64,000 nt of DNA from a virus (lineage: Duplodnaviria > Caudoviricetes): the IMG/VR virus record IMGVR_UViG_3300023435_000009. The stretch is one strand, 5' to 3'. A program made the translations under genes and the position numbers. The notes under the pieces were generated by a model. That model ran no database searches and was not told the DNA's origin. It saw only the letters and a list, made by a program, of their open reading frames with translations. This document shows positions 1 through 64,000 of the stretch, one piece after another (within the stretch, counting starts at the first letter, position 1; each line of letters opens with the position of its first letter).

Positions 1-3000
1 TCGGACGGAATCGTGGGTCCGATGCGGCTTGCAGATGCCACACCCCTGTACTTGGCCCCGATCCCTGGTCCGACTGATCACCCCTTCATCCATTTTGGGA
101 GTCGGAATCCTCTGACCCCTATTTTGGTCACCACTGATGCGGCTCTGGCATCAATCAACACAGTGGACCCCGGTACGGTTGCCGTGTCTCTTTCGACCGG
201 GAAGTTGCGTTTTGCCCCCGAAGACGTACAGCGGGCTGATCCCTCAACCCCCCTGTTTGACAAGTACTTCCTGGGAGAGGACGTCATTTACAAGGGGGTG
301 GCTCTTAACAGCCAGCCCCAGCCTACTCGTGCTCCTGTGGCACTCGTGGATGAAGCGGGCGCTGTGGCTACGGCACAGGATGACCCGTTGTACATCCCGG
401 ACGCAGTAGAACTGCCCACCGAGTTTGCGCTGGACGACCCCCGAAGAGGACTCGGGGTTTCGGGCATCCTCGACGCCCCGGACGGTACAGGGGGTCTTCC
501 CTCCCAGCCCGGTGTTGCAGCCACGGTACGTCCGGGGGGCGACACCATCGGGGCACAGAACTTGGGTCGGATCCGTCAGGTAGACGACGGGGTTGGAGAA
601 TCCATCTTGTTCTCCCGTGAAGGGGCCATCATCACGTTGGAGGAGGTGACTCTGGAGGCTGACCTCCCGACCATGGGCTTCAAGGTCAAGGCCAGCAAAG
701 CCTATGTAGCAAGGGAACGGGGTGTAGAGGGATCTCTGGTGGTGCTGGGCCGAAGTGATCGGAAGAGCTTCGGGGATAACGCTGTCTACTTCCTTCAGTC
801 GTCACTGACTCCAGCGACCTTCACTACGGACGCTGTGGTCTACTCCAGGGGACGGGACATCTTCAGGTTCACTGGTGATGAGGTGTTCTACTATGCCGTG
901 GACGGTACGGCATACCTGTGGACACCCACTCTGCTGTTGGCAGCCTACCCTAACAACAGTTATTTCACACCCGAGATGGTCGCCGCATCCCTTCAGTCTG
1001 ACACTCTTCCGTTGCCTCCCGCCGGGACGGCCACCGCTGTGAGCGGTCGTGTTGCAATCCGAGGAGCGACCTCGGTGGAGATCGGTTTCGGGACGGACGG
1101 GGAAAAGGATCTTTCCGGTTGCACTGCCTTGGGCCTTATGCCTGGGTGGCGTGCCGTGAACGGGGTCCAGAACTGGCTTCCTGACTCAGGGGTCACTTTG
1201 GGACTCCCTCGCAGCCCCTCCAACATGGACCGCAGCAGTGCCACCCCGGACTACGCCGCAGTCGACCGGGTCGAGAACATCATCCTGTCCGAGAGTGTTC
1301 CTCCCAGCCCCTTCACGTTCCTGGACAATGTGCCATTGCAGGACATCGCTGGGTATGACGACGGGGTCTTCTTCACCCTCCAGTACCTTGCCCTTAATGG
1401 GGACGAGATCGAGGTGGTCAACAAGCCCCTCCTGCACTACGAGGACATCATTCACAGGTTTGGGCAGCGGAAGTTTGACTGGGTGGAGGACAGCATCGCC
1501 TTGGGTGTCGTGGACAAAACGACCACGACCCTGAACTTGGGTGTTCCCAGCCTGGTGCCGGAGACCCTGCTGGGGATCCCTGAAATTGCCGCAGGGCTGC
1601 TGGTGGCCCCTGATGGTGGTGTTTACATCTTTCAGGATCCTGACACGGACTTCGTTCTGCCCCAGGACGGGGTGTCCGGGAACGTGATCCTGGTCGAGCG
1701 GTTTGGTTCCTTGGTGACCTATGGGTCCAAGGGTGCCCGCCTGACCGACCCCACTCACTTTGAGGATCAGTCCGCTGACTTCACCCAGGCCAAGGTTGGC
1801 TACCGCCTGAAGATCACCTCCGGGGATAACACCGGCTCCTATCTTGTGGAGGAGATCCTTTCGTCTACACAAGTGCGATTGGCACCTGCGATCCCAGAGG
1901 AGTCCCAGATTTGGATGACGTGGGAGCTTTTCACGGGACACACCTCGGATGTGTATGACCCGGCGCTTGTCGCTGACATGGTCTACAAGGACTTCCAGCT
2001 TCTCCCTGAGGAGCCTTTCATCATCAGGATACTGCATCTGGCCGGGCTTGTGCCTGCAACCCCAGCGGAGCAGGAGGCCAACCGACTTCAGGTGGACATG
2101 GGCGAAGCGGTGGAACTTGATCGTCCTATCAGCCTCCGGTTCGGTTTGGAGGCAGTCAACCTTACGAATGAGGCGACACTGACGGCCCTCAGGAAAGTCC
2201 CCATGGGGACGATGGCCAACAACCTGCTGACGCTCCCCGATGTGAACAGTTCCCGTTTCTCCACGGAGGCGTTCTCCGTTCAGGTGGGGAGGGCAACTTT
2301 TAGCCACGGGGCCGGTGATCTGGTGGGGGTTGCGTCCTTCAGTTCGGATCCGTCAGGAATTGAGTACCTGACCGCTGACATTGTTGTTGGCGGTGTGACG
2401 ACACCGAAGGGGCGTCTCAAGTTTGGCACCACTGTGTTGACTTCACTGACGGGGGCCAAGGTCTACTACCAGGAGGAGTTCCTGGGTGCAGCCCTGCTCG
2501 TCAGTGGAGAGGCGGAGTTTGACCCCTCAGACGGTTGGTTCAACTTGTCCTCCGCTGACCTGACGGTACACGCTGGGAAGAGGCTCTATTTTGTGGAGCA
2601 GTTGGAGACCGAAGGGCACAGGGATGTTTCCATCAATCCAATGCTGGGTGCCTTCTCCCCCAACGTGCCCCTCCCGAGGGGGGCGGTGGTGGAGGTTCTT
2701 TACTGGCGGGCGGACCTTGAGGGGCGGCGGATCGGTGACCAAGTGGTCGAGTTCCTTCCCGTTTTCGTGCGGAAAGAACAGGCGCAGTTGGTTGCCCCCA
2801 ACATCTACAAGTTCAACCATGCTCTTGAAGACACCGTGTTCCAAGACATCGAACCTTCCGTGTGGATCGGTGCGATGATGCAGAACTTCGGGCAGGTCGA
2901 CTGTGTTGTCGATTACCCCGAGGATTGGAACGGAGCCGGGCGTGTCACGTTCGTGAGTAAAACAGTGGACGCCACGGACCCCGTGACCGTGACCTTTGCC

Positions 3001-6000
3001 GTGTACGAAGCCCAGGGCGGGGAGCGTTCTTACGAGGCCAGTCAGAAAAACATCTATCGTCCACCCTTTTTCATCAAGGCGAACCAGAGCCGGTTTGGGC
3101 TCAGGACGGATAGGACAGCAGAGTTCGAACCGGGCCAGATGATTCGGATTGGTGAGGACTGCTTCTACATCCGCTCCCTGAAGTACTTTCCGCTCGAAAC
3201 CGATGGCAGCGGGGATGTGACCGAGGTCAACATCTTCCCCTCTACCATAAACGAGGTGGGCAGCAGGGCTCCTGGTAACGATCTGCTGAACTACATTACG
3301 GACAAGCCCCTCACGACGGTGGTGGACCCCGATGGGCCGACTCCTGTGCCCACAACGGCAGCCGCTGGGTTTATGTCAGCTATTGATCTGACACAGTTTC
3401 CTTTTGAGTCTGTGGTGCGAGGCCAGAAGGTTGTCATCTTCAGAGGTGACCTTACGGAGTTCGCTGTGCCGGGCCATGTTATCGAGATCGGGGGCGCACC
3501 CTACACCATCGGTAGTTCCGAGATCACGGAGGATGGGACACGCACGAAGATCACGGTGACGGGGAGCTTCCATCGGGCCTTCGACATACTGGCAGCCCCC
3601 ATCGTCAAAATCTCCTACCGTCCGGTGTACCCTCCGAACTTCATGGAGTTCGTGGGCGTGGGTCCGGTTCTGGACTCTGAGACGGTGGAACTTGTCCTGT
3701 TCGGGGAGACCCTGAGCAACGGTGAGGAGGCACCGGGGCGGACCCTGGTGCCTGACGTGGAGTACCATCTGGACTACACGTCAGGGGCTGTGCAGCTTCT
3801 GTGGCCTCCGCAAGCTGGTCTGCAGCCCAACCAGTGGCTCCTTCTGACCTTCACCAAGCTGCGGACCCTCCAACCCTATCTCAAGGATGAGGTGCTGGTG
3901 GAGCCTCGGTTCCAGGCGTCGTTCTTGTCCGTCACGACACCCAGCGAAGCGAATGACAGACTGGGTGCAACCCTCGCTGCGACGTTCACCTTTTCCAGCC
4001 CGGACTCATTCTACTTCCGAGCCGTGGAGTTGACCCAATTCCTCAGCGAGGCAGCCCAGGAGGCTATCCGGGACATCAACGCCACGTCTCCCGCTGGGGG
4101 TTCCATTCAGATCTCCGCCGGAGGGACCGACAACTGGCAGCAGGGGCGTTTTGGGTTGATGGGGGAGAAGGCACACCTCTCGGACCTGGATCGGGCAGCC
4201 AGGACGTTCCTGGGCTTCTACAATGACACTGTCGTGGCCTTCGAACAGATCCAGGAGACCATCTCGGGAGGTTTCGTCGGGGATCGGGATGGGAAGTTCC
4301 GGTTCTGGGTGGGCTACGGGAAGGACTACCCCACGCCTGGGTACGAGGACGCCATCTCAGGTGGTCTCCTGTCAAGGTTTGTGTGGGCGGACGCAGTAAA
4401 TTCTGAACGGGTGCTGGGCGCTCCAGCATTCCTGACCCTGGACGATTGGGTGGTGGCTCCTGACTCCGTCACGTTGGAGGATGCTGAGATCAGTGGTTCT
4501 TTCCTGGGTCCAAACACGCTGAATATAATGCAGACCATCCAGGGTGCATTGGTTCAGAATGATGTGGACGACGTCGTTCTCCTCAAGCTCGGAAAGACGC
4601 ACATTACAGGGACGGGGGCGGATCCCTATTACCACTTCAAGGCCAAGGGTGTCTTCGGGCGCATGTCCGATCAGCATCAGTTCTCCCGCATCTTCCCCAC
4701 CCGGACCAAGGCATTCTTCCGTCTGTACCCCGGCGCAGGGGCACAGATGGAGCCGGGAGCCTTCAACCCTGGCGTCTACACGGCAGGACGGGACATCAAC
4801 GGGGAATGGCTGAAGACCACGGGTGAGCAGATTGGCCAGATCAGTAATCCCGTGCTGGGGGACATCCAGGGTGTAGATTCCATCGATCTGGTCGAGAGAC
4901 GGGCGAGGGGTCGCATCTGGGGGTACTTTCCGGATGGGCTACCTGGTGGTCTTTTCGACGGGGGTGCTTCTCCTCCGGTCCCTGTTGCCTGCATCATCGT
5001 GACGCCGCTCCTTTTAAGGGACGTGCCCGTGGATCCTGAGACGGGCTACCCTGATGACACACGATTCCTCTCCACAGTGCCTCCTGGGGATCTGGGCGAC
5101 GCCGTTGCTGGTGACCCAGAACTGGCCGTGCCCGGTTTCGAGGCAGGAGATCAGTTGGGCTGGGGGAAGCCGGACGGAACAGAACTCGGTGCCTTCTGTC
5201 CCACAACTGTCCTGATGTGGGGTGCCACGGAACCCACGGGCCTCTTCGTCAGAGAAGTCCTATACGGGTGCGTGATTACCTTCCAGGACTACTTGGCCGC
5301 CCCGATGGCGCTCCCTGAGGAAGTCCTTGTGGTGGACACACCCGCCCACGAGTACCCCTTGGAGCGGGGCGACACACTGATGGTGGTTTCGCCCTCAGGG
5401 GTGGCGATGCAGGCTCCTCAGGTGCCAGACCTGACCACGGCTCCCACCTTCCAGACGTTCGCTGACAGTACGGTGCTGGCCGGACTGTATCGGGATGGCT
5501 ATGACTTGGGGACCAAGTCAGACGGACAAGTCATCGACAAGTCCCTCCCCTCCCTTCAGGACCACGCCTACATCCCGTTGAAGGAGTTGGCGGGACAGAA
5601 TGTGCCTGAGCCCACCTCCTCGGTGGAGGGTATTCTGGAGTTCCTTTACATGAACCAGAACCCACTCAAAGTTCCGGCTTTGCTTGGGGGTTGGGTGGAC
5701 GACTCGGGGGACTTCTCGGTCCCATACATCCGCACGGGCAACACAGAGATCGATCGCTTCGAGGACATCTCCGTTGTGGTGTCCGAGGCGATCTCAGCCA
5801 GGTCCGACACGGTGCCAACCGAGGCGGTGTACCCGGACGAAATCCTGAGCCTGAACGGCGTGGTGAACGTCGTTGGGGACACTCCTGCGTCCCTAGATGT
5901 GGATGCGGACCTGTTCCCCGTGGTGCCTGGTCCCATCGTTCCTGGGATCGGGAATGCCCGACCCTACGACCTGATCTTGGTTCAGGAACCAGCCTTGTTT

Positions 6001-9000
6001 GAAGACTCTGACTTCACCACGTTAGCAGGGTACACGTTGGGGCCGCACGGCATCCTGTCCATAGGACGAGCGGAGACCATCCCCGGTGGGACGGCGGTTG
6101 AACCCCCGAGGTTCGTCACCCACACGGCAGCCCCGCCCGCCGGACTCAGCCCCGTGACGGGAGATGCCGTCAGATACAATCTGACCAATGCAATGGTGTT
6201 CGTGGATGGTATCTATCCGCCGGATCCCCAGGTGGGGGTACCGCCAGCGGGTGTTGCGGTCTTTGAGGACACACTGGCTGGGATCACGGTGTTGGACTTC
6301 ACCTCTGTTCCCATGGCCCTGAACGATGGGATCACCCGAGGGGTGGGGAACCTGAACGACGTTTACTTTGCGGGCAACCCGATTACCATCAGGATGATTG
6401 CCCGCCCAGACCCGAACGTAGTTGCGGGGCCGGTTGGACCGAACCCACTGCCCTCGTTGACGGGCGGTGTGGAGGCTCTCCGAATTACTCTCTGGCAGGG
6501 TATGGCCTTCGTGTGGACCTATCAGGACGACTTCAACCTGGCACCTCCTATCGGTGTGGCGCTGGGTGGTCCTCCCATCTTTGGGGACAATGTCGTTCCG
6601 GTGCTCCCCGTTTCAGACAACCGCCAGATCATCATTCCTGGCCTCGGCATCATCCCCTGGGGTGCTGTCCCACCGAACACATGGTTCCTGCCTCACACGC
6701 TGACACCGGGGCCGCTGTATACGATGATCTACGGGTTCGAGTACAGCTTTGACATCGACGCCAGAGGGTTCTTGCACTGGGCACCCGCAGCGCCGATCTG
6801 GGGATCCCTGACAGCCTGGGTGGATGAGGACCGCCTCACCTTCCACGAGACCTGCGACCTGCGTTACGCATCAGAGCGGGGTTTTGTGCATCCTCTTAAT
6901 CCCGCTTTGGACCTTGAGACCCAACTCACCGTGGACGAGGTCCGGCTTGGGCGGGATGCAGCCACTTGGTACTGGTCCGACGTTAACGCCAGGGCCAACG
7001 GTTGGACAGGTGCCCCGATTCCCTTCACGTTCTTGATGCGAGTTCCACCCTACGTGGGTGAATGGCAGATGGCGGCTGGTACCGTCAGCGAGCGGGGGTC
7101 TATCCGGGTGATGGCTTTTGAGGGGCATGACAACGTCCCCATTGAAGGGGTGACTGTTGCTTCGGCCACTGTGCCTTCCTGTGACTACCCACCCAACCAG
7201 ACCGCTGAGATCTGCTCCGGCGTAGGGGTCACATCCAGCAGGCTCAACACCTGGCTCACCCCGGCGGAGGTCGAAAGTTCAGACTGTCGCCTCACGGCCA
7301 TCACCCCAAGCTCAGGTTCCGTAGGGGCCGTTGAGAAGGGTGACGTGCTCGTCATCAATGGTTCCAGTAATCTGACATATCCGGGCACCCTGTACGCTGG
7401 GACGTACCTTGTCCGGCATGCAGTGGAGACCTTGGGTGGTTCCTACCGAGCGGTGGCTCCTACGTCCACCACGGGGGTAGGGACGGGTTGGTGCCCAGTG
7501 GTCTATCCCACGGTGTTGGGGTACGACAATGTCACCAATGAACTGACGGTCTCCGATTTGGCCCCCGCAGCGGGAGGACCCCTTGTGGGTGGTGTCAATG
7601 TCGGGTTCCCTCTCCCTGCGGCAGGCACCCGAGTCTTTGTGTTGATTAGTCCTGCAGGGTTGGCTTCATTCGATGAGTTGACTTTCCGTGGGTCTGTGAT
7701 CAGTGCCGAGTACTCTGGGATGGCGATGGTGGCTGGACGGGGCGTCTTCACGGTAGCCAACTGGCAGGATGCAATGGGGACGGTGATCACGGAGGCTGAG
7801 TTCGAGCTTTCCGCCACCGTAGGAACGAAGATCTCGGGGATGCAGTTCCTTCCCGTACAGGTTTCCGGGGCCGAGTACGGTTTGCCCCATGACAACTGCG
7901 TGGGCGTTGATGATGCAGCCCTTTCCATCTATGGGTTCCGGCGGCTGACCTTCAGGCCGCCCACGTCGTTGACTCATTTCCCTGCCGCCCCGGATAACGC
8001 TCAACCTGTGGTGTTCAACTCTGCGGGGGCACCCGGCGTGACGGACGGGGCCTTGGACAGGGTTGCGGGGTTCAACACCTTGATCCCCATGGTCTCTGCC
8101 CCGGAACCGGGGCATGAGTTCCTGCCCAGTCCAGCGACTCCGGTCTACCACTGGGTCGCACACACGTTGGACGTGCAGGCGTTTAACAGCCTGCTTCAGC
8201 TTTGGGACACCCTGAATGTGGCTGGTGGCTCCTACGGCGGCATCCATGGTGCGACGGGAGTCCGGTGCATCCTCCCTGGGACCGAGATGGCTATGACCAG
8301 TGAAAATGTCGGGGTGATGCTCCCAGGCTTCCGTGCCCAGGCAGGGATCTTCCTGGAGCCCTCCGTGCCTCGTGCCGGGTTGGATCTGGTTCCGGCAGTC
8401 AGTCACGTTCGGGTTGTTGACCAGGACCACAGTCTTCCTGACCCCACTCTTGCGGCAACGGATGATGTGCGAGAGATCTGGATGAGGAACGCTCATGACT
8501 ACTACCTGGGAGGTGGTGCTTCTACGCAACCGAACATCCCGGAAGAGGTCACCTTCATTGTGAGACGCATCCGTCGTTTTCACAACGTCGGGGGTTCTCC
8601 TACGAACCTGATGCCCCTGCGATATGCCTACGAGATCCGCCGAGGAATGATCACTGATTACACTGTGATGCCCAGCCAGATGTGCATCGTGCAGGCCAAC
8701 TCTTTCACAATGAACTGGGAATCGATCAAGCCCGCAGGGTCACCCAAAGCGAACGACGCTTGGAATGACGGTGCCACCTACCTGGGAACCAACCTGGGGC
8801 CGTTCAACAACGAGGACGTGAACGCCCACGCCGGGGACACCTTCCGGCTCCTGGATCGTTTCGGGGACGTAGTGGAGGAAGCCGAGATCAGTTCCGTGAG
8901 GGAAGGACATGAGTTGGTTCTTGTTCCTCCAGGGTTGCAACTCTATGACCCCTCTAACGGGACCGTGCGGTTCGAGATTTTCCTCCGGCACGCTCCGGTG

Positions 9001-10302
9001 CCCCATGAGCAGACCAACGAGCAACTCCTGGATGTCATTACTTCTCGGGCTGTCACACGCACGGACGCTACCTGGGGTGTGGCCTCAGAGTTGGGTGGTT
9101 ACGTCCCAGAGGTCACAGGTGGGGCCACCTATGCTGGTAATGTCAACAAGCTCTACGACGACCTGAACGCCCCAGGAACCGGGGGCCAGACCTTCGGGGC
9201 GTTGGGGGTACAGAAGGGTGATATCGTTGTGGTGGATCCCATCGGGTTGATTCCTCAGAACTTAGCGGGCGATCCCACAACGCAAGAGTTGGCGATGCGT
9301 CCGGTGGGGGACGATTCTGTAGACGTCAGGATCGGTGCCGGAGTGTATGTGCCTGGACGCCCGAACCCTCTGGATGACAACAGGGGCTTCTACAGGGTTC
9401 TCCAGGTGGTCGATTCGGTGACACCCCCCTACTTGCTGGTGAATCCGGTTACGGAATTCACGGGGACAGATGTCGCTCCCGTTGTGTTCGATCCTACGGA
9501 TGACACCCGAGCGTATGCGGTGTACCCCTCGATCCACGACTCTTCTTTGGCTGCGACTGGCGAGGAGGGGCAGATGGATCTTCGTCCGACGAGGGCGAGG
9601 AATCCTGCGAATGGTTCCTTCAAGAACTACCCCAGCGGACTCAGCAACCACTCGGTAAGGCCCTTCTCTTATCAGGTGATTCGTCCGACGCAGTTCTTCA
9701 CGGACGCCACCATTGACTTGGTCCTGTCCACTCGGGAACGGATGCTCTCCCTCATCGCTTTGATCAATCAAATTGGGCACACCAAGGGTGGCAGTTATTT
9801 CATCTTCCAACGGGACACCCACCTGTACGATGTGGGCAGCCCGACCGACCCGGAGTTGGGCCTCGGTGTGGCCTCTAACGACTACCTCATGTCCGTGGTG
9901 GGCCGGGTGGATGTGATGCCCTATGCCAATAACACGACCTGCTTGTCCCTTCTGGACAGGAGGTTCTGGATCCTGGACGAGAAGCTGGACTTCCTGACGT
10001 ATGATGCAGCCAGCGGGACGGGGATGAGAAGGGCGGGTCCAGGGGACACCCCATACACTGAGTACTCTACAGTGACGGGGAGCATGGTCCGCCCTGTGCT
10101 GCCAGACTTGGTAGACGATGTGCTGGATCAGTCTGAGAGGCTCCGGGACGTGCGGTACGTCTGGTTGGCCTACCGGACTCATCAGGTTCTGGGCACGCTT
10201 GCCTCACTGAGCCGCTTTGACGCTGAGTTACCCAAACGTCTTCAGGAACAGGAGCAGTATCTGCTCCTGAAGGAATCGATGGAGAAGGTCTCTGAAACTT
10301 GA
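1..10302 (+). CDS. Giant putative virion structural protein (>3429 aa, 5'-truncated)
   Basis: The frame is open from base 1 (TCG GAC GGA ATC GTG) to TGA at 10300-10302, with strongly GC3-biased codons. The sequence is rich in G/P/V/T/D, as in beta-rich virion proteins. It heads a co-oriented baseplate/tail operon. No catalytic motif recognised. Confidence 0.75.
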   Translation, partial: SDGIVGPMRLADATPLYLAPIPGPTDHPFIHFGSRNPLTPILVTTDAALASINTVDPGTVAVSLSTGKLRFAPEDVQRADPSTPLFDKYFLGEDVIYKGVALNSQPQPTRAPVALVDEAGAVATAQDDPLYIPDAVELPTEFALDDPRRGLGVSGILDAPDGTGGLPSQPGVAATVRPGGDTIGAQNLGRIRQVDDGVGESILFSREGAIITLEEVTLEADLPTMGFKVKASKAYVARERGVEGSLVVLGRSDRKSFGDNAVYFLQSSLTPATFTTDAVVYSRGRDIFRFTGDEVFYYAVDGTAYLWTPTLLLAAYPNNSYFTPEMVAASLQSDTLPLPPAGTATAVSGRVAIRGATSVEIGFGTDGEKDLSGCTALGLMPGWRAVNGVQNWLPDSGVTLGLPRSPSNMDRSSATPDYAAVDRVENIILSESVPPSPFTFLDNVPLQDIAGYDDGVFFTLQYLALNGDEIEVVNKPLLHYEDIIHRFGQRKFDWVEDSIALGVVDKTTTTLNLGVPSLVPETLLGIPEIAAGLLVAPDGGVYIFQDPDTDFVLPQDGVSGNVILVERFGSLVTYGSKGARLTDPTHFEDQSADFTQAKVGYRLKITSGDNTGSYLVEEILSSTQVRLAPAIPEESQIWMTWELFTGHTSDVYDPALVADMVYKDFQLLPEEPFIIRILHLAGLVPATPAEQEANRLQVDMGEAVELDRPISLRFGLEAVNLTNEATLTALRKVPMGTMANNLLTLPDVNSSRFSTEAFSVQVGRATFSHGAGDLVGVASFSSDPSGIEYLTADIVVGGVTTPKGRLKFGTTVLTSLTGAKVYYQEEFLGAALLVSGEAEFDPSDGWFNLSSADLTVHAGKRLYFVEQLETEGHRDVSINPMLGAFSPNVPLPRGAVVEVLYWRADLEGRRIGDQVVEFLPVFVRKEQAQLVAPNIYKFNHALEDTVFQDIEPSVWIGAMMQNFGQVDCVVDYPEDWNGAGRVTFVSKTVDATDPVTVTFAVYEAQGGERSYEASQKNIYRPPFFIKANQSRFGLRTDRTAEFEPGQMIRIGEDCFYIRSLKYFPLETDGSGDVTEVNIFPSTINEVGSRAPGNDLLNYITDKPLTTVVDPDGPTPVPTTAAAGFMSAIDLTQFPFESVVRGQKVVIFRGDLTEFAVPGHVIEIGGAPYTIGSSEITEDGTRTKITVTGSFHRAFDILAAPIVKISYRPVYPPNFMEFVGVGPVLDSETVELVLFGETLSNGEEAPGRTLVPDVEYHLDYTSGAVQLLWPPQAGLQPNQWLLLTFTKLRTLQPYLKDEVLVEPRFQASFLSVTTPSEANDRLGATLAATFTFSSPDSFYFRAVELTQFLSEAAQEAIRDINATSPAGGSIQISAGGTDNWQQGRFGLMGEKAHLSDLDRAARTFLGFYNDTVVAFEQIQETISGGFVGDRDGKFRFWVGYGKDYPTPGYEDAISGGLLSRFVWADAVNSERVLGAPAFLTLDDWVVAPDSVTLEDAEISGSFLGPNTLNIMQTIQGALVQNDVDDVVLLKLGKTHITGTGADPYYHFKAKGVFGRMSDQHQFSRIFPTRTKAFFRLYPGAGAQMEPGAFNPGVYTAGRDINGEWLKTTGEQIGQISNPVLGDIQGVDSIDLVERRARGRIWGYFPDGLPGGLFDGGASPPVPVACIIVTPLLLRDVPVDPETGYPDDTRFLSTVPPGDLGDAVAGDPELAVPGFEAGDQLGWGKPDGTELGAFCPTTVLMWGATEPTGLFVREVLYGCVITFQDYLAAPMALPEEVLVVDTPAHEYPLERGDTLMVVSPSGVAMQAPQVPDLTTAPTFQTFADSTVLAGLYRDGYDLGTKSDGQVIDKSLPSLQDHAYIPLKELAGQNVPEPTSSVEGILEFLYMNQNPLKVPALLGGWVDDSGDFSVPYIRTGNTEIDRFEDISVVVSEAISARSDTVPTEAVYPDEILSLNGVVNVVGDTPASLDVDADLFPVVPGPIVPGIGNARPYDLILVQEPALFEDSDFTTLAGYTLGPHGILSIGRAETIPGGTAVEPPRFVTHTAAPPAGLSPVTGDAVRYNLTNAMVFVDGIYPPDPQVGVPPAGVAVFEDTLAGITVLDFTSVPMALNDGITRGVGNLNDVYFAGNPITIRMIARPDPNVVAGPVGPNPLPSLTGGVEALRITLWQGMAFVWTYQDDFNLAPPIGVALGGPPIFGDNVVPVLPVSDNRQIIIPGLGIIPWGAVPPNTWFLPHTLTPGPLYTMIYGFEYSFDIDARGFLHWAPAAPIWGSLTAWVDEDRLTFHETCDLRYASERGFVHPLNPALDLETQLTVDEVRLGRDAATWYWSDVNARANGWTGAPIPFTFLMRVPPYVGEWQMAAGTVSERGSIRVMAFEGHDNVPIEGVTVASATVPSCDYPPNQTAEICSGVGVTSSRLNTWLTPAEVESSDCRLTAITPSSGSVGAVEKGDVLVINGSSNLTYPGTLYAGTYLVRHAVETLGGSYRAVAPTSTTGVGTGWCPVVYPTVLGYDNVTNELTVSDLAPAAGGPLVGGVNVGFPLPAAGTRVFVLISPAGLASFDELTFRGSVISAEYSGMAMVAGRGVFTVANWQDAMGTVITEAEFELSATVGTKISGMQFLPVQVSGAEYGLPHDNCVGVDDAALSIYGFRRLTFRPPTSLTHFPAAPDNAQPVVFNSAGAPGVTDGALDRVAGFNTLIPMVSAPEPGHEFLPSPATPVYHWVAHTLDVQAFNSLLQLWDTLNVAGGSYGGIHGATGVRCILPGTEMAMTSENVGVMLPGFRAQAGIFLEPSVPRAGLDLVPAVSHVRVVDQDHSLPDPTLAATDDVREIWMRNAHDYYLGGGASTQPNIPEEVTFIVRRIRRFHNVGGSPTNLMPLRYAYEIRRGMITDYTVMPSQMCIVQANSFTMNWESIKPAGSPKANDAWNDGATYLGTNLGPFNNEDVNAHAGDTFRLLDRFGDVVEEAEISSVREGHELVLVPPGLQLYDPSNGTVRFEIFLRHAPVPHEQTNEQLLDVITSRAVTRTDATWGVASELGGYVPEVTGGATYAGNVNKLYDDLNAPGTGGQTFGALGVQKGDIVVVDPIGLIPQNLAGDPTTQELAMRPVGDDSVDVRIGAGVYVPGRPNPLDDNRGFYRVLQVVDSVTPPYLLVNPVTEFTGTDVAPVVFDPTDDTRAYAVYPSIHDSSLAATGEEGQMDLRPTRARNPANGSFKNYPSGLSNHSVRPFSYQVIRPTQFFTDATIDLVLSTRERMLSLIALINQIGHTKGGSYFIFQRDTHLYDVGSPTDPELGLGVASNDYLMSVVGRVDVMPYANNTTCLSLLDRRFWILDEKLDFLTYDAASGTGMRRAGPGDTPYTEYSTVTGSMVRPVLPDLVDDVLDQSERLRDVRYVWLAYRTHQVLGTLASLSRFDAELPKRLQEQEQYLLLKESMEKVSET

Positions 10303-10368
10303 TAAGTGTTCAACGGTGCTTTAAGATGTTGGTCATGTGCATGACTATCACGCAGGCAGAGGGGAAAA

Positions 10369-11577
10369 GTGCTTCTAGCTCATGAAATAAGGCTCCGTCC
10401 CTCCCGAACGCAGGAGGAATACTTTCGTCATGCCTGTGGTGTGGCGAGGTTCACGTACAACTGGGCGTTGGAACATTGGAAAAGCGCCTACGAGGCGGGA
10501 GAAAAACCTTCTGGATCTTCTCTCAAGAAACAGTTCAATGCTATCCGTCGTGAGAAGTTTCCCTGGACTTATGAAGTTCACAGGGACTGTACAGCCCAGT
10601 CTTTCACGCAACTCCAAAAGGCGTTCACGCATTTTTTCCATCGTATGAAAGCGGGTCGAAAACCAGGCTACCCCAAGTTTAAAAAACGAGGTGGGTGCAA
10701 GGACTCTTTCTACATAGCTAATGACCGATTCCGATTAGACAACAAACGTATCCACTTACCCAAAATAGGATGGGTCAGGTTGCGTGAAGTCCTACGTTTC
10801 GAGGGTATGATCACCAGTGCTATCGTCAAGCGTGTAGCTGACGCCTGGTTCGTTGTAGTACAGGTCGATGTCGGTGACTATCGACGTGACCGCATTGCCA
10901 ATAGTGAGGTCGGTGTCGATTTGGGTATCAGATCCTCTGCTACACTCTCCACCGGGGAGCATATTCAAGGACCAAAGGCCTTGAAAAAGAACCTGAGGAA
11001 GTTGCAACGGGAGTCCCGTTGGCATTCCCGCAAACAGAAGGGATCAGCAAATCGCCGTAAATCGACAATGAAATTGGCTCGATTGCACCGTCGGATCGGT
11101 TACGTCCGATCCGACTATCTGCACAAACTGAGTACAAGGCTCTGTCGTGAGAACCAAGCGATAGGGATCGAGGATTTGGCTGTACAGAACATGGTTCGTA
11201 ATAGGCGGTTGAGCCGCCACATCGTGGATGAGGGATGGGGGGGGTTTCGACGGCAGATCAATTATAAGGCGGTCATCTTTGATGACGTGGTCGTTGTTCA
11301 TGATCGTTTTTACGCTTCGTCGAAGACCTGTTTTTTGTGTTGTGAAAAGAGGGCTAAGTTAAGCCTATCCGAGCGTACCTTCAAGTGCGCCTGCGGTTGG
11401 GAAATTGACAGAGATGTCAATGCCGCTTTGAACTTACTACCGTGGGTTACACGGGAAGTTACGCTTGTGGAGAAGGAAGCGCTGGTTTTGGCATTAGCTG
11501 AAACGAAACTGCCTTTGATGAAGCAGGAACTAACCCCTACGCCTTTGTGCGTGGGGGAAAGGTATCAGAAGGCCTAG
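10369..11577 (+). CDS. tnpB: TnpB RNA-guided endonuclease (IS200/IS605/IS607 OrfB-type), no adjacent transposase
   Basis: N-terminal HTH_OrfB-like AHEIRLRPS...ACGVARFTYNWAL; RuvC-I VGVDLG, RuvC-II IGIEDL, zinc ribbon CFLC...CACG, RuvC-III DRDVNAALNL. Visibly more AT-rich than the flanking genes. Confidence 0.95.
   Translation: MLLAHEIRLRPSRTQEEYFRHACGVARFTYNWALEHWKSAYEAGEKPSGSSLKKQFNAIRREKFPWTYEVHRDCTAQSFTQLQKAFTHFFHRMKAGRKPGYPKFKKRGGCKDSFYIANDRFRLDNKRIHLPKIGWVRLREVLRFEGMITSAIVKRVADAWFVVVQVDVGDYRRDRIANSEVGVDLGIRSSATLSTGEHIQGPKALKKNLRKLQRESRWHSRKQKGSANRRKSTMKLARLHRRIGYVRSDYLHKLSTRLCRENQAIGIEDLAVQNMVRNRRLSRHIVDEGWGGFRRQINYKAVIFDDVVVVHDRFYASSKTCFLCCEKRAKLSLSERTFKCACGWEIDRDVNAALNLLPWVTREVTLVEKEALVLALAETKLPLMKQELTPTPLCVGERYQKA
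11439..11571 (+). ncRNA. Putative TnpB omegaRNA (reRNA) scaffold overlapping the 3' end of tnpB
   Basis: It lies in the non-conserved tail after RuvC-III, where TnpB guide scaffolds are known to sit. Hairpins GTTTTGGC-ATTA-GCTGAAAC and CCCCTACGC-CTTTGT-GCGTGGGGG are present. The 3' 93 nt are repeated at 22578-22669. Boundaries are approximate. Confidence 0.75.
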
Positions 11578-11804
11578 TGGAGATCCCTAAAGAAATTCAG
11601 GACTTGCTGGACAAACTCGGGGTGGACCCTGGGGCCTGGGGTGAGATGGAAGGGCACGCTGCCACTCCTCCCCTGATGCAGCGTCAGGCTGAAACTCTCG
11701 TCAAGCTCCGCACCTTCCTGGAGACTATGGTGGCCCAGGATCAGGCCGCATTGTCGGGGCTGCATGAACAGTTGGCCCGACTGAAACACGGTGGGGGATC
11801 CTGA
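11577..11804 (+). CDS. Small hypothetical coiled-coil protein (75 aa, GTG start)
   Basis: GTG overlaps the tnpB stop (TAGTG), and its own stop overlaps the next ATG (TGATG). The C-terminal half is heptad-like. Confidence 0.7.
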   Translation: MEIPKEIQDLLDKLGVDPGAWGEMEGHAATPPLMQRQAETLVKLRTFLETMVAQDQAALSGLHEQLARLKHGGGS

Positions 11805-14698
11805 TGGCGAACTCGTGGGGAACACTGACGTTTGAGATCCCGGACTTTCTGGATGACATCCGAAACGCAATCAACAGCGTGGCCGAATGGATGGTTGCGG
11901 TGTTGGACATCGCCCTGCTCGCTCTGAACTTCATCAAGGCGTTTCTGGTTGGCTTCCTCGATCCAATTATTGCATTGGTGCAGGCCCTCATTGATGAGAT
12001 CAACGCTCTTCTCCGGGACTTGAGGCAGTTAGGGTTATACCTGACGGGGGATTGGAACCTCTTGGAGGATCCCGACACGTTGAAGGGCGGCTTCCAGGAG
12101 TATGAGCGGAGGATGATCGCCCGCCTCACGGATAGGACGGATCCGTCACGCCCTGACGTTTCCGCAGCGACCACCGTCCTGTCCATGTTCTTCTATGTGT
12201 CCGTGGACCTGTCCGAGTGGGAGCGGCTTGACCGCACCATCAGGATGTTGCTCGCCTACTTCAAGCAGTTCCCCGCCCTGGCTAGTTCTCATCCTGCCGT
12301 AGCAATCACGGAGGTTCTGTACGGGGCATCCGCAGCGAATTTGATGGACTTCGGAGACATTGGGGCCTTTTTCACGAAGGAGAGTACACCTCCTGCACTG
12401 GCTCTGGTGAAGTGGCGGGTCGACAAAGCCTTCAAGGGTGATGCGTTTTTGCCCCCGATCTCCATTCCTCCAGGCGGCTTCATCGTTACGGTGTCCACGG
12501 TGCCCGAGGGCATCCCCATCGTGTATGACCGTCCTCAGGGGGACCAGGATAAGAAGAAGGTGCCGGGCACATCCACGTTGGCGCAGCCCCGAGAGTATGG
12601 GCCGGTGCTGATGTCCGATGGTCGTCCCCTCATTCTGTACGGTGGGGGGGAGATGATCTATCCGGTCCCTGCCTCTATGACTTACAACTGGGGGATCAAA
12701 GACGGGGCGTTGGTTGATGGGGCAACCCGAGTTTATGGTCTGCTGGGATCGGGGAGGACACCAATCCCAATCGACCTCCTGAAGAACGGGGACGACTACT
12801 ATCTCCAGCGGACCTTCTGGGTGTCCCCCAAGGCCGTTGGAGGGGCCTTTGCTACCGGGGAGTACTCCATCCTTCTGAAGGGTGAGGAAATGCCACGTGC
12901 AGCCCATGTCGTAGCCGACTCGGGTGGGGAACTTCAGTTCGTGGATGATGGCCCTGCTGCGACCCTTTACGTCCGGGTGGCGACCTGTTCCAAGGCCGTG
13001 GCCAACTCCGGGGCCTTCCGATATCAGTTTCAGGAGGGGACGAAGAGCATCACGGGGCAACCCATTCAGGTGGGGGTCAGTTCTGATGGGGTGGAGGAGG
13101 GCAAATCTCCCACGGATATCGGATCCTTCAGCAATCCCCAGCAGATCGTGTTTGCGAACACCAACACCAAGGAGTACCTGGATGCTCTGCGGGTGGCCCT
13201 CCTGGTGCTTGTGTTGGTGCGCCCCGACCTACAGCCGCTGGATGAGATTGAGGGGACGGTGTCTACCGAGACCTTCGAAAACCTCAAGTCCAGCAAAGTC
13301 ATCACCGAGGGGTTGGCCCTCGGCTACTGCGGGTTGGAGTCAGTTCAGCATCTGACGGGTGTGGTCTATGACCAGAAACTGTCCTACGCTGATGCCATGA
13401 AGGTGTCGGACGCTACCGTGTTGACTTTCCGTCAGGATCTCATTGCTCGGATCAACCTGGCAGCCCATGACATCTACAGCAAGACTGGCCCAATGCCCGA
13501 CGTTGAGGCTACCGTAGTCAGTGGAACCAAGTTCCTCCGCACGGCAACGTGGGGGGACATCCTAGATGCAGTTCATCCTGAGGTGACATCTGATGGGAAA
13601 CCTAGCGGCTGGGCTGCTTTCCTGGATCTGACACTGTGGGAGTCTCTGGAGAGTTCCGATCCGAAGATTGGTGTTGCTCGGAACCCTCTGTCCGTTCTTG
13701 GGGGGCTTGAGGATGTGGCACGGAGTCTGATGGGTAACCCCGATGTTACCCTGGATCGGGATCCCCACATGCAGGACGGGCTGGTAGATGCAAACGCTGG
13801 GAAGTGGGACAATTACAAATTCATGGAGATGGCTTTCGGGTCCAAGGAGGAACTCCAGACCTTCTTGAAGGAGTGCCCACCAGGGCTGCGGAGCATTTAC
13901 GAGCAGTGTGTCGTGCAACCTGACAATAAGGACATTGCCGTACCCGACGATTGGTTCCACCGGGTGGATACATCAGACATGGCTGAGAGGCACGTAGGTT
14001 CAGCGGATCTTTCCCCTGTGTTCTTTTATGGTCCCCCTATCCCCGACAAGATGATGTACTGTCGAGGGTTGTTCGTCAAATCAGATCTCGTGACGGCACA
14101 GGATGCCAGCAAGGGAAGAATCCTCCAACAGGCATCTCTTGCCCTGCGTGTGGCGGGGGCGGCAATTCGCAGACCCCTGTCCGATGGGGAGTGGCTGTTC
14201 GTTCGGTGGTTTGACACGATGCCCGGTTTGGAAGACTTCCTGGCTTCCCTGGCAAACTGGATGGAGGCAATCAGGGCATCCCTTCAGTCCATTATAGATA
14301 CGATCCGAAAGTACATCGAGTACCTTGAGGCCCGAATCGTGGACCTACAGCAGTTGATCCGGCGGATCAATGCACTGCTTCAGTCTATCCTGGGTTTCAC
14401 CTTCCAGATCCCCTCATGTTCCGTGTTGACGATGGTGTCCAATGGGACGGGCGGGGTTTTGTCTGACCTGATCACGGCGGACAACAAACCCAGCGACACG
14501 CCGTTGGCCTACGGGGGTGGTGTCGCAGTGGTGATTCCTCTGTTCCCCAGTTTCGTCCTGTTAGATTTGTTGTTGGCCTTTTGGCACCCCAAATCAGGGA
14601 AGCCAGATGGTCCCATGGGTGAGGATCCGACAACCGTGGAGGGGATCAACGGTGTTCCTGTTGTCCCATCAGATCCTGTTGTTCCTGATGTTTTGTAG
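11804..14698 (+). CDS. Putative virion protein with amphipathic/hydrophobic helical N- and C-termini (964 aa)
   Basis: Long coupled ORF. N-terminal WMVAVLDIALLALNFIKAFLVGFLDPIIALVQ and C-terminal heptad-rich LANWMEAIRASLQSIIDTIRKYIEYLEARI segments. Confidence 0.7.
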   Translation: MANSWGTLTFEIPDFLDDIRNAINSVAEWMVAVLDIALLALNFIKAFLVGFLDPIIALVQALIDEINALLRDLRQLGLYLTGDWNLLEDPDTLKGGFQEYERRMIARLTDRTDPSRPDVSAATTVLSMFFYVSVDLSEWERLDRTIRMLLAYFKQFPALASSHPAVAITEVLYGASAANLMDFGDIGAFFTKESTPPALALVKWRVDKAFKGDAFLPPISIPPGGFIVTVSTVPEGIPIVYDRPQGDQDKKKVPGTSTLAQPREYGPVLMSDGRPLILYGGGEMIYPVPASMTYNWGIKDGALVDGATRVYGLLGSGRTPIPIDLLKNGDDYYLQRTFWVSPKAVGGAFATGEYSILLKGEEMPRAAHVVADSGGELQFVDDGPAATLYVRVATCSKAVANSGAFRYQFQEGTKSITGQPIQVGVSSDGVEEGKSPTDIGSFSNPQQIVFANTNTKEYLDALRVALLVLVLVRPDLQPLDEIEGTVSTETFENLKSSKVITEGLALGYCGLESVQHLTGVVYDQKLSYADAMKVSDATVLTFRQDLIARINLAAHDIYSKTGPMPDVEATVVSGTKFLRTATWGDILDAVHPEVTSDGKPSGWAAFLDLTLWESLESSDPKIGVARNPLSVLGGLEDVARSLMGNPDVTLDRDPHMQDGLVDANAGKWDNYKFMEMAFGSKEELQTFLKECPPGLRSIYEQCVVQPDNKDIAVPDDWFHRVDTSDMAERHVGSADLSPVFFYGPPIPDKMMYCRGLFVKSDLVTAQDASKGRILQQASLALRVAGAAIRRPLSDGEWLFVRWFDTMPGLEDFLASLANWMEAIRASLQSIIDTIRKYIEYLEARIVDLQQLIRRINALLQSILGFTFQIPSCSVLTMVSNGTGGVLSDLITADNKPSDTPLAYGGGVAVVIPLFPSFVLLDLLLAFWHPKSGKPDGPMGEDPTTVEGINGVPVVPSDPVVPDVL

Positions 14699-14707
14699 GA
14701 GATAATC

Positions 14708-15589
14708 ATGCCCAGCTTTTCCAAGTTGTGTGTGTGGCCGCTCGGGTATTTCCGAGCTTACTCAAGCTGGTTGCTTAAAAACCGCCGCACTGTGTCACAG
14801 CGGATCAATGTCATCAATGCCGAGGTTGAACGGATCGGGGTGGTCAAAGTCACATACAGGGCCGTGGAAGCAAACGGAGAGGTTCGTCGGACGGAGGAAC
14901 GGACTGGCCTCTATGTGACTCCCGGCTCGGCCTTGGGCAAATTGTTTCGAGCCTACGTTGCTCAGGGGGGTGATCCTCTTAGCATCTCGCCCTTTACTTA
15001 TCCTGAGACCAATGACATGACGCAGGGGAATTCCGAGCAGGATGCGGTGGTGCAGGAGGAATACCCCTTTGGCGGAGTCGTAGCCCCTCAATCGGCAGCC
15101 CCCAACGATCCGATTTCCTCTGATCAATCCCCTGGTTGGGGTGGTCATCCCGGAGGTTATCTCCAGTCAGATGCCTACTACCCGGCTCGCCAAGGTGGCC
15201 GGATCGACCCCGGTTCTTATGACCATGAGGGGGTCGTGAAATCGATGCGGCAGATGCGGGAGTGGGCTAATCAAGATTTGAAGGAACGCCAGGATCTGGA
15301 GTGGCGGATTGTCAAGCTCTGTGACCTCAGAGAGCAGCTTGTGAAGGAGCGGGACGAGGTGCTCGTTCAGGCCTTCGGTGGTGCTCTGGGTGGGGTGGGG
15401 CCGTTCGACCCGACCCGGTTTGACGAGACGTTGATGGTGCAAAACGTCATTCAGGACATGTATCAGATTCTGTACCAGTCAGATGAGACGGGGCGGGTCA
15501 CTTTTGAACCCAGCGACGAAATGCCCTTTCTCCAGTTCACCTTCCCGAATGAAGCGTCAGAGGTGGGGAGGGACATGTTGGGTTGTTAG
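14708..15589 (+). CDS. Hypothetical protein (293 aa), probably virion-associated
   Basis: SD (TAGGAG) upstream of the ATG; operon position just before the baseplate genes. Confidence 0.75.
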   Translation: MPSFSKLCVWPLGYFRAYSSWLLKNRRTVSQRINVINAEVERIGVVKVTYRAVEANGEVRRTEERTGLYVTPGSALGKLFRAYVAQGGDPLSISPFTYPETNDMTQGNSEQDAVVQEEYPFGGVVAPQSAAPNDPISSDQSPGWGGHPGGYLQSDAYYPARQGGRIDPGSYDHEGVVKSMRQMREWANQDLKERQDLEWRIVKLCDLREQLVKERDEVLVQAFGGALGGVGPFDPTRFDETLMVQNVIQDMYQILYQSDETGRVTFEPSDEMPFLQFTFPNEASEVGRDMLGC

Positions 15590-15590
15590 G

Positions 15591-15612
15591 CGGTGTTTCC
15601 TCTATATTTTAG
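15591..15612 (+). promoter_or_regulatory. Candidate phage promoter motif CGGT-N4-CCTCTAT(A)TTTTAG
   Basis: CGGTGTTTCCTCTATATTTTAG lies in one of the few intergenic gaps; a near copy is at 31792-31811. Confidence 0.45.
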
Positions 15613-15639
15613 ATCCTGTGGCACCTTGATGGAGAGAGC

Positions 15640-16791
15640 ATGTCCCAAGATTTCCAACTGGCCTGGCCTTGTCCGCATCTGACTGTAGAGGAGTACATTC
15701 CTCTTGGACCGGATCGGAGATCTTTGGCCACCAAGCAGCCTGTGGCTAACACAGGCACCATCAGGATCCTTGCCAACGACGAGTTCTACATCCCCAACTC
15801 AGGGATGTTTTCACAAGCCGAGTTGATGAGTGCTGTGTCCGGTCCTTATGACATCATCCCCGGTGAGAACAGTTTCACGGTAGAGACCTCGGCGGGTTCC
15901 CAGACGTTCGTTTTTGCTGTTCAGGCAGTGACAAGGTATACGGCGAAACAAGTTGAGGCGTTGTTCCAGAAGGTTAGCACCGGAACCGTCCTCATTGGGA
16001 CAAGCAACAGCCACCTTTCCTTCACGGACACTGCTGCGATTGGGGATGCCTCCTACGTGGCCGTCAGCGGGACCGCTGCAGGCGCTTTGGGGTTCGGGGC
16101 GGCGGGGGTCAACTCCTACCAGCGGCGGGCCATAGGACGGCGTTTGTTTCCCTCCTGGAACATTTACACACCAGGCGGAGCAATCACGGCCAGGTACCCC
16201 CGGTTCACGTCACCTATCACAATGGGTGACCCCGTGTTTAAGGTGACGTATTCGATGCCGGGTAACCGCTGCCTCAGGTGTGGCGCTACCTATGTCGAGA
16301 ACGACATCCGGTTCGCAGCCAGCGGTCAAAGCCTGATGGTGGCTAATGAGGATCTGCTCTATCAAGCGGCCCTCAAGATTCTACTGACGGACAAGGGTTC
16401 TAATCCCTACCATCCCTGGTACGGAACGGACCTTCGTTCTCGGATTGGTTCGAAGACCGTTTCCGGTGTGGCGACCTTGATTAATGAGGACGTGCGGAAA
16501 GCGTTGGCCAAGTATCAGTCCCTCCAGACGGAGCAGGCCAAGTTCCAGCAGGTCACCTACAAGGAACGTCTCTACTCCGTGACCAATGTGACGGTCTCTC
16601 CGCACACGCAGGACCAGACCACCTTCATGATCGACGTGACAGTTCAGAACGCTTCTTCTGACCCAATCCATCTGAACATCGTCTACACGGTGCCTGGAGT
16701 GGTGGCTCTGATGGGATCCAACGGGTTAATGTTAGGGGCAAAGACCGCAGGACTTGAGAACCAGCCCAACCCGTTTTCAGGAGGCAACTGA
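15640..16791 (+). CDS. Baseplate wedge protein with C-terminal gp25/GpW-like domain
   Basis: C-terminal EDLLYQAALKILLTDKGSNPYHPWYGTDLRSRIG...LYSVTNVTV...FMIDVTVQN matches the gp25-like pattern. It lies directly upstream of the baseplate J-like gene. Confidence 0.8.
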   Translation: MSQDFQLAWPCPHLTVEEYIPLGPDRRSLATKQPVANTGTIRILANDEFYIPNSGMFSQAELMSAVSGPYDIIPGENSFTVETSAGSQTFVFAVQAVTRYTAKQVEALFQKVSTGTVLIGTSNSHLSFTDTAAIGDASYVAVSGTAAGALGFGAAGVNSYQRRAIGRRLFPSWNIYTPGGAITARYPRFTSPITMGDPVFKVTYSMPGNRCLRCGATYVENDIRFAASGQSLMVANEDLLYQAALKILLTDKGSNPYHPWYGTDLRSRIGSKTVSGVATLINEDVRKALAKYQSLQTEQAKFQQVTYKERLYSVTNVTVSPHTQDQTTFMIDVTVQNASSDPIHLNIVYTVPGVVALMGSNGLMLGAKTAGLENQPNPFSGGN

Positions 16792-19700
16792 TGGCGACAA
16801 CTCCCAAGTTCCTGGCCCCCGATGGGCAGTATCGGGAGAACTACGTTTTCACCACAGACGTCTCCTACCGCTTCTTCTCGGGGCAGATGGATGCGGACAC
16901 GGCGGACATGCAGGTTTCGCTTCGGGGCGGGGCCTTTTCGTCTAATCCTGATTACATCCAGTTCGAAGGTACGACCTTCACGATCCCGAATCCTTCAGCC
17001 TTCCCGGACGGACTCCAGCTTCTTCAGGGTGCCAACGTCATCGATGTCAAATCGGTATTGACGACGGGAGAGACGACAGCGGCGGGTGTCATTCGGGCGA
17101 ACCTGGCGGTTGACCGGGATGTGAAGGCTGAGGTGCTGGCTCCTTCCGGGATTTTCATCGAGCGTTTGGACCGCACAGTAAAGATCACGGTCACGGGTTT
17201 GGAGGACGAGGAGGTGACGGGGTACAACTTCTACGCCTCCGCCTTTCCCGGAGGCGGGATCACCGGGTACAAGAGGGTCAGCATCCAGCCTGTCATCTCC
17301 TATGACACAGAGGAGGTCTTGTCTCTTATCGGCATCCTAGACGTGGACATGGATGTGCCTCTGAACGATGATGGCACACCCCTAGCCAATCCTCTGCTTT
17401 TCCGCACCATGGGGATGCAGGTGAATCTTGCGGGCGACATCCTCCAGTCGGACTTTGACGAGAGTATTCGGATACCGGACAGCACGACCCATTTCCGCAC
17501 CTCTGTTGGGATAGACTCAGTTTCTCTCGTGAAGAAGTTCTCCTTCACACACAATCGAGCGGCACTGCCTACGGATGCGAAAAATCCAGCGGTTCCATAC
17601 AATGACTTCCAGGCCCTCCCCGATGAGGATCCCCTGTACTATGCGGTCACTGCCATCTACCTCATCGATGGTGTGGAGTACGAATCTCAGGTGTCCCAGG
17701 AGGTTGCGGGGGCACCTCTCATCGTGACCCCCCAGGTAGCGAACCTCCCGGCTGTTTCCCGGCAGCAGGTCGTGCGAGACACCACACTGGCGATCTTCCG
17801 GTCCCACCCCGAAGTGGACGTGAAGCCCGGCTCTTACCTCAGGGACACCTTCATCGACCCCTTCTCTACGGAGGCGGAACGTATCCGTTTCATCGTGGGG
17901 TTCCTCCAGGCGGGGCAGAGCTTCACCACGCTGCTGGCTATCGATGACCCCACTGGGTCGGGTACGTCGCTACCTGTGACACAGAGTCCGTACAAGATTG
18001 CCCTCAAGCAGGCGTTCTACCTGCAAGACACGGCATCGGTACAGAACCTGGTGGACAATGCTTTCGACCATCTGGCAGCCAGGCGAGGGGTTCAGCGGCG
18101 GGCTGGGTACCGTGCCCATGGTGAGGTGCTCTTCTATGTGACCAACCGACCGACCTCTACCCGCTTTATCCCGATTGGGACGATTGTGACGAGCGGTTCA
18201 GTGAGGTTCCGCACTACGTCCGCAGCCCGTATCTCACCCACAGGGACAGGGACGACCTACAGTCCTGCCACCGGACGCTGGACGACCCGAGCCTACGTCC
18301 AGGCGCTGGAGGCGGGGGAAGCAGGGAACCTGACGAGAGATCAGATCCGCACCGTTCAGAATGGCCCCACCGATGTACAGGTCACGAACCCGAACAACAC
18401 CTTCGGTGGTCGAAACACGGAGTCCAACTACGCCCTTGCGATTCGTGCAGACGGCGTATTGGCTTCGGTGGATTCGGGGACGTACAGGGGTCTCACTCAG
18501 GATGCCTCGGATGTGCCTGGGGTGCGTCAGGTGAACGTGGTAGAGGCAGGGCACACCCTCATGATGAGGGACTTGGATGTCACAACAGGCAGGCACTGGG
18601 GCGGCAAGGTGGATGTGTGGACCCGTGGAGACAGTAGTGCCACGCTCACCGACTCCTTTGCCTTCTCGTTCGAGTCGGTAATCGACGGACAGTTCGAGGC
18701 AGTGGGGGACATCGGAAACCTCAAGTTCCGGGCGATCAACTCCCGTGTGACCGAGGACTTCCCCATCATTGAGATGCTCAACATCCCTGACTGGGAGTTG
18801 GAGTTCAGGGACGAAACGAAGGGGACTGTGCTGGACCTGAGGGACGCTGAGATCATCCGACCGGATGGGTTGCAGCTTTCCGCCACCTACAATGATCCGA
18901 CGCTGTTGCACTATCTGGACGTGTTCCGAGGCTCCTACCGCTTCCGCACGAGTAACAAGTTCGTGTTCAGCCGTCAGCCCGTGGGCGAGATCAACTCCTT
19001 CTACAAGCTGCTGGCCTCGGGTGACAAGAGCGTCGTCAGCACCTCGGCATACAAGCTATTCCATCCAGGCGACCCAATGGTGCTGGGACGGTCCACAGAG
19101 GCTGGGGACTACATCCAGGTGGTGGAGCCTCTGGACGGGACACCTCCTGTGAACATTCCCTCCGGTGACCCCATCGTGATCACGGGGGAGAGTCACGTAC
19201 TCCTCTCCGGGCCTGAGTATCTGGAGAACCTCGGGATTAACCCATACACGGTCCACGTCTACAACTTTGACCGTTCCATCGAGTACAACGGTCCCTTCCA
19301 CTCTTCCTCAGTCAAGGATTACACCCTGGTAGAGGAGGTGGATGAGACTCCCGTTGCCTTTGTCCCGGTTACGGGCGGGCGGTTGTTGGAAGGGATGCAA
19401 GTCATCGTTGACTATCAGCACGACGAAAACTACTCGGTGGAGTACATGATCAACGCCGTGGTTCAGGCCGTGCAGAACGCAGTGGACCTGAGCAGGCACG
19501 CCACCGCTGACGTGGTGTCCAAGGAGTCCATCCCGGCGGGTGTGAATATTTCCGGGACGGTTGTCATCCTCAGGAACCAGCAGTCCTCGGTGGTGGACGG
19601 CAACATCCGCACAGAGTTGGGTCGAGTGTTCGGGGCAATGACCCTGGCCCAGCCTCTCCGTCAGAGCGACGTCATCAGTGCAATCGAAACGGTGCAGGGA

Positions 19701-20258
19701 GTGTCCTACGCTGTAGTTCCTCTGACCCATCTGGCCAGGCAGGACGGTTCTACTGTGGTGCGGGAAGAGGTTGTGACCTCGCAGGGAGGCACAGATTGGG
19801 TAGACATTTCCTCCGTTTCAACTCACGCCTGGCATGACGATGCTGTGACGATCTACTTGGTCACCAACCCCCTGTACAGTAACACCACGGATGGGGGCGG
19901 CGACTACAACGAATTCCGAGGCGTTTTCATTGACGACGTTCCCCAGACCCTCTTTGACGTTGTGCCTCAATTCGACGGGGCACCGCTTAAGGGCGTGGCC
20001 AACGGGGCGTGCATCATCGGTGACGATGGGATGAGCATCCCAGGGTACCTTGGGGCCACGGCCAACAGGATCTTGCTGGCACTCCCTACGGGGGTGAATC
20101 CTTCGGACGGTACCTTGAAGGTGACCTACATTGCCATGGACGACAGCGGGGTGAAGAACATCGAACCGGGGCCTGCGGAGTATCTGGTGTTGGGTGACCT
20201 GGAGTTTACCTATGATGAGGACCGGGACTTCTCGGCTCTGGTGACAGGGCGGAGCTAA
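16791..20258 (+). CDS. Baseplate J-like wedge subunit (1155 aa)
   Basis: Motifs DVKPGSYLRDTFIDP, IPIGTIVTSGSVRFRTT, VQALEAGEAGN, VTNPNNTFGGRNTESNYALAIR and DVPGVRQVNV are typical of Baseplate_J/gp6-like proteins. Confidence 0.85.
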   Translation: MATTPKFLAPDGQYRENYVFTTDVSYRFFSGQMDADTADMQVSLRGGAFSSNPDYIQFEGTTFTIPNPSAFPDGLQLLQGANVIDVKSVLTTGETTAAGVIRANLAVDRDVKAEVLAPSGIFIERLDRTVKITVTGLEDEEVTGYNFYASAFPGGGITGYKRVSIQPVISYDTEEVLSLIGILDVDMDVPLNDDGTPLANPLLFRTMGMQVNLAGDILQSDFDESIRIPDSTTHFRTSVGIDSVSLVKKFSFTHNRAALPTDAKNPAVPYNDFQALPDEDPLYYAVTAIYLIDGVEYESQVSQEVAGAPLIVTPQVANLPAVSRQQVVRDTTLAIFRSHPEVDVKPGSYLRDTFIDPFSTEAERIRFIVGFLQAGQSFTTLLAIDDPTGSGTSLPVTQSPYKIALKQAFYLQDTASVQNLVDNAFDHLAARRGVQRRAGYRAHGEVLFYVTNRPTSTRFIPIGTIVTSGSVRFRTTSAARISPTGTGTTYSPATGRWTTRAYVQALEAGEAGNLTRDQIRTVQNGPTDVQVTNPNNTFGGRNTESNYALAIRADGVLASVDSGTYRGLTQDASDVPGVRQVNVVEAGHTLMMRDLDVTTGRHWGGKVDVWTRGDSSATLTDSFAFSFESVIDGQFEAVGDIGNLKFRAINSRVTEDFPIIEMLNIPDWELEFRDETKGTVLDLRDAEIIRPDGLQLSATYNDPTLLHYLDVFRGSYRFRTSNKFVFSRQPVGEINSFYKLLASGDKSVVSTSAYKLFHPGDPMVLGRSTEAGDYIQVVEPLDGTPPVNIPSGDPIVITGESHVLLSGPEYLENLGINPYTVHVYNFDRSIEYNGPFHSSSVKDYTLVEEVDETPVAFVPVTGGRLLEGMQVIVDYQHDENYSVEYMINAVVQAVQNAVDLSRHATADVVSKESIPAGVNISGTVVILRNQQSSVVDGNIRTELGRVFGAMTLAQPLRQSDVISAIETVQGVSYAVVPLTHLARQDGSTVVREEVVTSQGGTDWVDISSVSTHAWHDDAVTIYLVTNPLYSNTTDGGGDYNEFRGVFIDDVPQTLFDVVPQFDGAPLKGVANGACIIGDDGMSIPGYLGATANRILLALPTGVNPSDGTLKVTYIAMDDSGVKNIEPGPAEYLVLGDLEFTYDEDRDFSALVTGRS

Positions 20259-20488
20259 TGACAATCATCACCGTCAGATGGCGGGAAGGTGGCGAACGCA
20301 TGGAGAAGGCCGTGGAGAGGCTGCCCTGGACGGGTCACATCCTGGACGAGGTGATCTTTCACCGACCCCCCACCGTTTTGGAGTTGGCTGCCTTGACGCA
20401 GCATCTCAGGGGGCCGAGGACCCGTTGGAAGATGCTGACGGATAAGGGGTGGCGTGGGGGCTCAATCTGGGGGGCACGGGATGGCTGA
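20258..20488 (+). CDS. Small hypothetical protein (76 aa)
   Basis: Translationally coupled on both sides (TAATG upstream; overlaps the ATG at 20481). Confidence 0.55.
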   Translation: MTIITVRWREGGERMEKAVERLPWTGHILDEVIFHRPPTVLELAALTQHLRGPRTRWKMLTDKGWRGGSIWGARDG

Positions 20489-21899
20489 TCCTACGGACAA
20501 AAACCTCCTGCCAGGACTGCTGGCGCAGAATCCGTCCCTCTGGGAAAAGGACTCCCAGGATCATAAACGGAAGGTGCAGGAGCAGGTAGAGCGGGTGATG
20601 ACGGTGTTCCGCCAACTCATCCCCAGCAACTATGTTAGCAATGTGCCTGGTCCTTTCTACATGACGCAGTTCCAGTCGGCAGCGGAGCAGATTGCCGACT
20701 TCCAGATCACGGCCCAAGAGGTCTTTGCTGACTCGTTCTATGATTTCACCCGTTCCGAGGTGCTCTATCAGATCCTTGGTGATCTGGTGTTCCCCGACGC
20801 CCGGACCTATGGGTATCCTGAGCTTGAGGGCGACCTGACCTACAGAGTGTTCCTCCAACGGATGGTGGTCCTTCTCCTTCGGGGAGCCACGACCTCGGTG
20901 CAGAAGGACGGTGTAGAGTTGCTCACGACTGCCACCGTCCAGGTGTTGGAGCGGGGCATAGAGGCCCGCAAACTCCTTGTGAGGGATGCGGACGGCACAC
21001 TTCGCCCGACCTCCGCCTGGGCTGAAGCCGACGCTTTCACTTTTGAGATCAATATCAGCCAAGTGGCCGGAACTGTTGAGATTGACGGGGTCTCCGTTCC
21101 GCTGTACGGCTTCCCTGAGGACCCCTTCAAACTCCAGCGGAACGTCTATCTGGTGCTCCGGGCGCTGAAACCCGCCCACGCCCTTTATGACTATCGCCAT
21201 CTCTTCCTGGACACCTTCGGGGAGATGTTCTCTGATGTTCACCGGGTCGACATGTCCTCCTACTACTACCAGGACTTCAGGCGGTACTGTCTCGGGGCCA
21301 AGAGGGTAGCAGGAACGGCGGGGATCACCTGGGCGAACAAGACCCTGTTCAGCGATCACCAGAGGGACTTCACGGGGATTGATCCCACGGCAATGCTGAC
21401 TATCCTCTCCGGTCTGAACTCAATCCATGTTGGGGGCACTGAAGGGACACCCGCTTCCCAGGATATGTGCCACGTCGGTCGGTACGAGGTTCTGGAAGTT
21501 AAGTTTTTTGTTCAGGACGATCAGGTTGCCCGGCAGTACACCACGTTTCCCACGGGGCTGACGGGGTCGGCAACGGTGTCCGGGGACGAATTAGAGGACA
21601 CGGCGCAGCTTTCCTGGCACACGATCCAGGAGGGTGAAATTCTGACCCTCCTGAGTGGCCCCAATGCAGGCTCCTATCGACTCAAGACTGTGTTGGGACA
21701 GTACGGGGGACCAGCGGGTAGCACATTGATAGCAGCACCGGCTACAGGGGTGAAGGTTGCCCCCAGCATCCTCCGGCTTCGTCGTCGGATGGGGGTCAGT
21801 GCTACTGGGCAGTCCTATGAGGTTCAGGTGGACAGGTTGGGAGTGCAGGAACCTCGTTTGGCTAGTCAGGAAGATGCCACCGTACAGTTTCTCATCTAA
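20481..21899 (+). CDS. Baseplate/tail protein (P2 gpI / gp7-like wedge partner)
   Basis: Follows baseplate J. It has the YRVFLQRMVVLLLRGAT and LRALKPAH motifs typical of this wedge subunit. Start placed at ATG 20481 (MADPTDK) rather than the track's 20454. Confidence 0.65.
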   Translation: MADPTDKNLLPGLLAQNPSLWEKDSQDHKRKVQEQVERVMTVFRQLIPSNYVSNVPGPFYMTQFQSAAEQIADFQITAQEVFADSFYDFTRSEVLYQILGDLVFPDARTYGYPELEGDLTYRVFLQRMVVLLLRGATTSVQKDGVELLTTATVQVLERGIEARKLLVRDADGTLRPTSAWAEADAFTFEINISQVAGTVEIDGVSVPLYGFPEDPFKLQRNVYLVLRALKPAHALYDYRHLFLDTFGEMFSDVHRVDMSSYYYQDFRRYCLGAKRVAGTAGITWANKTLFSDHQRDFTGIDPTAMLTILSGLNSIHVGGTEGTPASQDMCHVGRYEVLEVKFFVQDDQVARQYTTFPTGLTGSATVSGDELEDTAQLSWHTIQEGEILTLLSGPNAGSYRLKTVLGQYGGPAGSTLIAAPATGVKVAPSILRLRRRMGVSATGQSYEVQVDRLGVQEPRLASQEDATVQFLI

Positions 21900-21991
21900 G
21901 CCGTCCATTGATGCGCCTATAAATTCGGTAGGGTGAGGTCTAGTCTGAAAGAAGTTGGGTTTGGGGTTACAGACTGTGGAGAGGGGACACA

Positions 21992-22516
21992 ATGGTTTTA
22001 CGTGAGAAAGTGCTCAAGTTGGCCCACGACCGGCCAGAATTTCGGAAGTACCTTGTTCCTTTGTTGAGAAGGTGTGCTGCTTCGACTCCCTCCTACCAGG
22101 AGTACGTGGACAAGAAGAGACAGAAGAATGAGCGTCCTCTCTCCAAGGATAAGTGGGAGAGGAGGGTGCTGCGCAACCGGGGGATCTCTGAGGGCCACGA
22201 AGAGTGGAAGAAGGACGAAGCGGCCAAGAAGGACCTGAAGAAGACGGATAAGTCCGACACCAAACGGAAGGACCGAAAGGAATTGTCCGATAAAGTTGTG
22301 AAATCCAGGGGTCTCAAGGATAAGGATCTTGAAGAAGTTCAGGCCTATCAGAAGAAGAATGTGAAGCCGGGTCAGAAGGGCAAATTGAAGCCCTGGGAAC
22401 TCAAAGCTAAGTTCTTGGCAAAGGCCAGCCCTGAAACGAAAGAACGGATGAAGGGGCTGAACAACCAGGAGTTCATGGCGGTTCTCAATGCTATCATGGA
22501 TGAGGACGAGGGTTAA
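21992..22516 (+). CDS. Highly basic, Lys/Glu-rich hypothetical protein (174 aa)
   Basis: SD-like GAGGGG upstream; K-rich; codon use matches the other phage genes. Confidence 0.75.
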   Translation: MVLREKVLKLAHDRPEFRKYLVPLLRRCAASTPSYQEYVDKKRQKNERPLSKDKWERRVLRNRGISEGHEEWKKDEAAKKDLKKTDKSDTKRKDRKELSDKVVKSRGLKDKDLEEVQAYQKKNVKPGQKGKLKPWELKAKFLAKASPETKERMKGLNNQEFMAVLNAIMDEDEG

Positions 22517-22577
22517 CCCAGTTTTTAGCCAATGAGGTAGGAGAACGTTTCTAGGGTTCTTGACAGTGTGTAACGGG

Positions 22578-22669
22578 GCGCTGGTTTCGGCATTAGCTGA
22601 AACGAAACTGTCCTCGTTGGAGTAGGGGCTAATTCCTACGTTTTTGTGCGTGGGGAAAGGTAGCAGAAG
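22578..22669 (+). ncRNA. Orphan copy of the TnpB1 omegaRNA 3' scaffold (no tnpB attached)
   Basis: My by-eye alignment gives 78/93 identity to 11479-11571, with both hairpins still able to pair. It lies in the intergenic gap immediately before ATG 22672. Confidence 0.75.
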
Positions 22670-22671
22670 CC

Positions 22672-25600
22672 ATGGCAGCGGTAATCGTCAGTAAACTATA
22701 CACCTCTCCGGTTGGCCCCCAGGTTGGACCCACCGAGACGGGGATCAGCAGGAACGATCTACAAAAGGGCTACCGTGTGGTCTGTGAGTCACTTAACGTG
22801 GCGACGACCTACAGTTGGTCCCTTGTGTTCACTCCGGATTCCCCTGGCCCCACAGCGGCCTCTGGGAACGACTTCACAGGTACTCCGTCCACTGCGGGCC
22901 TGCTGCCCCCCGAGGGTAGCACGTCGGCCACGTGCAAGTTTGATGTAGACTGGGACGGTTCCTACCTCATCCGTCTCATCACTGATGCGGGCACGGTAGA
23001 CGAGGACTCTCAGTTCATCCGGCTTCGATTGATGACTACCTTCGGTGATCTGAAGCTCATCGCCGCCGGGGAGCGTCGGGACCAAGGTGGTGTGGTTCCT
23101 GTGGACGCAGCGACCGAAGGGTGGTCGGATGTCCAGAACCAGAACATCCAGCGGCTGATGCTGATGGTGCGCCGGGGAATGACTACGGGCCGGACGCTCT
23201 ACGTTGATCCCAACAGGGGGCGGACCTTCCTTACCTCTCAGGCGTCCGACGATACTACAAATATCGTGCGTGTCCCCGGACCGGACTCCGCAGCGAGAGA
23301 TGAGAGTGGGATGCGGATGTCGGCGGTAGGGTGTGGGGACTTCTCCTCCATCTCTGAAGCCATCAGCTACGCTTCCGCTGCTGTCGCCAGGGGGGAACCG
23401 GCCTTGGCTGCAGGGGATCCCTACATCATCAATGTGGCCCCTGGGACTTACAATGAGGACTTAGCGCTGGTCCCCTTCGTTTATTTGATGGGGGCTGGGG
23501 GGTACTACAATCGGGTCACTACAGTTGATGCCACCACTACAGGTTCCCACACGTTTACGGCAACAGGTCCCGGTGACCTCTGTGTTTTGATAGGGATGCA
23601 CCTGACGAATAGTCTCGTTACAACCGGGGCGGTTCTGGAAAACAACGGTGGTATTCTCATCCTTCAGGACGTTGCAGTCCAGCAGGAAGGTGTTTCCGGA
23701 ACGCAGGGGCCTGCTCTTCATGTTGATCAGGCTTTTGAGTCTACGGTCTGGGCTGACCAATGTCTCTTGAGTTCAGAGGGCTCTCCTGCAACTCAATATG
23801 CGCTCGTCCTTGAGAACCTTGCTGGAGCAGTCACCTTTACAGGGGGGATGATCGTTGGGCCATCCGCTGTGTTCTGTCTCTCGGATCCTGTCGCAGGAGC
23901 ATCTACGCTGGCTGTAGACATCCGCAGTGCTGTGATTACAGCAGGGGTCGGAGGTACTGCCTATCAGGGATACCCCAGCAGTACGACGTTTGCTACCTCT
24001 GAGATTGGGGGGCCTGTGGTGCTTAGTTCCGGGGCTTACGGGGTGGGGGCCTACACCCACGATGTGGAACTGGAACTCAACGCTGTTTCCTTTGATGTAG
24101 CTCTGCTGGTTGCCCCTGTGTCAGTGACCCCGACTGGTACGACCGGATCCTGCACTTTCAACCACGGGGACGTTGTTGTCCGTGGAGCTACCGCAGGGGA
24201 TTATCTGGATGTCCCCACGGCCCCTGGAAACGTGCCTACGGTGGAGCCCAGTTCTCAGAGCTACGCCAACTATTTTGACAACAACTTCACCAACCCTCTG
24301 ACGACGCTTTCGCTGAACAGTCTTCAGCAGATCCCGGTGGGTAACGTCCAGGAGGCCCTTACGCTCCTGACTCGTTACGTGCTGCCCGTCACGGGAGCAC
24401 CGTTCTACTCCCTGGAGTCTGCATATAACGGCCTCGCTTCCTTGAACCCCCCGGTAGCGGGTGATGGGTTGGGCCGGACCATCGAGGCGGGTGCCGGAGC
24501 TGTTCAGATCACGGCGGCACTTGCCCCGGTGGTACCCTACGAGCCGCTCCTGTTGGGCGGTCTTCAGGTAGAGGGTCAGGTTGATATAGGCCCCCTGATG
24601 GGGGATGGCCTGGGCTCCGAGTTTACGGTCGACCCCAACACCTTTGGGATGGGTGTGATCCTTAAGATGGGTCGCAATGTCTTCCCCAACGTGACGGGGC
24701 TGAATTCGTTGGCTCTGGTTCAGGTGGGTTCCGATCCTTCTTTGCCTTTCGACTACACTGTCCACACGAGGAACAGTGCTGGTCTACTCCTCAGGCCGGG
24801 GGCTGCAAGTCTGGTTGCAGGATCCGGGGTAGGGGCACTTGGCCCTGGGGGCGGTGACGTTCATCTACAAGCGGGTTCCGCAGGAAACCCCGCACCCACT
24901 ACGGGTTCTGTGTGGGTTGCCCCCGGTGCCCACACTGTTACTAACGGACGTCTAGAGTTGGCGGACCCCTCAACGGCGACGGCCCCCACTTTGTTGGCTG
25001 CCGGACCTTTTGTTCCTGGTCCCGCCACAGGCACCTTCTACATTCAGACCATCAATGGTGTGGAGGAGCACACGATCCTGGCGGCGGACACCATTGGCAC
25101 TTTGGTGGCCCGAATCAACACCACTTCCCTGAGTTTGGCGGCTACAGCCGTCATGGGGACCACACTAAGACTCACGGGTCTGAACACGGGGCCGACCGCC
25201 TTCATCCTCTACATGACGGATGATCAGGGCGGGGCACTCAACACAATGATGGGAGACTTGGTCCCCCCGGCGGCGACATATGTTGCAGGGAGCTACGTCA
25301 ATCATGTGGGTCTGAGTTGCATTGGAGCCAATCTGTTCCATGTTCACGGTACAGTCTCGGCAGATGTGCCCATTATTGCCGTTCCTGGTGGCTATCAGCC
25401 AATGCTCAATCCTGGAGCGCTTGTTGGACCAGGAATCGCTATTGTTGGGGTGGATAACACGGCAGGTACTGTTACGGTGACACTTCCAGTAGCTCCTGCT
25501 GTGGCGACACAGCTTACGGTCAAGCACGAGGCGGGTGTGTTGGCTCCACTTACTCCTGTGAACATCGTTCCGGGGGCAGCCAATATCGACGGTGTCGCTG

Positions 25601-25686
25601 GACCCCGTGTCTACAACAACCCGTTGGACCACCAGTTCAGCCTGACAATGTACTTTAGCGGTGCCGCTGGTTGGTTCATCATCTAA
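22672..25686 (+). CDS. Tailspike/tail-fibre-like protein with N-terminal Ig/PKD-like domain and pectin-lyase-like beta-helix (1004 aa)
   Basis: PKD-like YSWSLVFTP...TSATCKFDVDWDGSYLIRL; beta-helix entry motif GDFSSISEAISYA...IINVAPGTYNEDLAL; NVQEALT fibre motif. Confidence 0.6.
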   Translation: MAAVIVSKLYTSPVGPQVGPTETGISRNDLQKGYRVVCESLNVATTYSWSLVFTPDSPGPTAASGNDFTGTPSTAGLLPPEGSTSATCKFDVDWDGSYLIRLITDAGTVDEDSQFIRLRLMTTFGDLKLIAAGERRDQGGVVPVDAATEGWSDVQNQNIQRLMLMVRRGMTTGRTLYVDPNRGRTFLTSQASDDTTNIVRVPGPDSAARDESGMRMSAVGCGDFSSISEAISYASAAVARGEPALAAGDPYIINVAPGTYNEDLALVPFVYLMGAGGYYNRVTTVDATTTGSHTFTATGPGDLCVLIGMHLTNSLVTTGAVLENNGGILILQDVAVQQEGVSGTQGPALHVDQAFESTVWADQCLLSSEGSPATQYALVLENLAGAVTFTGGMIVGPSAVFCLSDPVAGASTLAVDIRSAVITAGVGGTAYQGYPSSTTFATSEIGGPVVLSSGAYGVGAYTHDVELELNAVSFDVALLVAPVSVTPTGTTGSCTFNHGDVVVRGATAGDYLDVPTAPGNVPTVEPSSQSYANYFDNNFTNPLTTLSLNSLQQIPVGNVQEALTLLTRYVLPVTGAPFYSLESAYNGLASLNPPVAGDGLGRTIEAGAGAVQITAALAPVVPYEPLLLGGLQVEGQVDIGPLMGDGLGSEFTVDPNTFGMGVILKMGRNVFPNVTGLNSLALVQVGSDPSLPFDYTVHTRNSAGLLLRPGAASLVAGSGVGALGPGGGDVHLQAGSAGNPAPTTGSVWVAPGAHTVTNGRLELADPSTATAPTLLAAGPFVPGPATGTFYIQTINGVEEHTILAADTIGTLVARINTTSLSLAATAVMGTTLRLTGLNTGPTAFILYMTDDQGGALNTMMGDLVPPAATYVAGSYVNHVGLSCIGANLFHVHGTVSADVPIIAVPGGYQPMLNPGALVGPGIAIVGVDNTAGTVTVTLPVAPAVATQLTVKHEAGVLAPLTPVNIVPGAANIDGVAGPRVYNNPLDHQFSLTMYFSGAAGWFII

Positions 25687-25698
25687 AACGGGGGCATC

Positions 25699-28600
25699 GT
25701 GCCTGGACCCTTTACATATCCTCTGCCTCATCCTGCAGGAGCCGGTTACGGTGGTGTAGGATGGAGTCCCCGTGCCGGGGACGGAACGTTCGATCCCCAG
25801 AACGTGGCCTATGGCTACGGTGAGGACTCCTATGGAGCCATCGATTTCCCCGCCCCGCCGATTGCCGTCGATGGGGGTTATGGTGGTGACCCCTATGGGA
25901 CAGGACCCTATGGTGGGATCGAGCTAGTACCCCCTCGTTTGTCTTCCGCTGTTAGCTTGAACGGTTGGGAGATCGAGGTGTTCTTCTCTGAGGAGATGGA
26001 TCCCAATGATCTTTCGCTGGTGGATCCCCTTTCCTATCTGTTGACTCCCGTGGATGCTGCCGCCTCCGAGGTGCTTTCGGTACGAATTGAAAAGTTGGGC
26101 AGCATCTCTCTGCACGATCACTTCCAGGGTGTCTTGTCCGTCATCATCACACACACGGGAACCACTCTGGGTGGGACCTATGAAGTGTGGGCCACGGGAC
26201 CGACCGACGTCTCAGGGAACCCCATCCTAGACATCCCCTTTGAATTGTTGACCATCGGGGAAGCTCCCGTTTACACCGTCTCCGCTGCCAGCGGGAACGA
26301 ACTGCTGTTCCAGTTCAGCCATGCGATGCTCTCGGCGGCGGATGAACCTGCCGGATCTCCAGGTATCACGAACCCTGCCTCGTACCAATTCACGTCTGAC
26401 CCAGACTATCCGATCACCTTGACACCTGTCATCATCACTCACCCATATAATGGAGACGCCTCCCAGGTGCATCAAGAAGTGCAGGGGATGACGTCGGTGC
26501 AGTACAACTGTACGATCAGCCCCGCAACCGAGATTGAGTACGACGGGACGATCCTGCCGAGCGAGGCCACGACTTTTACCGGGACCGAGGTGTTCCCTGG
26601 TAACGGTCAGTCCCTCATCACAGGGGGCAAACTCATTCTTAATAAGGCTAAGGTTCTCAGCTACGGTTGGGACTTCCTGGTCTTGGGTGGAACGATCCCC
26701 GCTGACTCTACGTTCCGTGCAGACGTGATCGTCAATGCGGGAGCAGCGATCTATGCCCCTCCGTTGGCAGCCTTTACGACGTTGAACCTGGGACAGGCCA
26801 TCTTTGCCACAGGTCCTGTGGGGATGGGCACACAGGCGACGGTGACACTTCAGAAGGTGGCTGGTAATCAGGATCGTATCCATATCCAGAGTGGGGTCTG
26901 GATCACAACGGTGATGGCCACCTGGAGTTCCGGGGACATCACACTCTCGATGGTGCGGAACAGGAAGGCGGGTTTCATCACCTTCCTTCTCGGAGGCGTG
27001 CCCCTCGTTACAGTGCCTACAGCCACCATTTCGGAACCCTCCACGCTGGCTGGGGCAGGGGTGCGGTGGTTGCTCTCGCCGTCCCTCACGAACATTTCGG
27101 GGTTTCAACTCCTGGACGTGTCGTTCGAGCAGACCGAGACGGTGTGGTCCGCAGCGTGGAACTTCCTGCATAACATGATGGGCCTCTTCCAGGGATCCGC
27201 AGCGCACACACGGCCCTGGCTTCTGACTCAGCGAGGTCCCTTGGTGAAGGACTGGGGGGACATGACTCCCGCCACCAAGCAGGACGTAGCACTGTGGGTC
27301 AATGGTGGTGAAGTCGATGTTTCCGATGTGAATCCCTATTGGGGAAAGGTCACACCGACGATTCCCATTCCGTTGCTCCCACCGGGCGACCCTCAAGCCG
27401 ACGTCAAAATAGACTATCACTGGATGGCCACACCAATCATGCCTTTGGCGGGGTTGAACGTAGAAGGGGCTGTTCTGAACAAGTGGGACCGGGCAACCGG
27501 ACACCACGATCCCGCCTTCCACGGCGAGCAGATCCAGGACGCCACCCACGCCAAGGGGGCACCCGACATCAGCCGTTTCCCGATGGGTGTGGTGATTGGA
27601 CCCCCAGATTACCCCGAACCGCTCTTGGTCAGCCATCGGTACATGGGGTTCGAGAAGGACGCTTCGGCGCTCCTCAACAGTCCTACCACGATGATCCTGA
27701 ATCAGGATCCCCGTGTCTCCCAGGTTCCGGCCTTTGAGTCGCCCACCGAGGGCACGACACGGGCTTTTGAGGGTGCCCAGAGTCCTACACTGGACGACCC
27801 CCCTTGGACGTTAGAGGGGCAAGACACGGGTTCAGCGGTCAACGGCATTTATACTGTCATTGACAGCCAGTCGGGAGCCTTTAATCCTGACGACCCCAAG
27901 GTTGCGATGTACTGGGGGGAGATCGACCTTAATTTCCCCTCTAACCTCTATCTGGTTGGGAAGTTTTCGGTGCCCAAAGATCCCGTGACAGAGGTGGCTT
28001 CCGTGTCACCCCACGGAGTCTTCACGGGTGTTGGGTTCGGTGTCCACGACAATCACCACCTGTACCTGGCCGGAGCTATTCAGCTAGGCACAACGGATAT
28101 TATTCGTCACGTCGGGATACTCAAAGATCCAACGATGATGCATCTGTTGGACGGGTGGGATCTGGGACCGAAGGCCACCATCAGCATCATCTCCTCTACC
28201 GTGTGTACCGCAGCTTCCTCCAGTGTGCCTACGGGATTCACTACAGGCGGTCGGTTCAATATTCTGAGTGGCTCCCAGGCGGGTGTCTACACGGCTTCCT
28301 CCGTGATCCGCCACAGTACGGGAACGACCGAGATTACGGTGACCCCCGGCTTCCCCGCCAATCCCAAGCTGTACGATAACAAGTACTTCGATGCGATCTT
28401 TGAGGTGGACTGGGTGGAGGATTCATCCACCTACCGGATGGTGGTGGACCCAGAGCAGCGGACGGCAACGCTTGACATTTCGGGTAGACTCTCCGGGCGG
28501 GTTGCGACGTTGGACGGTACCGTGGCGCACATGCCTCAGCCTGCCCAGACGTCCCTTTTGTTGAGCACCGAGTACGAAGGCCAGGTCTTTTGGGGGTCGC

Positions 28601-31600
28601 TGGACTCCTTCGCCGTGTCACATTCCTCCTGGTCCTTCCTCCGCTACGGTATCGTTCCTGACCAAACGTCTTTGCGAGGATACGTTCAAGTCGTGAACAC
28701 GGAGATGGGGGATCTTCCCGAAGAGGACCCCAACGAAGAGTGGTTCCTCACTGAGCCGTTTGGAACGTCCGAGATCCTGATGACCGGGGGGATGCAGCTT
28801 AAGAGCACTGCCGGAAGCGACGCCTATAATCTGGTCTACGGATACAGCCGGATCGAGCCCTTCCTGTTCCCTGACGCCAACGTAGACCTCCGGGCCTTTT
28901 TCGGGGTGGACTCCGCCGTGCTCGGGGCCGGGGATGCTGAGATTGTCCTCCAGGATGGGGTGCGGGTGATCCGCTTGGCGACCCTGATGTACTACGAGGG
29001 CGACGACCCTTGGCGGCAACTTGTGGAGATGCCCTCCGTGAGTTGTGCTGGGTTCATGTCCCCTGACCAACAGGGCTGGGACTACAGCGGGGATGTTGGG
29101 AATGATGGGCTGTCCGAGGGGCCAGACTTCACCCTCACTGTGCCTGCGGGTGAGACCACCCGTTACCGAGCAACAGCGGACACGACGGGACTCGTTTGCG
29201 GTGACCCTGGTGACCGGATTGGCGAGGTGCTGGTGGCCTCTGATGCTGCAGGCTACTTGTTCACCCTGGCATCTCCCTCGGGGCACAGCATCCAGTTCTG
29301 GCTCCGTGAGGGTGCGACCCCTGGGGTAGAGCTTAGGACTGAGGCGGGGGTGATTGTCCAAGCCTACGACTTCGACTGGACCGATGATGCGCTGCACGCC
29401 TATAGGTTGATCGCTTCTAGCGGGGTTGCATCACTTCTCATCGACAACACCCTCCAGCTTCCGACCGTTGGGATGGGGCCGTTCGCCTCCGGTGGTAGCA
29501 GCCAGTTCCTCTTCGGATCTGTCGCCCCCACATCGGACATGACCACCAGATGGCGGTCGGTGTCCTATTCGGTGATCCCGCCTGCCACAGTGAAACGGAC
29601 CTTCGGGATCTGGCTTGGCGGGAACAAGGACGACATCGATCAGTGGCAGATTCCTCGGACGGACAGCACGACGGCGAAGAATTCCGATGAGATTGGCCCC
29701 GTTGTGGAAGAGATGGACTGGCGGACCCCCATGGAGGTGCGCCTGCTACGGACCCCCGAGTGGGGCGTCACAATGCTCCGTCCGGACCTTCCGATGCCTC
29801 CCTACTACGTTCCTGAGACTCCGGGCGTTCCTGGCAGTGGGTACGCCACCCAGACGGCGGTCCCCTCCGCTGGGTGGATCAACGTAGAGGATGCGGAGAT
29901 CCCCAAACTGCCAGCCATTTTTGGGAGCATCTCGTTCGGGGCCTTGGATCAGCGATCCGTGACCCAGCAACATTGGGATTGGGTCCGGTACAAGATCTTC
30001 AAAACGATCACGGAGGAGCACAAGTCCCCGGACCACATGGTGCTCAACCAGAACAACGTCCTCACCAGCGGTGACTGGTTGTTGGACAGGACGCTGGAGA
30101 CGGCAACTCTCCAGGTTGCCAGTATCAATTCGCTGGCCCTGGCCCCGCTCCATATGGTAGCCGAGGGTGTCTACAAGGTGGTGGATGGCTCGACGGTTTA
30201 TGCCCGGACGGACTGGACATTTGATGCCAACCAGCAGACGCTGGTGCTGGACAAGGGACTGAACTTCTCCTCCGCTACGGCAACCGTCACGGTCTTGTTC
30301 TACCCAGGCAAACCCATCACCGACACCTACCTCCTGGGCCAACCCGTCCAGGATGGGATGACGCTTCTGAACGAGGGTACACCCCCTGTTCCGATGAGCC
30401 AGGGTGTAGGAGCCACGCACGAAGAGATCCACGGGTCGTTCCTGAACGACCCTGCCCACATTCTGAACGAGAATCCGGGCTTCACCTTGAACGACCCCTA
30501 CAATGTCCTGGTTTTCGTGGATGACGCCGAAGCCCTCTACGAGAATATGAAGTTCATGGAGGTGGACAACAGCGGTGATACGGGCCTGATCTCCACCCCC
30601 TGCGAGGGTACTCTGCCACAAGGTTTCTCTGGGCATTCGCCGGATGAGGGTGAGGAAGTGTACTCCAAGACGGGTACGGGAGCCTCCCTGGGTGGCGTTG
30701 GCCAGAGTGCTGGCCTCAAGGCAACCGGGACGAAGGTGGGAGAAGCCGTTGGTGCCCACGTCTTGGGGTTCAAAGGCACTAAGTTCTGGGAGAAGATGAC
30801 ATCACCGAAGCCCAGCCCGTTCGAGCAAGGCGGTGGGATGCCGGGCAAAACCTTGTTTGCATCTGGAGGCAACTATCTTGGCCCAGTGGTGGATCTGGGT
30901 GGACAAATCATCGACATGAAGCCCCTTGGCGGGACGCTCGGGCCGGGAACGGCTGTTCTGTACCCGAACTTCGTAGAGGGTGCTGCTAAACCGGGGACCG
31001 GGATCAAAGGGATCTACCGCCGCACTGATTGGTTCCTCCGATTGCACGCTGTCATAGGGCAGAACCAGCAAGAGAAGCAACTCATCGAGATCATGTCCCT
31101 GGACAGTGCAGACAACACGCCACCCACCACACCGTACCGTTGGGCTGTCAACCCCTCGGGGACGCCCCCAGTCAATGGTTATGGGGCTTGCCTGGCGGAG
31201 TATACGGGAGCAGGAGAGTATTCGCACACGGGGCCTTGGGGTGGACTGTCAGCATTGGAAGCGGCCCAGGACTTCGGAATCCTGGAGTTCCTTGGGCTGA
31301 CGGTTCCCGTGGGCACTACAGCAGAGGTACGGAGCGATGCAGGCTGGTCCGTTGTTTTCACGGCAGTGGCTGTTCCGGTTCTCCCCACGGAATTTGCAGC
31401 GGCCCCGACGCCGCATCTCAGTTTGGCTGACGCCATCAACAACCACGCCGTCACCCGGAACTGGGTGGAGGCGGTGGCTGGTTTGACTTGGTGGGGAAGC
31501 CGTGCGGTGACGGTGGAGTCCTTGTCCCCCGTAGTGGTTGGGAATCTGGTTAGCATCTGGGGCACGCCCCCGCAGATTGTGGTGCAGGATGTCCTGGGGA

Positions 31601-31791
31601 CGGAGGCCGGAGGTATCTTGACTGGGGGGGCGAAGATCAATCAGTCATCGGTGTTGGCCGGGGGTTGGCAGACGGTTAACCCTGTCGGACCAGGAGAACA
31701 TGATCCGCTTCTCGGTTTTGTGTGTCAGGGCGGTGCCCTCCTTCCCGTGGGCGGTACAGTGATTGAGGTTTTGTCGTCTCCAGCGGTGTGA
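25699..31791 (+). CDS. Very large virion structural protein with N-terminal Ig-like domains (2030 aa, GTG start)
   Basis: PPRLSSAVSLNGWEIEVFFSEEMD resembles bacterial Ig-like (SbsA/Big_5-type) starts; long beta-rich body; operon context. Confidence 0.7.
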   Translation: MPGPFTYPLPHPAGAGYGGVGWSPRAGDGTFDPQNVAYGYGEDSYGAIDFPAPPIAVDGGYGGDPYGTGPYGGIELVPPRLSSAVSLNGWEIEVFFSEEMDPNDLSLVDPLSYLLTPVDAAASEVLSVRIEKLGSISLHDHFQGVLSVIITHTGTTLGGTYEVWATGPTDVSGNPILDIPFELLTIGEAPVYTVSAASGNELLFQFSHAMLSAADEPAGSPGITNPASYQFTSDPDYPITLTPVIITHPYNGDASQVHQEVQGMTSVQYNCTISPATEIEYDGTILPSEATTFTGTEVFPGNGQSLITGGKLILNKAKVLSYGWDFLVLGGTIPADSTFRADVIVNAGAAIYAPPLAAFTTLNLGQAIFATGPVGMGTQATVTLQKVAGNQDRIHIQSGVWITTVMATWSSGDITLSMVRNRKAGFITFLLGGVPLVTVPTATISEPSTLAGAGVRWLLSPSLTNISGFQLLDVSFEQTETVWSAAWNFLHNMMGLFQGSAAHTRPWLLTQRGPLVKDWGDMTPATKQDVALWVNGGEVDVSDVNPYWGKVTPTIPIPLLPPGDPQADVKIDYHWMATPIMPLAGLNVEGAVLNKWDRATGHHDPAFHGEQIQDATHAKGAPDISRFPMGVVIGPPDYPEPLLVSHRYMGFEKDASALLNSPTTMILNQDPRVSQVPAFESPTEGTTRAFEGAQSPTLDDPPWTLEGQDTGSAVNGIYTVIDSQSGAFNPDDPKVAMYWGEIDLNFPSNLYLVGKFSVPKDPVTEVASVSPHGVFTGVGFGVHDNHHLYLAGAIQLGTTDIIRHVGILKDPTMMHLLDGWDLGPKATISIISSTVCTAASSSVPTGFTTGGRFNILSGSQAGVYTASSVIRHSTGTTEITVTPGFPANPKLYDNKYFDAIFEVDWVEDSSTYRMVVDPEQRTATLDISGRLSGRVATLDGTVAHMPQPAQTSLLLSTEYEGQVFWGSLDSFAVSHSSWSFLRYGIVPDQTSLRGYVQVVNTEMGDLPEEDPNEEWFLTEPFGTSEILMTGGMQLKSTAGSDAYNLVYGYSRIEPFLFPDANVDLRAFFGVDSAVLGAGDAEIVLQDGVRVIRLATLMYYEGDDPWRQLVEMPSVSCAGFMSPDQQGWDYSGDVGNDGLSEGPDFTLTVPAGETTRYRATADTTGLVCGDPGDRIGEVLVASDAAGYLFTLASPSGHSIQFWLREGATPGVELRTEAGVIVQAYDFDWTDDALHAYRLIASSGVASLLIDNTLQLPTVGMGPFASGGSSQFLFGSVAPTSDMTTRWRSVSYSVIPPATVKRTFGIWLGGNKDDIDQWQIPRTDSTTAKNSDEIGPVVEEMDWRTPMEVRLLRTPEWGVTMLRPDLPMPPYYVPETPGVPGSGYATQTAVPSAGWINVEDAEIPKLPAIFGSISFGALDQRSVTQQHWDWVRYKIFKTITEEHKSPDHMVLNQNNVLTSGDWLLDRTLETATLQVASINSLALAPLHMVAEGVYKVVDGSTVYARTDWTFDANQQTLVLDKGLNFSSATATVTVLFYPGKPITDTYLLGQPVQDGMTLLNEGTPPVPMSQGVGATHEEIHGSFLNDPAHILNENPGFTLNDPYNVLVFVDDAEALYENMKFMEVDNSGDTGLISTPCEGTLPQGFSGHSPDEGEEVYSKTGTGASLGGVGQSAGLKATGTKVGEAVGAHVLGFKGTKFWEKMTSPKPSPFEQGGGMPGKTLFASGGNYLGPVVDLGGQIIDMKPLGGTLGPGTAVLYPNFVEGAAKPGTGIKGIYRRTDWFLRLHAVIGQNQQEKQLIEIMSLDSADNTPPTTPYRWAVNPSGTPPVNGYGACLAEYTGAGEYSHTGPWGGLSALEAAQDFGILEFLGLTVPVGTTAEVRSDAGWSVVFTAVAVPVLPTEFAAAPTPHLSLADAINNHAVTRNWVEAVAGLTWWGSRAVTVESLSPVVVGNLVSIWGTPPQIVVQDVLGTEAGGILTGGAKINQSSVLAGGWQTVNPVGPGEHDPLLGFVCQGGALLPVGGTVIEVLSSPAV

Positions 31792-31811
31792 CGGTAGAGC
31801 CTCTATTTTAG
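31792..31811 (+). promoter_or_regulatory. Second copy of candidate promoter motif
   Basis: CGGTAGAGCCTCTATTTTAG compared with CGGTGTTTCCTCTATATTTTAG at 15591; it lies just upstream of SD AAGGAG and ATG 31832. Confidence 0.45.
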
Positions 31812-31831
31812 GGCAAGGGTAAGGAGCCGGG

Positions 31832-32488
31832 ATGCTACATAGAGACAAAGCACGTAAGATCCAGCAGGGGGTGAAAATGGGCCTCGATATGGGAACCTTC
31901 CTGGAAAAGGGGGGCATTACCGCCGCAGTGGGAGGCGTTTTCATCCTCGAAATGCGAGATGCCACTACCGGGGAAGTTCTGGAGTATTGGGAAAAGAAAA
32001 ATCAAATCGTTTTGGATGCTGGCATTTTGGCTGCCCGACTTTTCAAAAACAGCACGGACCCAAGCCCGGCCCAGAACAACGGGCTGGTGATGCTGGGGGT
32101 GGGCACCGGGGCGACAGGCAACATCCTCTCACCCGACGCCCCGCAGACGGGGCAGCGAGAACTGAACGCCGAGATCGGACGGAAGGCTTTTGCCTCTACT
32201 CAGTTCAGGAATGCCAACGGGGTGGCGGTTTCCTACCCAACGAACGTCGTGGATTTCACTACGACCTTCGGGGAGGCCGAGGCGGTCGGGCCGTTGAACG
32301 AGATGGGCCTGATGAGCACGGCGTCATTGAACCCGCTCATCACGAACCCGATCCAGAACGGCCCGACTGACTATGACCCGACGATTGATGTGACTGGCAA
32401 AGACCTGATGGCTAACTATTTAACCTTCAGTTGTCTTTCAAAGCCGTCGACTGCGGTGCTGACCATTACGTGGAGACTTTCCTTTTGA
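31832..32488 (+). CDS. Baseplate/tail-fibre attachment protein (tail-collar-fibre-like, 218 aa)
   Basis: The pattern KNQIV..AG...A....LGVGTG...LNAEIGRK...FTTTFGEAEAVGPLNEMGL...K....LTITWRLSF resembles phage tail-fibre adaptor proteins; SD AAGGAG. Confidence 0.6.
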   Translation: MLHRDKARKIQQGVKMGLDMGTFLEKGGITAAVGGVFILEMRDATTGEVLEYWEKKNQIVLDAGILAARLFKNSTDPSPAQNNGLVMLGVGTGATGNILSPDAPQTGQRELNAEIGRKAFASTQFRNANGVAVSYPTNVVDFTTTFGEAEAVGPLNEMGLMSTASLNPLITNPIQNGPTDYDPTIDVTGKDLMANYLTFSCLSKPSTAVLTITWRLSF

Positions 32489-33495
32489 TGTCCGAACCAA
32501 CAATGAGCTTAGAGAATGTAGACATGGTGATTTGTAAGAACCATCTCCATGTTGTGGTGTGTCAAATCTGTGGTGTAGAACGACGACGGTTGGGGGCACA
32601 CATCAAAGCGACACATGCTATGACAGTTGAGGAATACAAAACGAAATATCCAGATGCCTTAACAGAGGTGCCGGGTTCCCGAAAACGATCTCCTGAATGT
32701 CGAGCCAAACAATCTGTAGCAGCATTCAAACGATGGGCAAACCCTGATGAACGGGCTGCACAATCAGTTCGGCTTAAAAAGGCCGCTCCCTGGAAGGGTA
32801 AAAAATTCACCGATGAGCACAAACGTGCTATCAGTAGGGGTGGCCGTGGCATTTCGCACAAGTTGACTGATGAGTCGAGACAAGCGCAGGGGGACCGGGG
32901 TCGGCGTGTGCTGTCTGAGATCCGTAATGATCCACAGGTCCGTTTGAAGATAGGAGCAGCAACCAGGCGTCGGTTCCAACAGGGGGAACAATTTGGGTTT
33001 CGGAGTCCCGGCGTTTTTGATAGGATTATGGCCTCAAAGGTACGAAACGGAACTGTGGTGTCCGCAAACGCTGGACGGGGTATTACTGGCTTCCGTGTTG
33101 GTATTCCACACTATTGTCGAAGTACCCTTGAAGCCAATTTCGCTAGAGTACTTATATCGGAGAACATCCCATATGAGTACGAGCCAAAGGTGTTCCTTTT
33201 GCCTAACGGTCAGCGATGGACACCTGATTTCCTGCTGGCTCGGTCGTTGGGAAACCTTGTACCTGCGGGTTGGGTCGAACTGAAGGGGTGGCGAAATAAG
33301 GATGGGACTTTGCCCGGTGCTGCGGACAGCAAAATCAAAGCTTTTGAATCTATGACGGGCGAACATATGACTGTAGTTACCCAGGATAGTACCCTGTGGG
33401 GCGTAATTGAGAAACGTTACGCTGGTAAGGGGGCCTGGGAAACTGGTCGCCGGAACAGACGGACCCATCCAGAAGTGTTCGGACGGACAAAATAG
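32488..33495 (+). CDS. Free-standing homing-type endonuclease: Zn finger + NUMOD3-like repeats + PD-(D/E)XK domain (335 aa)
   Basis: N-terminal CQIC...HIKATH; basic NUMOD3-like KRSPECRAKQS and KFTDEHKRAIS; C-terminal YEYEP...WTPDF...VELKGW. AT-richer than its neighbours. The start overlaps the upstream stop (TGATG). Confidence 0.75.
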   Translation: MSEPTMSLENVDMVICKNHLHVVVCQICGVERRRLGAHIKATHAMTVEEYKTKYPDALTEVPGSRKRSPECRAKQSVAAFKRWANPDERAAQSVRLKKAAPWKGKKFTDEHKRAISRGGRGISHKLTDESRQAQGDRGRRVLSEIRNDPQVRLKIGAATRRRFQQGEQFGFRSPGVFDRIMASKVRNGTVVSANAGRGITGFRVGIPHYCRSTLEANFARVLISENIPYEYEPKVFLLPNGQRWTPDFLLARSLGNLVPAGWVELKGWRNKDGTLPGAADSKIKAFESMTGEHMTVVTQDSTLWGVIEKRYAGKGAWETGRRNRRTHPEVFGRTK

Positions 33496-33506
33496 GGGTA
33501 GGGGAG

Positions 33507-36500
33507 ATGGCCGTGAAAGATTACACCAAGCATTACGACGGATTGAGAGATCCGCTGGGTGCTACGCCGACCCCAAATACTGTGTCTCGAAACATCGAGG
33601 TCGGAGAGCGGGCACTTACGACTGTCGTATGGCAGTCCGGCAAGGCCGTCCTCGATTCTGAGTTGCAGTGTGGCCAGGATGCAGCCTGGTGGGATACCTT
33701 CACGTTCAGGCGGTGGCAGGTGCCTTCCGGCTGGTTGCGGGGGCAGACTCACTACGACGTCCTGCACGATTACACCCTCCAACTCGCTCCGGCAGTGGTC
33801 GTGGACGACATCGAAGACTATGGTGGATCGTACGGGTCCATTGGGCCAGGTGATGCCGGGATCCTCCCCGATCGAACGATGATCAACTGTTTCCTACTTC
33901 CTCGGTTGGAGTGTGTGGTGGCAGGACGGCCCATCGTCGTAGAGTACACCTACACCCGAACGCCGGGTTGGAACCTGATCCCCTTGTCACCTCCTCAGAC
34001 ATATGACGGGACTGAGGGGACAGTGAAGCGCACGGACTTCCTGTTCCTTGAAGTTTGGCAGGCGCTTGTTGCCCCCAGCCCGAAGGCTTCGGGTCAGCTT
34101 CAGGTGGCCGACGCTGCTGTCCTGGTTGCTGGTGACCTCGTAACAATTGCGGGGATGAATCTTACGGCAGTCGCCATTCCCGGTGGGGTGGACACATTCC
34201 TCATTGGTGTGGACGAGGCAGCCACCGCTGCCAACATCGCCCAGGCCCTCAATGACCCTGCCAACTCCTTCGCCACCACGGTGGCGGCTTCAGTTTCCTT
34301 TGACACAGTCACGGTCGAAGGTGTAGTGCCCGGAGCGGGGGATGTTGGGCCTCCCCCGACAGGGAACTTCATCACCCTTGCTGTAACGACGATGGTGGTC
34401 GGAGCGATGGTGGTCTCAGGACCGCTGCTGATAGGTGGAGCCGACCGTTTCGCCAAACCTGCTACGGATCAGGATGCCCTCTATCGCCATGGAAACGTGC
34501 TGTCTCCGTGGCCTGTGTGGCTCGAAGACGAGATCGTGGACCCGATAGTGAACGCTGAGACGAGTCAGCGGGTGCAACTTCAGTACCGTATCCGTCACAC
34601 GGACACACACCAGGGCGTGGGCTACAAGAAGCACCCGGACGCCTTCAGCAACACCACGGCGGCACCGGGGCCAGCACCCACCATCTACGCCCAGGGGGGC
34701 ACCCCTGCCCCTGTCAGCCCCTATCCCTTTGTCCCGGCGGATCGCACGTCCGTATGGATGAGTTCCTCTGCTGTTGCCTACGATGTAGAGGACACGGGAC
34801 TCTGGGTGGCGGGTGACGGTTCTGAGGCCGCAGCGATGGCCCTTGGGTCACTGGATGGGTACGTTTATGCCATTCCCCTCTGTTTCGTTCATAGGCATAA
34901 TGACGTCTCCAGCAGCATGGCGGGCTTTAAGGGTTTCGACCCCGTGTCCAATGCCAACGGAGCGCCCACCTATCAGCATCTAGGATACAATGGACCCCTG
35001 GGGGCGATTCCCGCTGGGGCCTCTGACCGTCCTGACTCCCACTACTGCGACGTCATCGACCCGACCCGTATCCTGGATCTCCGGCGACATATTCTGTTGC
35101 CCGGTGGCTTGGACACGGCCTCTGAGTTGCAGTATCAGTTCCAGTCCCTCATGGACGGCTCGAACCACACTTGGTCCGTGGACACATCCAGCAAACAGGA
35201 TCTGGGCGGGGATAGCGGGGACGTGTCCTCCCAGTTCCTCATCTGCAACGAGGTGGGGCGGAGTTCCGCACACCACGGCAACAACGTGACCTCTGGGGAC
35301 ACGCAACGAGGCGTTTTCATTAGAGATTTCGACCATGTCGCCCGGCGTTTCGGGGATCAGCCCGTAGTCGAACGGCTCGTGATCGCTTTCTATCCCGGTG
35401 ACCGGGAGGTTGGTCCTGTGGTTGCACCGGGCCTGATAAACCCCGGCAAGTATGTGGACCCCGTGGTAGGAGGGACGACGACCATCTGGTCTGAGGGCGA
35501 CGTTTTGAACCTGAACCTGGAGGAATTGGATGCCACGACTCTTGGTGGCATCTTCCAGGGCACAGCAGATGGGGGCGGTTCATTCATTCCAGGCGGTTTC
35601 ACTCCCTCGGTAGCTGAATTCGCTCCTTTGGGGACGGTTATCACGGACGTCCTGAGCATCTACCACGATGATGGAGACTGGAACGGCCCGGTGGATCAGA
35701 CCGTCCAGGCGTCCCTCGTCACGGGTTTGGGCACAATGCATCTCCAGGTCACGTTGGATGGCAATCCCACCCAAGTGACTGGGGGTCTCGATGTCGCTAC
35801 CTATGACATGGTTGAGGACTTGGTTGCACCCGCAGACGGGTCACCCCGTAGGATCTTCCTTGAAGTCGAGATCACCTATCCGCTGGGGACGGGGACTACG
35901 GATACCCCGGACCTCCTGATCACTCCTGATGGTGACGTGTACGACGGGTCGAAGGCCTTCGGAGAAGCTCCCGGTCCCGGTCCGATCATTGAGAACGACG
36001 CCGGACAGAGGCCAAACGATTTCGAGGCGCTCCTGGCCCCTGAGTACCGGGACACCTACCGAGAGGTGCATCTGGAGTATATCGCCAACGACACGACCAG
36101 CCATGCAGTGCCCCCGAGTGCGGGTGTTCCGGTGCCCGACACCGTCGTGAGCCGGGACCGGGACACCCTGTACCCGCCACGTCGATTGTACGGTAGTAGG
36201 ACCAAGCTGATCACTGTCGTTGATGCCCAAACGGCGGCTCCCATGGTCGTTGATACGGCTACGACCGAGTACGGAAGTAGTAGCCGGAAGCTGGACGTAA
36301 CAACGAACCTCTCGGGTGTTGGGCACACCCTCTGCGACATCACCTATTTCCCACTGGACCCGATCTCCAACTACGGTGTCAACGGTGGTGGCTATCAGGT
36401 GAGTGCCTACTTCCGGTCGAATGCACCGCAGACGGCTGGGGTCAAAGAGGGGGACATCAAGTCAACGGGGGATGGGGTCATTCCCACCATCCTTAACGTA

Positions 36501-37121
36501 GAACCTCTCCTGATGGGGCCAACTGTGTGGTCCGGGCAGATCGGTTCCGGTTCCCAGGATAGGGGTTACCCCTACGGGATGGCACTGGATCAGATCCCCA
36601 TCAACGATGATGGTGCCGTACCCCTCACCAGGGAGTGGTATTTCTGCGCCACGGCCAACATCGCAGTGTCGGATTTCAACTCGGACACGGGGCTGCTCAA
36701 TCTCCATCCCTTCGTTCCGGCGGACACACAGAACATCCTTCAGTTCGGGGGTCTGGCAGCGGACGAGTCCCCTCTGGTAGATGGCGAATTCAGGGCCTTC
36801 TACCCCTTCGCCGCTGACTGGGTTTACAGGCCGACTGTCCTGTCCCAGCCGTTGTACGGAGCGACACGCCACAAGGTCATGCATCCCTTCCTGGCCAGGA
36901 TCGTGGAAGAGGTTCATGCTGTAGATGGGAACGGGATCCTGTTCCGTAAAAACGAGGTTGTCCTTGTTGTTCTGAGCCGTTTTGCCGAACTGGATGACGA
37001 AAACAACGTGCGCTTCACGGACACGGACAATGCAACGTGCGCTGGTCTGTACCGCACGAGAAATATGCTGCTTATCGTAGGCGACAGGTCCTATCCTGTT
37101 CCGTCTGCGCCTGCACCGTAA
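33507..37121 (+). CDS. Large virion structural protein, paralog A (1204 aa)
   Basis: N-terminal VVWQSGKAVLDSELQ motif (DUF4815-like by eye); collinear similarity to the product of 49707-56021. Confidence 0.75.
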   Translation: MAVKDYTKHYDGLRDPLGATPTPNTVSRNIEVGERALTTVVWQSGKAVLDSELQCGQDAAWWDTFTFRRWQVPSGWLRGQTHYDVLHDYTLQLAPAVVVDDIEDYGGSYGSIGPGDAGILPDRTMINCFLLPRLECVVAGRPIVVEYTYTRTPGWNLIPLSPPQTYDGTEGTVKRTDFLFLEVWQALVAPSPKASGQLQVADAAVLVAGDLVTIAGMNLTAVAIPGGVDTFLIGVDEAATAANIAQALNDPANSFATTVAASVSFDTVTVEGVVPGAGDVGPPPTGNFITLAVTTMVVGAMVVSGPLLIGGADRFAKPATDQDALYRHGNVLSPWPVWLEDEIVDPIVNAETSQRVQLQYRIRHTDTHQGVGYKKHPDAFSNTTAAPGPAPTIYAQGGTPAPVSPYPFVPADRTSVWMSSSAVAYDVEDTGLWVAGDGSEAAAMALGSLDGYVYAIPLCFVHRHNDVSSSMAGFKGFDPVSNANGAPTYQHLGYNGPLGAIPAGASDRPDSHYCDVIDPTRILDLRRHILLPGGLDTASELQYQFQSLMDGSNHTWSVDTSSKQDLGGDSGDVSSQFLICNEVGRSSAHHGNNVTSGDTQRGVFIRDFDHVARRFGDQPVVERLVIAFYPGDREVGPVVAPGLINPGKYVDPVVGGTTTIWSEGDVLNLNLEELDATTLGGIFQGTADGGGSFIPGGFTPSVAEFAPLGTVITDVLSIYHDDGDWNGPVDQTVQASLVTGLGTMHLQVTLDGNPTQVTGGLDVATYDMVEDLVAPADGSPRRIFLEVEITYPLGTGTTDTPDLLITPDGDVYDGSKAFGEAPGPGPIIENDAGQRPNDFEALLAPEYRDTYREVHLEYIANDTTSHAVPPSAGVPVPDTVVSRDRDTLYPPRRLYGSRTKLITVVDAQTAAPMVVDTATTEYGSSSRKLDVTTNLSGVGHTLCDITYFPLDPISNYGVNGGGYQVSAYFRSNAPQTAGVKEGDIKSTGDGVIPTILNVEPLLMGPTVWSGQIGSGSQDRGYPYGMALDQIPINDDGAVPLTREWYFCATANIAVSDFNSDTGLLNLHPFVPADTQNILQFGGLAADESPLVDGEFRAFYPFAADWVYRPTVLSQPLYGATRHKVMHPFLARIVEEVHAVDGNGILFRKNEVVLVVLSRFAELDDENNVRFTDTDNATCAGLYRTRNMLLIVGDRSYPVPSAPAP

Positions 37122-37135
37122 TAGGGGGAACGGAG

Positions 37136-40100
37136 ATGCCGAGACCGACTAACCCTGGAAGCATCAAGACAGGTCCAGGCAAGACCACTCCGGGCCAGAC
37201 GGATGAGTATGCTCTTGTCGGCGCTGGGATGGTCGGGCTGCCCCCGAACATTGGGGAGCCTGGTTTCATCCCACCCGGAGGAATCGTTCCTGAAGCCGGG
37301 TACCCCATGCCTCCGCTGGGCGGCGTGGCCGGAACTGGTGCTGTCCTTCTGACTCATCTGAATGACCCTAGTGGGGCACATTCGGCCATCGCTATCAGCA
37401 TCGACGGGCATCCCCCGTTGATCTTCTCGGAGAACGTCGAAGGAGCCTTGGACGAACTCATGGGTGCTATCGCCCCCGAGCCCCCGAAACTTGGTGAGTG
37501 GCTCGCACATATTACCCCACAGTTCGACTGCGTCCCCGACTGGGGTGAGGCTCGGATGGACGACGGTCCTGTTCCTCATGAGGAACCCCCAGGGAACACG
37601 GAGACTGGCGAGGAGGTCTACCCCTGCTACTGGACGGCCCCGACTCCGGTGGGGGATGTGTCCTTCCTGTCCTATGGTCTCCCTGGTGAGGATCCCTACA
37701 CGGACCCCATCTGGAATCACATCCCAAGCAGTCTTGGGGTGGGACTGGTCGAGGTCTGCCCCATCGCTGGGGGCTACACAGACCCCGTTACCGATGGTGT
37801 CGTGCGGACACGCCTCTTCACGCCCCTTGCGGCCCTTCCGTGGGCCACGGAGGACGCTCCTGTCATCAACCTATCGGGTGCTCTTCACCCGGCAGACAGA
37901 GGTGTTCTGGCGCTTGTTCATTTCCCGTCCCTGGACTCGGGGACCGCCTTCCTTGACCAGACGTTGGAGGAGAGGTGCTGGGCGGCTCTCCTGCTGGGCC
38001 AGGGGCTGTACCAGAATCCGGGGTGCATCGCCAGTCCTACCCCAACGAGTTGCGATGGGGATGTAGGGGGCATTTTCGCCCCCGGTGAAGACGCTGACGG
38101 CAACTACGATCCCTTTGCTTATCCGGGCAGGGCCTCAGGGCAGTATGATCTGGAGGAAATGCACACAGGACTGTCAGGTATCGATGGGTCAGCCCTTCCG
38201 GCGGCGGGGGCACCGAGAGTCAAGGACGCTATAATTCCCGGAGCCGGTCAGGTTCGACTGGGTACGGACCCTGACGCTGGTGAGATTGACCCCACGGACT
38301 ACGGCATCCCAATCCTGGGGGCGAGCGTTGCAGCGTACAGCCCTGTCGTACTCAACAACGCCAGTTTCATCCCTCCGACTCCCACGTTGGGTCGGACGGT
38401 AGTGGCACCAGACAACTTTTTCCGATACCGCCTGCCCTATCTGGATGATTACAGCCAGAGCACAGGACTGAAGTACACCCCGAGAGGGGAGACCCCTATT
38501 GGCACACGGGAGACGGGGCGCTACTTCGAGGTGGCTCTTCCTTACAACACGATTGCTGGCCTGGTGGAGACAGTAGGGGGTGCCGACCGACTAGTAAACG
38601 CTGGAGCCTATGGGGGTTTCGATCAGGACTATTGGACCTGGCAGCTTGCCCGGTACAAGCAGTTCTTCTTCCAGTCCGAAGCTGTTGTAGCTGGCCGACG
38701 CATCGGGACCAACGTCTTGATCCATTTCAAGACCGAAGCGGACTTCGAAACCTGCGTCCGAGATGGTGTGATGCCCTGGGATGCGGCGGACGGATACGAG
38801 ACCTATGGGGTGACTCCTCAGGTGGATCCGCTCGTTGGTGTCCCGGACACCTATGCCGATCTGGTGAACCGTAAGGTGGTTGGGGACATTCCGCCGACGT
38901 ATGGCTACGAGGGCAACGCTTACAACGTCCTGCGGGAGAACATGTTCCTGGCGGATACCGTCACGACCCCGACGCCGGACGTCGCATCCGAGTGGAGCTA
39001 CGATGTCAGCGTCCCACCACTTGACTACATGTATGTCAGCGGGGTGGCCTACATGGTCCCGCTGCACATCGACGGCACGACCAACTTCCGCATTGCCACG
39101 TTGTACGCTGAGTTCGCCAACGCTTGGGACGATGGTTACAGGGTGGATGACAACCCGATGACGGGTGATCCTTCGGCAGAGCCCTCCTCGGTCTCCAGTG
39201 CCAACCCGGCGCTCCTGTCCCTGTCCCACTTTGCTTACGACACGGTGGCGGGTACTCCGACCTACAACATCCCTGGTGGTACCACGGATGCACGGGGCGA
39301 GCGACGACAGCGGGTGGAGTTCCCCTTCACCTTCACAGGTCTCTTCACGGAAAATCTGGGGCCAACGGCTGCGGATGCCCTCGTGATTCAGTTCCAAACC
39401 GCTGCGACCCTCGACGGGGATGTTCTACCTGCCTTTGCAACGAATGCTGCCCCCCGAGTGTTTGTGAGGCGTCCCACGACGCCTCCGATGCAGCCCGTTT
39501 CGGCTGATGGACTTGGGTATAAACTGCCCCTGAGTGGAGCACTCACCGATCAGGTGCTCTTCCACTCCACTGGTTTCCACCTTGCGGCTGGTGTCGGAGT
39601 GGGTTCATCCTTCGGCAACTTTGTCGATGCTACTCCCCGAGCTTGGGGTATCCTTTCGGATGCAACGAAGGATGTGTCCGAACGGTTCCTGGATGAGGTG
39701 TACCGGATCAAGCAAGACCTCCCGATTGTTGGTTGGCCCGCAGCCAAGATAGCGGCTCTTGTTGGACCTGGAATGGGCACCTGGGCTGGTGGTCCCGCCC
39801 CCGTGCCCGTTCAGATCGGGAACACGGCATACATCCCGGCTCCCGCTCAGGCGGTATGGGATCCGGCGTCATGGCTCCAGGAGCAGGACTACTTGACCTC
39901 CGTCGCTCTGGTGCCTGAGCTTCAGGCGGCAGGACAGCCCGACAGAAACCCGCCGCCCGAAAACTGGATACGAAATCCGTTCGCTTCCGCTGGGGTGCTG
40001 TTGTACCCCCAGACGGACTACACGACGAACTTCCGTCCGGCGGTGGGGGAATTATCCGGTGCTGACACACAGTTCGATTACAGTGCAGCCGCCGGACTGC

Positions 40101-40750
40101 GAGAGTACATCCGTGCCTTCGATGCAGCCTTCTCCCGTGATGCGACGCTTCACTGGGATGCCGCTGGTCAGGCCACAGTGACCTTCCGCATCGACGGGCT
40201 GGTCCTGGGTGATTTCGCCTTTACAGGTGTCGGTCCGGGAGCTTTGGCCATCGCTGGTCAGGACATTGCCATCATGATCAAGGTGCCGGGTTTGACGACC
40301 TGGATGGACGTTGGTCGCCGTGACGGTGATGGACCCAGCAAGCAGGATGCTTTCTCGGACGGGGCTGGTTGTCAGGTAGTCGGGCCTTATACCTTCACGG
40401 GCGTAGACCCGGACACAGGGGCCGTTTTCAGCCAGATCCGTATCCATGTTGGTCCAGTGGCAACACTGGCCGCAGGGTACTCTATCGGTGGGGGTACCCC
40501 ACGGGATGAGGTTCCCGTTTTGGTGAAGGTCATGGCAGGCCCAGACTTCACGAACTACGACCTCACGATGAAGGCCACGGTGCCCGGCACCTTCCTCCCG
40601 GCTGTTGCCGATCCCGCAGTGTGGGCGCATCGGGTTCGGGGCATCCAGGAACTTTCGCTGGTACACCCCGACAACGTGCTGGCCCCGACTGCGGCGGAAT
40701 TGAGTGCTTGGGAAGCGTACATGGACCCGGCGACTGGTCCTGGGGCCTGA
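37136..40750 (+). CDS. Large virion structural protein (1204 aa)
   Basis: Start placed at ATG 37136 after GGGGGAACGGAG. It has a HLNDPSGAHSAIAIS...NVEGALDEL motif common in tail-associated proteins. Confidence 0.7.
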   Translation: MPRPTNPGSIKTGPGKTTPGQTDEYALVGAGMVGLPPNIGEPGFIPPGGIVPEAGYPMPPLGGVAGTGAVLLTHLNDPSGAHSAIAISIDGHPPLIFSENVEGALDELMGAIAPEPPKLGEWLAHITPQFDCVPDWGEARMDDGPVPHEEPPGNTETGEEVYPCYWTAPTPVGDVSFLSYGLPGEDPYTDPIWNHIPSSLGVGLVEVCPIAGGYTDPVTDGVVRTRLFTPLAALPWATEDAPVINLSGALHPADRGVLALVHFPSLDSGTAFLDQTLEERCWAALLLGQGLYQNPGCIASPTPTSCDGDVGGIFAPGEDADGNYDPFAYPGRASGQYDLEEMHTGLSGIDGSALPAAGAPRVKDAIIPGAGQVRLGTDPDAGEIDPTDYGIPILGASVAAYSPVVLNNASFIPPTPTLGRTVVAPDNFFRYRLPYLDDYSQSTGLKYTPRGETPIGTRETGRYFEVALPYNTIAGLVETVGGADRLVNAGAYGGFDQDYWTWQLARYKQFFFQSEAVVAGRRIGTNVLIHFKTEADFETCVRDGVMPWDAADGYETYGVTPQVDPLVGVPDTYADLVNRKVVGDIPPTYGYEGNAYNVLRENMFLADTVTTPTPDVASEWSYDVSVPPLDYMYVSGVAYMVPLHIDGTTNFRIATLYAEFANAWDDGYRVDDNPMTGDPSAEPSSVSSANPALLSLSHFAYDTVAGTPTYNIPGGTTDARGERRQRVEFPFTFTGLFTENLGPTAADALVIQFQTAATLDGDVLPAFATNAAPRVFVRRPTTPPMQPVSADGLGYKLPLSGALTDQVLFHSTGFHLAAGVGVGSSFGNFVDATPRAWGILSDATKDVSERFLDEVYRIKQDLPIVGWPAAKIAALVGPGMGTWAGGPAPVPVQIGNTAYIPAPAQAVWDPASWLQEQDYLTSVALVPELQAAGQPDRNPPPENWIRNPFASAGVLLYPQTDYTTNFRPAVGELSGADTQFDYSAAAGLREYIRAFDAAFSRDATLHWDAAGQATVTFRIDGLVLGDFAFTGVGPGALAIAGQDIAIMIKVPGLTTWMDVGRRDGDGPSKQDAFSDGAGCQVVGPYTFTGVDPDTGAVFSQIRIHVGPVATLAAGYSIGGGTPRDEVPVLVKVMAGPDFTNYDLTMKATVPGTFLPAVADPAVWAHRVRGIQELSLVHPDNVLAPTAAELSAWEAYMDPATGPGA

Positions 40751-40867
40751 TCGGTGAGTTGGTTATAAGGATCCCTGGTTAGGCGTAGCATGGAGGACAA
40801 ATAGGCATTTGGCTTTTTATTTGAAGACACCCTCACTAGGACGTGACGGGGGGGAAATACAGACTAG

Positions 40868-42256
40868 ATGAAGGTTACCCGAATACTCTTTTCCAAAAAC
40901 CTCAATGCAGGTAAATTCACTGCCTTAGAGGAACAAGCGCACCGATTAGGGGAACTTCGTTCAGAAATATGGCAACGATTCGGATCTGTAAATGGGGTGG
41001 GAAAATCGGATAGGGAAATCCGGGACGAATGGCTGCAACAGAAGAAAGAGTTTGATGTTCCAGCCAACGCCTGGAAAGAAACCCTAAGGGATACTGTTTC
41101 TGACATCAAGACCTCTAGGGAAGCAGCAAAGGTCAAAGCAAGAAAAGCGGTTTGCCGCCACACAACTGACGTTGCTGAAAGAAAGTGTCTGTATACGCTT
41201 CTTAAGTCAGATAATTGGACCACCGATCCTTATTTGACTCGTATCATGCGAAAGTACTGGAAGCGAGGACACAACCACACCCATAATCAGATCATCGTTC
41301 GTACTGACAACTACAGGACTTTTGAACTCGACGGTAGCGTTTGGCTTAAGATACCAGGGTTAACACCACGAAAAAGGATCTCGATTCCCTTAGACACTAA
41401 CGTACACCCAACAGGTACTCTCCGACTGATCCTTCGAGGTGGTAAGGTTGAGATCCATTATCAAATCGAGGTCAAAAAGGAAAACCGTCACGGAGACAAA
41501 ACACTTGGGGTGGACAAAGGTTACACGGAAGTCCTTGTAGATTCTGACGGAGACCACCATGGGGAAGGATTGGGGAAACTGTTGTCCTCAGAGTCCGGTT
41601 ACCTGAAGGTCAAATACCAACGACGAAACAAACTCAAGGCAATTGCTAGGAACAAGCCTCATAAAAGGGTGGACATCGAACGAAACAATCTTGGTCGAAA
41701 GAAACTTGATCGACGAGATCGGGTTGTAAAGGTTTGTGTTCGAGACAAGGTTTTCAAAGCTGCTCATGCTGTTGTTGATAAAGCAGCAGTAGTGGTTGCT
41801 GAGGATTTAACCTCACCTATTCCTTCGAAAAGATCTTATGGGAGGAATATGAACCGGCGACTTTCCGCTTGGACCAAGGGTGTCATTGCGGAGAGTCTTG
41901 ATTCCGTATCTCAGCGTAGAGGTTCTACGCTTGCGCTCGTTAATTGTGCATATACATCGCAAGTGGATTCTCGTTATGGTGTTCTTCGTGGACGTCGTAA
42001 GGGGGATTCGTTTTACTGTTTTGATGGGGTTGTTTTGCACTCTGATGAGAATGCTGCACGAAACGTTTTGGCAAGACATTACGACTTTGAGATAGGTCGT
42101 TGGACTCCGTACCGGAAAGTTCGGGGTATTTTGCTTGAGCGGACTAAATGCCATCGGTTGGGACTGCTCAACCTGGACACCAGTTGCAGACCGGAGGGTC
42201 TATCAACGGTGAGCGAATTACCTTTGCAAGGTAAGGGGCAATTATGCCATGCCTAA
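40868..42256 (+). CDS. tnpB: Second, unrelated TnpB-family RNA-guided endonuclease (462 aa), no adjacent transposase
   Basis: RuvC-I LGVDKG, RuvC-II VVAEDL, AYTSQ, RuvC-III SDENAARN. AT-rich island between structural genes. Confidence 0.9.
   Translation: MKVTRILFSKNLNAGKFTALEEQAHRLGELRSEIWQRFGSVNGVGKSDREIRDEWLQQKKEFDVPANAWKETLRDTVSDIKTSREAAKVKARKAVCRHTTDVAERKCLYTLLKSDNWTTDPYLTRIMRKYWKRGHNHTHNQIIVRTDNYRTFELDGSVWLKIPGLTPRKRISIPLDTNVHPTGTLRLILRGGKVEIHYQIEVKKENRHGDKTLGVDKGYTEVLVDSDGDHHGEGLGKLLSSESGYLKVKYQRRNKLKAIARNKPHKRVDIERNNLGRKKLDRRDRVVKVCVRDKVFKAAHAVVDKAAVVVAEDLTSPIPSKRSYGRNMNRRLSAWTKGVIAESLDSVSQRRGSTLALVNCAYTSQVDSRYGVLRGRRKGDSFYCFDGVVLHSDENAARNVLARHYDFEIGRWTPYRKVRGILLERTKCHRLGLLNLDTSCRPEGLSTVSELPLQGKGQLCHA
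42130..42250 (+). ncRNA. Putative omegaRNA of TnpB2 overlapping its 3' end
   Basis: Non-conserved coding tail after RuvC-III, with hairpins AGACC-GGAG-GGTCT (42188-42201) and TTACCTT-TGC-AAGGTAA (42218-42234). Position fits TnpB biology; boundaries are uncertain. Confidence 0.5.
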
Positions 42257-42270
42257 AGGAACAGTGACGG

Positions 42271-45200
42271 ATGAGCACAAATAACATCCCCCTTGATCCC
42301 TGGCAGGAACCATTGGCCAACCTGACCACCGTTCCGGCCACCAAGGTTCTGGAAGCCTCTGAGATTCTTCAGGGGTTCATTGGTTCCTGGGCCGGATCCT
42401 ACGCTTTCGATACGGGTACTTCTGGGGACATCTCGTCCGCTGACATAAGTACCCCTAACCCCCGGCGGATCAAAAAGTCCAAGATTGGGGATCCGGGACA
42501 CCCCGAGATCAACTTCGCTCCTTACAACTTCCGCACGAATAGGTTCGGACCGAAGGGTGGATCCCTGATTGGACATCCCATCTCGTTTGAGCCGGTGGGT
42601 CCGACGCTCAAGGCGCCTGATTCAGACTCCTACTACTGGGTTCTCCAGCAGGGCACAGGGACTACGGGGGATACGTTTACGCTCGCCGGTGGTAGCTTCA
42701 CGGCGATGCTAGACATTTTTGGGATTGACATCCTTGACCGTTTTCCGGGGGGGCTCTACGTTTTCATTAACCAGACGGGCGACGAAGGACCCTTTACTGG
42801 CGGCGGTGTGGGTGATGGGAACAGCATGGTCCCGGACCTGACTCCGAACAGTGCCTCCAGCAAAGGTGAAATCTTCCGAGTAGTTGCCGTCCGTGCTTCT
42901 GAGCTGACACTGGACTACACCAAGCGTGTTGGCACCTACTTTACGGCAGCGGCTAATCCCTGTTCCGTGCGGGGGGTTACGATTGTTCAGCCCCGTGCGA
43001 CTCGCATGACAGCTATCCCTGAGCCGGGCGTGGCTAAAGGACATGAAAAGACTTTTGCCGTTGTGTCGCCCGTTAGGGCGCTCAACACGGACGAGCAGTA
43101 TCCCTATAAGGACTGGCTGGCAGGGTTCACAGAGTACTGGCTGGCTAACGGTGGTTCTACCATGCCGGTGGGGCTTCCCTTTGACTACCGCAACAAGCCC
43201 TCCCTGCCCGTCCCCCGTCCGAAGGGGCACACGGCAGCACGTCTGTACGGGGGTGTCCCTGTCGTACTCCAGGCGGGGTGGATGAGGTTGTTGGAGGCCG
43301 CTGCTGAGTTGGTTGTTGGGGACATCATCAGGGTGTTCGACATCAAGATCGTCGGGAATGCCGGGCTGACAACCAACGTGGCCACCGGGAAGAGGGCTTC
43401 GTTGGACGTCCTCCTGGGATGGTTCGAGGTGATGGCGACTCCCGGTGGTGGTGAGACCTGGGTCCGCCGGATGGAAGAGTGTAATCCCACCACGGGTGCC
43501 ACCTTCTTTGGCACCCCCGAACTCCTCACCCAGGAAATTGCGGTCACACCAACTGACTACATAGAACTGGTCTGCACGGTACACAGTCCGGTCACCACGC
43601 TTTGGAACAATGCCGTGACTGGCAACTATTTCGACGTTGACGCCGTGGATTCCGCTCGGTTGACCAACATCATCAACCCGGACTGGGTTGAGAGTACGAT
43701 GAAGTCCATGGGTGTCGAAGACGCTGGGATCAACCCTGGCCGAGCCGACCGTGCGGTCTTCGACACGAAAGGGCCGGGTACTCCTGGGAACAATGTCAAT
43801 CCTGGCAATTTGTTGGACCTGGGCTTCCGCATGGTCTTGTTCCCGGCGATGGAACACCTTGTGGATGACCCGGCGGGCGCTCCACTGTCCCTGAGTGTTA
43901 CTGGTCCAGACTGGAGCCGTCCTATCACATCCAACGAGGTGGTGCTCGATCCTTCGAAGCTGGATGAGAAGCAGTTCATCACGGTAGACTATTCTAACGG
44001 ACTGGTGCGGCTGTCCCATGCCCCACAGACGGGTTCAGATCTCGACGCTACCAGTTACGGTGCTGATAATCCCAGAGAAGAGTTGGTTCTGTTTGCCTGC
44101 TGCGTACCCTACTCGATGGAGGAGGGTCAGCTTGGCAGCGGTGTGCGTGTCACAGGCTCCGATGCCCTGCCTGTCACAGGCGCTTGTGTTGCTGACCCCA
44201 CGGGGTCTCCTGAGCACGCTGATGTGTACAGTAATCGTTTTTTTGCGGCCCTCTCTACTCAGGTGATTAACAGTAGCCGGGGCGCAGGAACGACAATCAC
44301 ACTACAAGGTTGGGTTGCCGATCAGATCCCTCCCGGTGGTTTCGTAGAACTGGTTTGGGGTGAGACGCCCTATGGTGACCCACTGTTCAGTGTGGGAGTT
44401 TCAGGCTTGAGAGGTTCCATTTTCGGTTATGCAGGAGTGGTTGAAGCTGTTGTAGGTCCCGACAATGTCACGAACTTGACGGGTTGCTACGGCGGGGGGA
44501 TTCTAGCTACGGCTGCTACAGTGGACTCGACGCACCCCGCTAGTGCCGTGTTCAGGCGAGAGTTCCTGACACCCCAGACCGCCACGGGCACCATAGGGGT
44601 GGAGTACCAGTACGACACGACCTACGGGTCTGCCAAGCGGGCCAACGCCCTCCGGTTCGAGTACTCGGGAACGAGGGTCAACACCGATGGGTCTGTCTCG
44701 GTCATCGACCAGAATCCCACGACGGGAGACCAAACTCATCTGTTCGATGACTTGTTCAGTTCTTGGCTGATCCGAGATGGGGCACTGACAACCAACATTG
44801 TAGGGGCAGACATCACCTGTACCGTGGCACCAGCCACGATCATCAAAGAGGGTGTGCGTCAGAGTCCTCCTGCTTTGTCTATGATGATCACTCCAGTAGG
44901 GCTTGGTGTTCACTACCTGTACTACACGTCGCTGCCTGGTGACTGTGTGACCCTGGCTGTGGCCACGACTCTTCCGCTGCCCTCTCCCGAGGACATCCTG
45001 TTGTGGAAGGTTGAGGTGTTGGGCATTGGTCCCATTACCATTACCACAACAGACCTCAGGGCACCCCTCCAGGATGTGGACAAACGGGTCGACCTCTATG
45101 TGGGAGAGAGGGCTCCCCTGGGAGAGGCTGGAGATTGGTTGGCCTACCGCCCGAACTTCGCCACCTTGAGCGAGGCCATCGGCTACGCCAACGAGATCGG

Positions 45201-47571
45201 CAACCCTGATGGGGGCGAGGGTGTGGCACAGATCAGGATCTTCGTGGTGGGTCCGACCTGGGAACAGGACGGAACGTACCCCATCCAGATCAAAACCGAT
45301 GGTATCATCATTGAGTCGGCAGCGAAAGAATCGACAGCCATACCATACACAGAGATTTGTTGGGGGGATGAAGCAGCAGCGACCGCCCGTGAGCCGCTTC
45401 TGGATCTTAACGGGCATTCCAACATCGTGATCCGGGGGGTGGCCTTCCGGTATCTGTGGCAAGGAGGGGCACTCCCGACCGATGCTGACCCTCTGGGAGC
45501 CTTCGTCCTGACCAACAAGGCGGCAGGATCCACCTGTACCAACATCACGTTGGAGAACTGTCGCTTGGCCGAGGGGGATGGGTTCTTCACGGTGAATTTA
45601 GGCGACTGCGTCAACCTTCAGATCAAGAAGAACGTCGGTCTGACCCTGTACACATCCGGTGTCCATGTCCGGTTGGCTTCGGGACTCAAGCAGTGTGTGA
45701 TTAAGGATAACACCTTCTGGGGGATTGCCGCTCAGTCAGGATGGCCCCTGGCGGACGTTACCTCGGGCATCCAAATCGAAGGGATCGGTCCGGTGCTCTC
45801 AGCGGGTCGGGATATCACAATCGACCGGAATGACATCCGTCGTTTCAACCATGGCATTTTTGCCAGTGCCTCAGGCTCTGGGATTGCCACCCCCTCATCG
45901 GACATTGGGGGGATCAACGTCAGGCACAACCGGATCTGGGACACAAGGGGTCCGGGCGCTTTGATTATAGGTCTGGTCGGGGAGGTGGCCTACAACTTCC
46001 TCTACAACGTCCACCTGGACATCCCCCCCGTGACAGTACCGAGAACGTGGCGAGCCGGGATGAAGATTTCGACCCTATTGGTCAACTACTCGATGCAGGG
46101 TTTCGAGGTGATGGGCAATAGCATCTACATGGCCTCGGACTTTGACACGGCGATCCCTGGGGCTGCCCTGTATGTGACGACCGAGATGGCCGTGACTAAG
46201 GCTGCACCCGGAATCATCCGTAGGAATGACTCCCATGTGGTGGGGGCGGTGGGTATTCATATAGCACCTGTTTCTGTCCTTGCAGGTACGGGTTGTGTTC
46301 TGGAAAGTCACTCGGACAACTGGATCGTGGTAGGGCAAGGGAATAGCATTGTTCACAACTCGATGCCCCGTATCTTCGTCAACTATGACCATTACGGGTG
46401 GTTCGTTGAGACGACCTACACACCAGAGACTTTCATCGACATCTACGAGTCGAACTACGTTGCCCACAACACGTTCGAATTTACCGTTTCCCCAGATGGG
46501 ACGTTAACGGTGTTTGGTGTGAAGACTGTGTTGGAAGGGAACCGGATCGAAGGGACGGGGACACTTGGCATCGGTTGTTATGTGAATGACGACTGCCGCT
46601 TGGTAGACAACTACATCGAGCACCTGAAGACACCCTATTTCTGGCCTGATCCTGTTACGCCTACTTTACGTAAAGCAAATGATTTGCTGATGATGGGTAA
46701 CACTGTCATCCACGTAGGGGAGGATGTCGCAGGAACAGAGGATGGTGGTTTGTTTGGAAAGGCTCAAGTCTGGGAATCCAACATAATCAGGGCAACGGGC
46801 CTGGCTTTATCCGAGGCCCAAGTCCTTTTTACGGGCAACAGATTTGATGCTACCTCCAGTGTTACCCTTTTGGTGGGCGAAACAGCCGTTGTCAACAGTA
46901 ATGAGTTTCTTTCTGTCGGGGACATAATTGTTACGGTAACCTCCGGTACCATTGTGGGTAACGTTGTTCAGTCCTTTAATGGTGATGTCACTGTCCTCTG
47001 TGGTACGGATGACAGTGCCACCGTAGTAGGCGACAATAAGGTAAGTACTGTAAAGTCTGGGGGAGCCGCAAGTCTTGAGGTGCAGGGTACCTTGTGTACT
47101 GTGTCAGGAAACAGGGTTAGCCATCTTCTCGTGTCAGCAGAAAGGACCACTGTTCAGGGAAACAACGTAGGACCAACTATTGATCCCTATTACGCCTTGG
47201 ATATTGGCGGCACGAAATGTACCGTGACAGGTAACTATGTAATGGGAACGTTGCGGGTAATTTGGAATAACGCAACCCCTATTATTGATGACGTGACCAT
47301 CCAGGGGAACAGGGTAGAAACGAGCGGGGCGGGGGACATCCGCATCGAGTGTAATTCCAACCTTACCATTTACCCTAATTTCCTGGTACTGGGTAACTGG
47401 GTTGAGAATGACATTGTTCTTTACGATGTGTTTGCGTTCGCCTCAGTGGCTCCTCCGGGGACAGTTCACTATGTGTGTCAGGGGAATAGGGCAACGAACG
47501 TGCTGACACTGAATCCGAACCCCACACAGTACCCAATTCCCGCTCTGGTGGATGACTACAATATTGATTAG
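42271..47571 (+). CDS. Tailspike/receptor-binding protein with C-terminal right-handed parallel beta-helix (1766 aa)
   Basis: FATLSEAIGYA entry motif, then repeated NITLENCRL / VIKDNTF / ITIDRNDI / VSGNRV / IQGNRV Asn-ladder repeats typical of pectate-lyase-like folds. Confidence 0.75.
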   Translation: MSTNNIPLDPWQEPLANLTTVPATKVLEASEILQGFIGSWAGSYAFDTGTSGDISSADISTPNPRRIKKSKIGDPGHPEINFAPYNFRTNRFGPKGGSLIGHPISFEPVGPTLKAPDSDSYYWVLQQGTGTTGDTFTLAGGSFTAMLDIFGIDILDRFPGGLYVFINQTGDEGPFTGGGVGDGNSMVPDLTPNSASSKGEIFRVVAVRASELTLDYTKRVGTYFTAAANPCSVRGVTIVQPRATRMTAIPEPGVAKGHEKTFAVVSPVRALNTDEQYPYKDWLAGFTEYWLANGGSTMPVGLPFDYRNKPSLPVPRPKGHTAARLYGGVPVVLQAGWMRLLEAAAELVVGDIIRVFDIKIVGNAGLTTNVATGKRASLDVLLGWFEVMATPGGGETWVRRMEECNPTTGATFFGTPELLTQEIAVTPTDYIELVCTVHSPVTTLWNNAVTGNYFDVDAVDSARLTNIINPDWVESTMKSMGVEDAGINPGRADRAVFDTKGPGTPGNNVNPGNLLDLGFRMVLFPAMEHLVDDPAGAPLSLSVTGPDWSRPITSNEVVLDPSKLDEKQFITVDYSNGLVRLSHAPQTGSDLDATSYGADNPREELVLFACCVPYSMEEGQLGSGVRVTGSDALPVTGACVADPTGSPEHADVYSNRFFAALSTQVINSSRGAGTTITLQGWVADQIPPGGFVELVWGETPYGDPLFSVGVSGLRGSIFGYAGVVEAVVGPDNVTNLTGCYGGGILATAATVDSTHPASAVFRREFLTPQTATGTIGVEYQYDTTYGSAKRANALRFEYSGTRVNTDGSVSVIDQNPTTGDQTHLFDDLFSSWLIRDGALTTNIVGADITCTVAPATIIKEGVRQSPPALSMMITPVGLGVHYLYYTSLPGDCVTLAVATTLPLPSPEDILLWKVEVLGIGPITITTTDLRAPLQDVDKRVDLYVGERAPLGEAGDWLAYRPNFATLSEAIGYANEIGNPDGGEGVAQIRIFVVGPTWEQDGTYPIQIKTDGIIIESAAKESTAIPYTEICWGDEAAATAREPLLDLNGHSNIVIRGVAFRYLWQGGALPTDADPLGAFVLTNKAAGSTCTNITLENCRLAEGDGFFTVNLGDCVNLQIKKNVGLTLYTSGVHVRLASGLKQCVIKDNTFWGIAAQSGWPLADVTSGIQIEGIGPVLSAGRDITIDRNDIRRFNHGIFASASGSGIATPSSDIGGINVRHNRIWDTRGPGALIIGLVGEVAYNFLYNVHLDIPPVTVPRTWRAGMKISTLLVNYSMQGFEVMGNSIYMASDFDTAIPGAALYVTTEMAVTKAAPGIIRRNDSHVVGAVGIHIAPVSVLAGTGCVLESHSDNWIVVGQGNSIVHNSMPRIFVNYDHYGWFVETTYTPETFIDIYESNYVAHNTFEFTVSPDGTLTVFGVKTVLEGNRIEGTGTLGIGCYVNDDCRLVDNYIEHLKTPYFWPDPVTPTLRKANDLLMMGNTVIHVGEDVAGTEDGGLFGKAQVWESNIIRATGLALSEAQVLFTGNRFDATSSVTLLVGETAVVNSNEFLSVGDIIVTVTSGTIVGNVVQSFNGDVTVLCGTDDSATVVGDNKVSTVKSGGAASLEVQGTLCTVSGNRVSHLLVSAERTTVQGNNVGPTIDPYYALDIGGTKCTVTGNYVMGTLRVIWNNATPIIDDVTIQGNRVETSGAGDIRIECNSNLTIYPNFLVLGNWVENDIVLYDVFAFASVAPPGTVHYVCQGNRATNVLTLNPNPTQYPIPALVDDYNID

Positions 47572-47580
47572 AGGTGACCG

Positions 47581-48372
47581 ATGAGGGTACTCGTAGATCT
47601 TGGCAGCCACGTTGGAGGCGTCCCCGCTATCACACAGGTGGAGCGGGTTCCTGACGCTGGCGTTGGCGTGCCCATCAACGGGAAGTACGTCCTGCCCATC
47701 TTCCCAGGTGCGGAGTTCCCGATCACGGCGGACTCCTATGTGTTGGACGGGGGCGGAGACGTTGACGGTGAGGATGTTTCCAGCATCTCTTTCGCTCATC
47801 TTCTTGCGGCATATCCGCAGTTCGGGAACATCTACTTCAACCCGCTCCTTACGGCAGCCAACGTAGGGGAACTGGACCCGACCCTGGCGTTCCATGATCC
47901 CATCCTCGGTGTGGATGTCACCCCCAGATATCAGTCAGGACGAGGTCCTGGGCTCAATGATGGGCAGATGCCTACACACACGGCGCTCCTCGGGCAAAAC
48001 TTCCTTACGACCCCCGTCCGTCCTGGCCTCCTGATCTCGGACAACATCGACATCAGCCCCTATGCGGCGGCTGGTGCTGATGAGTTCATGGTCTACTGGA
48101 AGATTTTGGAGTTCAGCGTCACCGAGGACATCTGTGCTGATTTCGGTGTGTTGGCGGGACAGAACACTCCTGCCATCCGTACCGTAGAGGAAACAGACCA
48201 GGAACCGACCGGGTTATCCTTTTATATTTCCCCAGATAATGGAATGCACTGGTGTGAAACAGGATTTTTGGAACCAGTGGCCTTCTGTGCGAAGACGACC
48301 GCTTTCCGGGTTGCCTTCCGCAGTTCCTCACTGGACAAGATTTACCTGGCGCACTTTGCAGTGCTGTTCTAA
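47581..48372 (+). CDS. Hypothetical protein (263 aa), probably virion-associated
   Basis: SD GAGGTG; typical codon bias; operon context. Confidence 0.75.
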   Translation: MRVLVDLGSHVGGVPAITQVERVPDAGVGVPINGKYVLPIFPGAEFPITADSYVLDGGGDVDGEDVSSISFAHLLAAYPQFGNIYFNPLLTAANVGELDPTLAFHDPILGVDVTPRYQSGRGPGLNDGQMPTHTALLGQNFLTTPVRPGLLISDNIDISPYAAAGADEFMVYWKILEFSVTEDICADFGVLAGQNTPAIRTVEETDQEPTGLSFYISPDNGMHWCETGFLEPVAFCAKTTAFRVAFRSSSLDKIYLAHFAVLF

Positions 48373-48382
48373 GGAGATAGAG

Positions 48383-48658
48383 ATGCGGATCACAATGGAC
48401 GACCTGGCCAACAGCACGAACCTGATCAGGGTTCTAGATGCTGAAGGTAACCAGATGGGCTGCTTGCACTGGGTGAACCTCGTAACCCATGAGTGCGGAC
48501 AGGCTGTTTTGGGGGAGCCCCAGTTGATCCAGGCAGGAACGTCTGAGTTTCCTGTGTCCACTAATGAGCGCCGGGTCCTGACCAATCCCGATGGTACTGT
48601 GAAGACGCAGGTCGTGAAGTACAGTCGGATCGAGATTACCGCCCGACAGGCACAGTAG
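48383..48658 (+). CDS. Small hypothetical protein (91 aa)
   Basis: SD AAGGAG at 48371-48376, then ATG 48383 (MRITMDDL...). The track's upstream start lies inside the previous gene. Confidence 0.65.
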   Translation: MRITMDDLANSTNLIRVLDAEGNQMGCLHWVNLVTHECGQAVLGEPQLIQAGTSEFPVSTNERRVLTNPDGTVKTQVVKYSRIEITARQAQ

Positions 48659-48667
48659 GGGTAGTGC

Positions 48668-49705
48668 ATGACTCAGGCATCCACAGTTCAGACACTGCAC
48701 AAATGTTCCAAATGCGGGGGGTCCGGTGAGTGCCGTCCGGGGTTTCAGCATTGCCGAGACTGTGAACGGAAATACGGACGTGAACGGTATCAAAAGCAGA
48801 AGGCTAGATGGGCAAAGTACAGGGAGGAGAATAGGGAGCACTACCGGGCACTGAACCTTGTGATCTCACGCAGGCGAAAAGCTGAGAGGCAGCAGGAGAT
48901 TGATCGTTTGAAGAGTGTTCCCTGTAAGGATTGTGGTATGAGTTACCCTCCTTATGTGATGGATTTTGATCATCTGGATCCAAGCACAAAGTTGTGGAAC
49001 ATCAACCATCTCATACACAAAACGGCTGCTCCTTGGAGCAGGCTTTTGACTGAAATCAACAAGTGTGACGTGGTTTGTGTGCGTTGCCACAGACTAAGAA
49101 CTTGGCACCCTCCCAAGCAGAGTAGCACACGCACCAGGTTGGTTCAGTCGTTGAAGGCTGTCCCTTGTATTGACTGTGGGGATACATTCCACTACAGCCA
49201 GATGGACTTTGACCATGTCCGTGGGAAAAAGCTGTGCTGTGTTCCACATGCCGGTTCAAAGGCAGCCATTCGGACAGAGGCTGCCAAGTGCGACGTGGTT
49301 TGTGCCAACTGTCACCGGGAACGGACACAGCGGAAACTGATTAACCCCAGGCGGAACAACACGGGTTTGGAACTGAGATGGCAACGAAAAACGACGGGGC
49401 CACAAACGCTATTTGCTCCTGCCCCTCCTGTGCCGGAACGGCATAGAAGTTGGCATGCTCTGGTTGGTACAATGTCTGACGTAGCAGTAGCTAAAGAAGG
49501 GGGTGTGACCCCTGCTGCAGTTTGTGTTTACAGGAAAAAGATCGGGGTGCCCGTTTTTTGTCTGGACATTGCCCAACGGTATCCATGGCATCCCCTTGCA
49601 GGTACGGTGTCTGATGGGGTGCTTGCCTCACAATGGGGCCTGACAAGAAAAACTGTTGGGAGACACCGGCAATTATACGGACTTCCCGTTTATCGGAGGA
49701 AATAG
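48668..49705 (+). CDS. Free-standing endonuclease with two tandem HNH domains and two C-terminal HTH-like repeats (345 aa)
   Basis: CKDCG...MDFDH...KCDVVCVRCHRLRT and CIDCG...MDFDH...KCDVVCANCHRERT; N-terminal CxxC/CxxC; repeats WHALVGTMSD...RKKIGVP and WHPLAGTVSD...RQLYGLP. Confidence 0.8.
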   Translation: MTQASTVQTLHKCSKCGGSGECRPGFQHCRDCERKYGRERYQKQKARWAKYREENREHYRALNLVISRRRKAERQQEIDRLKSVPCKDCGMSYPPYVMDFDHLDPSTKLWNINHLIHKTAAPWSRLLTEINKCDVVCVRCHRLRTWHPPKQSSTRTRLVQSLKAVPCIDCGDTFHYSQMDFDHVRGKKLCCVPHAGSKAAIRTEAAKCDVVCANCHRERTQRKLINPRRNNTGLELRWQRKTTGPQTLFAPAPPVPERHRSWHALVGTMSDVAVAKEGGVTPAAVCVYRKKIGVPVFCLDIAQRYPWHPLAGTVSDGVLASQWGLTRKTVGRHRQLYGLPVYRRK

Positions 49706-49706
49706 A

Positions 49707-52700
49707 ATGGCTAATAAGGACTATGGCAGCGGGGTTTCCCGGACACTGGATGCTTACAGGCGGCAGTTCCGGCATGTCGTTTGGCAGAAAGGTCGCCCCC
49801 CACTCGATTCTGAGTTATCGCTTCAGGACGACATTTCCTCCGAGATGTCTAAGGAACTTGTCAGCACGATGCTCCCTTCTGGGTTTTTCATGGACCCGAC
49901 CAGGACTGTGCAGGACTACCAGACGGATCCCCTGTGGGCAAACCAGATTAAGCTGGGCAACCCTCGGGTACCCTTTGGTTCCGGCGAGGCTGCGGAGCAG
50001 GATCCGGTTCTGTGGGCGAACGTCAATGGCTGGGTCATTCCTGTTTGTGGGTCCACCACGGTCGAGGGTGACCTTGCCAACATCATCAAGTTGTATCCGC
50101 CGCCCGAAAGTGACACACGGATAGACTTCATTTTCCTTGAGGCATGGGCCACTCGGGTAGACGCCAACCCTTCCACGGTGAACAAGCCATCCGCTTCTAC
50201 CATCTGGAAGTTCGGAAACACCAAGTACGGCGGCACCAATCTGGCTGACGATCTTGAGGATCCCACCATCGGTTACGAAACCACGGCTCGGGTCCAGATC
50301 CAGTACAGGCTCAGGGTTCACGGACAGGGCACCGGCCTCGGGGCTTCGGTGGCACTGGACGTTTATCCCGAGGGTTTGGATGACCCCAACGTGCTCGGAC
50401 AGGGCACGGCAGCCCTTCCGGTCGGTGGTGACAACTTCGTCAATATGCGTGAGGCGCTGGGTGACCCCAGCCTCTGGCGTGCAGGTTCAGGGGATCCTAA
50501 CAACTCTCTCGGCACGATCGATGGCTACACCTATGCTGTCCCGGTCTGTGCCATCTTCCGCCGTTGCTCCAACGTCTATATGGCGGTCAACACGGCAGGT
50601 AATCCGAACCACAACGGTGCGTTCAACAGGACGCCCAGCAGCAAGTTCCTCCCGGACCCCCTCTTGGGAGCACGAGTGCTGTTGCAGGCAACCCTCACCA
50701 ACGACCTGTCCCCGACTGACGCTTTGGACCCCGCCGGGGCCGATGCGATGGTGAACGTCACGAACTTGAACGGTTGTGGCTTGGAGGACACGCACCACGT
50801 CCTTACCAGCGTCTTCCTGGTGCTGGAGAACGAGATCGTTGGGATTAGCGCACTGGACCTTGTAGCCGGTACGATCACCATCCCTGCCGGTGGTAGGGGT
50901 CGGTACGGAACGGCGGCTGTGGGGCACGCAGCGGCCACTGAGGTAGGGTTTTTCAACACCCGCCCGGATGGGTTGTACTCGGACCAGGTCGCTGCCCAGG
51001 ACATTATGGACATGCGCCATGCTGTCAATCCCAACGACTGGGACTTTGGCAGGCTCCTGGAGCACAACGTCGCTGCACTCCTCAAGGGAGACTTGCACGC
51101 CACCTGGAAACACGCTGCGGCAGGCAACACCCAGGGGCCTGAAACCCACGAGATCACCTACCTCTATGGGGACGGTTCCATTGCTGTTCCGAACCACACT
51201 GAGGCTGCGGATGGCCCGGACGGGATCCGTACCATCTGGTCGGACGCAGCGACCATCCAGCCGGACGTGACGGTCCTTCTGAATAACGAGGCGATCCAGG
51301 ACGGCGGGAACGTCGGACTGACCAACGCCAACACCTTCACCTCCGGGGCGGGTTTCGCCTGGGACGTGGGAGCCGGGTTCTACCCCAGTGGCTTCATGAA
51401 TGTGTTCGGACAGCCTGCGACCGATGTCTTCTGTAACGGCACCACCCTCTTGCTCTTTACAGGTGGACTGGCCGGATCGGGAGGTGCTCGGGCAACCTTC
51501 AGGGACGGGGACACCAGGGCTGTGCGGGCCGTGACCCCCAAGGAGTACTGGAAGTCAGGGTACCCCATTGTGGACCCGGCCAACGGCAATCAGCACCCAG
51601 TCACGTTGCGTTTCCTGGAGGAGCGGGCCAACGAACAGCCTCCGACCGCTCTCAGCAGCGACGCACGGAAGGCTCGTCACGTTGGACCCTTCTCCCCCTA
51701 CCGGGAAACGAACTTCGAGAAGCCCTTCATCGTACTCGGTGGGATGTTGCGCCCGGAGATGCGTATCACGGCGGTGGCCACTGCGGATATGACAACGGTG
51801 GGTACCGTTAGTACCATCGACGTGGGTATCGATTTTGATGCGCTGGGTGATTACTACTCCTTGGACGCTGCTGGAAACATCGCCAACGATCCGACTGCTG
51901 TTTCCAGTCCTCTGCTTCGGGGCAAACGCACTCTCTACGGGATGCTTACGGCGGATGGGACGGACTACTCGGGGTACTCTTCCGAGGTCTACGTTGTCAT
52001 TTATGGTGACAACGCCAGCAACCAGAACAATGGTTGCTGGAAGGTGATTGGTGCTGGAACGGTGCCCTACACGGCGTCCACACCCTCCGCAGCCACCGAG
52101 ATCCGGGTTGTTTCCGTGTGTGCAGAGTTCACGGCGTTCGACAGTGCCACGGGCAACACCGTAACGGTGGAGTTCCGGTCCCAGGAGACCAACGCTGACG
52201 ACGTGTCAAGCTACAACACGAAGGTCGCTGATATGGCCATCGTGCTGACGGACATCGGTGGTCTGACCGAGCATCCGTGGAAGCGGGAGTACCTCGGCCA
52301 CGGCTACAACTACGACATCTCGATGCCGTTCGTAGCGGCTCGTGCAGCGGTCGAGTCACAGCTTCTGATCAGCATGGCGCTGCTCTACCATCCGGGTCGG
52401 GGTGGTATGGTGCGTATCCCAGACGAACTGGTCCGCTTCTCCATGAAGGGGGGCACCACGGACACGAACGGGGCCTACCTCCGGCAGAGCCCTGCATCCC
52501 TTGACACGACCTTCAGTGCGGTGGGGACACCCACGGACGAGACCAACTGGCAACCCAGCCACGTCCAGCTTTGGAACCGTCTGCCGGGTCTCGGTTGGAA
52601 TGCCCCCCTCGCCCCCAACTACGGTGGGGAGGTGATCGGGTACACCGAGCAGGATCGGGAGAACGAACTGTTCTTCGACCGGGGTTCCAAGACCGTCCTG

Positions 52701-55700
52701 TTCCGTCCCTTCCGGGATCGCCGGATGACCCTCCAGGAACAGTCCTTCGTGGACGTCATCGCTCCCGTACCGATTCCGGCGAACAGGTGCCTGTTCGGGG
52801 AGTACACCTACAACCTGACGAGTGTGGCGAAGGACGCTTTGCTGATCTGGACGGGGGCGGCTGGTTCCCAGGACAGCACGGGCAAAAAGATGGGTTTCCC
52901 CGTCCCTTACGAATTCATGCCCCGGTTCGGTCGGCAGGACATCCCTTACTACGTAGACCAGGCGAGTGGGACCGGCCCCTTCCTGAGCGGGATCAATCAC
53001 CTGTTTAAGGATGAGGCAGATACGACCAGCCCGGTATTCAACATCATCGGTGGGCACCCCACGGCTGCGAGTGTCCCGGCGGTCTACTCAATGTTCTTCG
53101 CCACGGGCAACATCCCGGACGGTGGCGGTGGCGTCCTCCCCTGGGAGTATGGGCGCAGCGGAACGATGCCTGCGTACATGCAGACGCTGCCCTTCATTTG
53201 GGCACGGCGGGCACCCGAGGACATCAACACGGTCAACCCCTTTGCTCAGGGCGTCGTGAACAAATTGGCTGCGGTCAACTCCTCGGATTTCGGTAAGGGT
53301 CTCAAGGGCATTCAGCTTCCGCCCTACTACGGGATTGCACGCCTTTACGGTGTGTACGATGTCAGGGACTTCGATGCGAAGGGTGGCCGGAGCTTCCAGG
53401 CCAACCGGATTGACCCTGAGACGGATCCGGTCCCGAACCTTCTCAGGCAGGATGCCACCCAGCAGACGCTGTTCATCCTCCAGGGTGGGGCTAAGGACTT
53501 TGGCGAGAGCGACGGAGACCATACTTACCTGATTCCCTTCAACGCCCTTGATATCACACGTGCTGTGGGTTACATCGACGGGGACGTGCCGGAGGACTAT
53601 CACTACGTTGTGGAATGCTCGACGTTTGGTTTCGCTCGGGGCTTCATCGACCAGAACAACCTGGTCACCGTGAGGAAGTTTGGTGGCACGGGCCTCGGCC
53701 TTGATGGTACTCCGGGCGGCAACGTAGACGGAGATGACCTGGAGATCCGGGGGGTCCACATGGTCCTCCCCTGCCCGGCTGCGTACCACGATCAGTTCTA
53801 CGCAGCGTACAACCGCACGGTCTACCAGGGCGACCCCTACATGAGCCGTGGTGGTGCGAAGACCGAGTCCGACTACGAGACTCGCTATGGACAGCTTTCG
53901 GTGGGCGCTCAGTATGCGATGCGGATGCCTATCGAGCAGTACGACGCCAATGGGGATTTCGTTCCTGAGATCCCGAATGCTCATGCGTTCGAGGTGCTGG
54001 CGTCCCTGGACTTCTACACGACGATGGGTACCGGCAAGATCGGTGGCCAACTCTATCCGGGCACACCCCTGGATGTGGGTTTCACCGAAGCCAACGCTAA
54101 GTCTGCTCATCGGTACATGGATGAGGTGGACGTTCCCTTCCGGGTTCTCCCCCGTGCCTTCACCGAGGGACAGAAGACCAATACGTCCAGGGCGTCCCTC
54201 GACTTGTACTTGCTCTACAATGCTGGACTGAACCCCACGGCAACGGACTATTTCACGCTTCGGATCGGACTCTTGGACGGCACAGCGGTGGACCTGTGGG
54301 CCGCTACCGACGCCAACGCCATCATCCTTCAGGCAGCCCCCTGGAATATCCCAGCCGAGGACATTTTCACAGTAAACGAGACCAGGACGATTCGAGAGGT
54401 CGGTACGGGGAGCCTTAGTTTCCCCAACCCCACGGAGATTGCACCGGGACAGGTCATCACGGACACTGTCACGGTGGCGGGTGCCTCCCTCATGGCAGAT
54501 TCTGTGCTCGTCAGCACGGACACGTCACCTCTGGTGAAGGTCCGGGGTTGGGTGTCGGCAGCGGACACAGTGACCCTCCAGTACTTCAATATCTGGACAC
54601 CGGCTGCCTTCCTTTCTGATCCGGGGGGGGATCCCTCGGTTGCTGATGTTGCTGGGGTGACGCTTCCCGTTGTAGGAGCAGGAGCGATGCTTCCCGTTGT
54701 CGCCCTCACGGCACTCCCAGGGGCAGCCCCGACGCAGAAACTGGTGGTGCATTACAGCACCGTTGCCGCTGAGACTGGTCTTCTGTTTACCGCAGAGGTG
54801 ACAGCACCGGGCACAGTTCAGGTGTTCGTACACAACCCCACGGTTGGTCCCCTCGGTGGTGGTGCCCCCGTGACACTGCGCTTCGGCATGCTCGACCCCA
54901 TGGACCTGACCCTCTACACCTATGACATGGGTGGGGAGACGACCTTCGTGCGGGTCTTGAAGACGGACATCACGGGGGGGCTGGCTGAAAGGACTGTCGT
55001 GTCGTTGGCTGATAGGATCAATGGACACTCCAAGCTGAAGCAGACGATCTCGGCTACGCCGCAGGAGCAGATGTCCTTTGGGGGCAACAAGGTCCGCATC
55101 GAAGCGATTCCCACGGGGAAGGCCGGGCGAGGTGTCACCGTTGCGATGCGTGGTGTGGGAGCCGTCAACCCGCAGTCGATTGCTCGGATGGAGATCCCCC
55201 ACGACAACACGGTTGTCCGAGTCCAGGGCCAGTCAATGTCCCCGCTGTTGGGTGGGGACAACCTTCCGATGAATGCGGGGGACGGGACGAGCCAGATCAA
55301 CATCACAGGAATGACGGAGAGGCTCCCGATGGGTGCCCTCCTCCAGGATAGCGACTTCCTGTGTGAGAACCCCTTGAACGATACCGCTTCTGCGGTCAAG
55401 ACCAGTCCGACTGGTCCGAGGCCCATCCAGACGGTGATGCCCTTGACTTCCGAGGGCGGCGAGTACACTCGCTTCTTTGGTGAGCCTGGGGAACTCCTGG
55501 CCCTGGCTGACGGGTCCATTTCGGTGACGAGTTTCGGTGCCTGGCGTCAGACCAGCGAAGGTGGTGGTGGACCCACGGGTTCCCGCCGGTTCCGTTTGTA
55601 TCGGGGTGGTGGATCAGCCTTCACCCTCAGCGGGGACTACCCTGGCGCTCCCATTGACTGGGTGTCCGACACCTTCCCCAGTGCTTTTGAGCCTGTCCTC

Positions 55701-56021
55701 AAGGGCGGGATCCTGGGGTGCCGTGCAATGCTCGTGCGGAACTACCGTGAGGACGTGACTCCCTCGGGCAGCACCTACAAGGTGACGGACGGGGACGAGA
55801 TCCAGATGGTGGTGATCACCAACGGCATCCTGGGTGATGGTCAGTCACGGACTGAGGGTGTCAACCTGGGTGGGAGCATCTCACCTTCGGGCTATGGTGA
55901 GGGCTGGGCAGCAGCCGACCGCTTCCGTATCGACGGGAAGCCTATGTTCAAGGGTTACAGCAGAGCCGTTCCGAATCCTGCTGACGTTGAGCTTGTAGTG
56001 TACCCTGACGAGCAGAGGTAA
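49707..56021 (+). CDS. Very large virion structural protein, paralog B (2104 aa)
   Basis: Start placed at ATG 49707 after SD GGAGG. VVWQKGRPPLDSELS motif; collinear similarity to 33507-37121. Confidence 0.75.
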   Translation: MANKDYGSGVSRTLDAYRRQFRHVVWQKGRPPLDSELSLQDDISSEMSKELVSTMLPSGFFMDPTRTVQDYQTDPLWANQIKLGNPRVPFGSGEAAEQDPVLWANVNGWVIPVCGSTTVEGDLANIIKLYPPPESDTRIDFIFLEAWATRVDANPSTVNKPSASTIWKFGNTKYGGTNLADDLEDPTIGYETTARVQIQYRLRVHGQGTGLGASVALDVYPEGLDDPNVLGQGTAALPVGGDNFVNMREALGDPSLWRAGSGDPNNSLGTIDGYTYAVPVCAIFRRCSNVYMAVNTAGNPNHNGAFNRTPSSKFLPDPLLGARVLLQATLTNDLSPTDALDPAGADAMVNVTNLNGCGLEDTHHVLTSVFLVLENEIVGISALDLVAGTITIPAGGRGRYGTAAVGHAAATEVGFFNTRPDGLYSDQVAAQDIMDMRHAVNPNDWDFGRLLEHNVAALLKGDLHATWKHAAAGNTQGPETHEITYLYGDGSIAVPNHTEAADGPDGIRTIWSDAATIQPDVTVLLNNEAIQDGGNVGLTNANTFTSGAGFAWDVGAGFYPSGFMNVFGQPATDVFCNGTTLLLFTGGLAGSGGARATFRDGDTRAVRAVTPKEYWKSGYPIVDPANGNQHPVTLRFLEERANEQPPTALSSDARKARHVGPFSPYRETNFEKPFIVLGGMLRPEMRITAVATADMTTVGTVSTIDVGIDFDALGDYYSLDAAGNIANDPTAVSSPLLRGKRTLYGMLTADGTDYSGYSSEVYVVIYGDNASNQNNGCWKVIGAGTVPYTASTPSAATEIRVVSVCAEFTAFDSATGNTVTVEFRSQETNADDVSSYNTKVADMAIVLTDIGGLTEHPWKREYLGHGYNYDISMPFVAARAAVESQLLISMALLYHPGRGGMVRIPDELVRFSMKGGTTDTNGAYLRQSPASLDTTFSAVGTPTDETNWQPSHVQLWNRLPGLGWNAPLAPNYGGEVIGYTEQDRENELFFDRGSKTVLFRPFRDRRMTLQEQSFVDVIAPVPIPANRCLFGEYTYNLTSVAKDALLIWTGAAGSQDSTGKKMGFPVPYEFMPRFGRQDIPYYVDQASGTGPFLSGINHLFKDEADTTSPVFNIIGGHPTAASVPAVYSMFFATGNIPDGGGGVLPWEYGRSGTMPAYMQTLPFIWARRAPEDINTVNPFAQGVVNKLAAVNSSDFGKGLKGIQLPPYYGIARLYGVYDVRDFDAKGGRSFQANRIDPETDPVPNLLRQDATQQTLFILQGGAKDFGESDGDHTYLIPFNALDITRAVGYIDGDVPEDYHYVVECSTFGFARGFIDQNNLVTVRKFGGTGLGLDGTPGGNVDGDDLEIRGVHMVLPCPAAYHDQFYAAYNRTVYQGDPYMSRGGAKTESDYETRYGQLSVGAQYAMRMPIEQYDANGDFVPEIPNAHAFEVLASLDFYTTMGTGKIGGQLYPGTPLDVGFTEANAKSAHRYMDEVDVPFRVLPRAFTEGQKTNTSRASLDLYLLYNAGLNPTATDYFTLRIGLLDGTAVDLWAATDANAIILQAAPWNIPAEDIFTVNETRTIREVGTGSLSFPNPTEIAPGQVITDTVTVAGASLMADSVLVSTDTSPLVKVRGWVSAADTVTLQYFNIWTPAAFLSDPGGDPSVADVAGVTLPVVGAGAMLPVVALTALPGAAPTQKLVVHYSTVAAETGLLFTAEVTAPGTVQVFVHNPTVGPLGGGAPVTLRFGMLDPMDLTLYTYDMGGETTFVRVLKTDITGGLAERTVVSLADRINGHSKLKQTISATPQEQMSFGGNKVRIEAIPTGKAGRGVTVAMRGVGAVNPQSIARMEIPHDNTVVRVQGQSMSPLLGGDNLPMNAGDGTSQINITGMTERLPMGALLQDSDFLCENPLNDTASAVKTSPTGPRPIQTVMPLTSEGGEYTRFFGEPGELLALADGSISVTSFGAWRQTSEGGGGPTGSRRFRLYRGGGSAFTLSGDYPGAPIDWVSDTFPSAFEPVLKGGILGCRAMLVRNYREDVTPSGSTYKVTDGDEIQMVVITNGILGDGQSRTEGVNLGGSISPSGYGEGWAAADRFRIDGKPMFKGYSRAVPNPADVELVVYPDEQR

Positions 56022-56023
56022 CA

Positions 56024-56440
56024 ATGAGCAATCGAGCACAAGCCTTGGCGAAGAAATACCTAACCGCTGAGACCACACGGCAGGCGGGTTACGGTGTGGC
56101 CCCCAAGGTCTACGCCATGGTCGACGCCCACACCCTGGTTCTGTGGACGAGTTTCGCCAGTTTCGGGCGAGCACACCACCTCATTTCGCAGCTTAATTGG
56201 TGGGACAGTGCGTTGTACAAGGTGGGGCGTGCAGCACGGCTCATCTTGGAGGACAACAGCATACCCAGCAAGTTCGGTCGCGAAGTGTTTTTCGAGCCGG
56301 ACAAGCACCAGCCCCGAGAGATGCAGGCGTACGTCAGGCTGCGCCCCCAGACGGGAAGCTGGGATAGGGATCAGATTGACTTGATCAAGTCCGTTGTCCA
56401 TCACCCTTCGGTAGCAGATGGCCTGAGGGATATGTTCTGA
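56024..56440 (+). CDS. Hypothetical protein (138 aa)
   Basis: Coupled ORF with GAGG SD. Confidence 0.7.
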   Translation: MSNRAQALAKKYLTAETTRQAGYGVAPKVYAMVDAHTLVLWTSFASFGRAHHLISQLNWWDSALYKVGRAARLILEDNSIPSKFGREVFFEPDKHQPREMQAYVRLRPQTGSWDRDQIDLIKSVVHHPSVADGLRDMF

Positions 56441-56793
56441 TGCCCTTCATCTGCAGAGACAAGATCAACCCCGCTGTGCGTAAACCCTATGAGGGAGCGT
56501 ACAAGGGACAGCTTCGGCAGGCTCTGACCAATCCCGGTCTCACTGCCGAACAACGAGAACGCATCAAGGATCAACTGGCCGAGGTGGGACAACCGAAGGT
56601 TTACCGGGTGGACACGCCTCCAAAGCCCGGTGCCATCTCATTCGAAGAACCCCTCCCTCCCAGGAAAATCCTTGAGACGTTGAAGAGGGTCGATTTGCTG
56701 GTCATCGCTCGTAAGCTGCAGATCCCGACGAACGGGACGAAGGCTGCGATCATTGAACGGTTGATATTGGCCACACACAATGGAGCTTCATGA
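56440..56793 (+). CDS. Small protein with C-terminal SAP/Rho-N-like helix-extension-helix domain (117 aa)
   Basis: LKRVDLLVIARKLQIPTNGTKAAIIERL matches the SAP/Rho_N pattern; TGATG coupling. Confidence 0.65.
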   Translation: MPFICRDKINPAVRKPYEGAYKGQLRQALTNPGLTAEQRERIKDQLAEVGQPKVYRVDTPPKPGAISFEEPLPPRKILETLKRVDLLVIARKLQIPTNGTKAAIIERLILATHNGAS

Positions 56794-56844
56794 AAGGCGA
56801 ACAAAACCGAACATGCGGCTTCGAGGCTAAGGAGGAGTGTTAAG

Positions 56845-57060
56845 GTGAACCACCAGAATAAAAATGGTGGAACTGAAGGTGAGACTCCTATGTTCTCCGG
56901 GTTGTCTTTAAGGACAGCTACCCTGAGATTGGTCCAGTCTCAGGCTCTAGCAGTATCGAAGGACGAAACAAGACCTGAAATGGTTGGTAACATCTTCGAT
57001 ACAACCAGAGGCCCGGAAACTTTGCCGAGGACAACAATTTCCCTTCGGGAGGTGTCTTAA
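56845..57060 (+). ncRNA. IscB omegaRNA scaffold, copy 1 (putative guide immediately 5', 56823-56844)
   Basis: Directly upstream of iscB. Stems CCACC/GGTGG, GTTGTC/GACAGC, CTGAGATTG/CAGTCTCAG, a CTTCGG tetraloop and ACTTTGCCGAGG. 214/216 identical to 63341-63556. Confidence 0.85.
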
Positions 57061-58251
57061 ATGACACAGAAAATCTTTGTGATTGACGCTGACGGGAAGC
57101 AGCTACTTCCCACTCACCCAGCACGCTCTAGAAAATTGTTGCGAGCTGGTCGTGCCCAGGTACACCAAGTGGTGCCGTTTACGATTCAATTGAGCCGTGT
57201 TGTTGAGAATCCTGTTGGAGCCTTCACTGTTGGTATCGATGATGGAGCGAAACACGTTGGTATTGCAGTTGTAAACAGGCATCAGAAAGAAGTTGTTTTC
57301 CGAGGCACAATTCGTTTGAGACAAGACGTTTCGAGGAAAATGACACAACGGGCAGCGTATCGACGAACGAGGAGAAGTCGGTTACGCTTTCGGGCACCGA
57401 GATTCAGGAACAGGGGTAGAAGGGGCTTTCTGCCCCCAACGATCCGACAGAAGAAAGAATCCATTTTGAGAGTGCTTGTCGATCTCAAAAAGAGGTTGAA
57501 CATCATCGAGGCTACGATTGAAGAAGGTCAGTTTGACACAAGTAGTTTGGTTGCAGGACGAAAATTGACAGGGGCAGAATTTCAGAAATCTGAATACAGT
57601 AAGGGGGGTTTTCGAGCTAAGGTGCTGTGGCGAGACAAATACAAGTGTCAACATTGTGGTACCTCTGATCGCCTTCAAGCCCACCACATTCAGTTTAAGA
57701 GTCGAGGTGGTGGGGATTCCCCTCAAAATGGGCTTACTCTTTGTGGGACATGTCATGCGGATCTTCATGAAGGATTGTGGGTGCTGACAAAGAAGCCTCG
57801 TCCTTTTAGGTATCCTGCTCATCTACAAGCAGGTAAGAATTACCTGAGGGAGCTTCTTCATGGGATTGGCTTAAGAATCGAGGTTTGTTTCGGGTGGATG
57901 ACTGCCAAGTGGCGGAAATGTCTTGAGTTGGAGAAAGCACATGACTTAGATGCCGTTGCTATGGTTTGTCGGGGCTGCAAGCCCTACTTGTGTCTAAGGT
58001 CTTTTTTGGTTATCCCGAAGAGAACGAAGGTATGGGAAAACAATCCCACGAAAAAGCGTTTTGAGTTTCGGGGTTTTAGACATTGGGATTTGGTGAAGGC
58101 TCGTCATCGTACTCGTGGTGTAGTTGTTGGGTCCATAAGGAGTCTAAAGAAGACTACCCTTACTTTACGAACGAATTGGGACAGTAACTTTCCTGTTTCG
58201 TATAACAAATCCCAAGTTTTGTGGCGCTTTGGGGGTCTTGTTTATGTCTGA
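57061..58251 (+). CDS. iscB: IscB RNA-guided endonuclease (PLMP, split RuvC, RRXRR bridge helix, HNH)
   Basis: QLLPTHPARSRKLL (PLMP-like), GIDDGAKHVGIAV (RuvC-I), RRTRR, IEEGQFD (RuvC-II), CQHC...AHHI...NGLTLCGTCH (HNH), AHDLDA (RuvC-III). Confidence 0.95.
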   Translation: MTQKIFVIDADGKQLLPTHPARSRKLLRAGRAQVHQVVPFTIQLSRVVENPVGAFTVGIDDGAKHVGIAVVNRHQKEVVFRGTIRLRQDVSRKMTQRAAYRRTRRSRLRFRAPRFRNRGRRGFLPPTIRQKKESILRVLVDLKKRLNIIEATIEEGQFDTSSLVAGRKLTGAEFQKSEYSKGGFRAKVLWRDKYKCQHCGTSDRLQAHHIQFKSRGGGDSPQNGLTLCGTCHADLHEGLWVLTKKPRPFRYPAHLQAGKNYLRELLHGIGLRIEVCFGWMTAKWRKCLELEKAHDLDAVAMVCRGCKPYLCLRSFLVIPKRTKVWENNPTKKRFEFRGFRHWDLVKARHRTRGVVVGSIRSLKKTTLTLRTNWDSNFPVSYNKSQVLWRFGGLVYV

Positions 58252-58268
58252 CAGTGTTGAGCACTGTC
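58250..58268 (+). other. Perfect 7-bp hairpin at the iscB 3' end (candidate IS200/IS605-type subterminal end structure)
   Basis: GACAGTG-TTGAG-CACTGTC overlaps the iscB stop codon. Confidence 0.5.
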
Positions 58269-58286
58269 TTTGAAGGAGGATAGAAA

Positions 58287-59012
58287 ATGAGCAACGTTCG
58301 GAAACTGGCGCTTTTTGCTCTCATCTGTTTTGGCTCCATGGTACTCATGGGTCAGGCACCTTCCGTTGAGGAACTTCCGGTTCCGGCGGCGGAGATTGCA
58401 GAGAATGCGCCCGCAACTCCGGCGGAAGCTGCCCATGAGGTTGCTCCTGTCGATGTCCCCGTGATTGAGGAGGCTCCTATTGCAGAGGAGGCTCCGGTTT
58501 TGGTGGTGGTCGAGGAAACCCCTGAGGCTGCTCAGGTAGCCGAGGAGGAAGCATCCGCAGAGGAGACCCCGGAGGAAGCCCCCGTAATGGCGGAGGAAAC
58601 CTCTGAGATCGTCCTTGTGGCTGAAGAGGAAGCACCCGCAGCAGAAGAGAAGGAAGCATCGGCGGAGATCGTCGTACCTCCCGAGACCGATGCGGAAGCG
58701 GGGGAAGCTATCGGGACGGCAATTGATTTGGCAGCGCACGGTGCTTGGACGGCATTTATCGGCTTCATCCTGATGCTGGTCGTCTGGTTTCTGCGGCGGA
58801 TCAAGATTCTGGCGAAGATCCCGAAGAAGGCTGTCCCGTGGGTGACTGTTATATTGGGGTGCCTGACAGCGGTCGGACTGGTATTGGCTGGTGGCCAGTC
58901 CTGGGTCGTGGCTCTCACGCAGGGTATTGGAGGCGGCTTGGCTGCTCCGGCAATGTGGGAGTTGGGTTTCAAACACTTGTCTGCGGGGGCCTCTAAGGTC
59001 GAGTCGGCCTGA
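58287..59012 (+). CDS. Membrane protein: signal peptide, acidic Glu/Ala/Pro stalk, holin-like C-terminal TM bundle (241 aa)
   Basis: SD AAGGAGG; hydrophobic N-terminus; EEAP-type repeats; three hydrophobic segments ending in GGGLAAPAMWELGFK. Confidence 0.6.
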   Translation: MSNVRKLALFALICFGSMVLMGQAPSVEELPVPAAEIAENAPATPAEAAHEVAPVDVPVIEEAPIAEEAPVLVVVEETPEAAQVAEEEASAEETPEEAPVMAEETSEIVLVAEEEAPAAEEKEASAEIVVPPETDAEAGEAIGTAIDLAAHGAWTAFIGFILMLVVWFLRRIKILAKIPKKAVPWVTVILGCLTAVGLVLAGGQSWVVALTQGIGGGLAAPAMWELGFKHLSAGASKVESA

Positions 59013-59062
59013 CGGAACTACAGGGACGAACCTGGAGGCGGGTAAGTCCTTTTCCTTGATAT

Positions 59063-59107
59063 GCTACGGGGTGGTCGCGCTCGATACGGGAGTGGCCACC
59101 CCGTAGC
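59063..59107. terminator. Long GC-rich hairpin at the convergence of plus- and minus-strand genes; likely terminator
   Basis: GCTACGGGGTGGTCGC...GTGGCCACCCCGTAGC forms a 16-bp stem (with G-U pairs), followed by a T-rich tract on the plus strand. Confidence 0.6.
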
Positions 59108-60071
59108 TCTCTTTAATTATCTTTAGCACAATGTCTTTGTAGATGGCAGACACCTCCCAGTACCGCTGTGTTCGTTCCCAAGCCCGATGGCGATAGGGAA
59201 CCTGGAGTTTGAGCTGGGCAATGAAGGAGTCGTTGTAAGGTGTCACTATTCGCAATTTCCCATCCGTTCCCTCGGTTACGAAGACCGGATCCCATGCCAG
59301 GATGACCTTGAGCAGATTCATTTCCAACTGAACGGGTAGGCGGGGTTTCGGGTCAGCGGGTTTGGTTTTGTGCCGGAACTTCATGAGGTCGGACCAGCGG
59401 CGGTAGGGGACTTCGTAGAGGCCCTTCGTTCCGCACACCAGGGACCGGGGCATATTGACACCCAGGACACACAGGAAGTGCTCCTCCTCGGATTTGGGTA
59501 CCCACCAGCCGACTTTGTGGCCCCGCTTGATCCGGGTCTTGGTGACGTTCCCGATCAGACCGATTTCCTCATCGATCAGGTGTTTGGCTCCCTCGATGAA
59601 ACTCATATCCCTGCGGATTTTGCCCTTGTCCGAGATGAACGCTTCGAGATGGTCCCCTTTGTCTAGGATCATCGCCTCGGTACGATCCACCTCCAGCTTG
59701 TCTGCCAGTTCCGTGTACCCGAGGGACCGGATCAGGGCGCAGCACTTGAAGACCTCGTCCCGGTCGGCGTAGTGGGCTGACGCCCAGTAGACCAGGAGGT
59801 TGCTGGCTTTGCGGGCGTTGGTGTGATCGTTGTTCACCAGGGTCAGGAAGGCATCGATGAGGTGGTCCGGCAGGTTGGACACGGCGAGCAGGCCGAGAGT
59901 GTCCATCACCTGTGCCTCGGTCGGAACGTGAACGGGGTCGTAGTATCTGCGACTACACACGGGTCCGATGCCCCGTTCTACCGATTCAGCGTCGGTCAGG
60001 TGGGCACGGCACACGCAGCAGTGTGAAGCCGTGACCTGTGCGAGAACGTGGTGGGAAAGGGTGGAGTCCAT
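59064..60071 (-). CDS. DUF6011-like Zn-finger protein with C-terminal HARP-like domain (335 aa)
   Basis: CCVCRAHLTDAESVERGIGPVC; C-terminal TPYNDSFIAQLK...RAWERTQRYWEV. SD AGGAGGT precedes ATG 60071. Confidence 0.7.
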   Translation of the reverse strand: MDSTLSHHVLAQVTASHCCVCRAHLTDAESVERGIGPVCSRRYYDPVHVPTEAQVMDTLGLLAVSNLPDHLIDAFLTLVNNDHTNARKASNLLVYWASAHYADRDEVFKCCALIRSLGYTELADKLEVDRTEAMILDKGDHLEAFISDKGKIRRDMSFIEGAKHLIDEEIGLIGNVTKTRIKRGHKVGWWVPKSEEEHFLCVLGVNMPRSLVCGTKGLYEVPYRRWSDLMKFRHKTKPADPKPRLPVQLEMNLLKVILAWDPVFVTEGTDGKLRIVTPYNDSFIAQLKLQVPYRHRAWERTQRYWEVSAIYKDIVLKIIKESYGVATPVSSATTP

Positions 60072-60081
60072 CTCAGACCTC

Positions 60082-60420
60082 CTAAAAGCTGTAGTCGAAG
60101 AACCGGCTCCGGTACCCAATGTAGAAGAGCTGGGTGCCGCCGACCTGTCGCCAGTCGCCGTTCTTGCGGCGACTCAGAGTGACCTTGCGGCCCTCATGAT
60201 TCGGCTCGTAGTCGTAGTCCTGGCAGTCGGACATCCCGTTGTCGTCAGTGCGGATGGATCGGTCGGCCTGCACCACGCAGCGCCTGCCATTCGGACTGAC
60301 CTCGACCACTGTGTAGGGCTCACGGTCGGACCCTATGATCATGGTGGCCCCCATTCCGATCTTGGGGTTTGGGTTGTTTCCCCGGTACATACTGTGGACG
60401 TTGGCGGTGTCGATGCTCAT
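60082..60420 (-). CDS. Phage hypothetical protein (112 aa)
   Basis: SD AAGGAG; GMGATMIIGSDREPYTVVEV pattern of small phage accessory proteins. Confidence 0.75.
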   Translation of the reverse strand: MSIDTANVHSMYRGNNPNPKIGMGATMIIGSDREPYTVVEVSPNGRRCVVQADRSIRTDDNGMSDCQDYDYEPNHEGRKVTLSRRKNGDWRQVGGTQLFYIGYRSRFFDYSF

Positions 60421-60446
60421 TGGGTGCTCCTTGATCAGGGTCCTTT

Positions 60447-60566
60447 CCCCTCACATTAGCTACTCTGAGGGTCGGTCAGATGATCCCACGCTGGCGCTCT
60501 CTTTTAAGGATGGTAGGATCATTGTGGGATCATCGTCGCCGGGACCAGAGTAGACAGTGTGAGGGG
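60447..60566. promoter_or_regulatory. Back-to-back copies of a 43-bp motif between divergent genes (putative twin promoters)
   Basis: GTGGGATCATC-N11-CAGAGTAG-N4-TGTGAGGGG occurs on + (60524-60566) and on - (60489-60447) with identical spacing but unrelated spacer bases. Confidence 0.7.
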
Positions 60567-60588
60567 CAAATGACCCCGTAGGAGAAAC

Positions 60589-61218
60589 GTGATGGCCAAG
60601 TTGACGTTGCAGGAAGCGGAGCAGATCGCAGGGCGGGGACGCCCGTGGACAATCCGCCTGGAGTTTGTCGGGGCAAATCTGGCCAACGCCAGCGGCGTAT
60701 CCTCCAAGTACTGGTTCGCCACGGGGCGGGGCATCAACGAGGCGGTCGAGATCGGGTACGGGGCCATCGGCTCTTCCCCGCAGTACCGGCTCATCGACTG
60801 GGACAAGTTGCGGCAGCGGGTGGCGGACAAGACTTCCGAGGGGTACGTTTACGCCCATACCCCCTATGTACGGATGAGCGCAGTCAACTTCGCCAAGGTC
60901 ACGGGGAACCCGGTAGCAACGTTCCCGACCGCCAAGGCGGTGAGTTCGGCTCCGACCTCGGTACTCACCCAGCCCCCGGTGGCTCCCGCTCCGGTGACAC
61001 CACCGCCCGCCCCTGTGGTGGCTCCCAGGGTGTTCAGCACGGCACAGCAGGCCCTGGGTGCTCCATACAGCCTGATCGCAACAATGAAGATCCTGCGACA
61101 GGGTCTGACCATCACGGGATACTCGGCTCGGGATGCGAGTGATGACGAGCTGATGGTGCTCGACCCCACGGACGCCGTGGACTTCGCTCGGGACTATGAC
61201 ATCGACATCGTTTTCTAG
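60589..61218 (+). CDS. WGR-like domain protein with Pro/Ala/Val linker (209 aa)
   Basis: SSKYWFATG...VEIGYGAIG resembles the WGR pattern, with GRIG replaced by GAIG; SD GGAG. Confidence 0.6.
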   Translation: MMAKLTLQEAEQIAGRGRPWTIRLEFVGANLANASGVSSKYWFATGRGINEAVEIGYGAIGSSPQYRLIDWDKLRQRVADKTSEGYVYAHTPYVRMSAVNFAKVTGNPVATFPTAKAVSSAPTSVLTQPPVAPAPVTPPPAPVVAPRVFSTAQQALGAPYSLIATMKILRQGLTITGYSARDASDDELMVLDPTDAVDFARDYDIDIVF

Positions 61219-61227
61219 GAGGGAGCA

Positions 61228-62136
61228 ATGAGACACATCATCGGGTTGCTGGTGGCTTTGGCGGTAGGGTTGACAGGTTGCGGAACCGGCTTTGACATCG
61301 AGGATCCTACCATGTGGGTAGAAGGCGACGAGTACCAAGGAGGTGGTGAGGACACCATCACTAGGGAGGACGTCCCGATTGAGGATGTGGAACCTGGGGA
61401 GGACACCTTCCTGCCGGGAGAGGATACGGTGTTTGACAGGGTCTCTGACGAAACTGGAGATGCTGATTTGCAGGATGCCGAGACCGGGGATGACACCGAA
61501 GATCTGGACGTAGAGAGTTCTGACACGCCGGTCGGGGAGGACACGGATTTCGACATCTTTGATGCGGATACGACGGAACCTGAAAAACCCCTTATTCGAG
61601 TGACCTTCAAGACGGTGGGGTCATTCGGTGGGCTTACGATGGCTCTGAAATACCCCGGACCCATATCAGCGTTTGCATGTAACCACGAGACATCCATCTG
61701 GTTTTTCAACCCGCTTGCTACTGGTTGTTTTGTGGCGTCAGATGCTGAATCTCTGTGTTACAACCTTGCTGACGAACTCATTCCTGAGATCACATCAATG
61801 ACAGATGAGGACGGGGCGTGGATCGTGACGTTGGATATTTCCAAGGTGGTACCTCCTCCGCCACCACCACAGGGTTATGGTTTCGCCTACGTTCTAATGG
61901 TGTTTTTAACATACGAGGCCGGTGTCTCCCAGACGACCGAGATCACAGTGGAGGTTCCCGATGTCCCATTCGGTATGGATAAGCAAACGACGACTTTGGA
62001 TCAGAGCTATATGTCTGGGGTACGTTATGCCCTTCAAGTGATCGTTGACAACGACACGGGCTACCCCAAAATAATTAGTAATAATAACGGGGGTCTCGGT
62101 GGTACGTATTGTGAGAACGTGTCGGAGGGGGAGTAG
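61228..62136 (+). CDS. Lipoprotein with acidic low-complexity linker (302 aa)
   Basis: Signal peptide II with lipobox LTGC; Asp/Glu/Thr-rich EDT repeats; SD GGAGGGAG. Confidence 0.75.
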   Translation: MRHIIGLLVALAVGLTGCGTGFDIEDPTMWVEGDEYQGGGEDTITREDVPIEDVEPGEDTFLPGEDTVFDRVSDETGDADLQDAETGDDTEDLDVESSDTPVGEDTDFDIFDADTTEPEKPLIRVTFKTVGSFGGLTMALKYPGPISAFACNHETSIWFFNPLATGCFVASDAESLCYNLADELIPEITSMTDEDGAWIVTLDISKVVPPPPPPQGYGFAYVLMVFLTYEAGVSQTTEITVEVPDVPFGMDKQTTTLDQSYMSGVRYALQVIVDNDTGYPKIISNNNGGLGGTYCENVSEGE

Positions 62137-62139
62137 TTG

Positions 62140-62790
62140 ATGGCATTCACACTGATCTACCGTAGGAAGGGCAAGGGCAAACGGCCAGCGCCCGCCGAGG
62201 GTGACCCTACAAACATCAGGGTAGGGGATTCCATCTCCTATTGGGATCCGGTGTCCGCCTTTTCCGCTGGGACAGTCGAAAAGATCAACACGCTGGCTGG
62301 GGTACTTCGTATCGGTGCTCTGATGTACGGGGACGTGATACTTCGCCCTCCCCGAAGGCTCTCCTTCTCGGAAATCATCAAGGCGGAACGACCCAGCAAC
62401 ATCCCGGTACCTGTGGACAGCCCCACGGACGCCGACGTGGCCGAAATCAACGCCACCCCCACTCCCATGCTGCTCTCGGACGAAAACGCCTCTGAGGCAT
62501 CCCCTACCCCTACAGAGACCCCTGCAGAGCCTGTCCCGGAGATCCTCCCCGAGGAAGGTACTCCCGCCGAAGTTGCACCCCCGAAACCCAAGCCGAAGAA
62601 GCGAGACCCCAAGGTGATCGCTGTGGGCACCGTTATCGAGAGGCGCTACGGGGGAAGCATGATCAAGGTGCTGGTGAAGGAAGAGGGTTTCGAGTGTAGG
62701 GGGGTGACCTATCCGAACCTGGATAAGGTAGCGGAGTCCCTCACGGGCACCAGCACCAACGGACGATCGTTCTTCGGTGTAAAAGGCTAG
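62140..62790 (+). CDS. Protein with C-terminal DUF2924-like domain (216 aa)
   Basis: IERRYGG...VLVKEEGFECRGVTYPNLDKVAESLTGTSTNGRSFFGV matches the DUF2924 pattern. Confidence 0.65.
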   Translation: MAFTLIYRRKGKGKRPAPAEGDPTNIRVGDSISYWDPVSAFSAGTVEKINTLAGVLRIGALMYGDVILRPPRRLSFSEIIKAERPSNIPVPVDSPTDADVAEINATPTPMLLSDENASEASPTPTETPAEPVPEILPEEGTPAEVAPPKPKPKKRDPKVIAVGTVIERRYGGSMIKVLVKEEGFECRGVTYPNLDKVAESLTGTSTNGRSFFGVKG

Positions 62791-62904
62791 ATCCTGTACC
62801 TCTGAAAGCCCCCTTTGATCACAGCGATCTGTCAGTTTAACAACGTCTCAACTCAGGTTTTCCATAGCTTCTCTATTGCCCGCCCCTTGTAAGGGGGTTC
62901 CCCC

Positions 62905-63339
62905 ATGAAGATGGCTATCCTGTTCCATGAGGGGTGTGTGATCGACAAACGCCTTATTGAAAGGCTACTCCGACGAGTGGTCCGTAAAGACCCCCCCAAG
63001 GTACTCCTCACGGACGCCAAAATGCCGGAATCCTCCTGTGTGCGGAGTTGTGGCAAACGGCTTGGGCTGGAGGTATGGGACTCTGAGGAGCTTAGAGGAG
63101 AACCCACTTTCGGGGGGCGGATCCGAGATTGGATTTGGGGTAGAGTCTCCAGCAGGCAATTGCTGATTCAGTCTTGTGACGTTGCGGTGGTGTTTTGGGA
63201 TGGGTCGATCAGCGTGAAAAGCCTGGTCTTGGAGATCCTTGCGGCAGACCGAAAGGTCATCCGTGTGAACGGCCTCGGTCACCTTTCCGGCCAAACAGCC
63301 GGTGCAATGATCGAGGTTGAGGCTAAGGAGGAGTGTTAA
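62905..63339 (+). CDS. Degenerate SLOG/YspA-like protein (144 aa); its last 6 codons and stop are the flank shared by both IscB loci
   Basis: CDVAVVFWDG...VIRV resembles SLOG C-termini; it ends EAKEEC* encoded by GAGGCTAAGGAGGAGTGTTAA. Confidence 0.5.
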   Translation: MKMAILFHEGCVIDKRLIERLLRRVVRKDPPKVLLTDAKMPESSCVRSCGKRLGLEVWDSEELRGEPTFGGRIRDWIWGRVSSRQLLIQSCDVAVVFWDGSISVKSLVLEILAADRKVIRVNGLGHLSGQTAGAMIEVEAKEEC

Positions 63340-63340
63340 G

Positions 63341-63556
63341 GTGAACCACCAGAATAAAAATGGTGGAACTAAGGGTGAGACTCCTATGTTCTCCGGGTTG
63401 TCTTTAAGGACAGCTACCCTGAGATTGGTCCAGTCTCAGGCTCTAGCAGTATCGAAGGACGAAACAAGACCTGAAATGGTTGGTAACATCTTCGATACAA
63501 CCAGAGGCCCGGAAACTTTGCCGAGGACAACAATTTCCCTTCGGGAGGTGTCTTAA
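63341..63556 (+). ncRNA. IscB omegaRNA scaffold, copy 2 (putative guide 63319-63340)
   Basis: Differs from copy 1 at two positions only (CTGAAGGT vs CTAAGGGT). Confidence 0.85.
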
Positions 63557-64000
63557 ATGACACAGAAAATCTTTGTGATTGACGCTGACGGGAAGCAGTT
63601 ACTCCCCACTCACCCAGCACGCTCTAGAAAACTACTACGAGCTGGTCGTGCCCAGGTACATCAAGTGGTGCCCTTTACGATCCAACTGGTCCGTGTTGTT
63701 GAGAATCCGGTTGGAGCCTTCACTGTTGGTATCGATGATGGAGCGAAACACGTTGGCATAGCGATGGTAAACGAGCACACCAAGGAAGTAGTCTTCAGGG
63801 GTACTGTTCGGTTACGTCAGGATGTTAAGCGAAAAATGACACAACGGGCAGCGTATCGACGAACAAGAAGAAATCGGAAGCTCCGACATCGCCCAGCCAA
63901 GTTTTTGAACCGAGGAAGGAAGGGTTTCCTGCCCCCAACTATTCGACAGAAGAAGGATAGCATACTTCGGGTAGTTAAGGACTTAGGAAAAGTTCTCTGC
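63557..64000 (+). CDS. iscB: IscB copy 2 (3'-truncated by the window edge; absent from the ORF track)
   Basis: My translation: MTQKIFVIDADGKQLLPTHPARSRKLLRAGRA...GIDDGAKHVGIAMVNEHTKEVVFRG...RRTRRNRKLRHRPAKFLNRG..., open to the window end. Confidence 0.92.
   Translation, partial: MTQKIFVIDADGKQLLPTHPARSRKLLRAGRAQVHQVVPFTIQLVRVVENPVGAFTVGIDDGAKHVGIAMVNEHTKEVVFRGTVRLRQDVKRKMTQRAAYRRTRRNRKLRHRPAKFLNRGRKGFLPPTIRQKKDSILRVVKDLGKVLC

Follow-up and report, generated by a model that had tools for sequence, protein, structure and literature searches.

In a salt-lake phage with a genome of 528 kb, the operon for tail and baseplate harbours seven selfish-DNA insertion features at gene junctions, as seen in a window of 64,000 nucleotides (the whole stretch of DNA that was analysed) from a 109-kb IMG/VR record. 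They comprise two TnpB elements, two IscB elements, one remnant made up of guide RNA only, and two classical homing endonuclease genes. An earlier note on this DNA had reported the same seven features, and each of them was recovered by sequence and profile searches at or near its reported position. The features, with the positions predicted for guides and the candidate TAM, are as follows.

10299-10303, plus strand: candidate TAM (TTGAT) of the tnpB1 element, overlapping the TGA stop codon of the giant gene
10304-11574, plus strand: tnpB1 element, with a left end that includes a hairpin (10304-10368), the ORF (10369-11577) and an omegaRNA scaffold (~11436-11574)
11575-11590, plus strand: predicted tnpB1 guide position, the first bases past the end of orphan homology, covering GTG 11577, the start of a 75-aa ORF
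22559-22671, plus strand: orphan mini-element, composed of TTGAC, a left end of ~18 nt and ~93 nt of omegaRNA 3' scaffold, ending right at ATG 22672
32488-33495, plus strand: free-standing PD-(D/E)XK endonuclease gene (ROS/MucR zinc finger, NUMOD3-like module, T7-endonuclease-I-like domain); the inserted DNA is 32489-33506
40806-42264, plus strand: tnpB2 element, with the ORF (40868-42256), an omegaRNA within the 3' end of the ORF, and a right end that closes with AAAGGAACAG
42265-42280, plus strand: predicted tnpB2 guide position, covering ATG 42271 of a 1766-aa beta-helix gene
48373-49706, plus strand: HNH cassette, with a 91-aa ORF (48383-48658) and a 345-aa protein (48668-49705) that has HNH modules and HTH-like repeats, two of each
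56766-56781, plus strand: predicted iscB1 guide position, the 16 nt that precede the homology boundary, within the final codons of the 117-aa gene upstream
56782-58270, plus strand: iscB1 element, with an omegaRNA (56782-57060; 5' hairpin 56782-56822), the ORF (57061-58251) and then a hairpin; right boundary approximate
63271-64000, plus strand: iscB2 element, with an omegaRNA (63271-63556) and an ORF from 63557, cut by the window end; left boundary ~63271

When the window was compared with related phage contigs (L004 to L010), a check that the earlier note had proposed, six of the seven sites were found as uninterrupted junctions, and the features there are hence insertions. The tnpB1 element is missing from L004 and L005, in both of which the giant gene and the small ORF are direct neighbours, the endonuclease gene at 32488 from L006 and L007, the tnpB2 element from L006, L007 and L009, the HNH cassette from L007, L009 and L010, and the iscB1 element from L009 and L010. 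The iscB2 junction is covered by none of the available relatives, so its status as an insertion is not directly demonstrated. The GC content of the elements is 0.47-0.53 (0.497 for the tnpB1 element), as compared with 0.586 for the remaining window. Placement at gene junctions, co-orientation with the operon, intact nucleases and the absence of a transposase in view, all described in the earlier note, also held. As a correction, the plus-strand run is broken between iscB1 and iscB2 by two minus-strand genes (59064-60420).

TnpB1 scored 274 bits with the NCBIfam guided_TnpB profile (cut-off 100) and exceeded the cut-offs of the Pfam families HTH_OrfB_IS605, OrfB_IS605 and TNB. It aligns over 350 residues with ISDra2 TnpB (Karvelis 2021, PMC8612924; Nakagawa 2023, PMC10097598) at E = 2.5e-57, and its RuvC D-E-D motifs (GVDLG, IEDL, DRDVNAALN) and CxxC...CxC zinc finger align to ISDra2-type structures among the PDB matches. 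As in ISDra2, the omegaRNA lies over the 3' end of the ORF and the right end, TTGAT immediately precedes the left end, and flanking DNA 3' to the right end would serve as the guide. In the tnpB1 clade the structure of the omegaRNA is conserved, with 33 pairs of which 16 show compensatory changes (RNAalifold, six sequences). Unlike ISDra2, tnpB1 is found without tnpA and in a phage late operon, its right end bears a Shine-Dalgarno-like motif and adjoins the next start codon, and a mini-copy of its left end and omegaRNA lies 11 kb away.

TTGAT is the TAM used by ISDra2 TnpB (PMC10097598), and homology between tnpB1 and the orphan begins immediately after TTGAT in the former and TTGAC in the latter. 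Since L040-L042, which are more distant members of the clade, have no TTGAY motif upstream, this sequence comparison lends moderate support to TTGAT as the TAM of the tnpB1 element. A bracketing of tnpB1 by AGAAGG repeats was also considered and is less likely, given that TCTGAAACTTGA is homologous to flank DNA in L005.

TnpB2 scored 99.8 bits with guided_TnpB (NCBIfam; cut-off 100), across nearly the full profile, and 28.9 with Pfam TNB (cut-off 26.3), and it matched the transposase family PHROG 506 at 1e-20. Its homologues of 60-65% identity carry a TnpB annotation in Gammaproteobacteria; a single-sequence search of the PDB gave no match. Its RuvC D-E-D motifs are GVDKG, AEDL and SDENAARN, of which the first and third align to those of tnpB1; the zinc finger is degenerate. 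The ends of the element were set by alignment to a paralogue in L037 (84-86% identity), homology to which stops at 42264.

In a self-BLAST, the orphan (22578-22669) showed 84% identity over 93 nt with the 3' end of tnpB1, and its left end resembles that of tnpB1 in alignment. Three of the four covarying omegaRNA helices are retained, with pairs from alignment column 47 onward, and the fold has a z-score of -2.4. Judged by its sequence, the orphan is an internally deleted, protein-less mini-copy of the tnpB1 element. A scaffold of ~116 nt or less is sufficient in ISDra2 (PMC10097598), and the orphan could give TnpB1 a second guide.

IscB1 scored 266.7 bits with the guided_IscB equivalog (NCBIfam; cut-off 175) and aligns full-length to HfmIscB (9k2z), with the motifs GIDDG, IEEG, HNH and HDLDA. 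The full iscB2 gene encodes 403 aa with RRXRR and HNH domains on the parent contig (L012), and its N-terminus is 86% identical to that of iscB1. Like the known IscB/HEARO systems (RF02033; HfmIscB 9k2z, OgeuIscB 7xht), those described here have the PLMP/RRXRR, RuvC and HNH architecture and, upstream of iscB, a structured RNA of 280 nt with HEARO helices (fold z = -4.5). In the Rfam scan no family reached its gathering threshold, HEARO was the sole sub-threshold family, and there was no TnpB-omegaRNA or RAGATH match. The HEARO scores of 37.9 and 39.9 bits (gathering 83; E = 1e-4 to 3e-4 for the whole window) set these RNAs apart from the known systems, as do the absence of tnpA, the presence of at least three copies in one phage genome, and a gene-conversion tract that homogenised the omegaRNAs of two otherwise diverged copies. 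The iscB2 match covers the full model, and since both architecture and position fit, the IscB omegaRNA is taken to be a diverged relative of HEARO.

Of the two protein-only genes, that at 32488 had been called a PD-(D/E)XK endonuclease, and the call is borne out by a T7-endonuclease-I-like domain that follows the zinc finger and the NUMOD3 module. The profile of its homologues matches T7 endonuclease I (3cae, 6.6e-10; 1m0d, 1.3e-9) and Ros (2jsp, 1e-5), all 35 homologues share the nuclease residues E232, D247, E264 and K266, 12 of them have NUMOD3, and the protein also has PHROG hits. The 'double HNH' of the earlier note proved correct as to the two modules: the 48668 protein matches PHROG HNH families over two stretches (1.8e-37 and 5.6e-36), and its translation shows two DH...N...CH motifs; Pfam gave no hit for it. 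The insertion, however, is not the HNH gene alone, which arrived with the 91-aa ORF.

Free-standing homing genes in phages, T4-like ones among them (Seg, Mob; HNH, PD-(D/E)XK types), are likewise intergenic, co-oriented and missing in relatives, and they join a nuclease domain to DNA-binding modules (zinc finger, NUMOD3, HTH). This kind of niche is also that of the OMEGA elements. Unlike such homing genes, the OMEGA elements find the target by RNA, and whether the element is present, not sequence polymorphism, separates self from non-self.

Guides of TnpB and IscB derive from the DNA that flanks the element, and element-free alleles are cut. The tnpB1 guide was placed by applying the known TnpB rule and the iscB1 guide by the IscB rule. 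The right ends of tnpB1, the orphan and tnpB2 lie 2, 0 and 6 nt before GTG 11577, ATG 22672 and ATG 42271, respectively, and with the elements in L037 and L029 included, there are five loci at which a TnpB-type right end is followed by the next start codon after 0-6 nt. These right ends carry a Shine-Dalgarno-like motif. The earlier suggestion that guides cover start codons or Shine-Dalgarno sites thus stands for the three TnpB-type elements, where the downstream start is covered, but not for the IscB elements, the left boundaries of which (56782 and ~63271) put the guides within the final codons of the genes upstream. Boundary 56782 was set by an alignment of iscB1, iscB3 and L032 and by loose ends of paralogues at that position. 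A 22-mer shared by the two IscB omegaRNAs (56823 and 63319) was considered as a common guide and rejected, being conserved also in L032, which is from a different phage, and base-paired within the fold and the HEARO alignment; moreover, homology between iscB1, iscB3 and L032 extends 41 nt further upstream.

The tnpB1, tnpB2, iscB1 and iscB2 elements are transposase-less IS200/IS605-type OMEGA modules. The sequences incline us, by a little, to the view that the tail and baseplate operon has been repeatedly colonised by selfish nucleases that persist and spread by homing; the elements probably persist by cutting element-free relatives. Each OMEGA module would supply an intact nuclease and its own omegaRNA, which co-orientation would allow to be derived from the operon transcript, with whatever DNA adjoins the element end as the guide. 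During co-infection, the nuclease would cut the element-free allele of a close relative, in which the TAM is joined directly to the guide-matching sequence (TnpB) or the guide-matching sequence to the downstream flank (IscB), and the element would be copied in by recombinational repair templated by the element-bearing genome. The occupied allele would be immune because the element parts the TAM from the target, and the Shine-Dalgarno-like motif of TnpB right ends would restore translation of the next gene. Only on rare occasions would new sites be seeded, by a trans-acting transposase.

The spread of an IS605 insertion through a plasmid population, dependent on TnpB but not on TnpA, is among the subjects of PMC13565253, which also discusses 'non-restorative homing' into co-infecting phages. 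The cut-and-copy step into the orthologous empty site of a co-resident replicon is the same in the proposal outlined there; here it is inferred solely from the genome anatomy of an uncultured phage.

Alternatively, these could be ordinary non-autonomous IS200/IS605 copies with a TnpA elsewhere in the phage or host, the nucleases serving only in restorative homing after excision, and purifying selection, together with a strand bias in single-strand transposition, accounting for the junction and orientation pattern. In agreement with this, members of the same families with precise, conserved ends occupy several unrelated sites (three IscB copies in the genome, L032 and L029; tnpB1 and the orphan; tnpB2 and L037), left and right ends retain subterminal hairpins like those that TnpA recognises, and some GenBank phage TnpBs adjoin TnpA. 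Copies at unrelated sites are beyond homing alone, so transposition must have occurred, with a transposase in trans at some time. The search for tnpA, extended beyond the window as the earlier note had advised, covered the 109-kb record and ~45 kb of loci; ~70% of the phage genome of 528 kb and that of the host lie beyond this scope, which also favours the ordinary-copy explanation. However, the 109-kb record gave no Y1_Tnp or Resolvase hit, and neither a Y1 nor a serine transposase adjoins the elements, so none of them is an autonomous IS200/IS605 or IS607 element in that record. A 485-kb relative with seven OMEGA nucleases gave zero Y1 hits and one sub-threshold Resolvase hit, which is not convincing as a transposase. 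There was also no transposase within 5-10 kb of five close homologues, and the closest homologues are all co-oriented within phage-like operons.

The age of the copies bears on the same alternative. Paralogues within the genome differ by a dS of 0.56-2.1 with dN/dS of 0.11-0.17 (tnpB2, 0.17), and iscB1 and its L032 homologue have a dN/dS of 0.05, from which the copies are old and functionally maintained, and ill-suited to a recent burst. The distance of 0-6 nt from right end to start codon at five loci is, in addition, tighter than selection against disruption alone needs. Ordinary non-autonomous copies are thus considered an unlikely explanation.

A second alternative, which we regard as improbable, is that the set is a domesticated arsenal, in which co-infecting relatives would be destroyed or shut out by the nucleases and the additional guide (marker exclusion), to the benefit of the phage itself beyond the spread of the elements. 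Homing endonucleases that mediate phage competition, as treated in PMC11620839, provide a precedent. The concentration of many elements in essential late genes, their fixation under purifying selection and the retention of the orphan guide would fit. In near-identical populations, look-ups with two flanking proteins (24 contigs per look-up) returned no empty allele among the matches listed, and the contigs listed carry tnpB1, iscB1 or iscB2 wherever those sites are covered. The elements therefore look fixed in these populations, and ongoing homing is not observable there, a point against the homing view. Purely selfish homing elements, however, equally predict fixation and purifying selection, and a 402-kb relative is without any of these nucleases. 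Each guide matches its own flank only, as no second target of the five predicted guides was found in the 109-kb record at up to one mismatch; nor do the guides match the available relatives, which are too diverged for cutting.

Logan contigs from four salt-lake DNA runs with a low share, mapped to 40001-60000, contained no joint bridging an element, at a depth of ~3x that is uninformative on absence. Loose ends at 56782, 57334-57381 and 42225 were attributed to cross-mapping of paralogues. Among the runs listed for the stretch, none was of RNA.

It is very improbable that the elements are inert relics or nuclease-dead, TldR-like regulators that repress, for example, a neighbouring gene start, since, although TnpB-derived transcription factors are known (PMC10705468) and guides overlapping start codons would suit repression, all RuvC D-E-D motifs, and the HNH motifs of IscB, are present, dN/dS is low across whole ORFs, and self-binding at the start codon is unexpected where the element parts the TAM from the target.

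The locus is a dense natural case of already known element types, and in it RNA-guided nucleases and classical homing endonucleases occur together within a single operon. The usual account of TnpB and IscB is that they help to prevent the loss of a TnpA-driven transposon, yet most natural copies are found without TnpA, and the role of such solo copies is under discussion. As co-infecting phage genomes recombine freely, a nuclease guided by RNA could spread by its own action, in the manner of classical homing endonucleases. We tentatively put forward, as a possibility that we doubt more than we credit, the joint proposal that a phage OMEGA clade consists of TnpA-independent, RNA-guided homing genes specialised for gene junctions, in which the stop codon of the upstream gene is the site of the TAM, the right end gives the ribosome-binding site, the guide covers the start codon and orphans add guides in trans. 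If true, megaphages would possess multi-locus, RNA-programmed marker exclusion against co-infecting relatives. The locus offers defined boundaries, empty-site relatives, and candidate TAMs and guides.

For annotation, it indicates that the late operons of giant phages can harbour many such inserts. The small 'ORFs' called across the omegaRNAs are probably spurious. No relatives of the 1004-aa gene were found among viral contigs. The start of the 2121-aa gene, given earlier as 49656, was corrected to ATG 49707.

A 109-kb IMG/VR record (CheckV completeness 21%) contains the window on its reverse strand; a metagenome contig of 528,260 bp, obtained from salt-lake samples, contains it as well. Positions 1-59012 hold one unbroken plus-strand series of very large genes, which is assigned as a tail and baseplate late module given the presence of a gp25-like sheath initiator, Baseplate_J, a beta-helix fibre and a holin-like protein. 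On the parent contig, the giant ORF that is open at its 5' end in the window (1-10302) comes to 3804 aa and has no Pfam match; several genes around it, 1000-2100 aa long, also lack annotation. A second plus-strand run, carrying iscB2, is set apart from the first by two genes:

59064-60420, minus strand, two genes between iscB1 and iscB2 (DUF6011; 335 aa and 112 aa)

A DUF2924 protein is encoded at 62137-62790, two genes upstream of iscB2, with no adjacent recombinase.

The seven features listed in the earlier note are real, each being backed by a profile, motif or sequence-identity match. TnpB1 has 3/3 Pfam TnpB domains, passes the NCBIfam guided_TnpB cut-off, and, when aligned to TnpB structures of the ISDra2 type, retains both the D-E-D residues and the zinc finger. 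TnpB2 is more diverged (guided_TnpB 99.8 bits vs a cut-off of 100; PHROG transposase, 1e-20) and includes the motifs GVDKG, AEDL and SDENAARN; its homologues at 60-65% carry TnpB annotation in Gammaproteobacteria. IscB1 scores above the guided_IscB equivalog cut-off and matches HfmIscB along its full length; IscB2, read on the parent contig, is 403 aa. The orphan omegaRNA, a guide-RNA-only mini-copy, is 84% identical to the tnpB1 3' end over 93 nt. The product of the gene at 32488 joins a zinc finger of the ROS/MucR type and NUMOD3-like motifs to a nuclease domain. This domain has invariant E, D, E and K residues and matches T7 endonuclease I by profile, which identifies the protein as a PD-(D/E)XK enzyme. 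The gene at 48668 encodes two HNH modules and two HTH-like repeats.

Insertion at gene junctions, as the earlier note proposed, was borne out by comparison with related phage contigs of 36-78% protein identity to the window. The tnpB1 site is covered by L004 and L005, and other sites by L006, L007, L009 and L010; the iscB2 junction lies outside the coverage of all relatives. Junctions are uninterrupted in the covering relatives at five sites (tnpB1, the PD-(D/E)XK gene, tnpB2, the HNH cassette and iscB1). The block at 21900-25698, between the 481-aa and 2030-aa genes, is strain-specific cargo, its 174-aa gene, orphan element and 1004-aa gene being entirely missing in L006, L007 and L008. The GC content of the elements is 0.47-0.53 vs 0.586 in the remaining window. 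In L006, the empty PD-(D/E)XK site has a spacer (6386-6435) encoding a 20-codon mini-ORF with a CxxC pair; this may be the footprint of a lost endonuclease gene. The HNH-cassette junction (48372/49707) is occupied by a different ORF of ~130 nt in the 402-kb relative L010 (2830-2970), and seems to be a hot spot for insertions.

Homology between tnpB1 and the orphan starts directly after TTGAT (10299-10303, overlapping the TGA of the giant gene) and TTGAC (22559-22563), respectively; it stops at ...CAGAAGG(C)C, leaving 2 nt and 0 nt to the start codon that follows. As TCTGAAACTTGA is homologous to L005 flank DNA, TTGAT is flank rather than element, as expected of a TAM, and TTGAT is the ISDra2 TAM (PMC10097598). 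The motif type recurs at two TnpB loci on L029, another phage contig, yet is absent at L040-L042, more distant members of the tnpB1 clade, and TTGAT is therefore graded a candidate TAM only. The tnpB2 limits, 40806 and 42264, were set by alignment to an 84-86% paralogue in the same genome (L037); AAAGGAACAG terminates both copies, with the downstream ATG 6 nt further. As judged by sequence, both TnpB families place an SD-like purine run immediately before the neighbour's start codon, which the predicted guide would span. RNAalifold analysis of six tnpB1-clade sequences gave 33 pairs, with compensatory changes in 16. The orphan retains the three 3' helices of this structure; in ISDra2, a scaffold of 116 nt or less suffices (PMC10097598).

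The proposal that guides cover start codons or SD sites thus holds for the TnpB-type elements, whereas the IscB guides are expected to be the ~16 nt that precede 56782 and 63271, which lie within the 3' portions of the genes upstream. Homology among iscB1, a third copy in the same genome (iscB3) and L032, a homologue at 78% carried by another phage, runs from GGAGCTTC at 56782 onward; upstream sequences are unrelated, and the paralogue contigs break exactly there. The 279-nt iscB1 leader (fold z = -4.5) has a 5' hairpin and HEARO-type helices; the iscB2 5' hairpin differs from that of iscB1, and HEARO, scoring below its gathering threshold, matches over the full model from 63271. A 22-mer common to 56823 and 63319 was rejected as the guide; with the element ends further upstream, and given the leader fold and HEARO match, it is scaffold. 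The IscB elements supply the last codons and stop codons of the upstream ORFs. Comparison of 56823-57260 with 63319-63760 revealed about 99% identity across the omegaRNA and first codons (to about 57100), decaying to about 68%. With an ORF dS of 1.85, this is a recent gene-conversion tract starting inside the omegaRNA. The 71-aa ORFs called over the IscB omegaRNAs (56845-57060, 63341-63556) are probably spurious calls on structured RNA.

The dN/dS values (0.11-0.17 at dS 0.56-2.1 for paralogue pairs within this genome; 0.05 for iscB1 vs its L032 homologue) indicate old nucleases under purifying selection. No Y1 or serine transposase was found in the 109-kb record, in agreement with the earlier note. 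The 485-kb relative LR745208.1 has six TNB matches and one RRXRR match, no Y1 match, and a Resolvase-like match of only 20.6 bits; OMEGA nucleases are absent altogether from the 402-kb relative. The closest homologues of tnpB1 (60-65%) and iscB1 (68-78%) are all found in phage-like operons, between genes and in the operon's orientation, and no TnpA occurs within 5-10 kb of them. Among 50,697 GenBank phage records, 412 have TnpB homologues, some adjoining TnpA, and 16 have IscB homologues.

We favour maintenance of the OMEGA elements by RNA-guided homing between co-infecting phages: guides would be taken from the flank and co-transcribed from the operon, and the target would be recreated only in an element-free allele. 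The anatomy matches the prediction of the established OMEGA mechanism, and the elements occupy the kind of setting typical of classical homing endonuclease genes in phages, with two such genes in this very operon. That these are ordinary non-autonomous IS copies moved by a transposase encoded elsewhere in the phage genome or in the host is less likely, though far from negligible; the families do occupy unrelated sites, indicating at least occasional transposition by a transposase in trans, and the transposase scan covers 109 kb of the 528-kb phage genome alone. Where near-identical contigs were examined (covering the tnpB1, iscB1 and iscB2 sites), all of them carry the elements, which appear fixed. 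The sequencing runs listed for this stretch included no RNA run. No Logan contig from four salt-lake DNA runs bridges an empty site in 40001-60000, at a depth (~3x) too thin to show absence, and the guides are unmatched in available relatives, which are too diverged.

TnpB is already known to be frequent in phages (PMC12607003), and a 2026 review (PMC13565253) considers it possible that "non-restorative homing" proceeds independently of TnpA into co-infecting phages or plasmids. Rather than presenting a new kind of element, the locus is therefore a natural case in which known kinds occur densely and are well resolved, its most interesting details being the junction-fitted architecture and the orphan guide. 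On the 51-kb phage contig L029 (1-21296), a replication module (DnaB, primase, Pol A, UDG) has three TnpB genes and one IscB gene between its own genes, all in the same orientation and without TnpA; two of the four are the closest relatives known for tnpB1 and iscB1. LAGLIDADG inteins in four large genes of the 528-kb genome, among them those for an SNF2 helicase and DnaB (L012:13340-20435, L037:1-7416), indicate that it is rich in selfish nucleases generally.

Follow-up and report, generated by a model that had tools for sequence, protein, structure and literature searches.

PATEs (Dyall-Smith 2011; Meers et al. 2023) are reportedly miniature derivatives of IS200/IS605 elements that have lost their genes but retain both ends and can encode an omegaRNA, and they are said to be multi-copy, with complete end structures. 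For the IS607 element ISFba1, formation of the ribonucleoprotein (RNP) and cleavage require two pseudoknots, that of the 5′ hairpin (PK2) and one involving the RAGATH-18 core. Mutations in the PK2 loop of the 5′ hairpin impair RNP formation, and mutations in PK1 abolish cleavage (PMC11061315). The published TAM of IS607 TnpBs is AGGAG in 18 of 22 strains, and 36% of 16,029 RAGATH-18 RNAs do not adjoin an IS607 TnpB (PMC11061315).

The window analysed here is a stretch of 64,000 nt of phage DNA, lying on a contig of 109 kb that represents ~21% of a ~520-kb genome. It carries a tnpB element, TnpB1, and, about 11 kb away, a sequence which the original prediction regarded as an orphan copy of the TnpB1 omegaRNA. 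In our reading, the 123 nt at 22544-22666 are probably a stranded, non-autonomous and inactive relic of an IS607-type insertion sequence of the TnpB1 family. The features referred to below are the following:

10285-11568, + strand: TnpB1, an IS607-type, tnpB-only element with a left end (LE), tnpB (10369-11577) and a reRNA scaffold (11440-11568)
21955-22538, + strand: lineage-specific segment with a 174-aa gene (21992-22516), lacking in the X18 relative and in two syntenic phages that are more distant
22539-22543, + strand: TAM-type motif AGGAG abutting the left end, assigned from the sequence
22544-22579, + strand: left-end remnant of 36 nt, homologous to the start of the TnpB1 element (10285-10319)
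22578-22666, + strand: right-end (RE) remnant homologous to 11479-11568, holding two thirds of the reRNA/omegaRNA scaffold (the 3′ part)
22584-22603, + strand: hairpin 1 (8 bp with an ATTA loop; a single U-G pair has become C-G), equivalent to family helix 4, which is the distal stem in the RAGATH-18-like stem-loop
22609-22630, + strand: degenerate core, made up of the conserved GAUGAAGCAGGAAC block and the strands that form the 3′ sides of family helices 2 and 3, pairing partners deleted
22633-22656, + strand: hairpin 2, equivalent to family helices 5-7 (all 9 bp preserved despite three C>U changes and deletion of one G)
22657-22666, + strand: AAGGTAGCAG, the conserved tail on the 3′ side of the right end; the element stops after CAG
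22667-22686, + strand: flank in guide position, read off the sequence as a spacer AAGCC, the ATG (22672) and the first codons of a 1004-aa fibre-like gene
22672-25686, + strand: the 1004-aa fibre-like gene, starting with the ATG at 22672

The RuvC residues of TnpB1 (D184, E268 and D349) are intact and align with the catalytic residues of ISDra2, and the protein matches the Pfam families HTH_OrfB, OrfB_IS605 and TNB. This TnpB1 copy itself has no tnpA; relatives at three loci (L022, L027 and L038) have a TnpA with MerR and Resolvase domains upstream, and similar C-termini occur at ~24 family loci. The combination of an intact RuvC TnpB with relatives linked to a MerR plus serine-recombinase TnpA is that of the IS607 family. 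TGGAG (10280-10284) stands before the element and AAGG CC TAGTG after it, and a promoter-like site of tnpB1 (TTGATA-17-TAAGAT) lies at 10299-10327.

Global alignment of 22578-22669 with the TnpB1 3′ end (11479-11571) gave 78 identities in 93 columns, with 12 transitions, 2 transversions and 1 one-base deletion, which reproduces exactly the count, and the predominance of transitions, that had been claimed. By BLAST the match has an E-value of 4.8e-23 within the 109-kb contig, where exactly two copies of the repeat occur, namely the TnpB1 3′ end and the orphan. As predicted, no tnpB is attached to the latter: the ORF on its 5′ side is the unrelated 174-aa gene, and the sole TnpB1-like gene on the contig is that at 10369-11577. 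The predicted change from U-G to C-G in hairpin 1 is seen at 22588, hairpin 2 does retain all 9 of its pairs, and both copies of the repeat fold into both hairpins. The similarity to TnpB1 ends at CAGAAG, as had been noted, but comparison with other family members places the element boundary after CAG (22666 and 11568, respectively), AAG being part of the target; the same tail closes the elements in L099, L102 and L024. The orphan tail, GUAGCAG, is closer to the subfamily consensus than the tail of TnpB1 itself. Start codons follow the end of similarity at both loci, ATG at 22672 and a GTG at 11577 that overlaps the tnpB stop codon as TAGTG, and the prediction that the bases 3′ of the scaffold copy, in guide position, span the start of the next gene is borne out.

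The designation as an orphan omegaRNA copy was correct in that the sequence derives from the guide-RNA scaffold, or right end, of the TnpB1 family, but the locus is more than an RNA copy. The 61 nt to the left of the repeat are not anonymous spacer and contain a TAM and a transposon left end. The LE remnant shows 30 identities over 38 positions with the TnpB1 left end, with 3 gap positions, and in matched-window tests its score was reached by only 5-6 of 18,270 background 46-nt windows of the same phage (~3e-4), an earlier shuffle test with harsh scoring having given a p of only ~0.03. It holds a TTGACA box (22560-22565) that is the counterpart of TTGATA, the -35-like box in the promoter-like site of tnpB1; the -10 part is deleted, and no promoter-like site was found around the orphan. 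A profile built from three left ends matched neither the orphan nor more distant family members in nhmmer searches, so that conservation of the left end is confined to close relatives. LE and RE are colinear and abut at a 2-nt GC microhomology (22578-22579). That is, 22544-22666 is a 123-nt fusion of element ends without the ~1.16-kb interior, and this deletion of the coding interior between two abutting ends is the structure of a miniature non-autonomous IS derivative. The original caveat that ~40 nt of the scaffold are missing on the 5′ side was accurate, the first 39 nt being gone and their position being filled by left-end sequence.

The placement of the element could be read from relatives with and without the insert. 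The motif W-GGAG stands directly 5′ of the LE in TnpB1, L099 and L102. In a contig of the X18 run, position 21936 is joined to 22665 via ...GAAGG, where the match to the window is regained, giving AGGAG-AAGCC-ATG without the insert. Two syntenic phages likewise have an uninterrupted site directly before the homologous gene, reading AGGAG + ATGCC + ATG in L113 and GAGGAG + ACACA + ATG in L114. Hence AGGAG (or, within GAGGAG, the same motif) precedes the flank in the uninterrupted site, where a TAM of the type AGGAG/GAGGG would be looked for, and because three related phages show this site the right boundary of the element is fixed. In the insert-free relatives the AGGAG serves the fibre-like gene as Shine-Dalgarno sequence, 5 nt separating it from the ATG, and the element occupies the exact gap between ribosome-binding site and start codon. 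The "guide" is a gene start because the TAM doubles as the Shine-Dalgarno sequence; that the copy sits at a gene start therefore requires no special explanation. Since the insert has displaced the original AGGAG 123 nt from the ATG, the fibre-like gene must now initiate from the element tail (GGGGAAAGG...).

A covariance model (R1) of tnpB-linked relatives, 52 in number, was used, and R1 finds 49 further tnpB-linked scaffolds. All 7 helices covary in the family, with 93.6% of cells paired versus 60% in shuffles and ~40% with partners slid; helix 1, the 5′ hairpin, is paired in 96.6% of cells in tnpB-linked members and covaries as well. The orphan scores 50.2 bits against this model, compared with 140.6 bits for the scaffold of TnpB1, and at helices 1, 2 and 3 it shows gaps or mispairs. 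Missing from it are the 5′ hairpin and the 5′ strands of both basal helices, which all 52 tnpB-linked relatives possess; the left-end sequence found in place of the 5′ hairpin of an IS607-type reRNA aligns there only with a mismatch and gaps. The model forced this part into a diverged helix 1 (UCUAG-GGUU-CUUGA), an assignment that was rejected given the much better alignment as left end. A RAGATH-18 core has both strands of the basal helices with CUGUGGAG ... GAUGAAGCAGGAA blocks; in the orphan the 5′ strand is deleted, leaving a 3′ strand with the sequence GUUGGAGUAGGGG. Of the 10 columns conserved in ≥90% of members, the orphan is changed at 6 (family mean 0.33, maximum 4), one of these changes being a G where A is invariant in 52 of 52. 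The TnpB1 scaffold gives a sub-threshold match to RAGATH-18 (RF03064; 24 bits, E 0.03), the orphan has no match to RF03064 at E≤10, and a search of the whole window at Rfam gathering thresholds returned nothing. What the orphan has kept is the distal stem-loop, the 3′ stem-loop and the terminal tail at the right end; it neither lies at nor overlaps a tnpB 3′ end. The loss of the 5′ hairpin and of the basal-helix 5′ strands, together with the decayed core, supports the possibility of a relic that had been raised as a caveat, and an orphan scaffold of this composition would probably be unable to assemble a canonical TnpB RNP.

The substitutions had been called structure-preserving, and in this the original prediction went too far if selection is meant. 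Only three stem changes are informative, each a C>U at a C-G pair (chance ~1 in 8), and these wobbles fall within an overall C>U-rich transition spectrum; the structure-preserving changes are statistically indistinguishable from chance. The differences from TnpB1 are spread unevenly, with 1 in the 31 nt around hairpin 1, 8 in the 24-nt core (all 8 of the 15 lying in 22609-22630) and 6 in the 35 nt of hairpin 2 and tail (Fisher p 0.02, for segments picked after the fact). Because of this unevenness, and because every stem change in the orphan keeps pairing, residual selection on the hairpins is possible.

The mini-element is present once in the 109-kb contig, in contrast to the several dispersed copies of a MITE- or PATE-like element, and no look-alike was found in IMG/VR by exact 22-mer or in the index of the scan. 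Neither Resolvase (PF00239) nor Y1_Tnp (PF01797) had a match in the contig, which thus offers no cognate transposase in trans. Other tnpB-less scaffolds do exist. An intact one of 136 nt lies on the same contig (G000:C1:103773-103908), with a homologue in L118/L126, and its guide has no second genomic target within 109 kb; as a possible stand-alone guide it is a better candidate than the orphan. Another tnpB-less element, ~372 nt long and with its scaffold complete, is found in two phages, in contexts unrelated to each other, from which it follows that tnpB-less mini-elements can spread. Such scaffolds recur among large phages, where some are intact and they lie at different sites, and for this reason a role for tnpB-less copies in general is plausible.

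The downstream gene had been called a tailspike gene. Its position after a Baseplate_J gene and a weak pectate-lyase-like lead, sub-threshold in Atlas, are the only grounds for that name; the 1004-aa protein has no Pfam or PHROGs match, and seven neighbouring proteins had no match in PHROGs either. IMG/VR was scanned with TnpB1 and with the 174-aa and 1004-aa proteins, and no relatives were found; the sole remote homologue of the 174-aa protein was discarded as a related locus, not being syntenic. The segment with the 174-aa gene and the mini-element are absent together in the X18 relative and in the two more distant syntenic phages. The divergence of the orphan from TnpB1 is 16% in the RE and ~21% in the LE, as against 2% and 8% between the phage and X18 over two aligned flanks. 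This excess over the flanks, and the co-occurrence with the lineage-specific 174-aa gene, suggest that the mini-element may have come by recombination from another phage and not out of the resident TnpB1 copy.

The sequence of events that would account for the locus is an internal deletion in an element seated, like its full-length relatives, immediately 3′ of an AGGAG TAM, by which ~36 nt of left end and the terminal 89 nt of right end would have been joined at the 2-nt GC microhomology. The ~1.16 kb lost would have held tnpB along with the -10 part of its promoter-like site and 39 nt from the 5′ end of the guide-RNA scaffold. Of the scaffold, two local hairpins would have remained together with the terminal tail, and the core 3′ strand, left without partners, would have decayed. 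Transcription, if any, would presumably occur as part of the late operon. The relic may have been tolerated or kept because the downstream gene would regain its original ribosome-binding site only through precise excision. The fusion of the ends, the loss of nuclease gene and scaffold core, and the seat between ribosome-binding site and start codon make a relic, rather than a second guide, the most likely reading. Pointing the other way are the possible residual selection on the hairpins, the recurrence of tnpB-less scaffolds, and the failure of the left-end nhmmer profile to match the orphan.

The original prediction went further and proposed that TnpB1 is reprogrammed in trans, in a two-guide system. 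In such a case the truncated scaffold would be carried on the late-operon transcript, bound and processed by TnpB1, and used to cut genomes with AGGAG-AAGCCATGG... (e.g. those of co-infecting X18-like relatives), which we consider unlikely, together with the further step in which cutting drives homing of the mini-element with co-conversion of the 174-aa gene, or excludes a rival phage. An intact-looking TnpB1 does lie 11 kb away, TAM-type AGGAG and target are contiguous in natural relatives, and the two hairpins and the terminal tail, the latter nearer the subfamily consensus than that of TnpB1, are kept with the differences clustering outside hairpin 1. The joint presence or absence of mini-element and 174-aa gene is also what co-conversion predicts. 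The proposal is, however, weakened by the missing 5′ hairpin and 5′ strands of helices 2 and 3, by a k-turn/E-loop block mutated at near-invariant positions (the 6 of 10 conserved columns), by the lack of a RAGATH-18 match, and by the ISFba1 phenotypes, in which lesions of PK2 impair RNP formation and lesions of PK1 abolish cleavage (PMC11061315). Moreover, there is the want of a promoter-like site around the orphan, and TnpB1 has TGGAG, not AGGAG, as the TAM at its own site, while ISFba1 tolerates no single TAM change (PMC11061315). Within the 109-kb contig, the guide 20-mer of the orphan has no second match with ≤3 mismatches.

Two further readings do not need a working nuclease complex. The mini-element could still be mobile in the manner of a MITE or PATE if its two ends suffice for an IS607 serine recombinase from the host or another element, irrespective of whether the RNA works. 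It does have both ends and is correctly sited after the TAM, and the ~372-nt element shows that minis can spread, but with a single copy in 109 kb, no look-alike in IMG/VR or the scan's index, no resolvase or Y1 transposase on the contig and only 36 nt of LE left, mobility seems very unlikely. Alternatively, hairpins and tail could have been exapted as a cis element of the fibre-gene mRNA, serving translation initiation, mRNA stability or attenuation of the 1004-aa gene. With AGGAG 123 nt away, initiation does now depend on the element tail, and changes specific to the orphan create an alternative 7-bp hairpin (22622-22639) followed by GTTTTTG that is mutually exclusive with hairpin 2. As a terminator this hairpin was rejected, such matches being no commoner than in shuffles (1 found, 1.2 expected); the minimum-energy fold favours hairpin 2, and comparative support is lacking because all strains found are identical at the locus. 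We hold a cis function to be unlikely, and the relic remains our preferred interpretation.

As such, the locus would be a clean natural example of a gutted IS607-type element in which left end, right end, TAM and empty site are all identifiable. Because the TAM AGGAG equals the Shine-Dalgarno sequence, IS607-type elements land between Shine-Dalgarno and start codon in phage virion operons, which explains why the "guides" of phage TnpBs frequently start at gene starts. For annotation, it would provide a rule by which decayed scaffold copies, with the core lost, can be distinguished from intact tnpB-less copies, one of which lies on this very contig. If the unlikely trans guide were nevertheless real, it would imply a multi-guide, CRISPR-array-like use of one TnpB in phage-phage competition, an IS607-type TnpB functional with ~two thirds of a scaffold, much smaller than known, and a 123-nt mini-element that spreads with a 174-aa gene by RNA-guided homing or marker exclusion in co-infection.

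Compared with IS607 TnpB and its RAGATH-18-derived reRNA (ISFba1; Ren et al. 2024, PMC11061315; RF03064), the parent TnpB1 family is alike in that its scaffold begins within the 3′ end of tnpB and terminates with the right end, the flank serves as guide, AGGAG stands as TAM 5′ of the left end, and the covarying scaffold has three parts, a 5′ hairpin, a RAGATH-18-like stem and a 3′ stem-loop. It differs in scaffold length (129 nt versus 187 nt in ISFba1), and the parent subfamily is tnpB-only, ends in ...GCAG instead of ...GG and resides in phage virion operons. The orphan departs further from ISFba1, since it lacks both tnpB and the 5′ hairpin and retains just half of the core, in mutated form. 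With PATEs it shares the protein-less two-end structure, a guide-RNA region in the right end and dependence on proteins in trans, whereas its single copy, IS607-type (serine-recombinase) lineage and truncated scaffold set it apart. Like the tnpB-less RAGATH-18 copies of bacteria and phage contigs, it is a scaffold without an adjacent nuclease gene; unlike the tnpB-less copies found by covariance model or pattern (e.g. that on the same contig and those in L118/L126), which keep the core, the orphan does not.

The orphan copy was compared with the complete TnpB1 element of the same phage, and the loci concerned are as follows.

10285-11568, TnpB1 element (tnpB 10369-11577, scaffold 11440-11568)
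21992-22516, 174-aa gene upstream of the orphan
22544-22666, orphan, a mini-element without tnpB (left-end remnant 22544-22579; right-end remnant, the 3' part of the scaffold, 22578-22666)
22672-25686, fibre-like gene (1004 aa) directly downstream of the orphan
40868-42256, second, distant TnpB-like gene (462 aa)
57061-58251 and 63557 to the window end, two IscB-like genes (RRXRR + HNH)
G000:C1:103773-103908, minus strand, third scaffold, on the same contig outside the window

The repeat proposed in the original prediction was borne out, with 78/93 identities between 22578-22669 and 11479-11571; the differences comprise 12 transitions, 2 transversions and one 1-nt deletion, and BLAST within the 109-kb contig found these two copies only (E 4.8e-23). 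Both copies fold into the two hairpins described, and a start codon lies 5-8 nt 3' of the repeat at both loci. Homology also extends leftwards: 22544-22579, a 36-nt stretch, can be aligned to the beginning of the TnpB1 element (10285-10319), with 30/38 identities when the GGAG ahead of it is included, a score reached by only 5-6 of 18,270 background 46-nt windows of the same phage. The two homologies adjoin, with 2 nt (GC, 22578-22579) in common, and relative to TnpB1 the orphan is short of ~1,160 bp, that is, the -10 half of the promoter-like TTGATA-17-TAAGAT, tnpB and the 5'-most 39 nt of the scaffold, the last being the loss that had been given as a caveat (~40 nt). AGGAG (22539-22543) stands immediately 5' of the left end, where TnpB1 and its relative L099 have TGGAG and the relative L102 has AGGAG. 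The orphan is an IS607-type element that is non-autonomous and internally deleted, and this end-to-end fusion anatomy is well supported. The sequence left of the mini-element, AGGTAGGAGAA (22535-22545), is identical at 10/11 positions to AGGTAGCAGAA (22658-22668), its right terminus plus flank, and AGAAGG occurs on either side of TnpB1 (10283-10288 and 11567-11572); such bracketing may reflect a target preference, a recombination core or chance.

The IS607 assignment comes from the TnpB1 family as a whole. A covariance model (R1; 129 positions, 37 pairs) was built from four 3' ends, that of TnpB1 and those of the three relatives nearest to it, which lie on phage-like contigs and encode proteins of 62-65% identity. 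It found the scaffold behind 49 further metagenomic tnpB genes, with covariation in 7/7 helices (93.6% of cells paired versus 60% when shuffled and ~40% with slid partners, in an alignment fitted to R1). Immediately upstream at many of these loci is a MerR+Resolvase gene, the IS607 serine recombinase TnpA. This gene, and a sub-threshold match of the TnpB1 scaffold to Rfam RAGATH-18 (24 bits, E 0.03), mark the family as IS607-type. TnpB1 itself has all three TnpB domains by Pfam and RuvC residues that line up with the catalytic ones in ISDra2 TnpB; among solved structures, ISDra2 TnpB (E 2.5e-57) and ISFba1 TnpB of the IS607 type (8IAZ, E 3.3e-49) come closest. The tnpB frame spans the entire scaffold up to the transposon end (window 11440-11579; L099 3198-3212; L102 3198-3211), and in this subfamily the stop codon lies at that end or slightly past it, for TnpB1 in flanking DNA overlapping the start of the next gene (TAGTG). 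The upstream gene is in turn closed by stop codons in the left end (a 3,429-aa ORF stops at the TGA of 10300-10302), so that these insertions are built to fit within an operon.

The original prediction also held that the orphan was placed so that its guide is a gene start. The position was confirmed, and uninterrupted sites account for it. In the contig of a related strain from a marine metagenome (run X18), window positions 21936 and 22665 are linked through 21 nt of other sequence ending in GAAGG, so that the site reads AGGAG-AAGCC-ATG. Two more distant phages (L113 and L114, whose counterparts of the 1004-aa protein are 55% and 53% identical), fully syntenic over the Baseplate_J gene, a 475-aa gene, the fibre-like gene and a 2040-aa gene, read AGGAG-ATGCC-ATG and GAGGAG-ACACA-ATG, respectively. 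These empty sites put the right boundary of the orphan after CAG (22666) and show that the TAM, the motif 5' of the left end, is contiguous with its target when uninterrupted and is the Shine-Dalgarno sequence of the fibre-like gene. The 'guide' is therefore the gene start, and its placement requires no explanation of its own. Other family members likewise end 5-11 nt ahead of an ATG. For IS607-type elements, Ren et al. 2024 (PMC11061315) found two TAMs, AGGAG (18/22 strains) and GAGGG (4/22).

The 174-aa gene is missing from all three relatives. The mini-element differs from TnpB1 by 16% at its right end and ~21% at its left end, versus 2% and 8% between the phage and the X18 strain in two aligned flanks. 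This divergence and the joint absence suggest that mini-element and gene probably came in together by recombination. The gene (segment 21955-22538) belongs to no known family and is lineage-specific, being absent from the 92-98% identical X18 strain; the ancestral ribosome-binding region has left a degenerate copy, GAAAGAAG (21947-21954), at the left border of this segment. A conserved intergenic block before the fibre-like gene, CATTGATGCGCCTATAA(A/G) (window 21905-21926; L113 2944-2962; L114 2935-2955), is common to this phage and the two others, which share only 53-55% protein identity with it. It has some resemblance to a T4-type late promoter (TATAAATA), and in this phage it now stands ahead of the inserted 174-aa gene.

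That the orphan RNA serves TnpB1 in trans as a second guide, as had been proposed, is unlikely and stays a minority reading. Its R1 score is 50.2 bits versus 140.6 for the TnpB1 scaffold; helix 1 is gone, as are the 5' strands of helices 2 and 3, and the partnerless 3' strand reads GUUGGAGUAGGGG versus GAUGAAGCAGGAA in the family. Ten columns are at least 90% conserved among 52 tnpB-linked members, and the orphan deviates at 6 of these (TnpB1 at 0; family mean 0.33, maximum 4), one of them an A invariant in 52/52. Neither an Rfam match nor a promoter-like site was found for it. In IS607-type scaffolds the RAGATH-18 stem is flanked by a hairpin on its 5' side and by a further part on its 3' side, and disrupting either of two pseudoknots blocks assembly of the RNP or cleavage (PMC11061315). 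The structure-preserving substitutions are real but say little, since C>U in a C-G pair gives a G-U wobble automatically: the informative stem changes are three of this kind (chance ~1 in 8), and C>U on the orphan's strand makes up 6/12 transitions. The differences are nevertheless unevenly spread, at 1/31, 8/24 and 6/35 nt in three segments picked post hoc (p 0.02). This is one point against pure decay; the hairpins may have been under some constraint, or the copy may have exchanged sequence with TnpB1 by gene conversion. On balance, the orphan RNA is probably not a working scaffold and most likely no longer a guide RNA.

The contig is viral by IMG/VR, with a CheckV completeness of 21%. Identical counterparts of window proteins are encoded by two metagenome contigs (521,674 and 528,260 bp), and the DNA is present in many salt-lake metagenome runs; the phage is therefore very large, at ~520 kb. 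The orphan lies among very large genes that all run in one direction, including that of a Baseplate_J protein. The TnpB-like gene at 40868-42256, with a Cas12f1-like TNB as the sole domain detected, had no R1 match at its 3' end and would thus need a different scaffold. A 300-nt repeat, 99% identical, precedes each IscB-like gene (regions 56823-58251 and 63319-64000) and is presumably an IscB omegaRNA leader.

The third scaffold found by R1 (L106 1501-1636) is a stronger stand-alone guide candidate than the orphan; it is intact and full-length, scores 43.7 bits and ends in GGAGAACGG. Upstream of it, neither tnpB nor a remnant was detected at the DNA or protein level. It forms the right end of a discrete ~372-nt element that recurs in another phage (L118/L126), where it is 85% identical, has other surroundings and another flank, and carries the core helix in canonical form. 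A scaffold-core pattern had 18 matches in IMG/VR, at least 6 of them without TnpB within 1.4-1.5 kb upstream, on contigs that have TnpB-type genes elsewhere. Complete scaffolds of this kind are those of loci L115, L122, L127 and L131, the last two having a scaffold in common with differing flanks on one 103-kb contig with four or five TnpB-type genes elsewhere. Together with the 36% of RAGATH-18 RNAs that are not adjacent to TnpB (Ren et al., PMC11061315), these cases indicate that tnpB-less scaffolds are a recurrent phenomenon, of which the orphan is a degenerate instance.

Follow-up and report, generated by a model that had tools for sequence, protein, structure and literature searches.

Two IscB-omegaRNA elements of a 528-kb phage share an internal RNA scaffold segment and probably carry different guides

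Two IscB loci in one phage genome

The window, the whole 64,000-nt stretch of viral DNA that was analysed (IMG/VR record IMGVR_UViG_3300023435_000009), contains two IscB genes, each preceded by an omegaRNA, here called copies A and B (Table 1). Our reading, to which we give a probability of about 0.88, is that A and B are each an ordinary IscB-omegaRNA (OMEGA) element lying between co-oriented genes of a phage of approximately 528 kb, that a 22-nt sequence present in both copies (the 22-mer) is internal scaffold, that the guides lie upstream and differ, and that the front halves of the two elements have recombined. With the 22-mer assigned to the scaffold and the true guides placed some 41 to 48 nt further upstream, where the copies differ, both loci would thus be ordinary IscB elements. 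The window is part of a 528,260-bp phage contig (0 mismatches over the 1865 nt and 1096 nt compared) that carries three intact IscB copies, A, B and C. This is a well-documented natural case of three intact IscB elements in one megaphage, with empty sites of A and B persisting in a sibling phage from a related assembly. The sequencing runs listed for the elements were 20 DNA runs from salt lakes and 0 RNA runs.

The proteins belong to the IscB family by their domains (PF14239, E 2.6e-45, and PF01844) and by a full-length match to HfmIscB, which was also the best PDB match (9k2z). The residues D60/D61, E154, H208/H209 and H294/D297 of RuvC and HNH were invariant in A, B, C and their relatives, and RNA-guided, TAM-dependent DNA cleavage is the predicted activity of these enzymes. 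The same PLMP/RRXRR, RuvC and HNH architecture is found in the IS200/IS605-type systems OgeuIscB (PDB 7XHT/7UTN), GstIscB and HfmIscB (9K2Z), which also share with the phage loci the co-oriented placement behind a gene and an upstream RNA of about 240 to 280 nt, in which guide, adaptor hairpin, 5-bp nexus stem and central stems follow in this order, with the flank as guide. The phage RNAs differ from them by an additional hairpin located after the nexus stem and before the central stems.

Table 1. Features of copies A and B and of their surroundings, with coordinates in the window.
Feature	Coordinates	Strand	Basis and remarks
Upstream SAP-domain gene	56440..56793	+	ORF list, Pfam SAP; element A supplies the final three codons plus the stop (GGA GCT TCA TGA)
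Candidate guide A (ATTGGCCACACACAAT)	56766..56781	+	16 nt directly 5' of adaptor hairpin; position by OgeuIscB architecture; matches empty allele
Guide-adaptor hairpin and left end of element A	56782..56822	+	Arms 56782-92 / 56812-22; MFE fold; HEARO model positions 1-52; left edge from empty site
omegaRNA scaffold, copy A, 279 nt	56782..57060	+	Rfam HEARO match 56818-57040, 37.9 bits, E 3e-6; fold z-score -3.9
22-mer, copy A	56823..56844	+	GA linker, nexus-stem 5' strand 56825-29, internal-hairpin 5' arm 56830-34, conserved GUGUUAAG loop segment; HEARO alignment and covariation
Recombination module, A 96-99% identical to B	56823..57260	+	Segment identities; breakpoint near 57255-57265
Internal-hairpin 3' arm (CUCCU)	56885..56889	+	Pairs with 56830-34; HEARO alignment, covariation
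Nexus-stem 3' strand (UUGCC)	57022..57026	+	Pairs with 56825-29; HEARO alignment, covariation
iscB-A, 396 aa	57061..58251	+	Pfam RRXRR and HNH; HfmIscB 9k2z E 7.5e-54; catalytic residues kept
Right-end hairpin, element A (GACAGUG / CACUGUC)	58250..58268	+	Overlaps stop codon; B, C and L027 have corresponding hairpins
GGAGG just outside element A	58275..58279	+	Shine-Dalgarno of next gene (ATG 58287), putative TAM; present in empty allele
Gene upstream of copy B	62905..63339	+	ORF list; last ~22 codons and stop (TAA within 22-mer) supplied by insert
Left copy of the direct repeat (8 bp, GTGTGAAC) on either side of insert B	63263..63270	+	Filled versus empty site
Left end of insert B	63271..63318	+	23-nt terminal inverted repeat, also 5' arm of 11-bp hairpin (63271-81 / 63308-18), in guide-adaptor position
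22-mer and omegaRNA core, copy B	63319..63556	+	Exact 22-mer match, pairwise alignment, fold
iscB-B, cut by window end	63557..64000	+	Full gene 403 aa at L029:4653-5864

The 22-mer is a paired segment of the scaffold

As first reported in a preliminary description of this DNA, the exact 22-mer occurs twice in the window, at 56823-56844 and 63319-63340 (0 expected in shuffles), and the pairwise identity of the two copies begins precisely there. Beyond the window's own record, the exact sequence had 0 matches in IMG/VR. The helices in which it takes part were located with the HEARO family (RF02033), which copy A matched over the full model length at 37.9 bits, below the gathering score of 83. 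At the gathering threshold Rfam returned 0 matches and HEARO was visible only in E-value mode; it was also matched by the relatives L003, L004, L015 and L017. The order of helices is the same in both, the 5' domain of HEARO corresponding to the adaptor hairpin and its multiloop-closing stem to the nexus stem, but the phage RNAs score only 38 to 46 bits and their adaptor hairpin is shorter (41 nt). The HEARO alignment puts 56825-29 and 56830-34 in stems, and three positions of the 22-mer covaried with their pairing partners among 23 distinct relatives. Position 2 of the nexus stem (56826:57025) appeared as all four Watson-Crick types (G-C in six, U-A in eight, A-U in six and C-G in one). For the internal hairpin, position 3 was G-C (11), C-G (7) or U-A (3), and position 4 was A-U (8), G-C (4), U-A (3) or C-G (2). 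An alternative register of this hairpin given by the MFE fold (AGGAGU, 56833-38) was dropped in favor of the HEARO register at 56830-34, because covariation was found only in the latter (L006, L007). A 71-codon frame running across the omegaRNA was not conserved, reaching at least 60 codons in 11 of 62 relatives compared with 14 of 62 for a control frame.

As the first of two options, the preliminary description had proposed that the 22-mer was a guide common to both omegaRNAs, kept fixed by selection or homogenisation and aiming two IscB nucleases at one Shine-Dalgarno-containing target. It is an attractive reading, as the 22-mer is identical in A and B below unrelated upstream sequences, and the 216 nt from its end to the ATG come near published scaffold lengths. 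We nevertheless regard it as wrong and highly improbable. Homologues of the 22-mer were found at unrelated sites in bacteria and in other phages, the relatives coming from several phyla, with their covarying partners within the scaffold. Moreover, the 22-mer lies 41 nt inside element A, whose edge is set by an empty site, and a guide-adaptor hairpin stands between it and the flank. This evidence argues that the 22-mer is an internal, base-paired part of the omegaRNA scaffold and not a guide. The second option in the same description, that the 22 nt belonged to the element end without having been recognised as such, proved essentially right, except that the scaffold extends 41 to 48 nt further upstream, through an adaptor hairpin that had been missed. 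The sequences upstream of the two 22-mers are indeed unrelated, but each folds into a hairpin of 11 bp that stops precisely at the 22-mer.

In the solved OgeuIscB RNA, the guide is followed by the guide-adaptor hairpin and then by the 5-bp nexus stem (PMC9640706). The adaptor hairpin (GGAGCUYC...GGCUYY) was kept in A, C (L004), L003, L027 and the bacterial loci, with compensatory or wobble changes, and the 5' flanks of A, B, C, L003 and L027 were all different in the locus comparison. The guide would accordingly be the ~16 nt of variable flank located 5' of this hairpin. For this IscB clade, the rule suggested by these loci is that the guide begins upstream of the adaptor hairpin and not upstream of the GAGGCUAAGG box.

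An empty allele defines element A and suggests possible homing

The true boundary of the element, which the preliminary description had proposed to seek in further copies, is given for copy A by the empty allele L128, which puts the left edge at 56782. The empty site predicted for A, AAT/GGAGGATAG (the slash marks the junction), was later found verbatim in this allele, where the candidate guide matches at 16 of 16 positions and is followed by GGAGGA. Comparing the two states, an empty AAT/GGAGG is replaced by a filled AAT/GGAGC...GAA/GGAGG. Element-free homologues of the SAP-domain gene are 116 aa long and end in ...HNGG. Element A (56782-58274) lies precisely at the point where the last codons of the upstream gene meet the GGAGG Shine-Dalgarno that belongs to the next gene. 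Copy A shows features of IS200/IS605-type insertions: it lies beside a short fixed motif and has end hairpins, without target duplication or inverted repeats. A Y1 TnpA (PF01797) had no match within the 109 kb searched of the 528-kb genome, a setting that differs from that of the known IscB-omegaRNA systems.

The GGAGG motif also follows the right end of most relatives, and we infer from its position that this Shine-Dalgarno core is the TAM of A. This would set the phage loci apart from the known systems, and a literature search found no precedent for a TAM equal to the Shine-Dalgarno core. As in those systems, guide and adjacent motif restore the empty site: candidate guide A together with GGAGG reconstitutes the uninterrupted site of a sibling phage. 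Since the two spell the empty site, element A could cut empty alleles and be copied into them, which supports RNA-guided homing between phages. Phage homing endonuclease genes show the same presence/absence polymorphism between sibling phages and the same agreement between nuclease specificity and the empty allele; here, in contrast, the specificity would be encoded by RNA and the cleavage is predicted from sequence.

The front halves of A and B form a recombination mosaic

The preliminary counts of 214 identical positions out of 216 in the scaffolds and of 14 identical first codons, followed by growing ORF divergence that includes a one-residue indel, were reproduced by alignment; both scaffold differences lie near 56876-78 (GAA versus AAG). 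Identity between A and B was 99% in the omegaRNA and 96, 93, 65 and 60% in ORF segments 1-60, 61-210, 211-600 and 601-end, compared with 86, 62, 75, 71 and 74% between A and L003. Up to approximately codon 66, A is closer to B; beyond, it is closer to another lineage. A breakpoint test on the triplet gave a maximum chi-square of 87.7 (permutation p ≤ 0.0005). These values argue that the front halves are nearly identical because the elements are recombination mosaics. Exchange between IscB lineages that reside in one genome, together with purifying selection on the RNA, would account for the near-identical omegaRNA core and first ~66 codons. The earlier suggestion of recent homogenisation consequently holds for the scaffold and these codons, but not for any guide. 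The two differences between the omegaRNAs of A and B, against about 6.6 expected, hint weakly at extra homogenisation on top of this older exchange. Modular exchange of omegaRNAs with N-terminal modules and a putative TAM equal to the Shine-Dalgarno core offer testable leads for IscB enzyme mining.

An assembly artefact, in which a repeat was collapsed or mis-joined at a contig end, had been named as a possible source of the second copy. Copy B does lie at the end of the window's virus record, and the short contigs L031, L032 and L036 link its upstream flank to gene A through a 225-nt identical stretch; these contigs may be assembly chimeras or real recombinants. However, the B ORF is distinct (83% amino acid identity to A over 147 aa), the full A-then-B order, each copy with its own flanks, is present in the 528-kb contig and in at least eight contigs from different samples, and empty sites were found separately for A and for B. 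Because the arrangement recurs in many assemblies and the window matches the 528-kb contig, we consider the duplication to be genuine and the artefact barely credible.

Copy B has unusual ends

Unlike A, copy B does not have the canonical GGAGC left end. Relative to the empty site L046, it is bounded by inverted repeats (18 of 23 positions shared by the left and right ends) and an 8-bp direct repeat, and so departs from the IS200/IS605-type end features and from the known IscB-omegaRNA systems. An insert-free homologue of its upstream gene has 126 aa. The hairpin and flank upstream of its core differ from those of A, and the arms of this hairpin, the right flank and the inverted repeat were found only at copy B when all 126 loci, the window's own record and IMG/VR were searched. 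The 10-mer CCTCGGTCAC recurs twice elsewhere (minus strand, near 3217 and near 18747), but these sites showed no other similarity and were taken as chance.

If the B hairpin serves as adaptor, guide B would correspond to the 16 nt from 63255 to 63270. The 11 contiguous pairs of this hairpin end precisely at the nexus junction, a hairpin as strong is found at only 0.15% of window positions, the global fold of B with this hairpin is the same as that of A, and iscB-B keeps all catalytic residues. These observations weigh against a defective B omegaRNA that has lost its canonical adaptor and left end, the hairpin being the end of another mobile unit and IscB-B being guide-less or borrowing the omegaRNA of A or C in trans. 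Such a defect is a possibility that we hold at somewhat less than even odds: the GGAGC...GGCUUC hairpin that most of the examined relatives have kept is missing from B, an arm of its own hairpin belongs to the terminal inverted repeat, and the three cores (A, B and C) share 95 to 99% identity, making use in trans plausible. We also put forward, as a speculative and rather unlikely scenario, that copy B is an IscB-omegaRNA core whose IS200/605 left end was lost and which was carried along by a unit that ends in 23-nt inverted repeats and makes an 8-bp target duplication. The left one of these repeats and an internal complement would then re-create an adaptor hairpin abutting the nexus stem, and targeting by the flanking guide would thus be preserved under non-TnpA mobilisation.

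The two IscB copies and their genome

The preliminary description had reported a duplication in which two diverging IscB genes (copies A and B) share a 22-mer and a near-identical RNA scaffold, and both an exact search and an alignment of the two loci bore this out. The 22-mer occurs exactly twice in the window, against a chance expectation of zero. Upstream sequences are unrelated, identity starts precisely at the 22-mer, and the 216 nt that follow it contain two mismatches. Codons 1-14 of the ORFs are identical, after which divergence grows and includes a one-residue indel. Both ORFs were identified as IscB by RRXRR and HNH (Pfam), with the solved structure HfmIscB (9k2z) as a full-length match (E 7.5e-54). 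The window lies in an IMG/VR record of 109 kb, estimated to be 21% complete. It is letter-for-letter a part of a 528,260-bp metagenome contig (0 mismatches over 1865 nt around A and 0 over 1096 nt around B), which carries a third copy, C. RuvC and HNH catalytic residues are retained in all three proteins, and the three copies belong to the established class of IscB-omegaRNA elements. The IscB-C frame runs 24 codons beyond the usual end, into the start of the next gene. The A-then-B order is found again in contigs from different salt-lake samples, eight or more in all, so the duplication is not the assembly artefact that had been considered.

Coordinates of IscB genes and RNA features (window numbering unless a locus is named; L029 holds complete copy B, L004 is copy C)
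Feature	Coordinates	Length	Remarks
IscB-A		396 aa	on 528,260-bp contig
IscB-B	L029:4653-5864 (complete)	403 aa	on 528,260-bp contig
IscB-C	L004:3001-4263	420 aa	~32 kb away on 528,260-bp contig
22-mer	56823-56844; 63319-63340	22 nt	copies A; B
Guide-adaptor hairpin A	56782-56822		arms GGAGCUUCAUG / CAUGCGGCUUC; directly upstream of 22-mer
Multiloop-closing stem	56825-56829 (GGCUA) with 57022-57026 (UUGCC)		HEARO alignment
Hairpin stem	56830-56834 (AGGAG) with 56885-56889 (CUCCU)		HEARO alignment
Open frame over omegaRNA	56845-57060; 63341-63556	71 codons	ends TAA-ATG on iscB

The 22-mer as omegaRNA scaffold

HEARO, the Rfam model of IscB omegaRNA, aligned over 56818-57040 with an E-value of 3e-6 and a score under the curated cut-off, placing bases of the 22-mer in two stems. 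In the solved OgeuIscB RNA, the guide is followed by a guide-adaptor hairpin (43 nt) and then a 5-bp nexus stem (PMC9640706); the closing stem of HEARO therefore equates with the nexus stem, and model positions 1-52 with the adaptor hairpin. Relatives were drawn from bacterial genomes, metagenomes and phage contigs. In the 23 distinct combinations of sequence compared, the pair at nexus position 2 (56826:57025) was G-C, U-A, A-U or C-G, and hairpin positions 3 and 4 showed three to four Watson-Crick types. The search of relatives proposed earlier also recovered an 18/22 version of the 22-mer at an unrelated site, beside a 78% identical IscB, and GAGNCUNAGGNGG...UAAG stands at the corresponding place in Chloroflexota, Bacillota and other loci. 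Pairing, covariation and homologues at unrelated sites together identify the 22-mer as conserved, base-paired scaffold. As for the open frame over the omegaRNA, TAAATG is kept family-wide and the long frame is not (11 of the 62 relatives reach 60 codons, a share similar to that of a control frame).

Boundaries of element A and the GGAGG motif

The empty site of A predicted from both junctions, ...CACACAAT|GGAGGATAG, gives an upstream gene ending GGA GGA TAG; its homologues are 116 aa long with C-terminal HNGG, as predicted. A sibling phage contig (L128) has the exact uninterrupted sequence, then the ATG of the next gene, and element A is therefore 56782-58274, without target duplication and with edges ambiguous within a shared GGAG. 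The 22-mer thus starts 41 nt inside the element; for this reason, and for its conserved pairing, we rejected it as a guide common to both omegaRNAs. The other earlier suggestion, that the 22 nt are an unrecognised part of the element end, holds once the scaffold is extended further upstream through the adaptor hairpin. Hairpin A is kept in C and in two relatives (L003, L027) with wobble or compensatory changes; in bacterial relatives it is 64-68 nt long (GGAGCUYC...GGCUYY), and same-genome copies turn similar exactly at GGAGC (L022/L023; L008/L010). The 16 nt just upstream of hairpin A (56766-56781), the putative guide of A, match the empty allele 16/16, where GGAGGA follows.

In most relatives, GGAGG comes next after the right end and the start codon of the next gene 5-10 nt on, and similarity among independent insertions ends right after GGAGG. 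Because this Shine-Dalgarno (SD) core and a start codon nearly always adjoin the right end and GGAGC opens the left, GGAGG is likely, from sequence comparison, to be both TAM and insertion motif, mirrored by the left-end GGAGC. No IscB paper tying the TAM to the SD came up in a search of the literature. The motif lies at 58275-58279, at L128:494-503 and, almost always, at the right ends of L006-L023 and L047-L126; L079 and copy B have it with no start codon nearby.

Recombination between elements

In the omegaRNA core, A and B are 99% identical at the nucleotide level, falling to 96% over ORF nt 1-60 and 93% over nt 61-210, then 65 and 60%; for A and L003, the same five segments give 86, 62, 75, 71 and 74%. 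B, C and L027 are 79-96% alike over the entire ORF. A triplet test of A against B and L003 (maximum chi-square 87.7, permutation p <= 0.0005) placed a breakpoint at ~ORF nt 195-205 (window ~57255-57265), with informative sites at 78:8 to its left and 108:210 to its right. Given this significant test and the switch in segment identities, A is a recombinant, with the omegaRNA and first ~66 codons of the B/C lineage and an L003-like remainder. The recent homogenisation proposed earlier for guide and scaffold thus stands in altered form, as it takes in the omegaRNA and these ~66 codons; an even later A-B homogenisation of the RNA is only weakly supported.

L027 is the converse case, a B-like ORF after a different omegaRNA type (52% identity and effectively unalignable, the last ~40 nt alone being in common), which suggests that guide-RNA and protein modules were swapped. 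The arrangement (L027:1740-2000; IscB N-terminus 94% identical) is also present in L048 and L049. Three contigs from other samples (L031, L032, L036) carry the upstream flank of B and diagnostic bases of B type joined to the gene and the downstream gene of A, the switch falling within a 225-nt identical stretch; they represent chimeric assemblies or else genuine recombinants or circles.

Unusual ends of copy B

The GGAGC hairpin is absent upstream of copy B's 22-mer, and an unrelated 11-bp hairpin (63271-63281 with 63308-63318) ends exactly at the 22-mer junction. Hairpins this strong occur at 0.15% of window positions; the global omegaRNA fold of B is that of A. Comparison with the empty site in a sibling phage (L046), where the upstream gene is 126 aa vs 144 aa, delimits the insert as 63271 to L029:5919. 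Its termini (regions 63263-63318 and L029:5870-5927) are 23-nt imperfect inverted repeats (18/23, end-anchored), the left one forming the hairpin in adaptor position, and an 8-bp direct repeat, GTGTGAAC, flanks the insert and is single in the empty site. Such ends are unlike the IS200/605 signature. Their reading is complicated by partial palindromy in the target flank (GACC GAAA GGTC). The end motif had no further occurrence in the collected loci, the virus record or IMG/VR, and no TnpA was found in the 109-kb record. Another selfish element in this region lies downstream of copy B, where a large gene for an SNF2 helicase (L029:7340-8435) has intein and LAGLIDADG matches.
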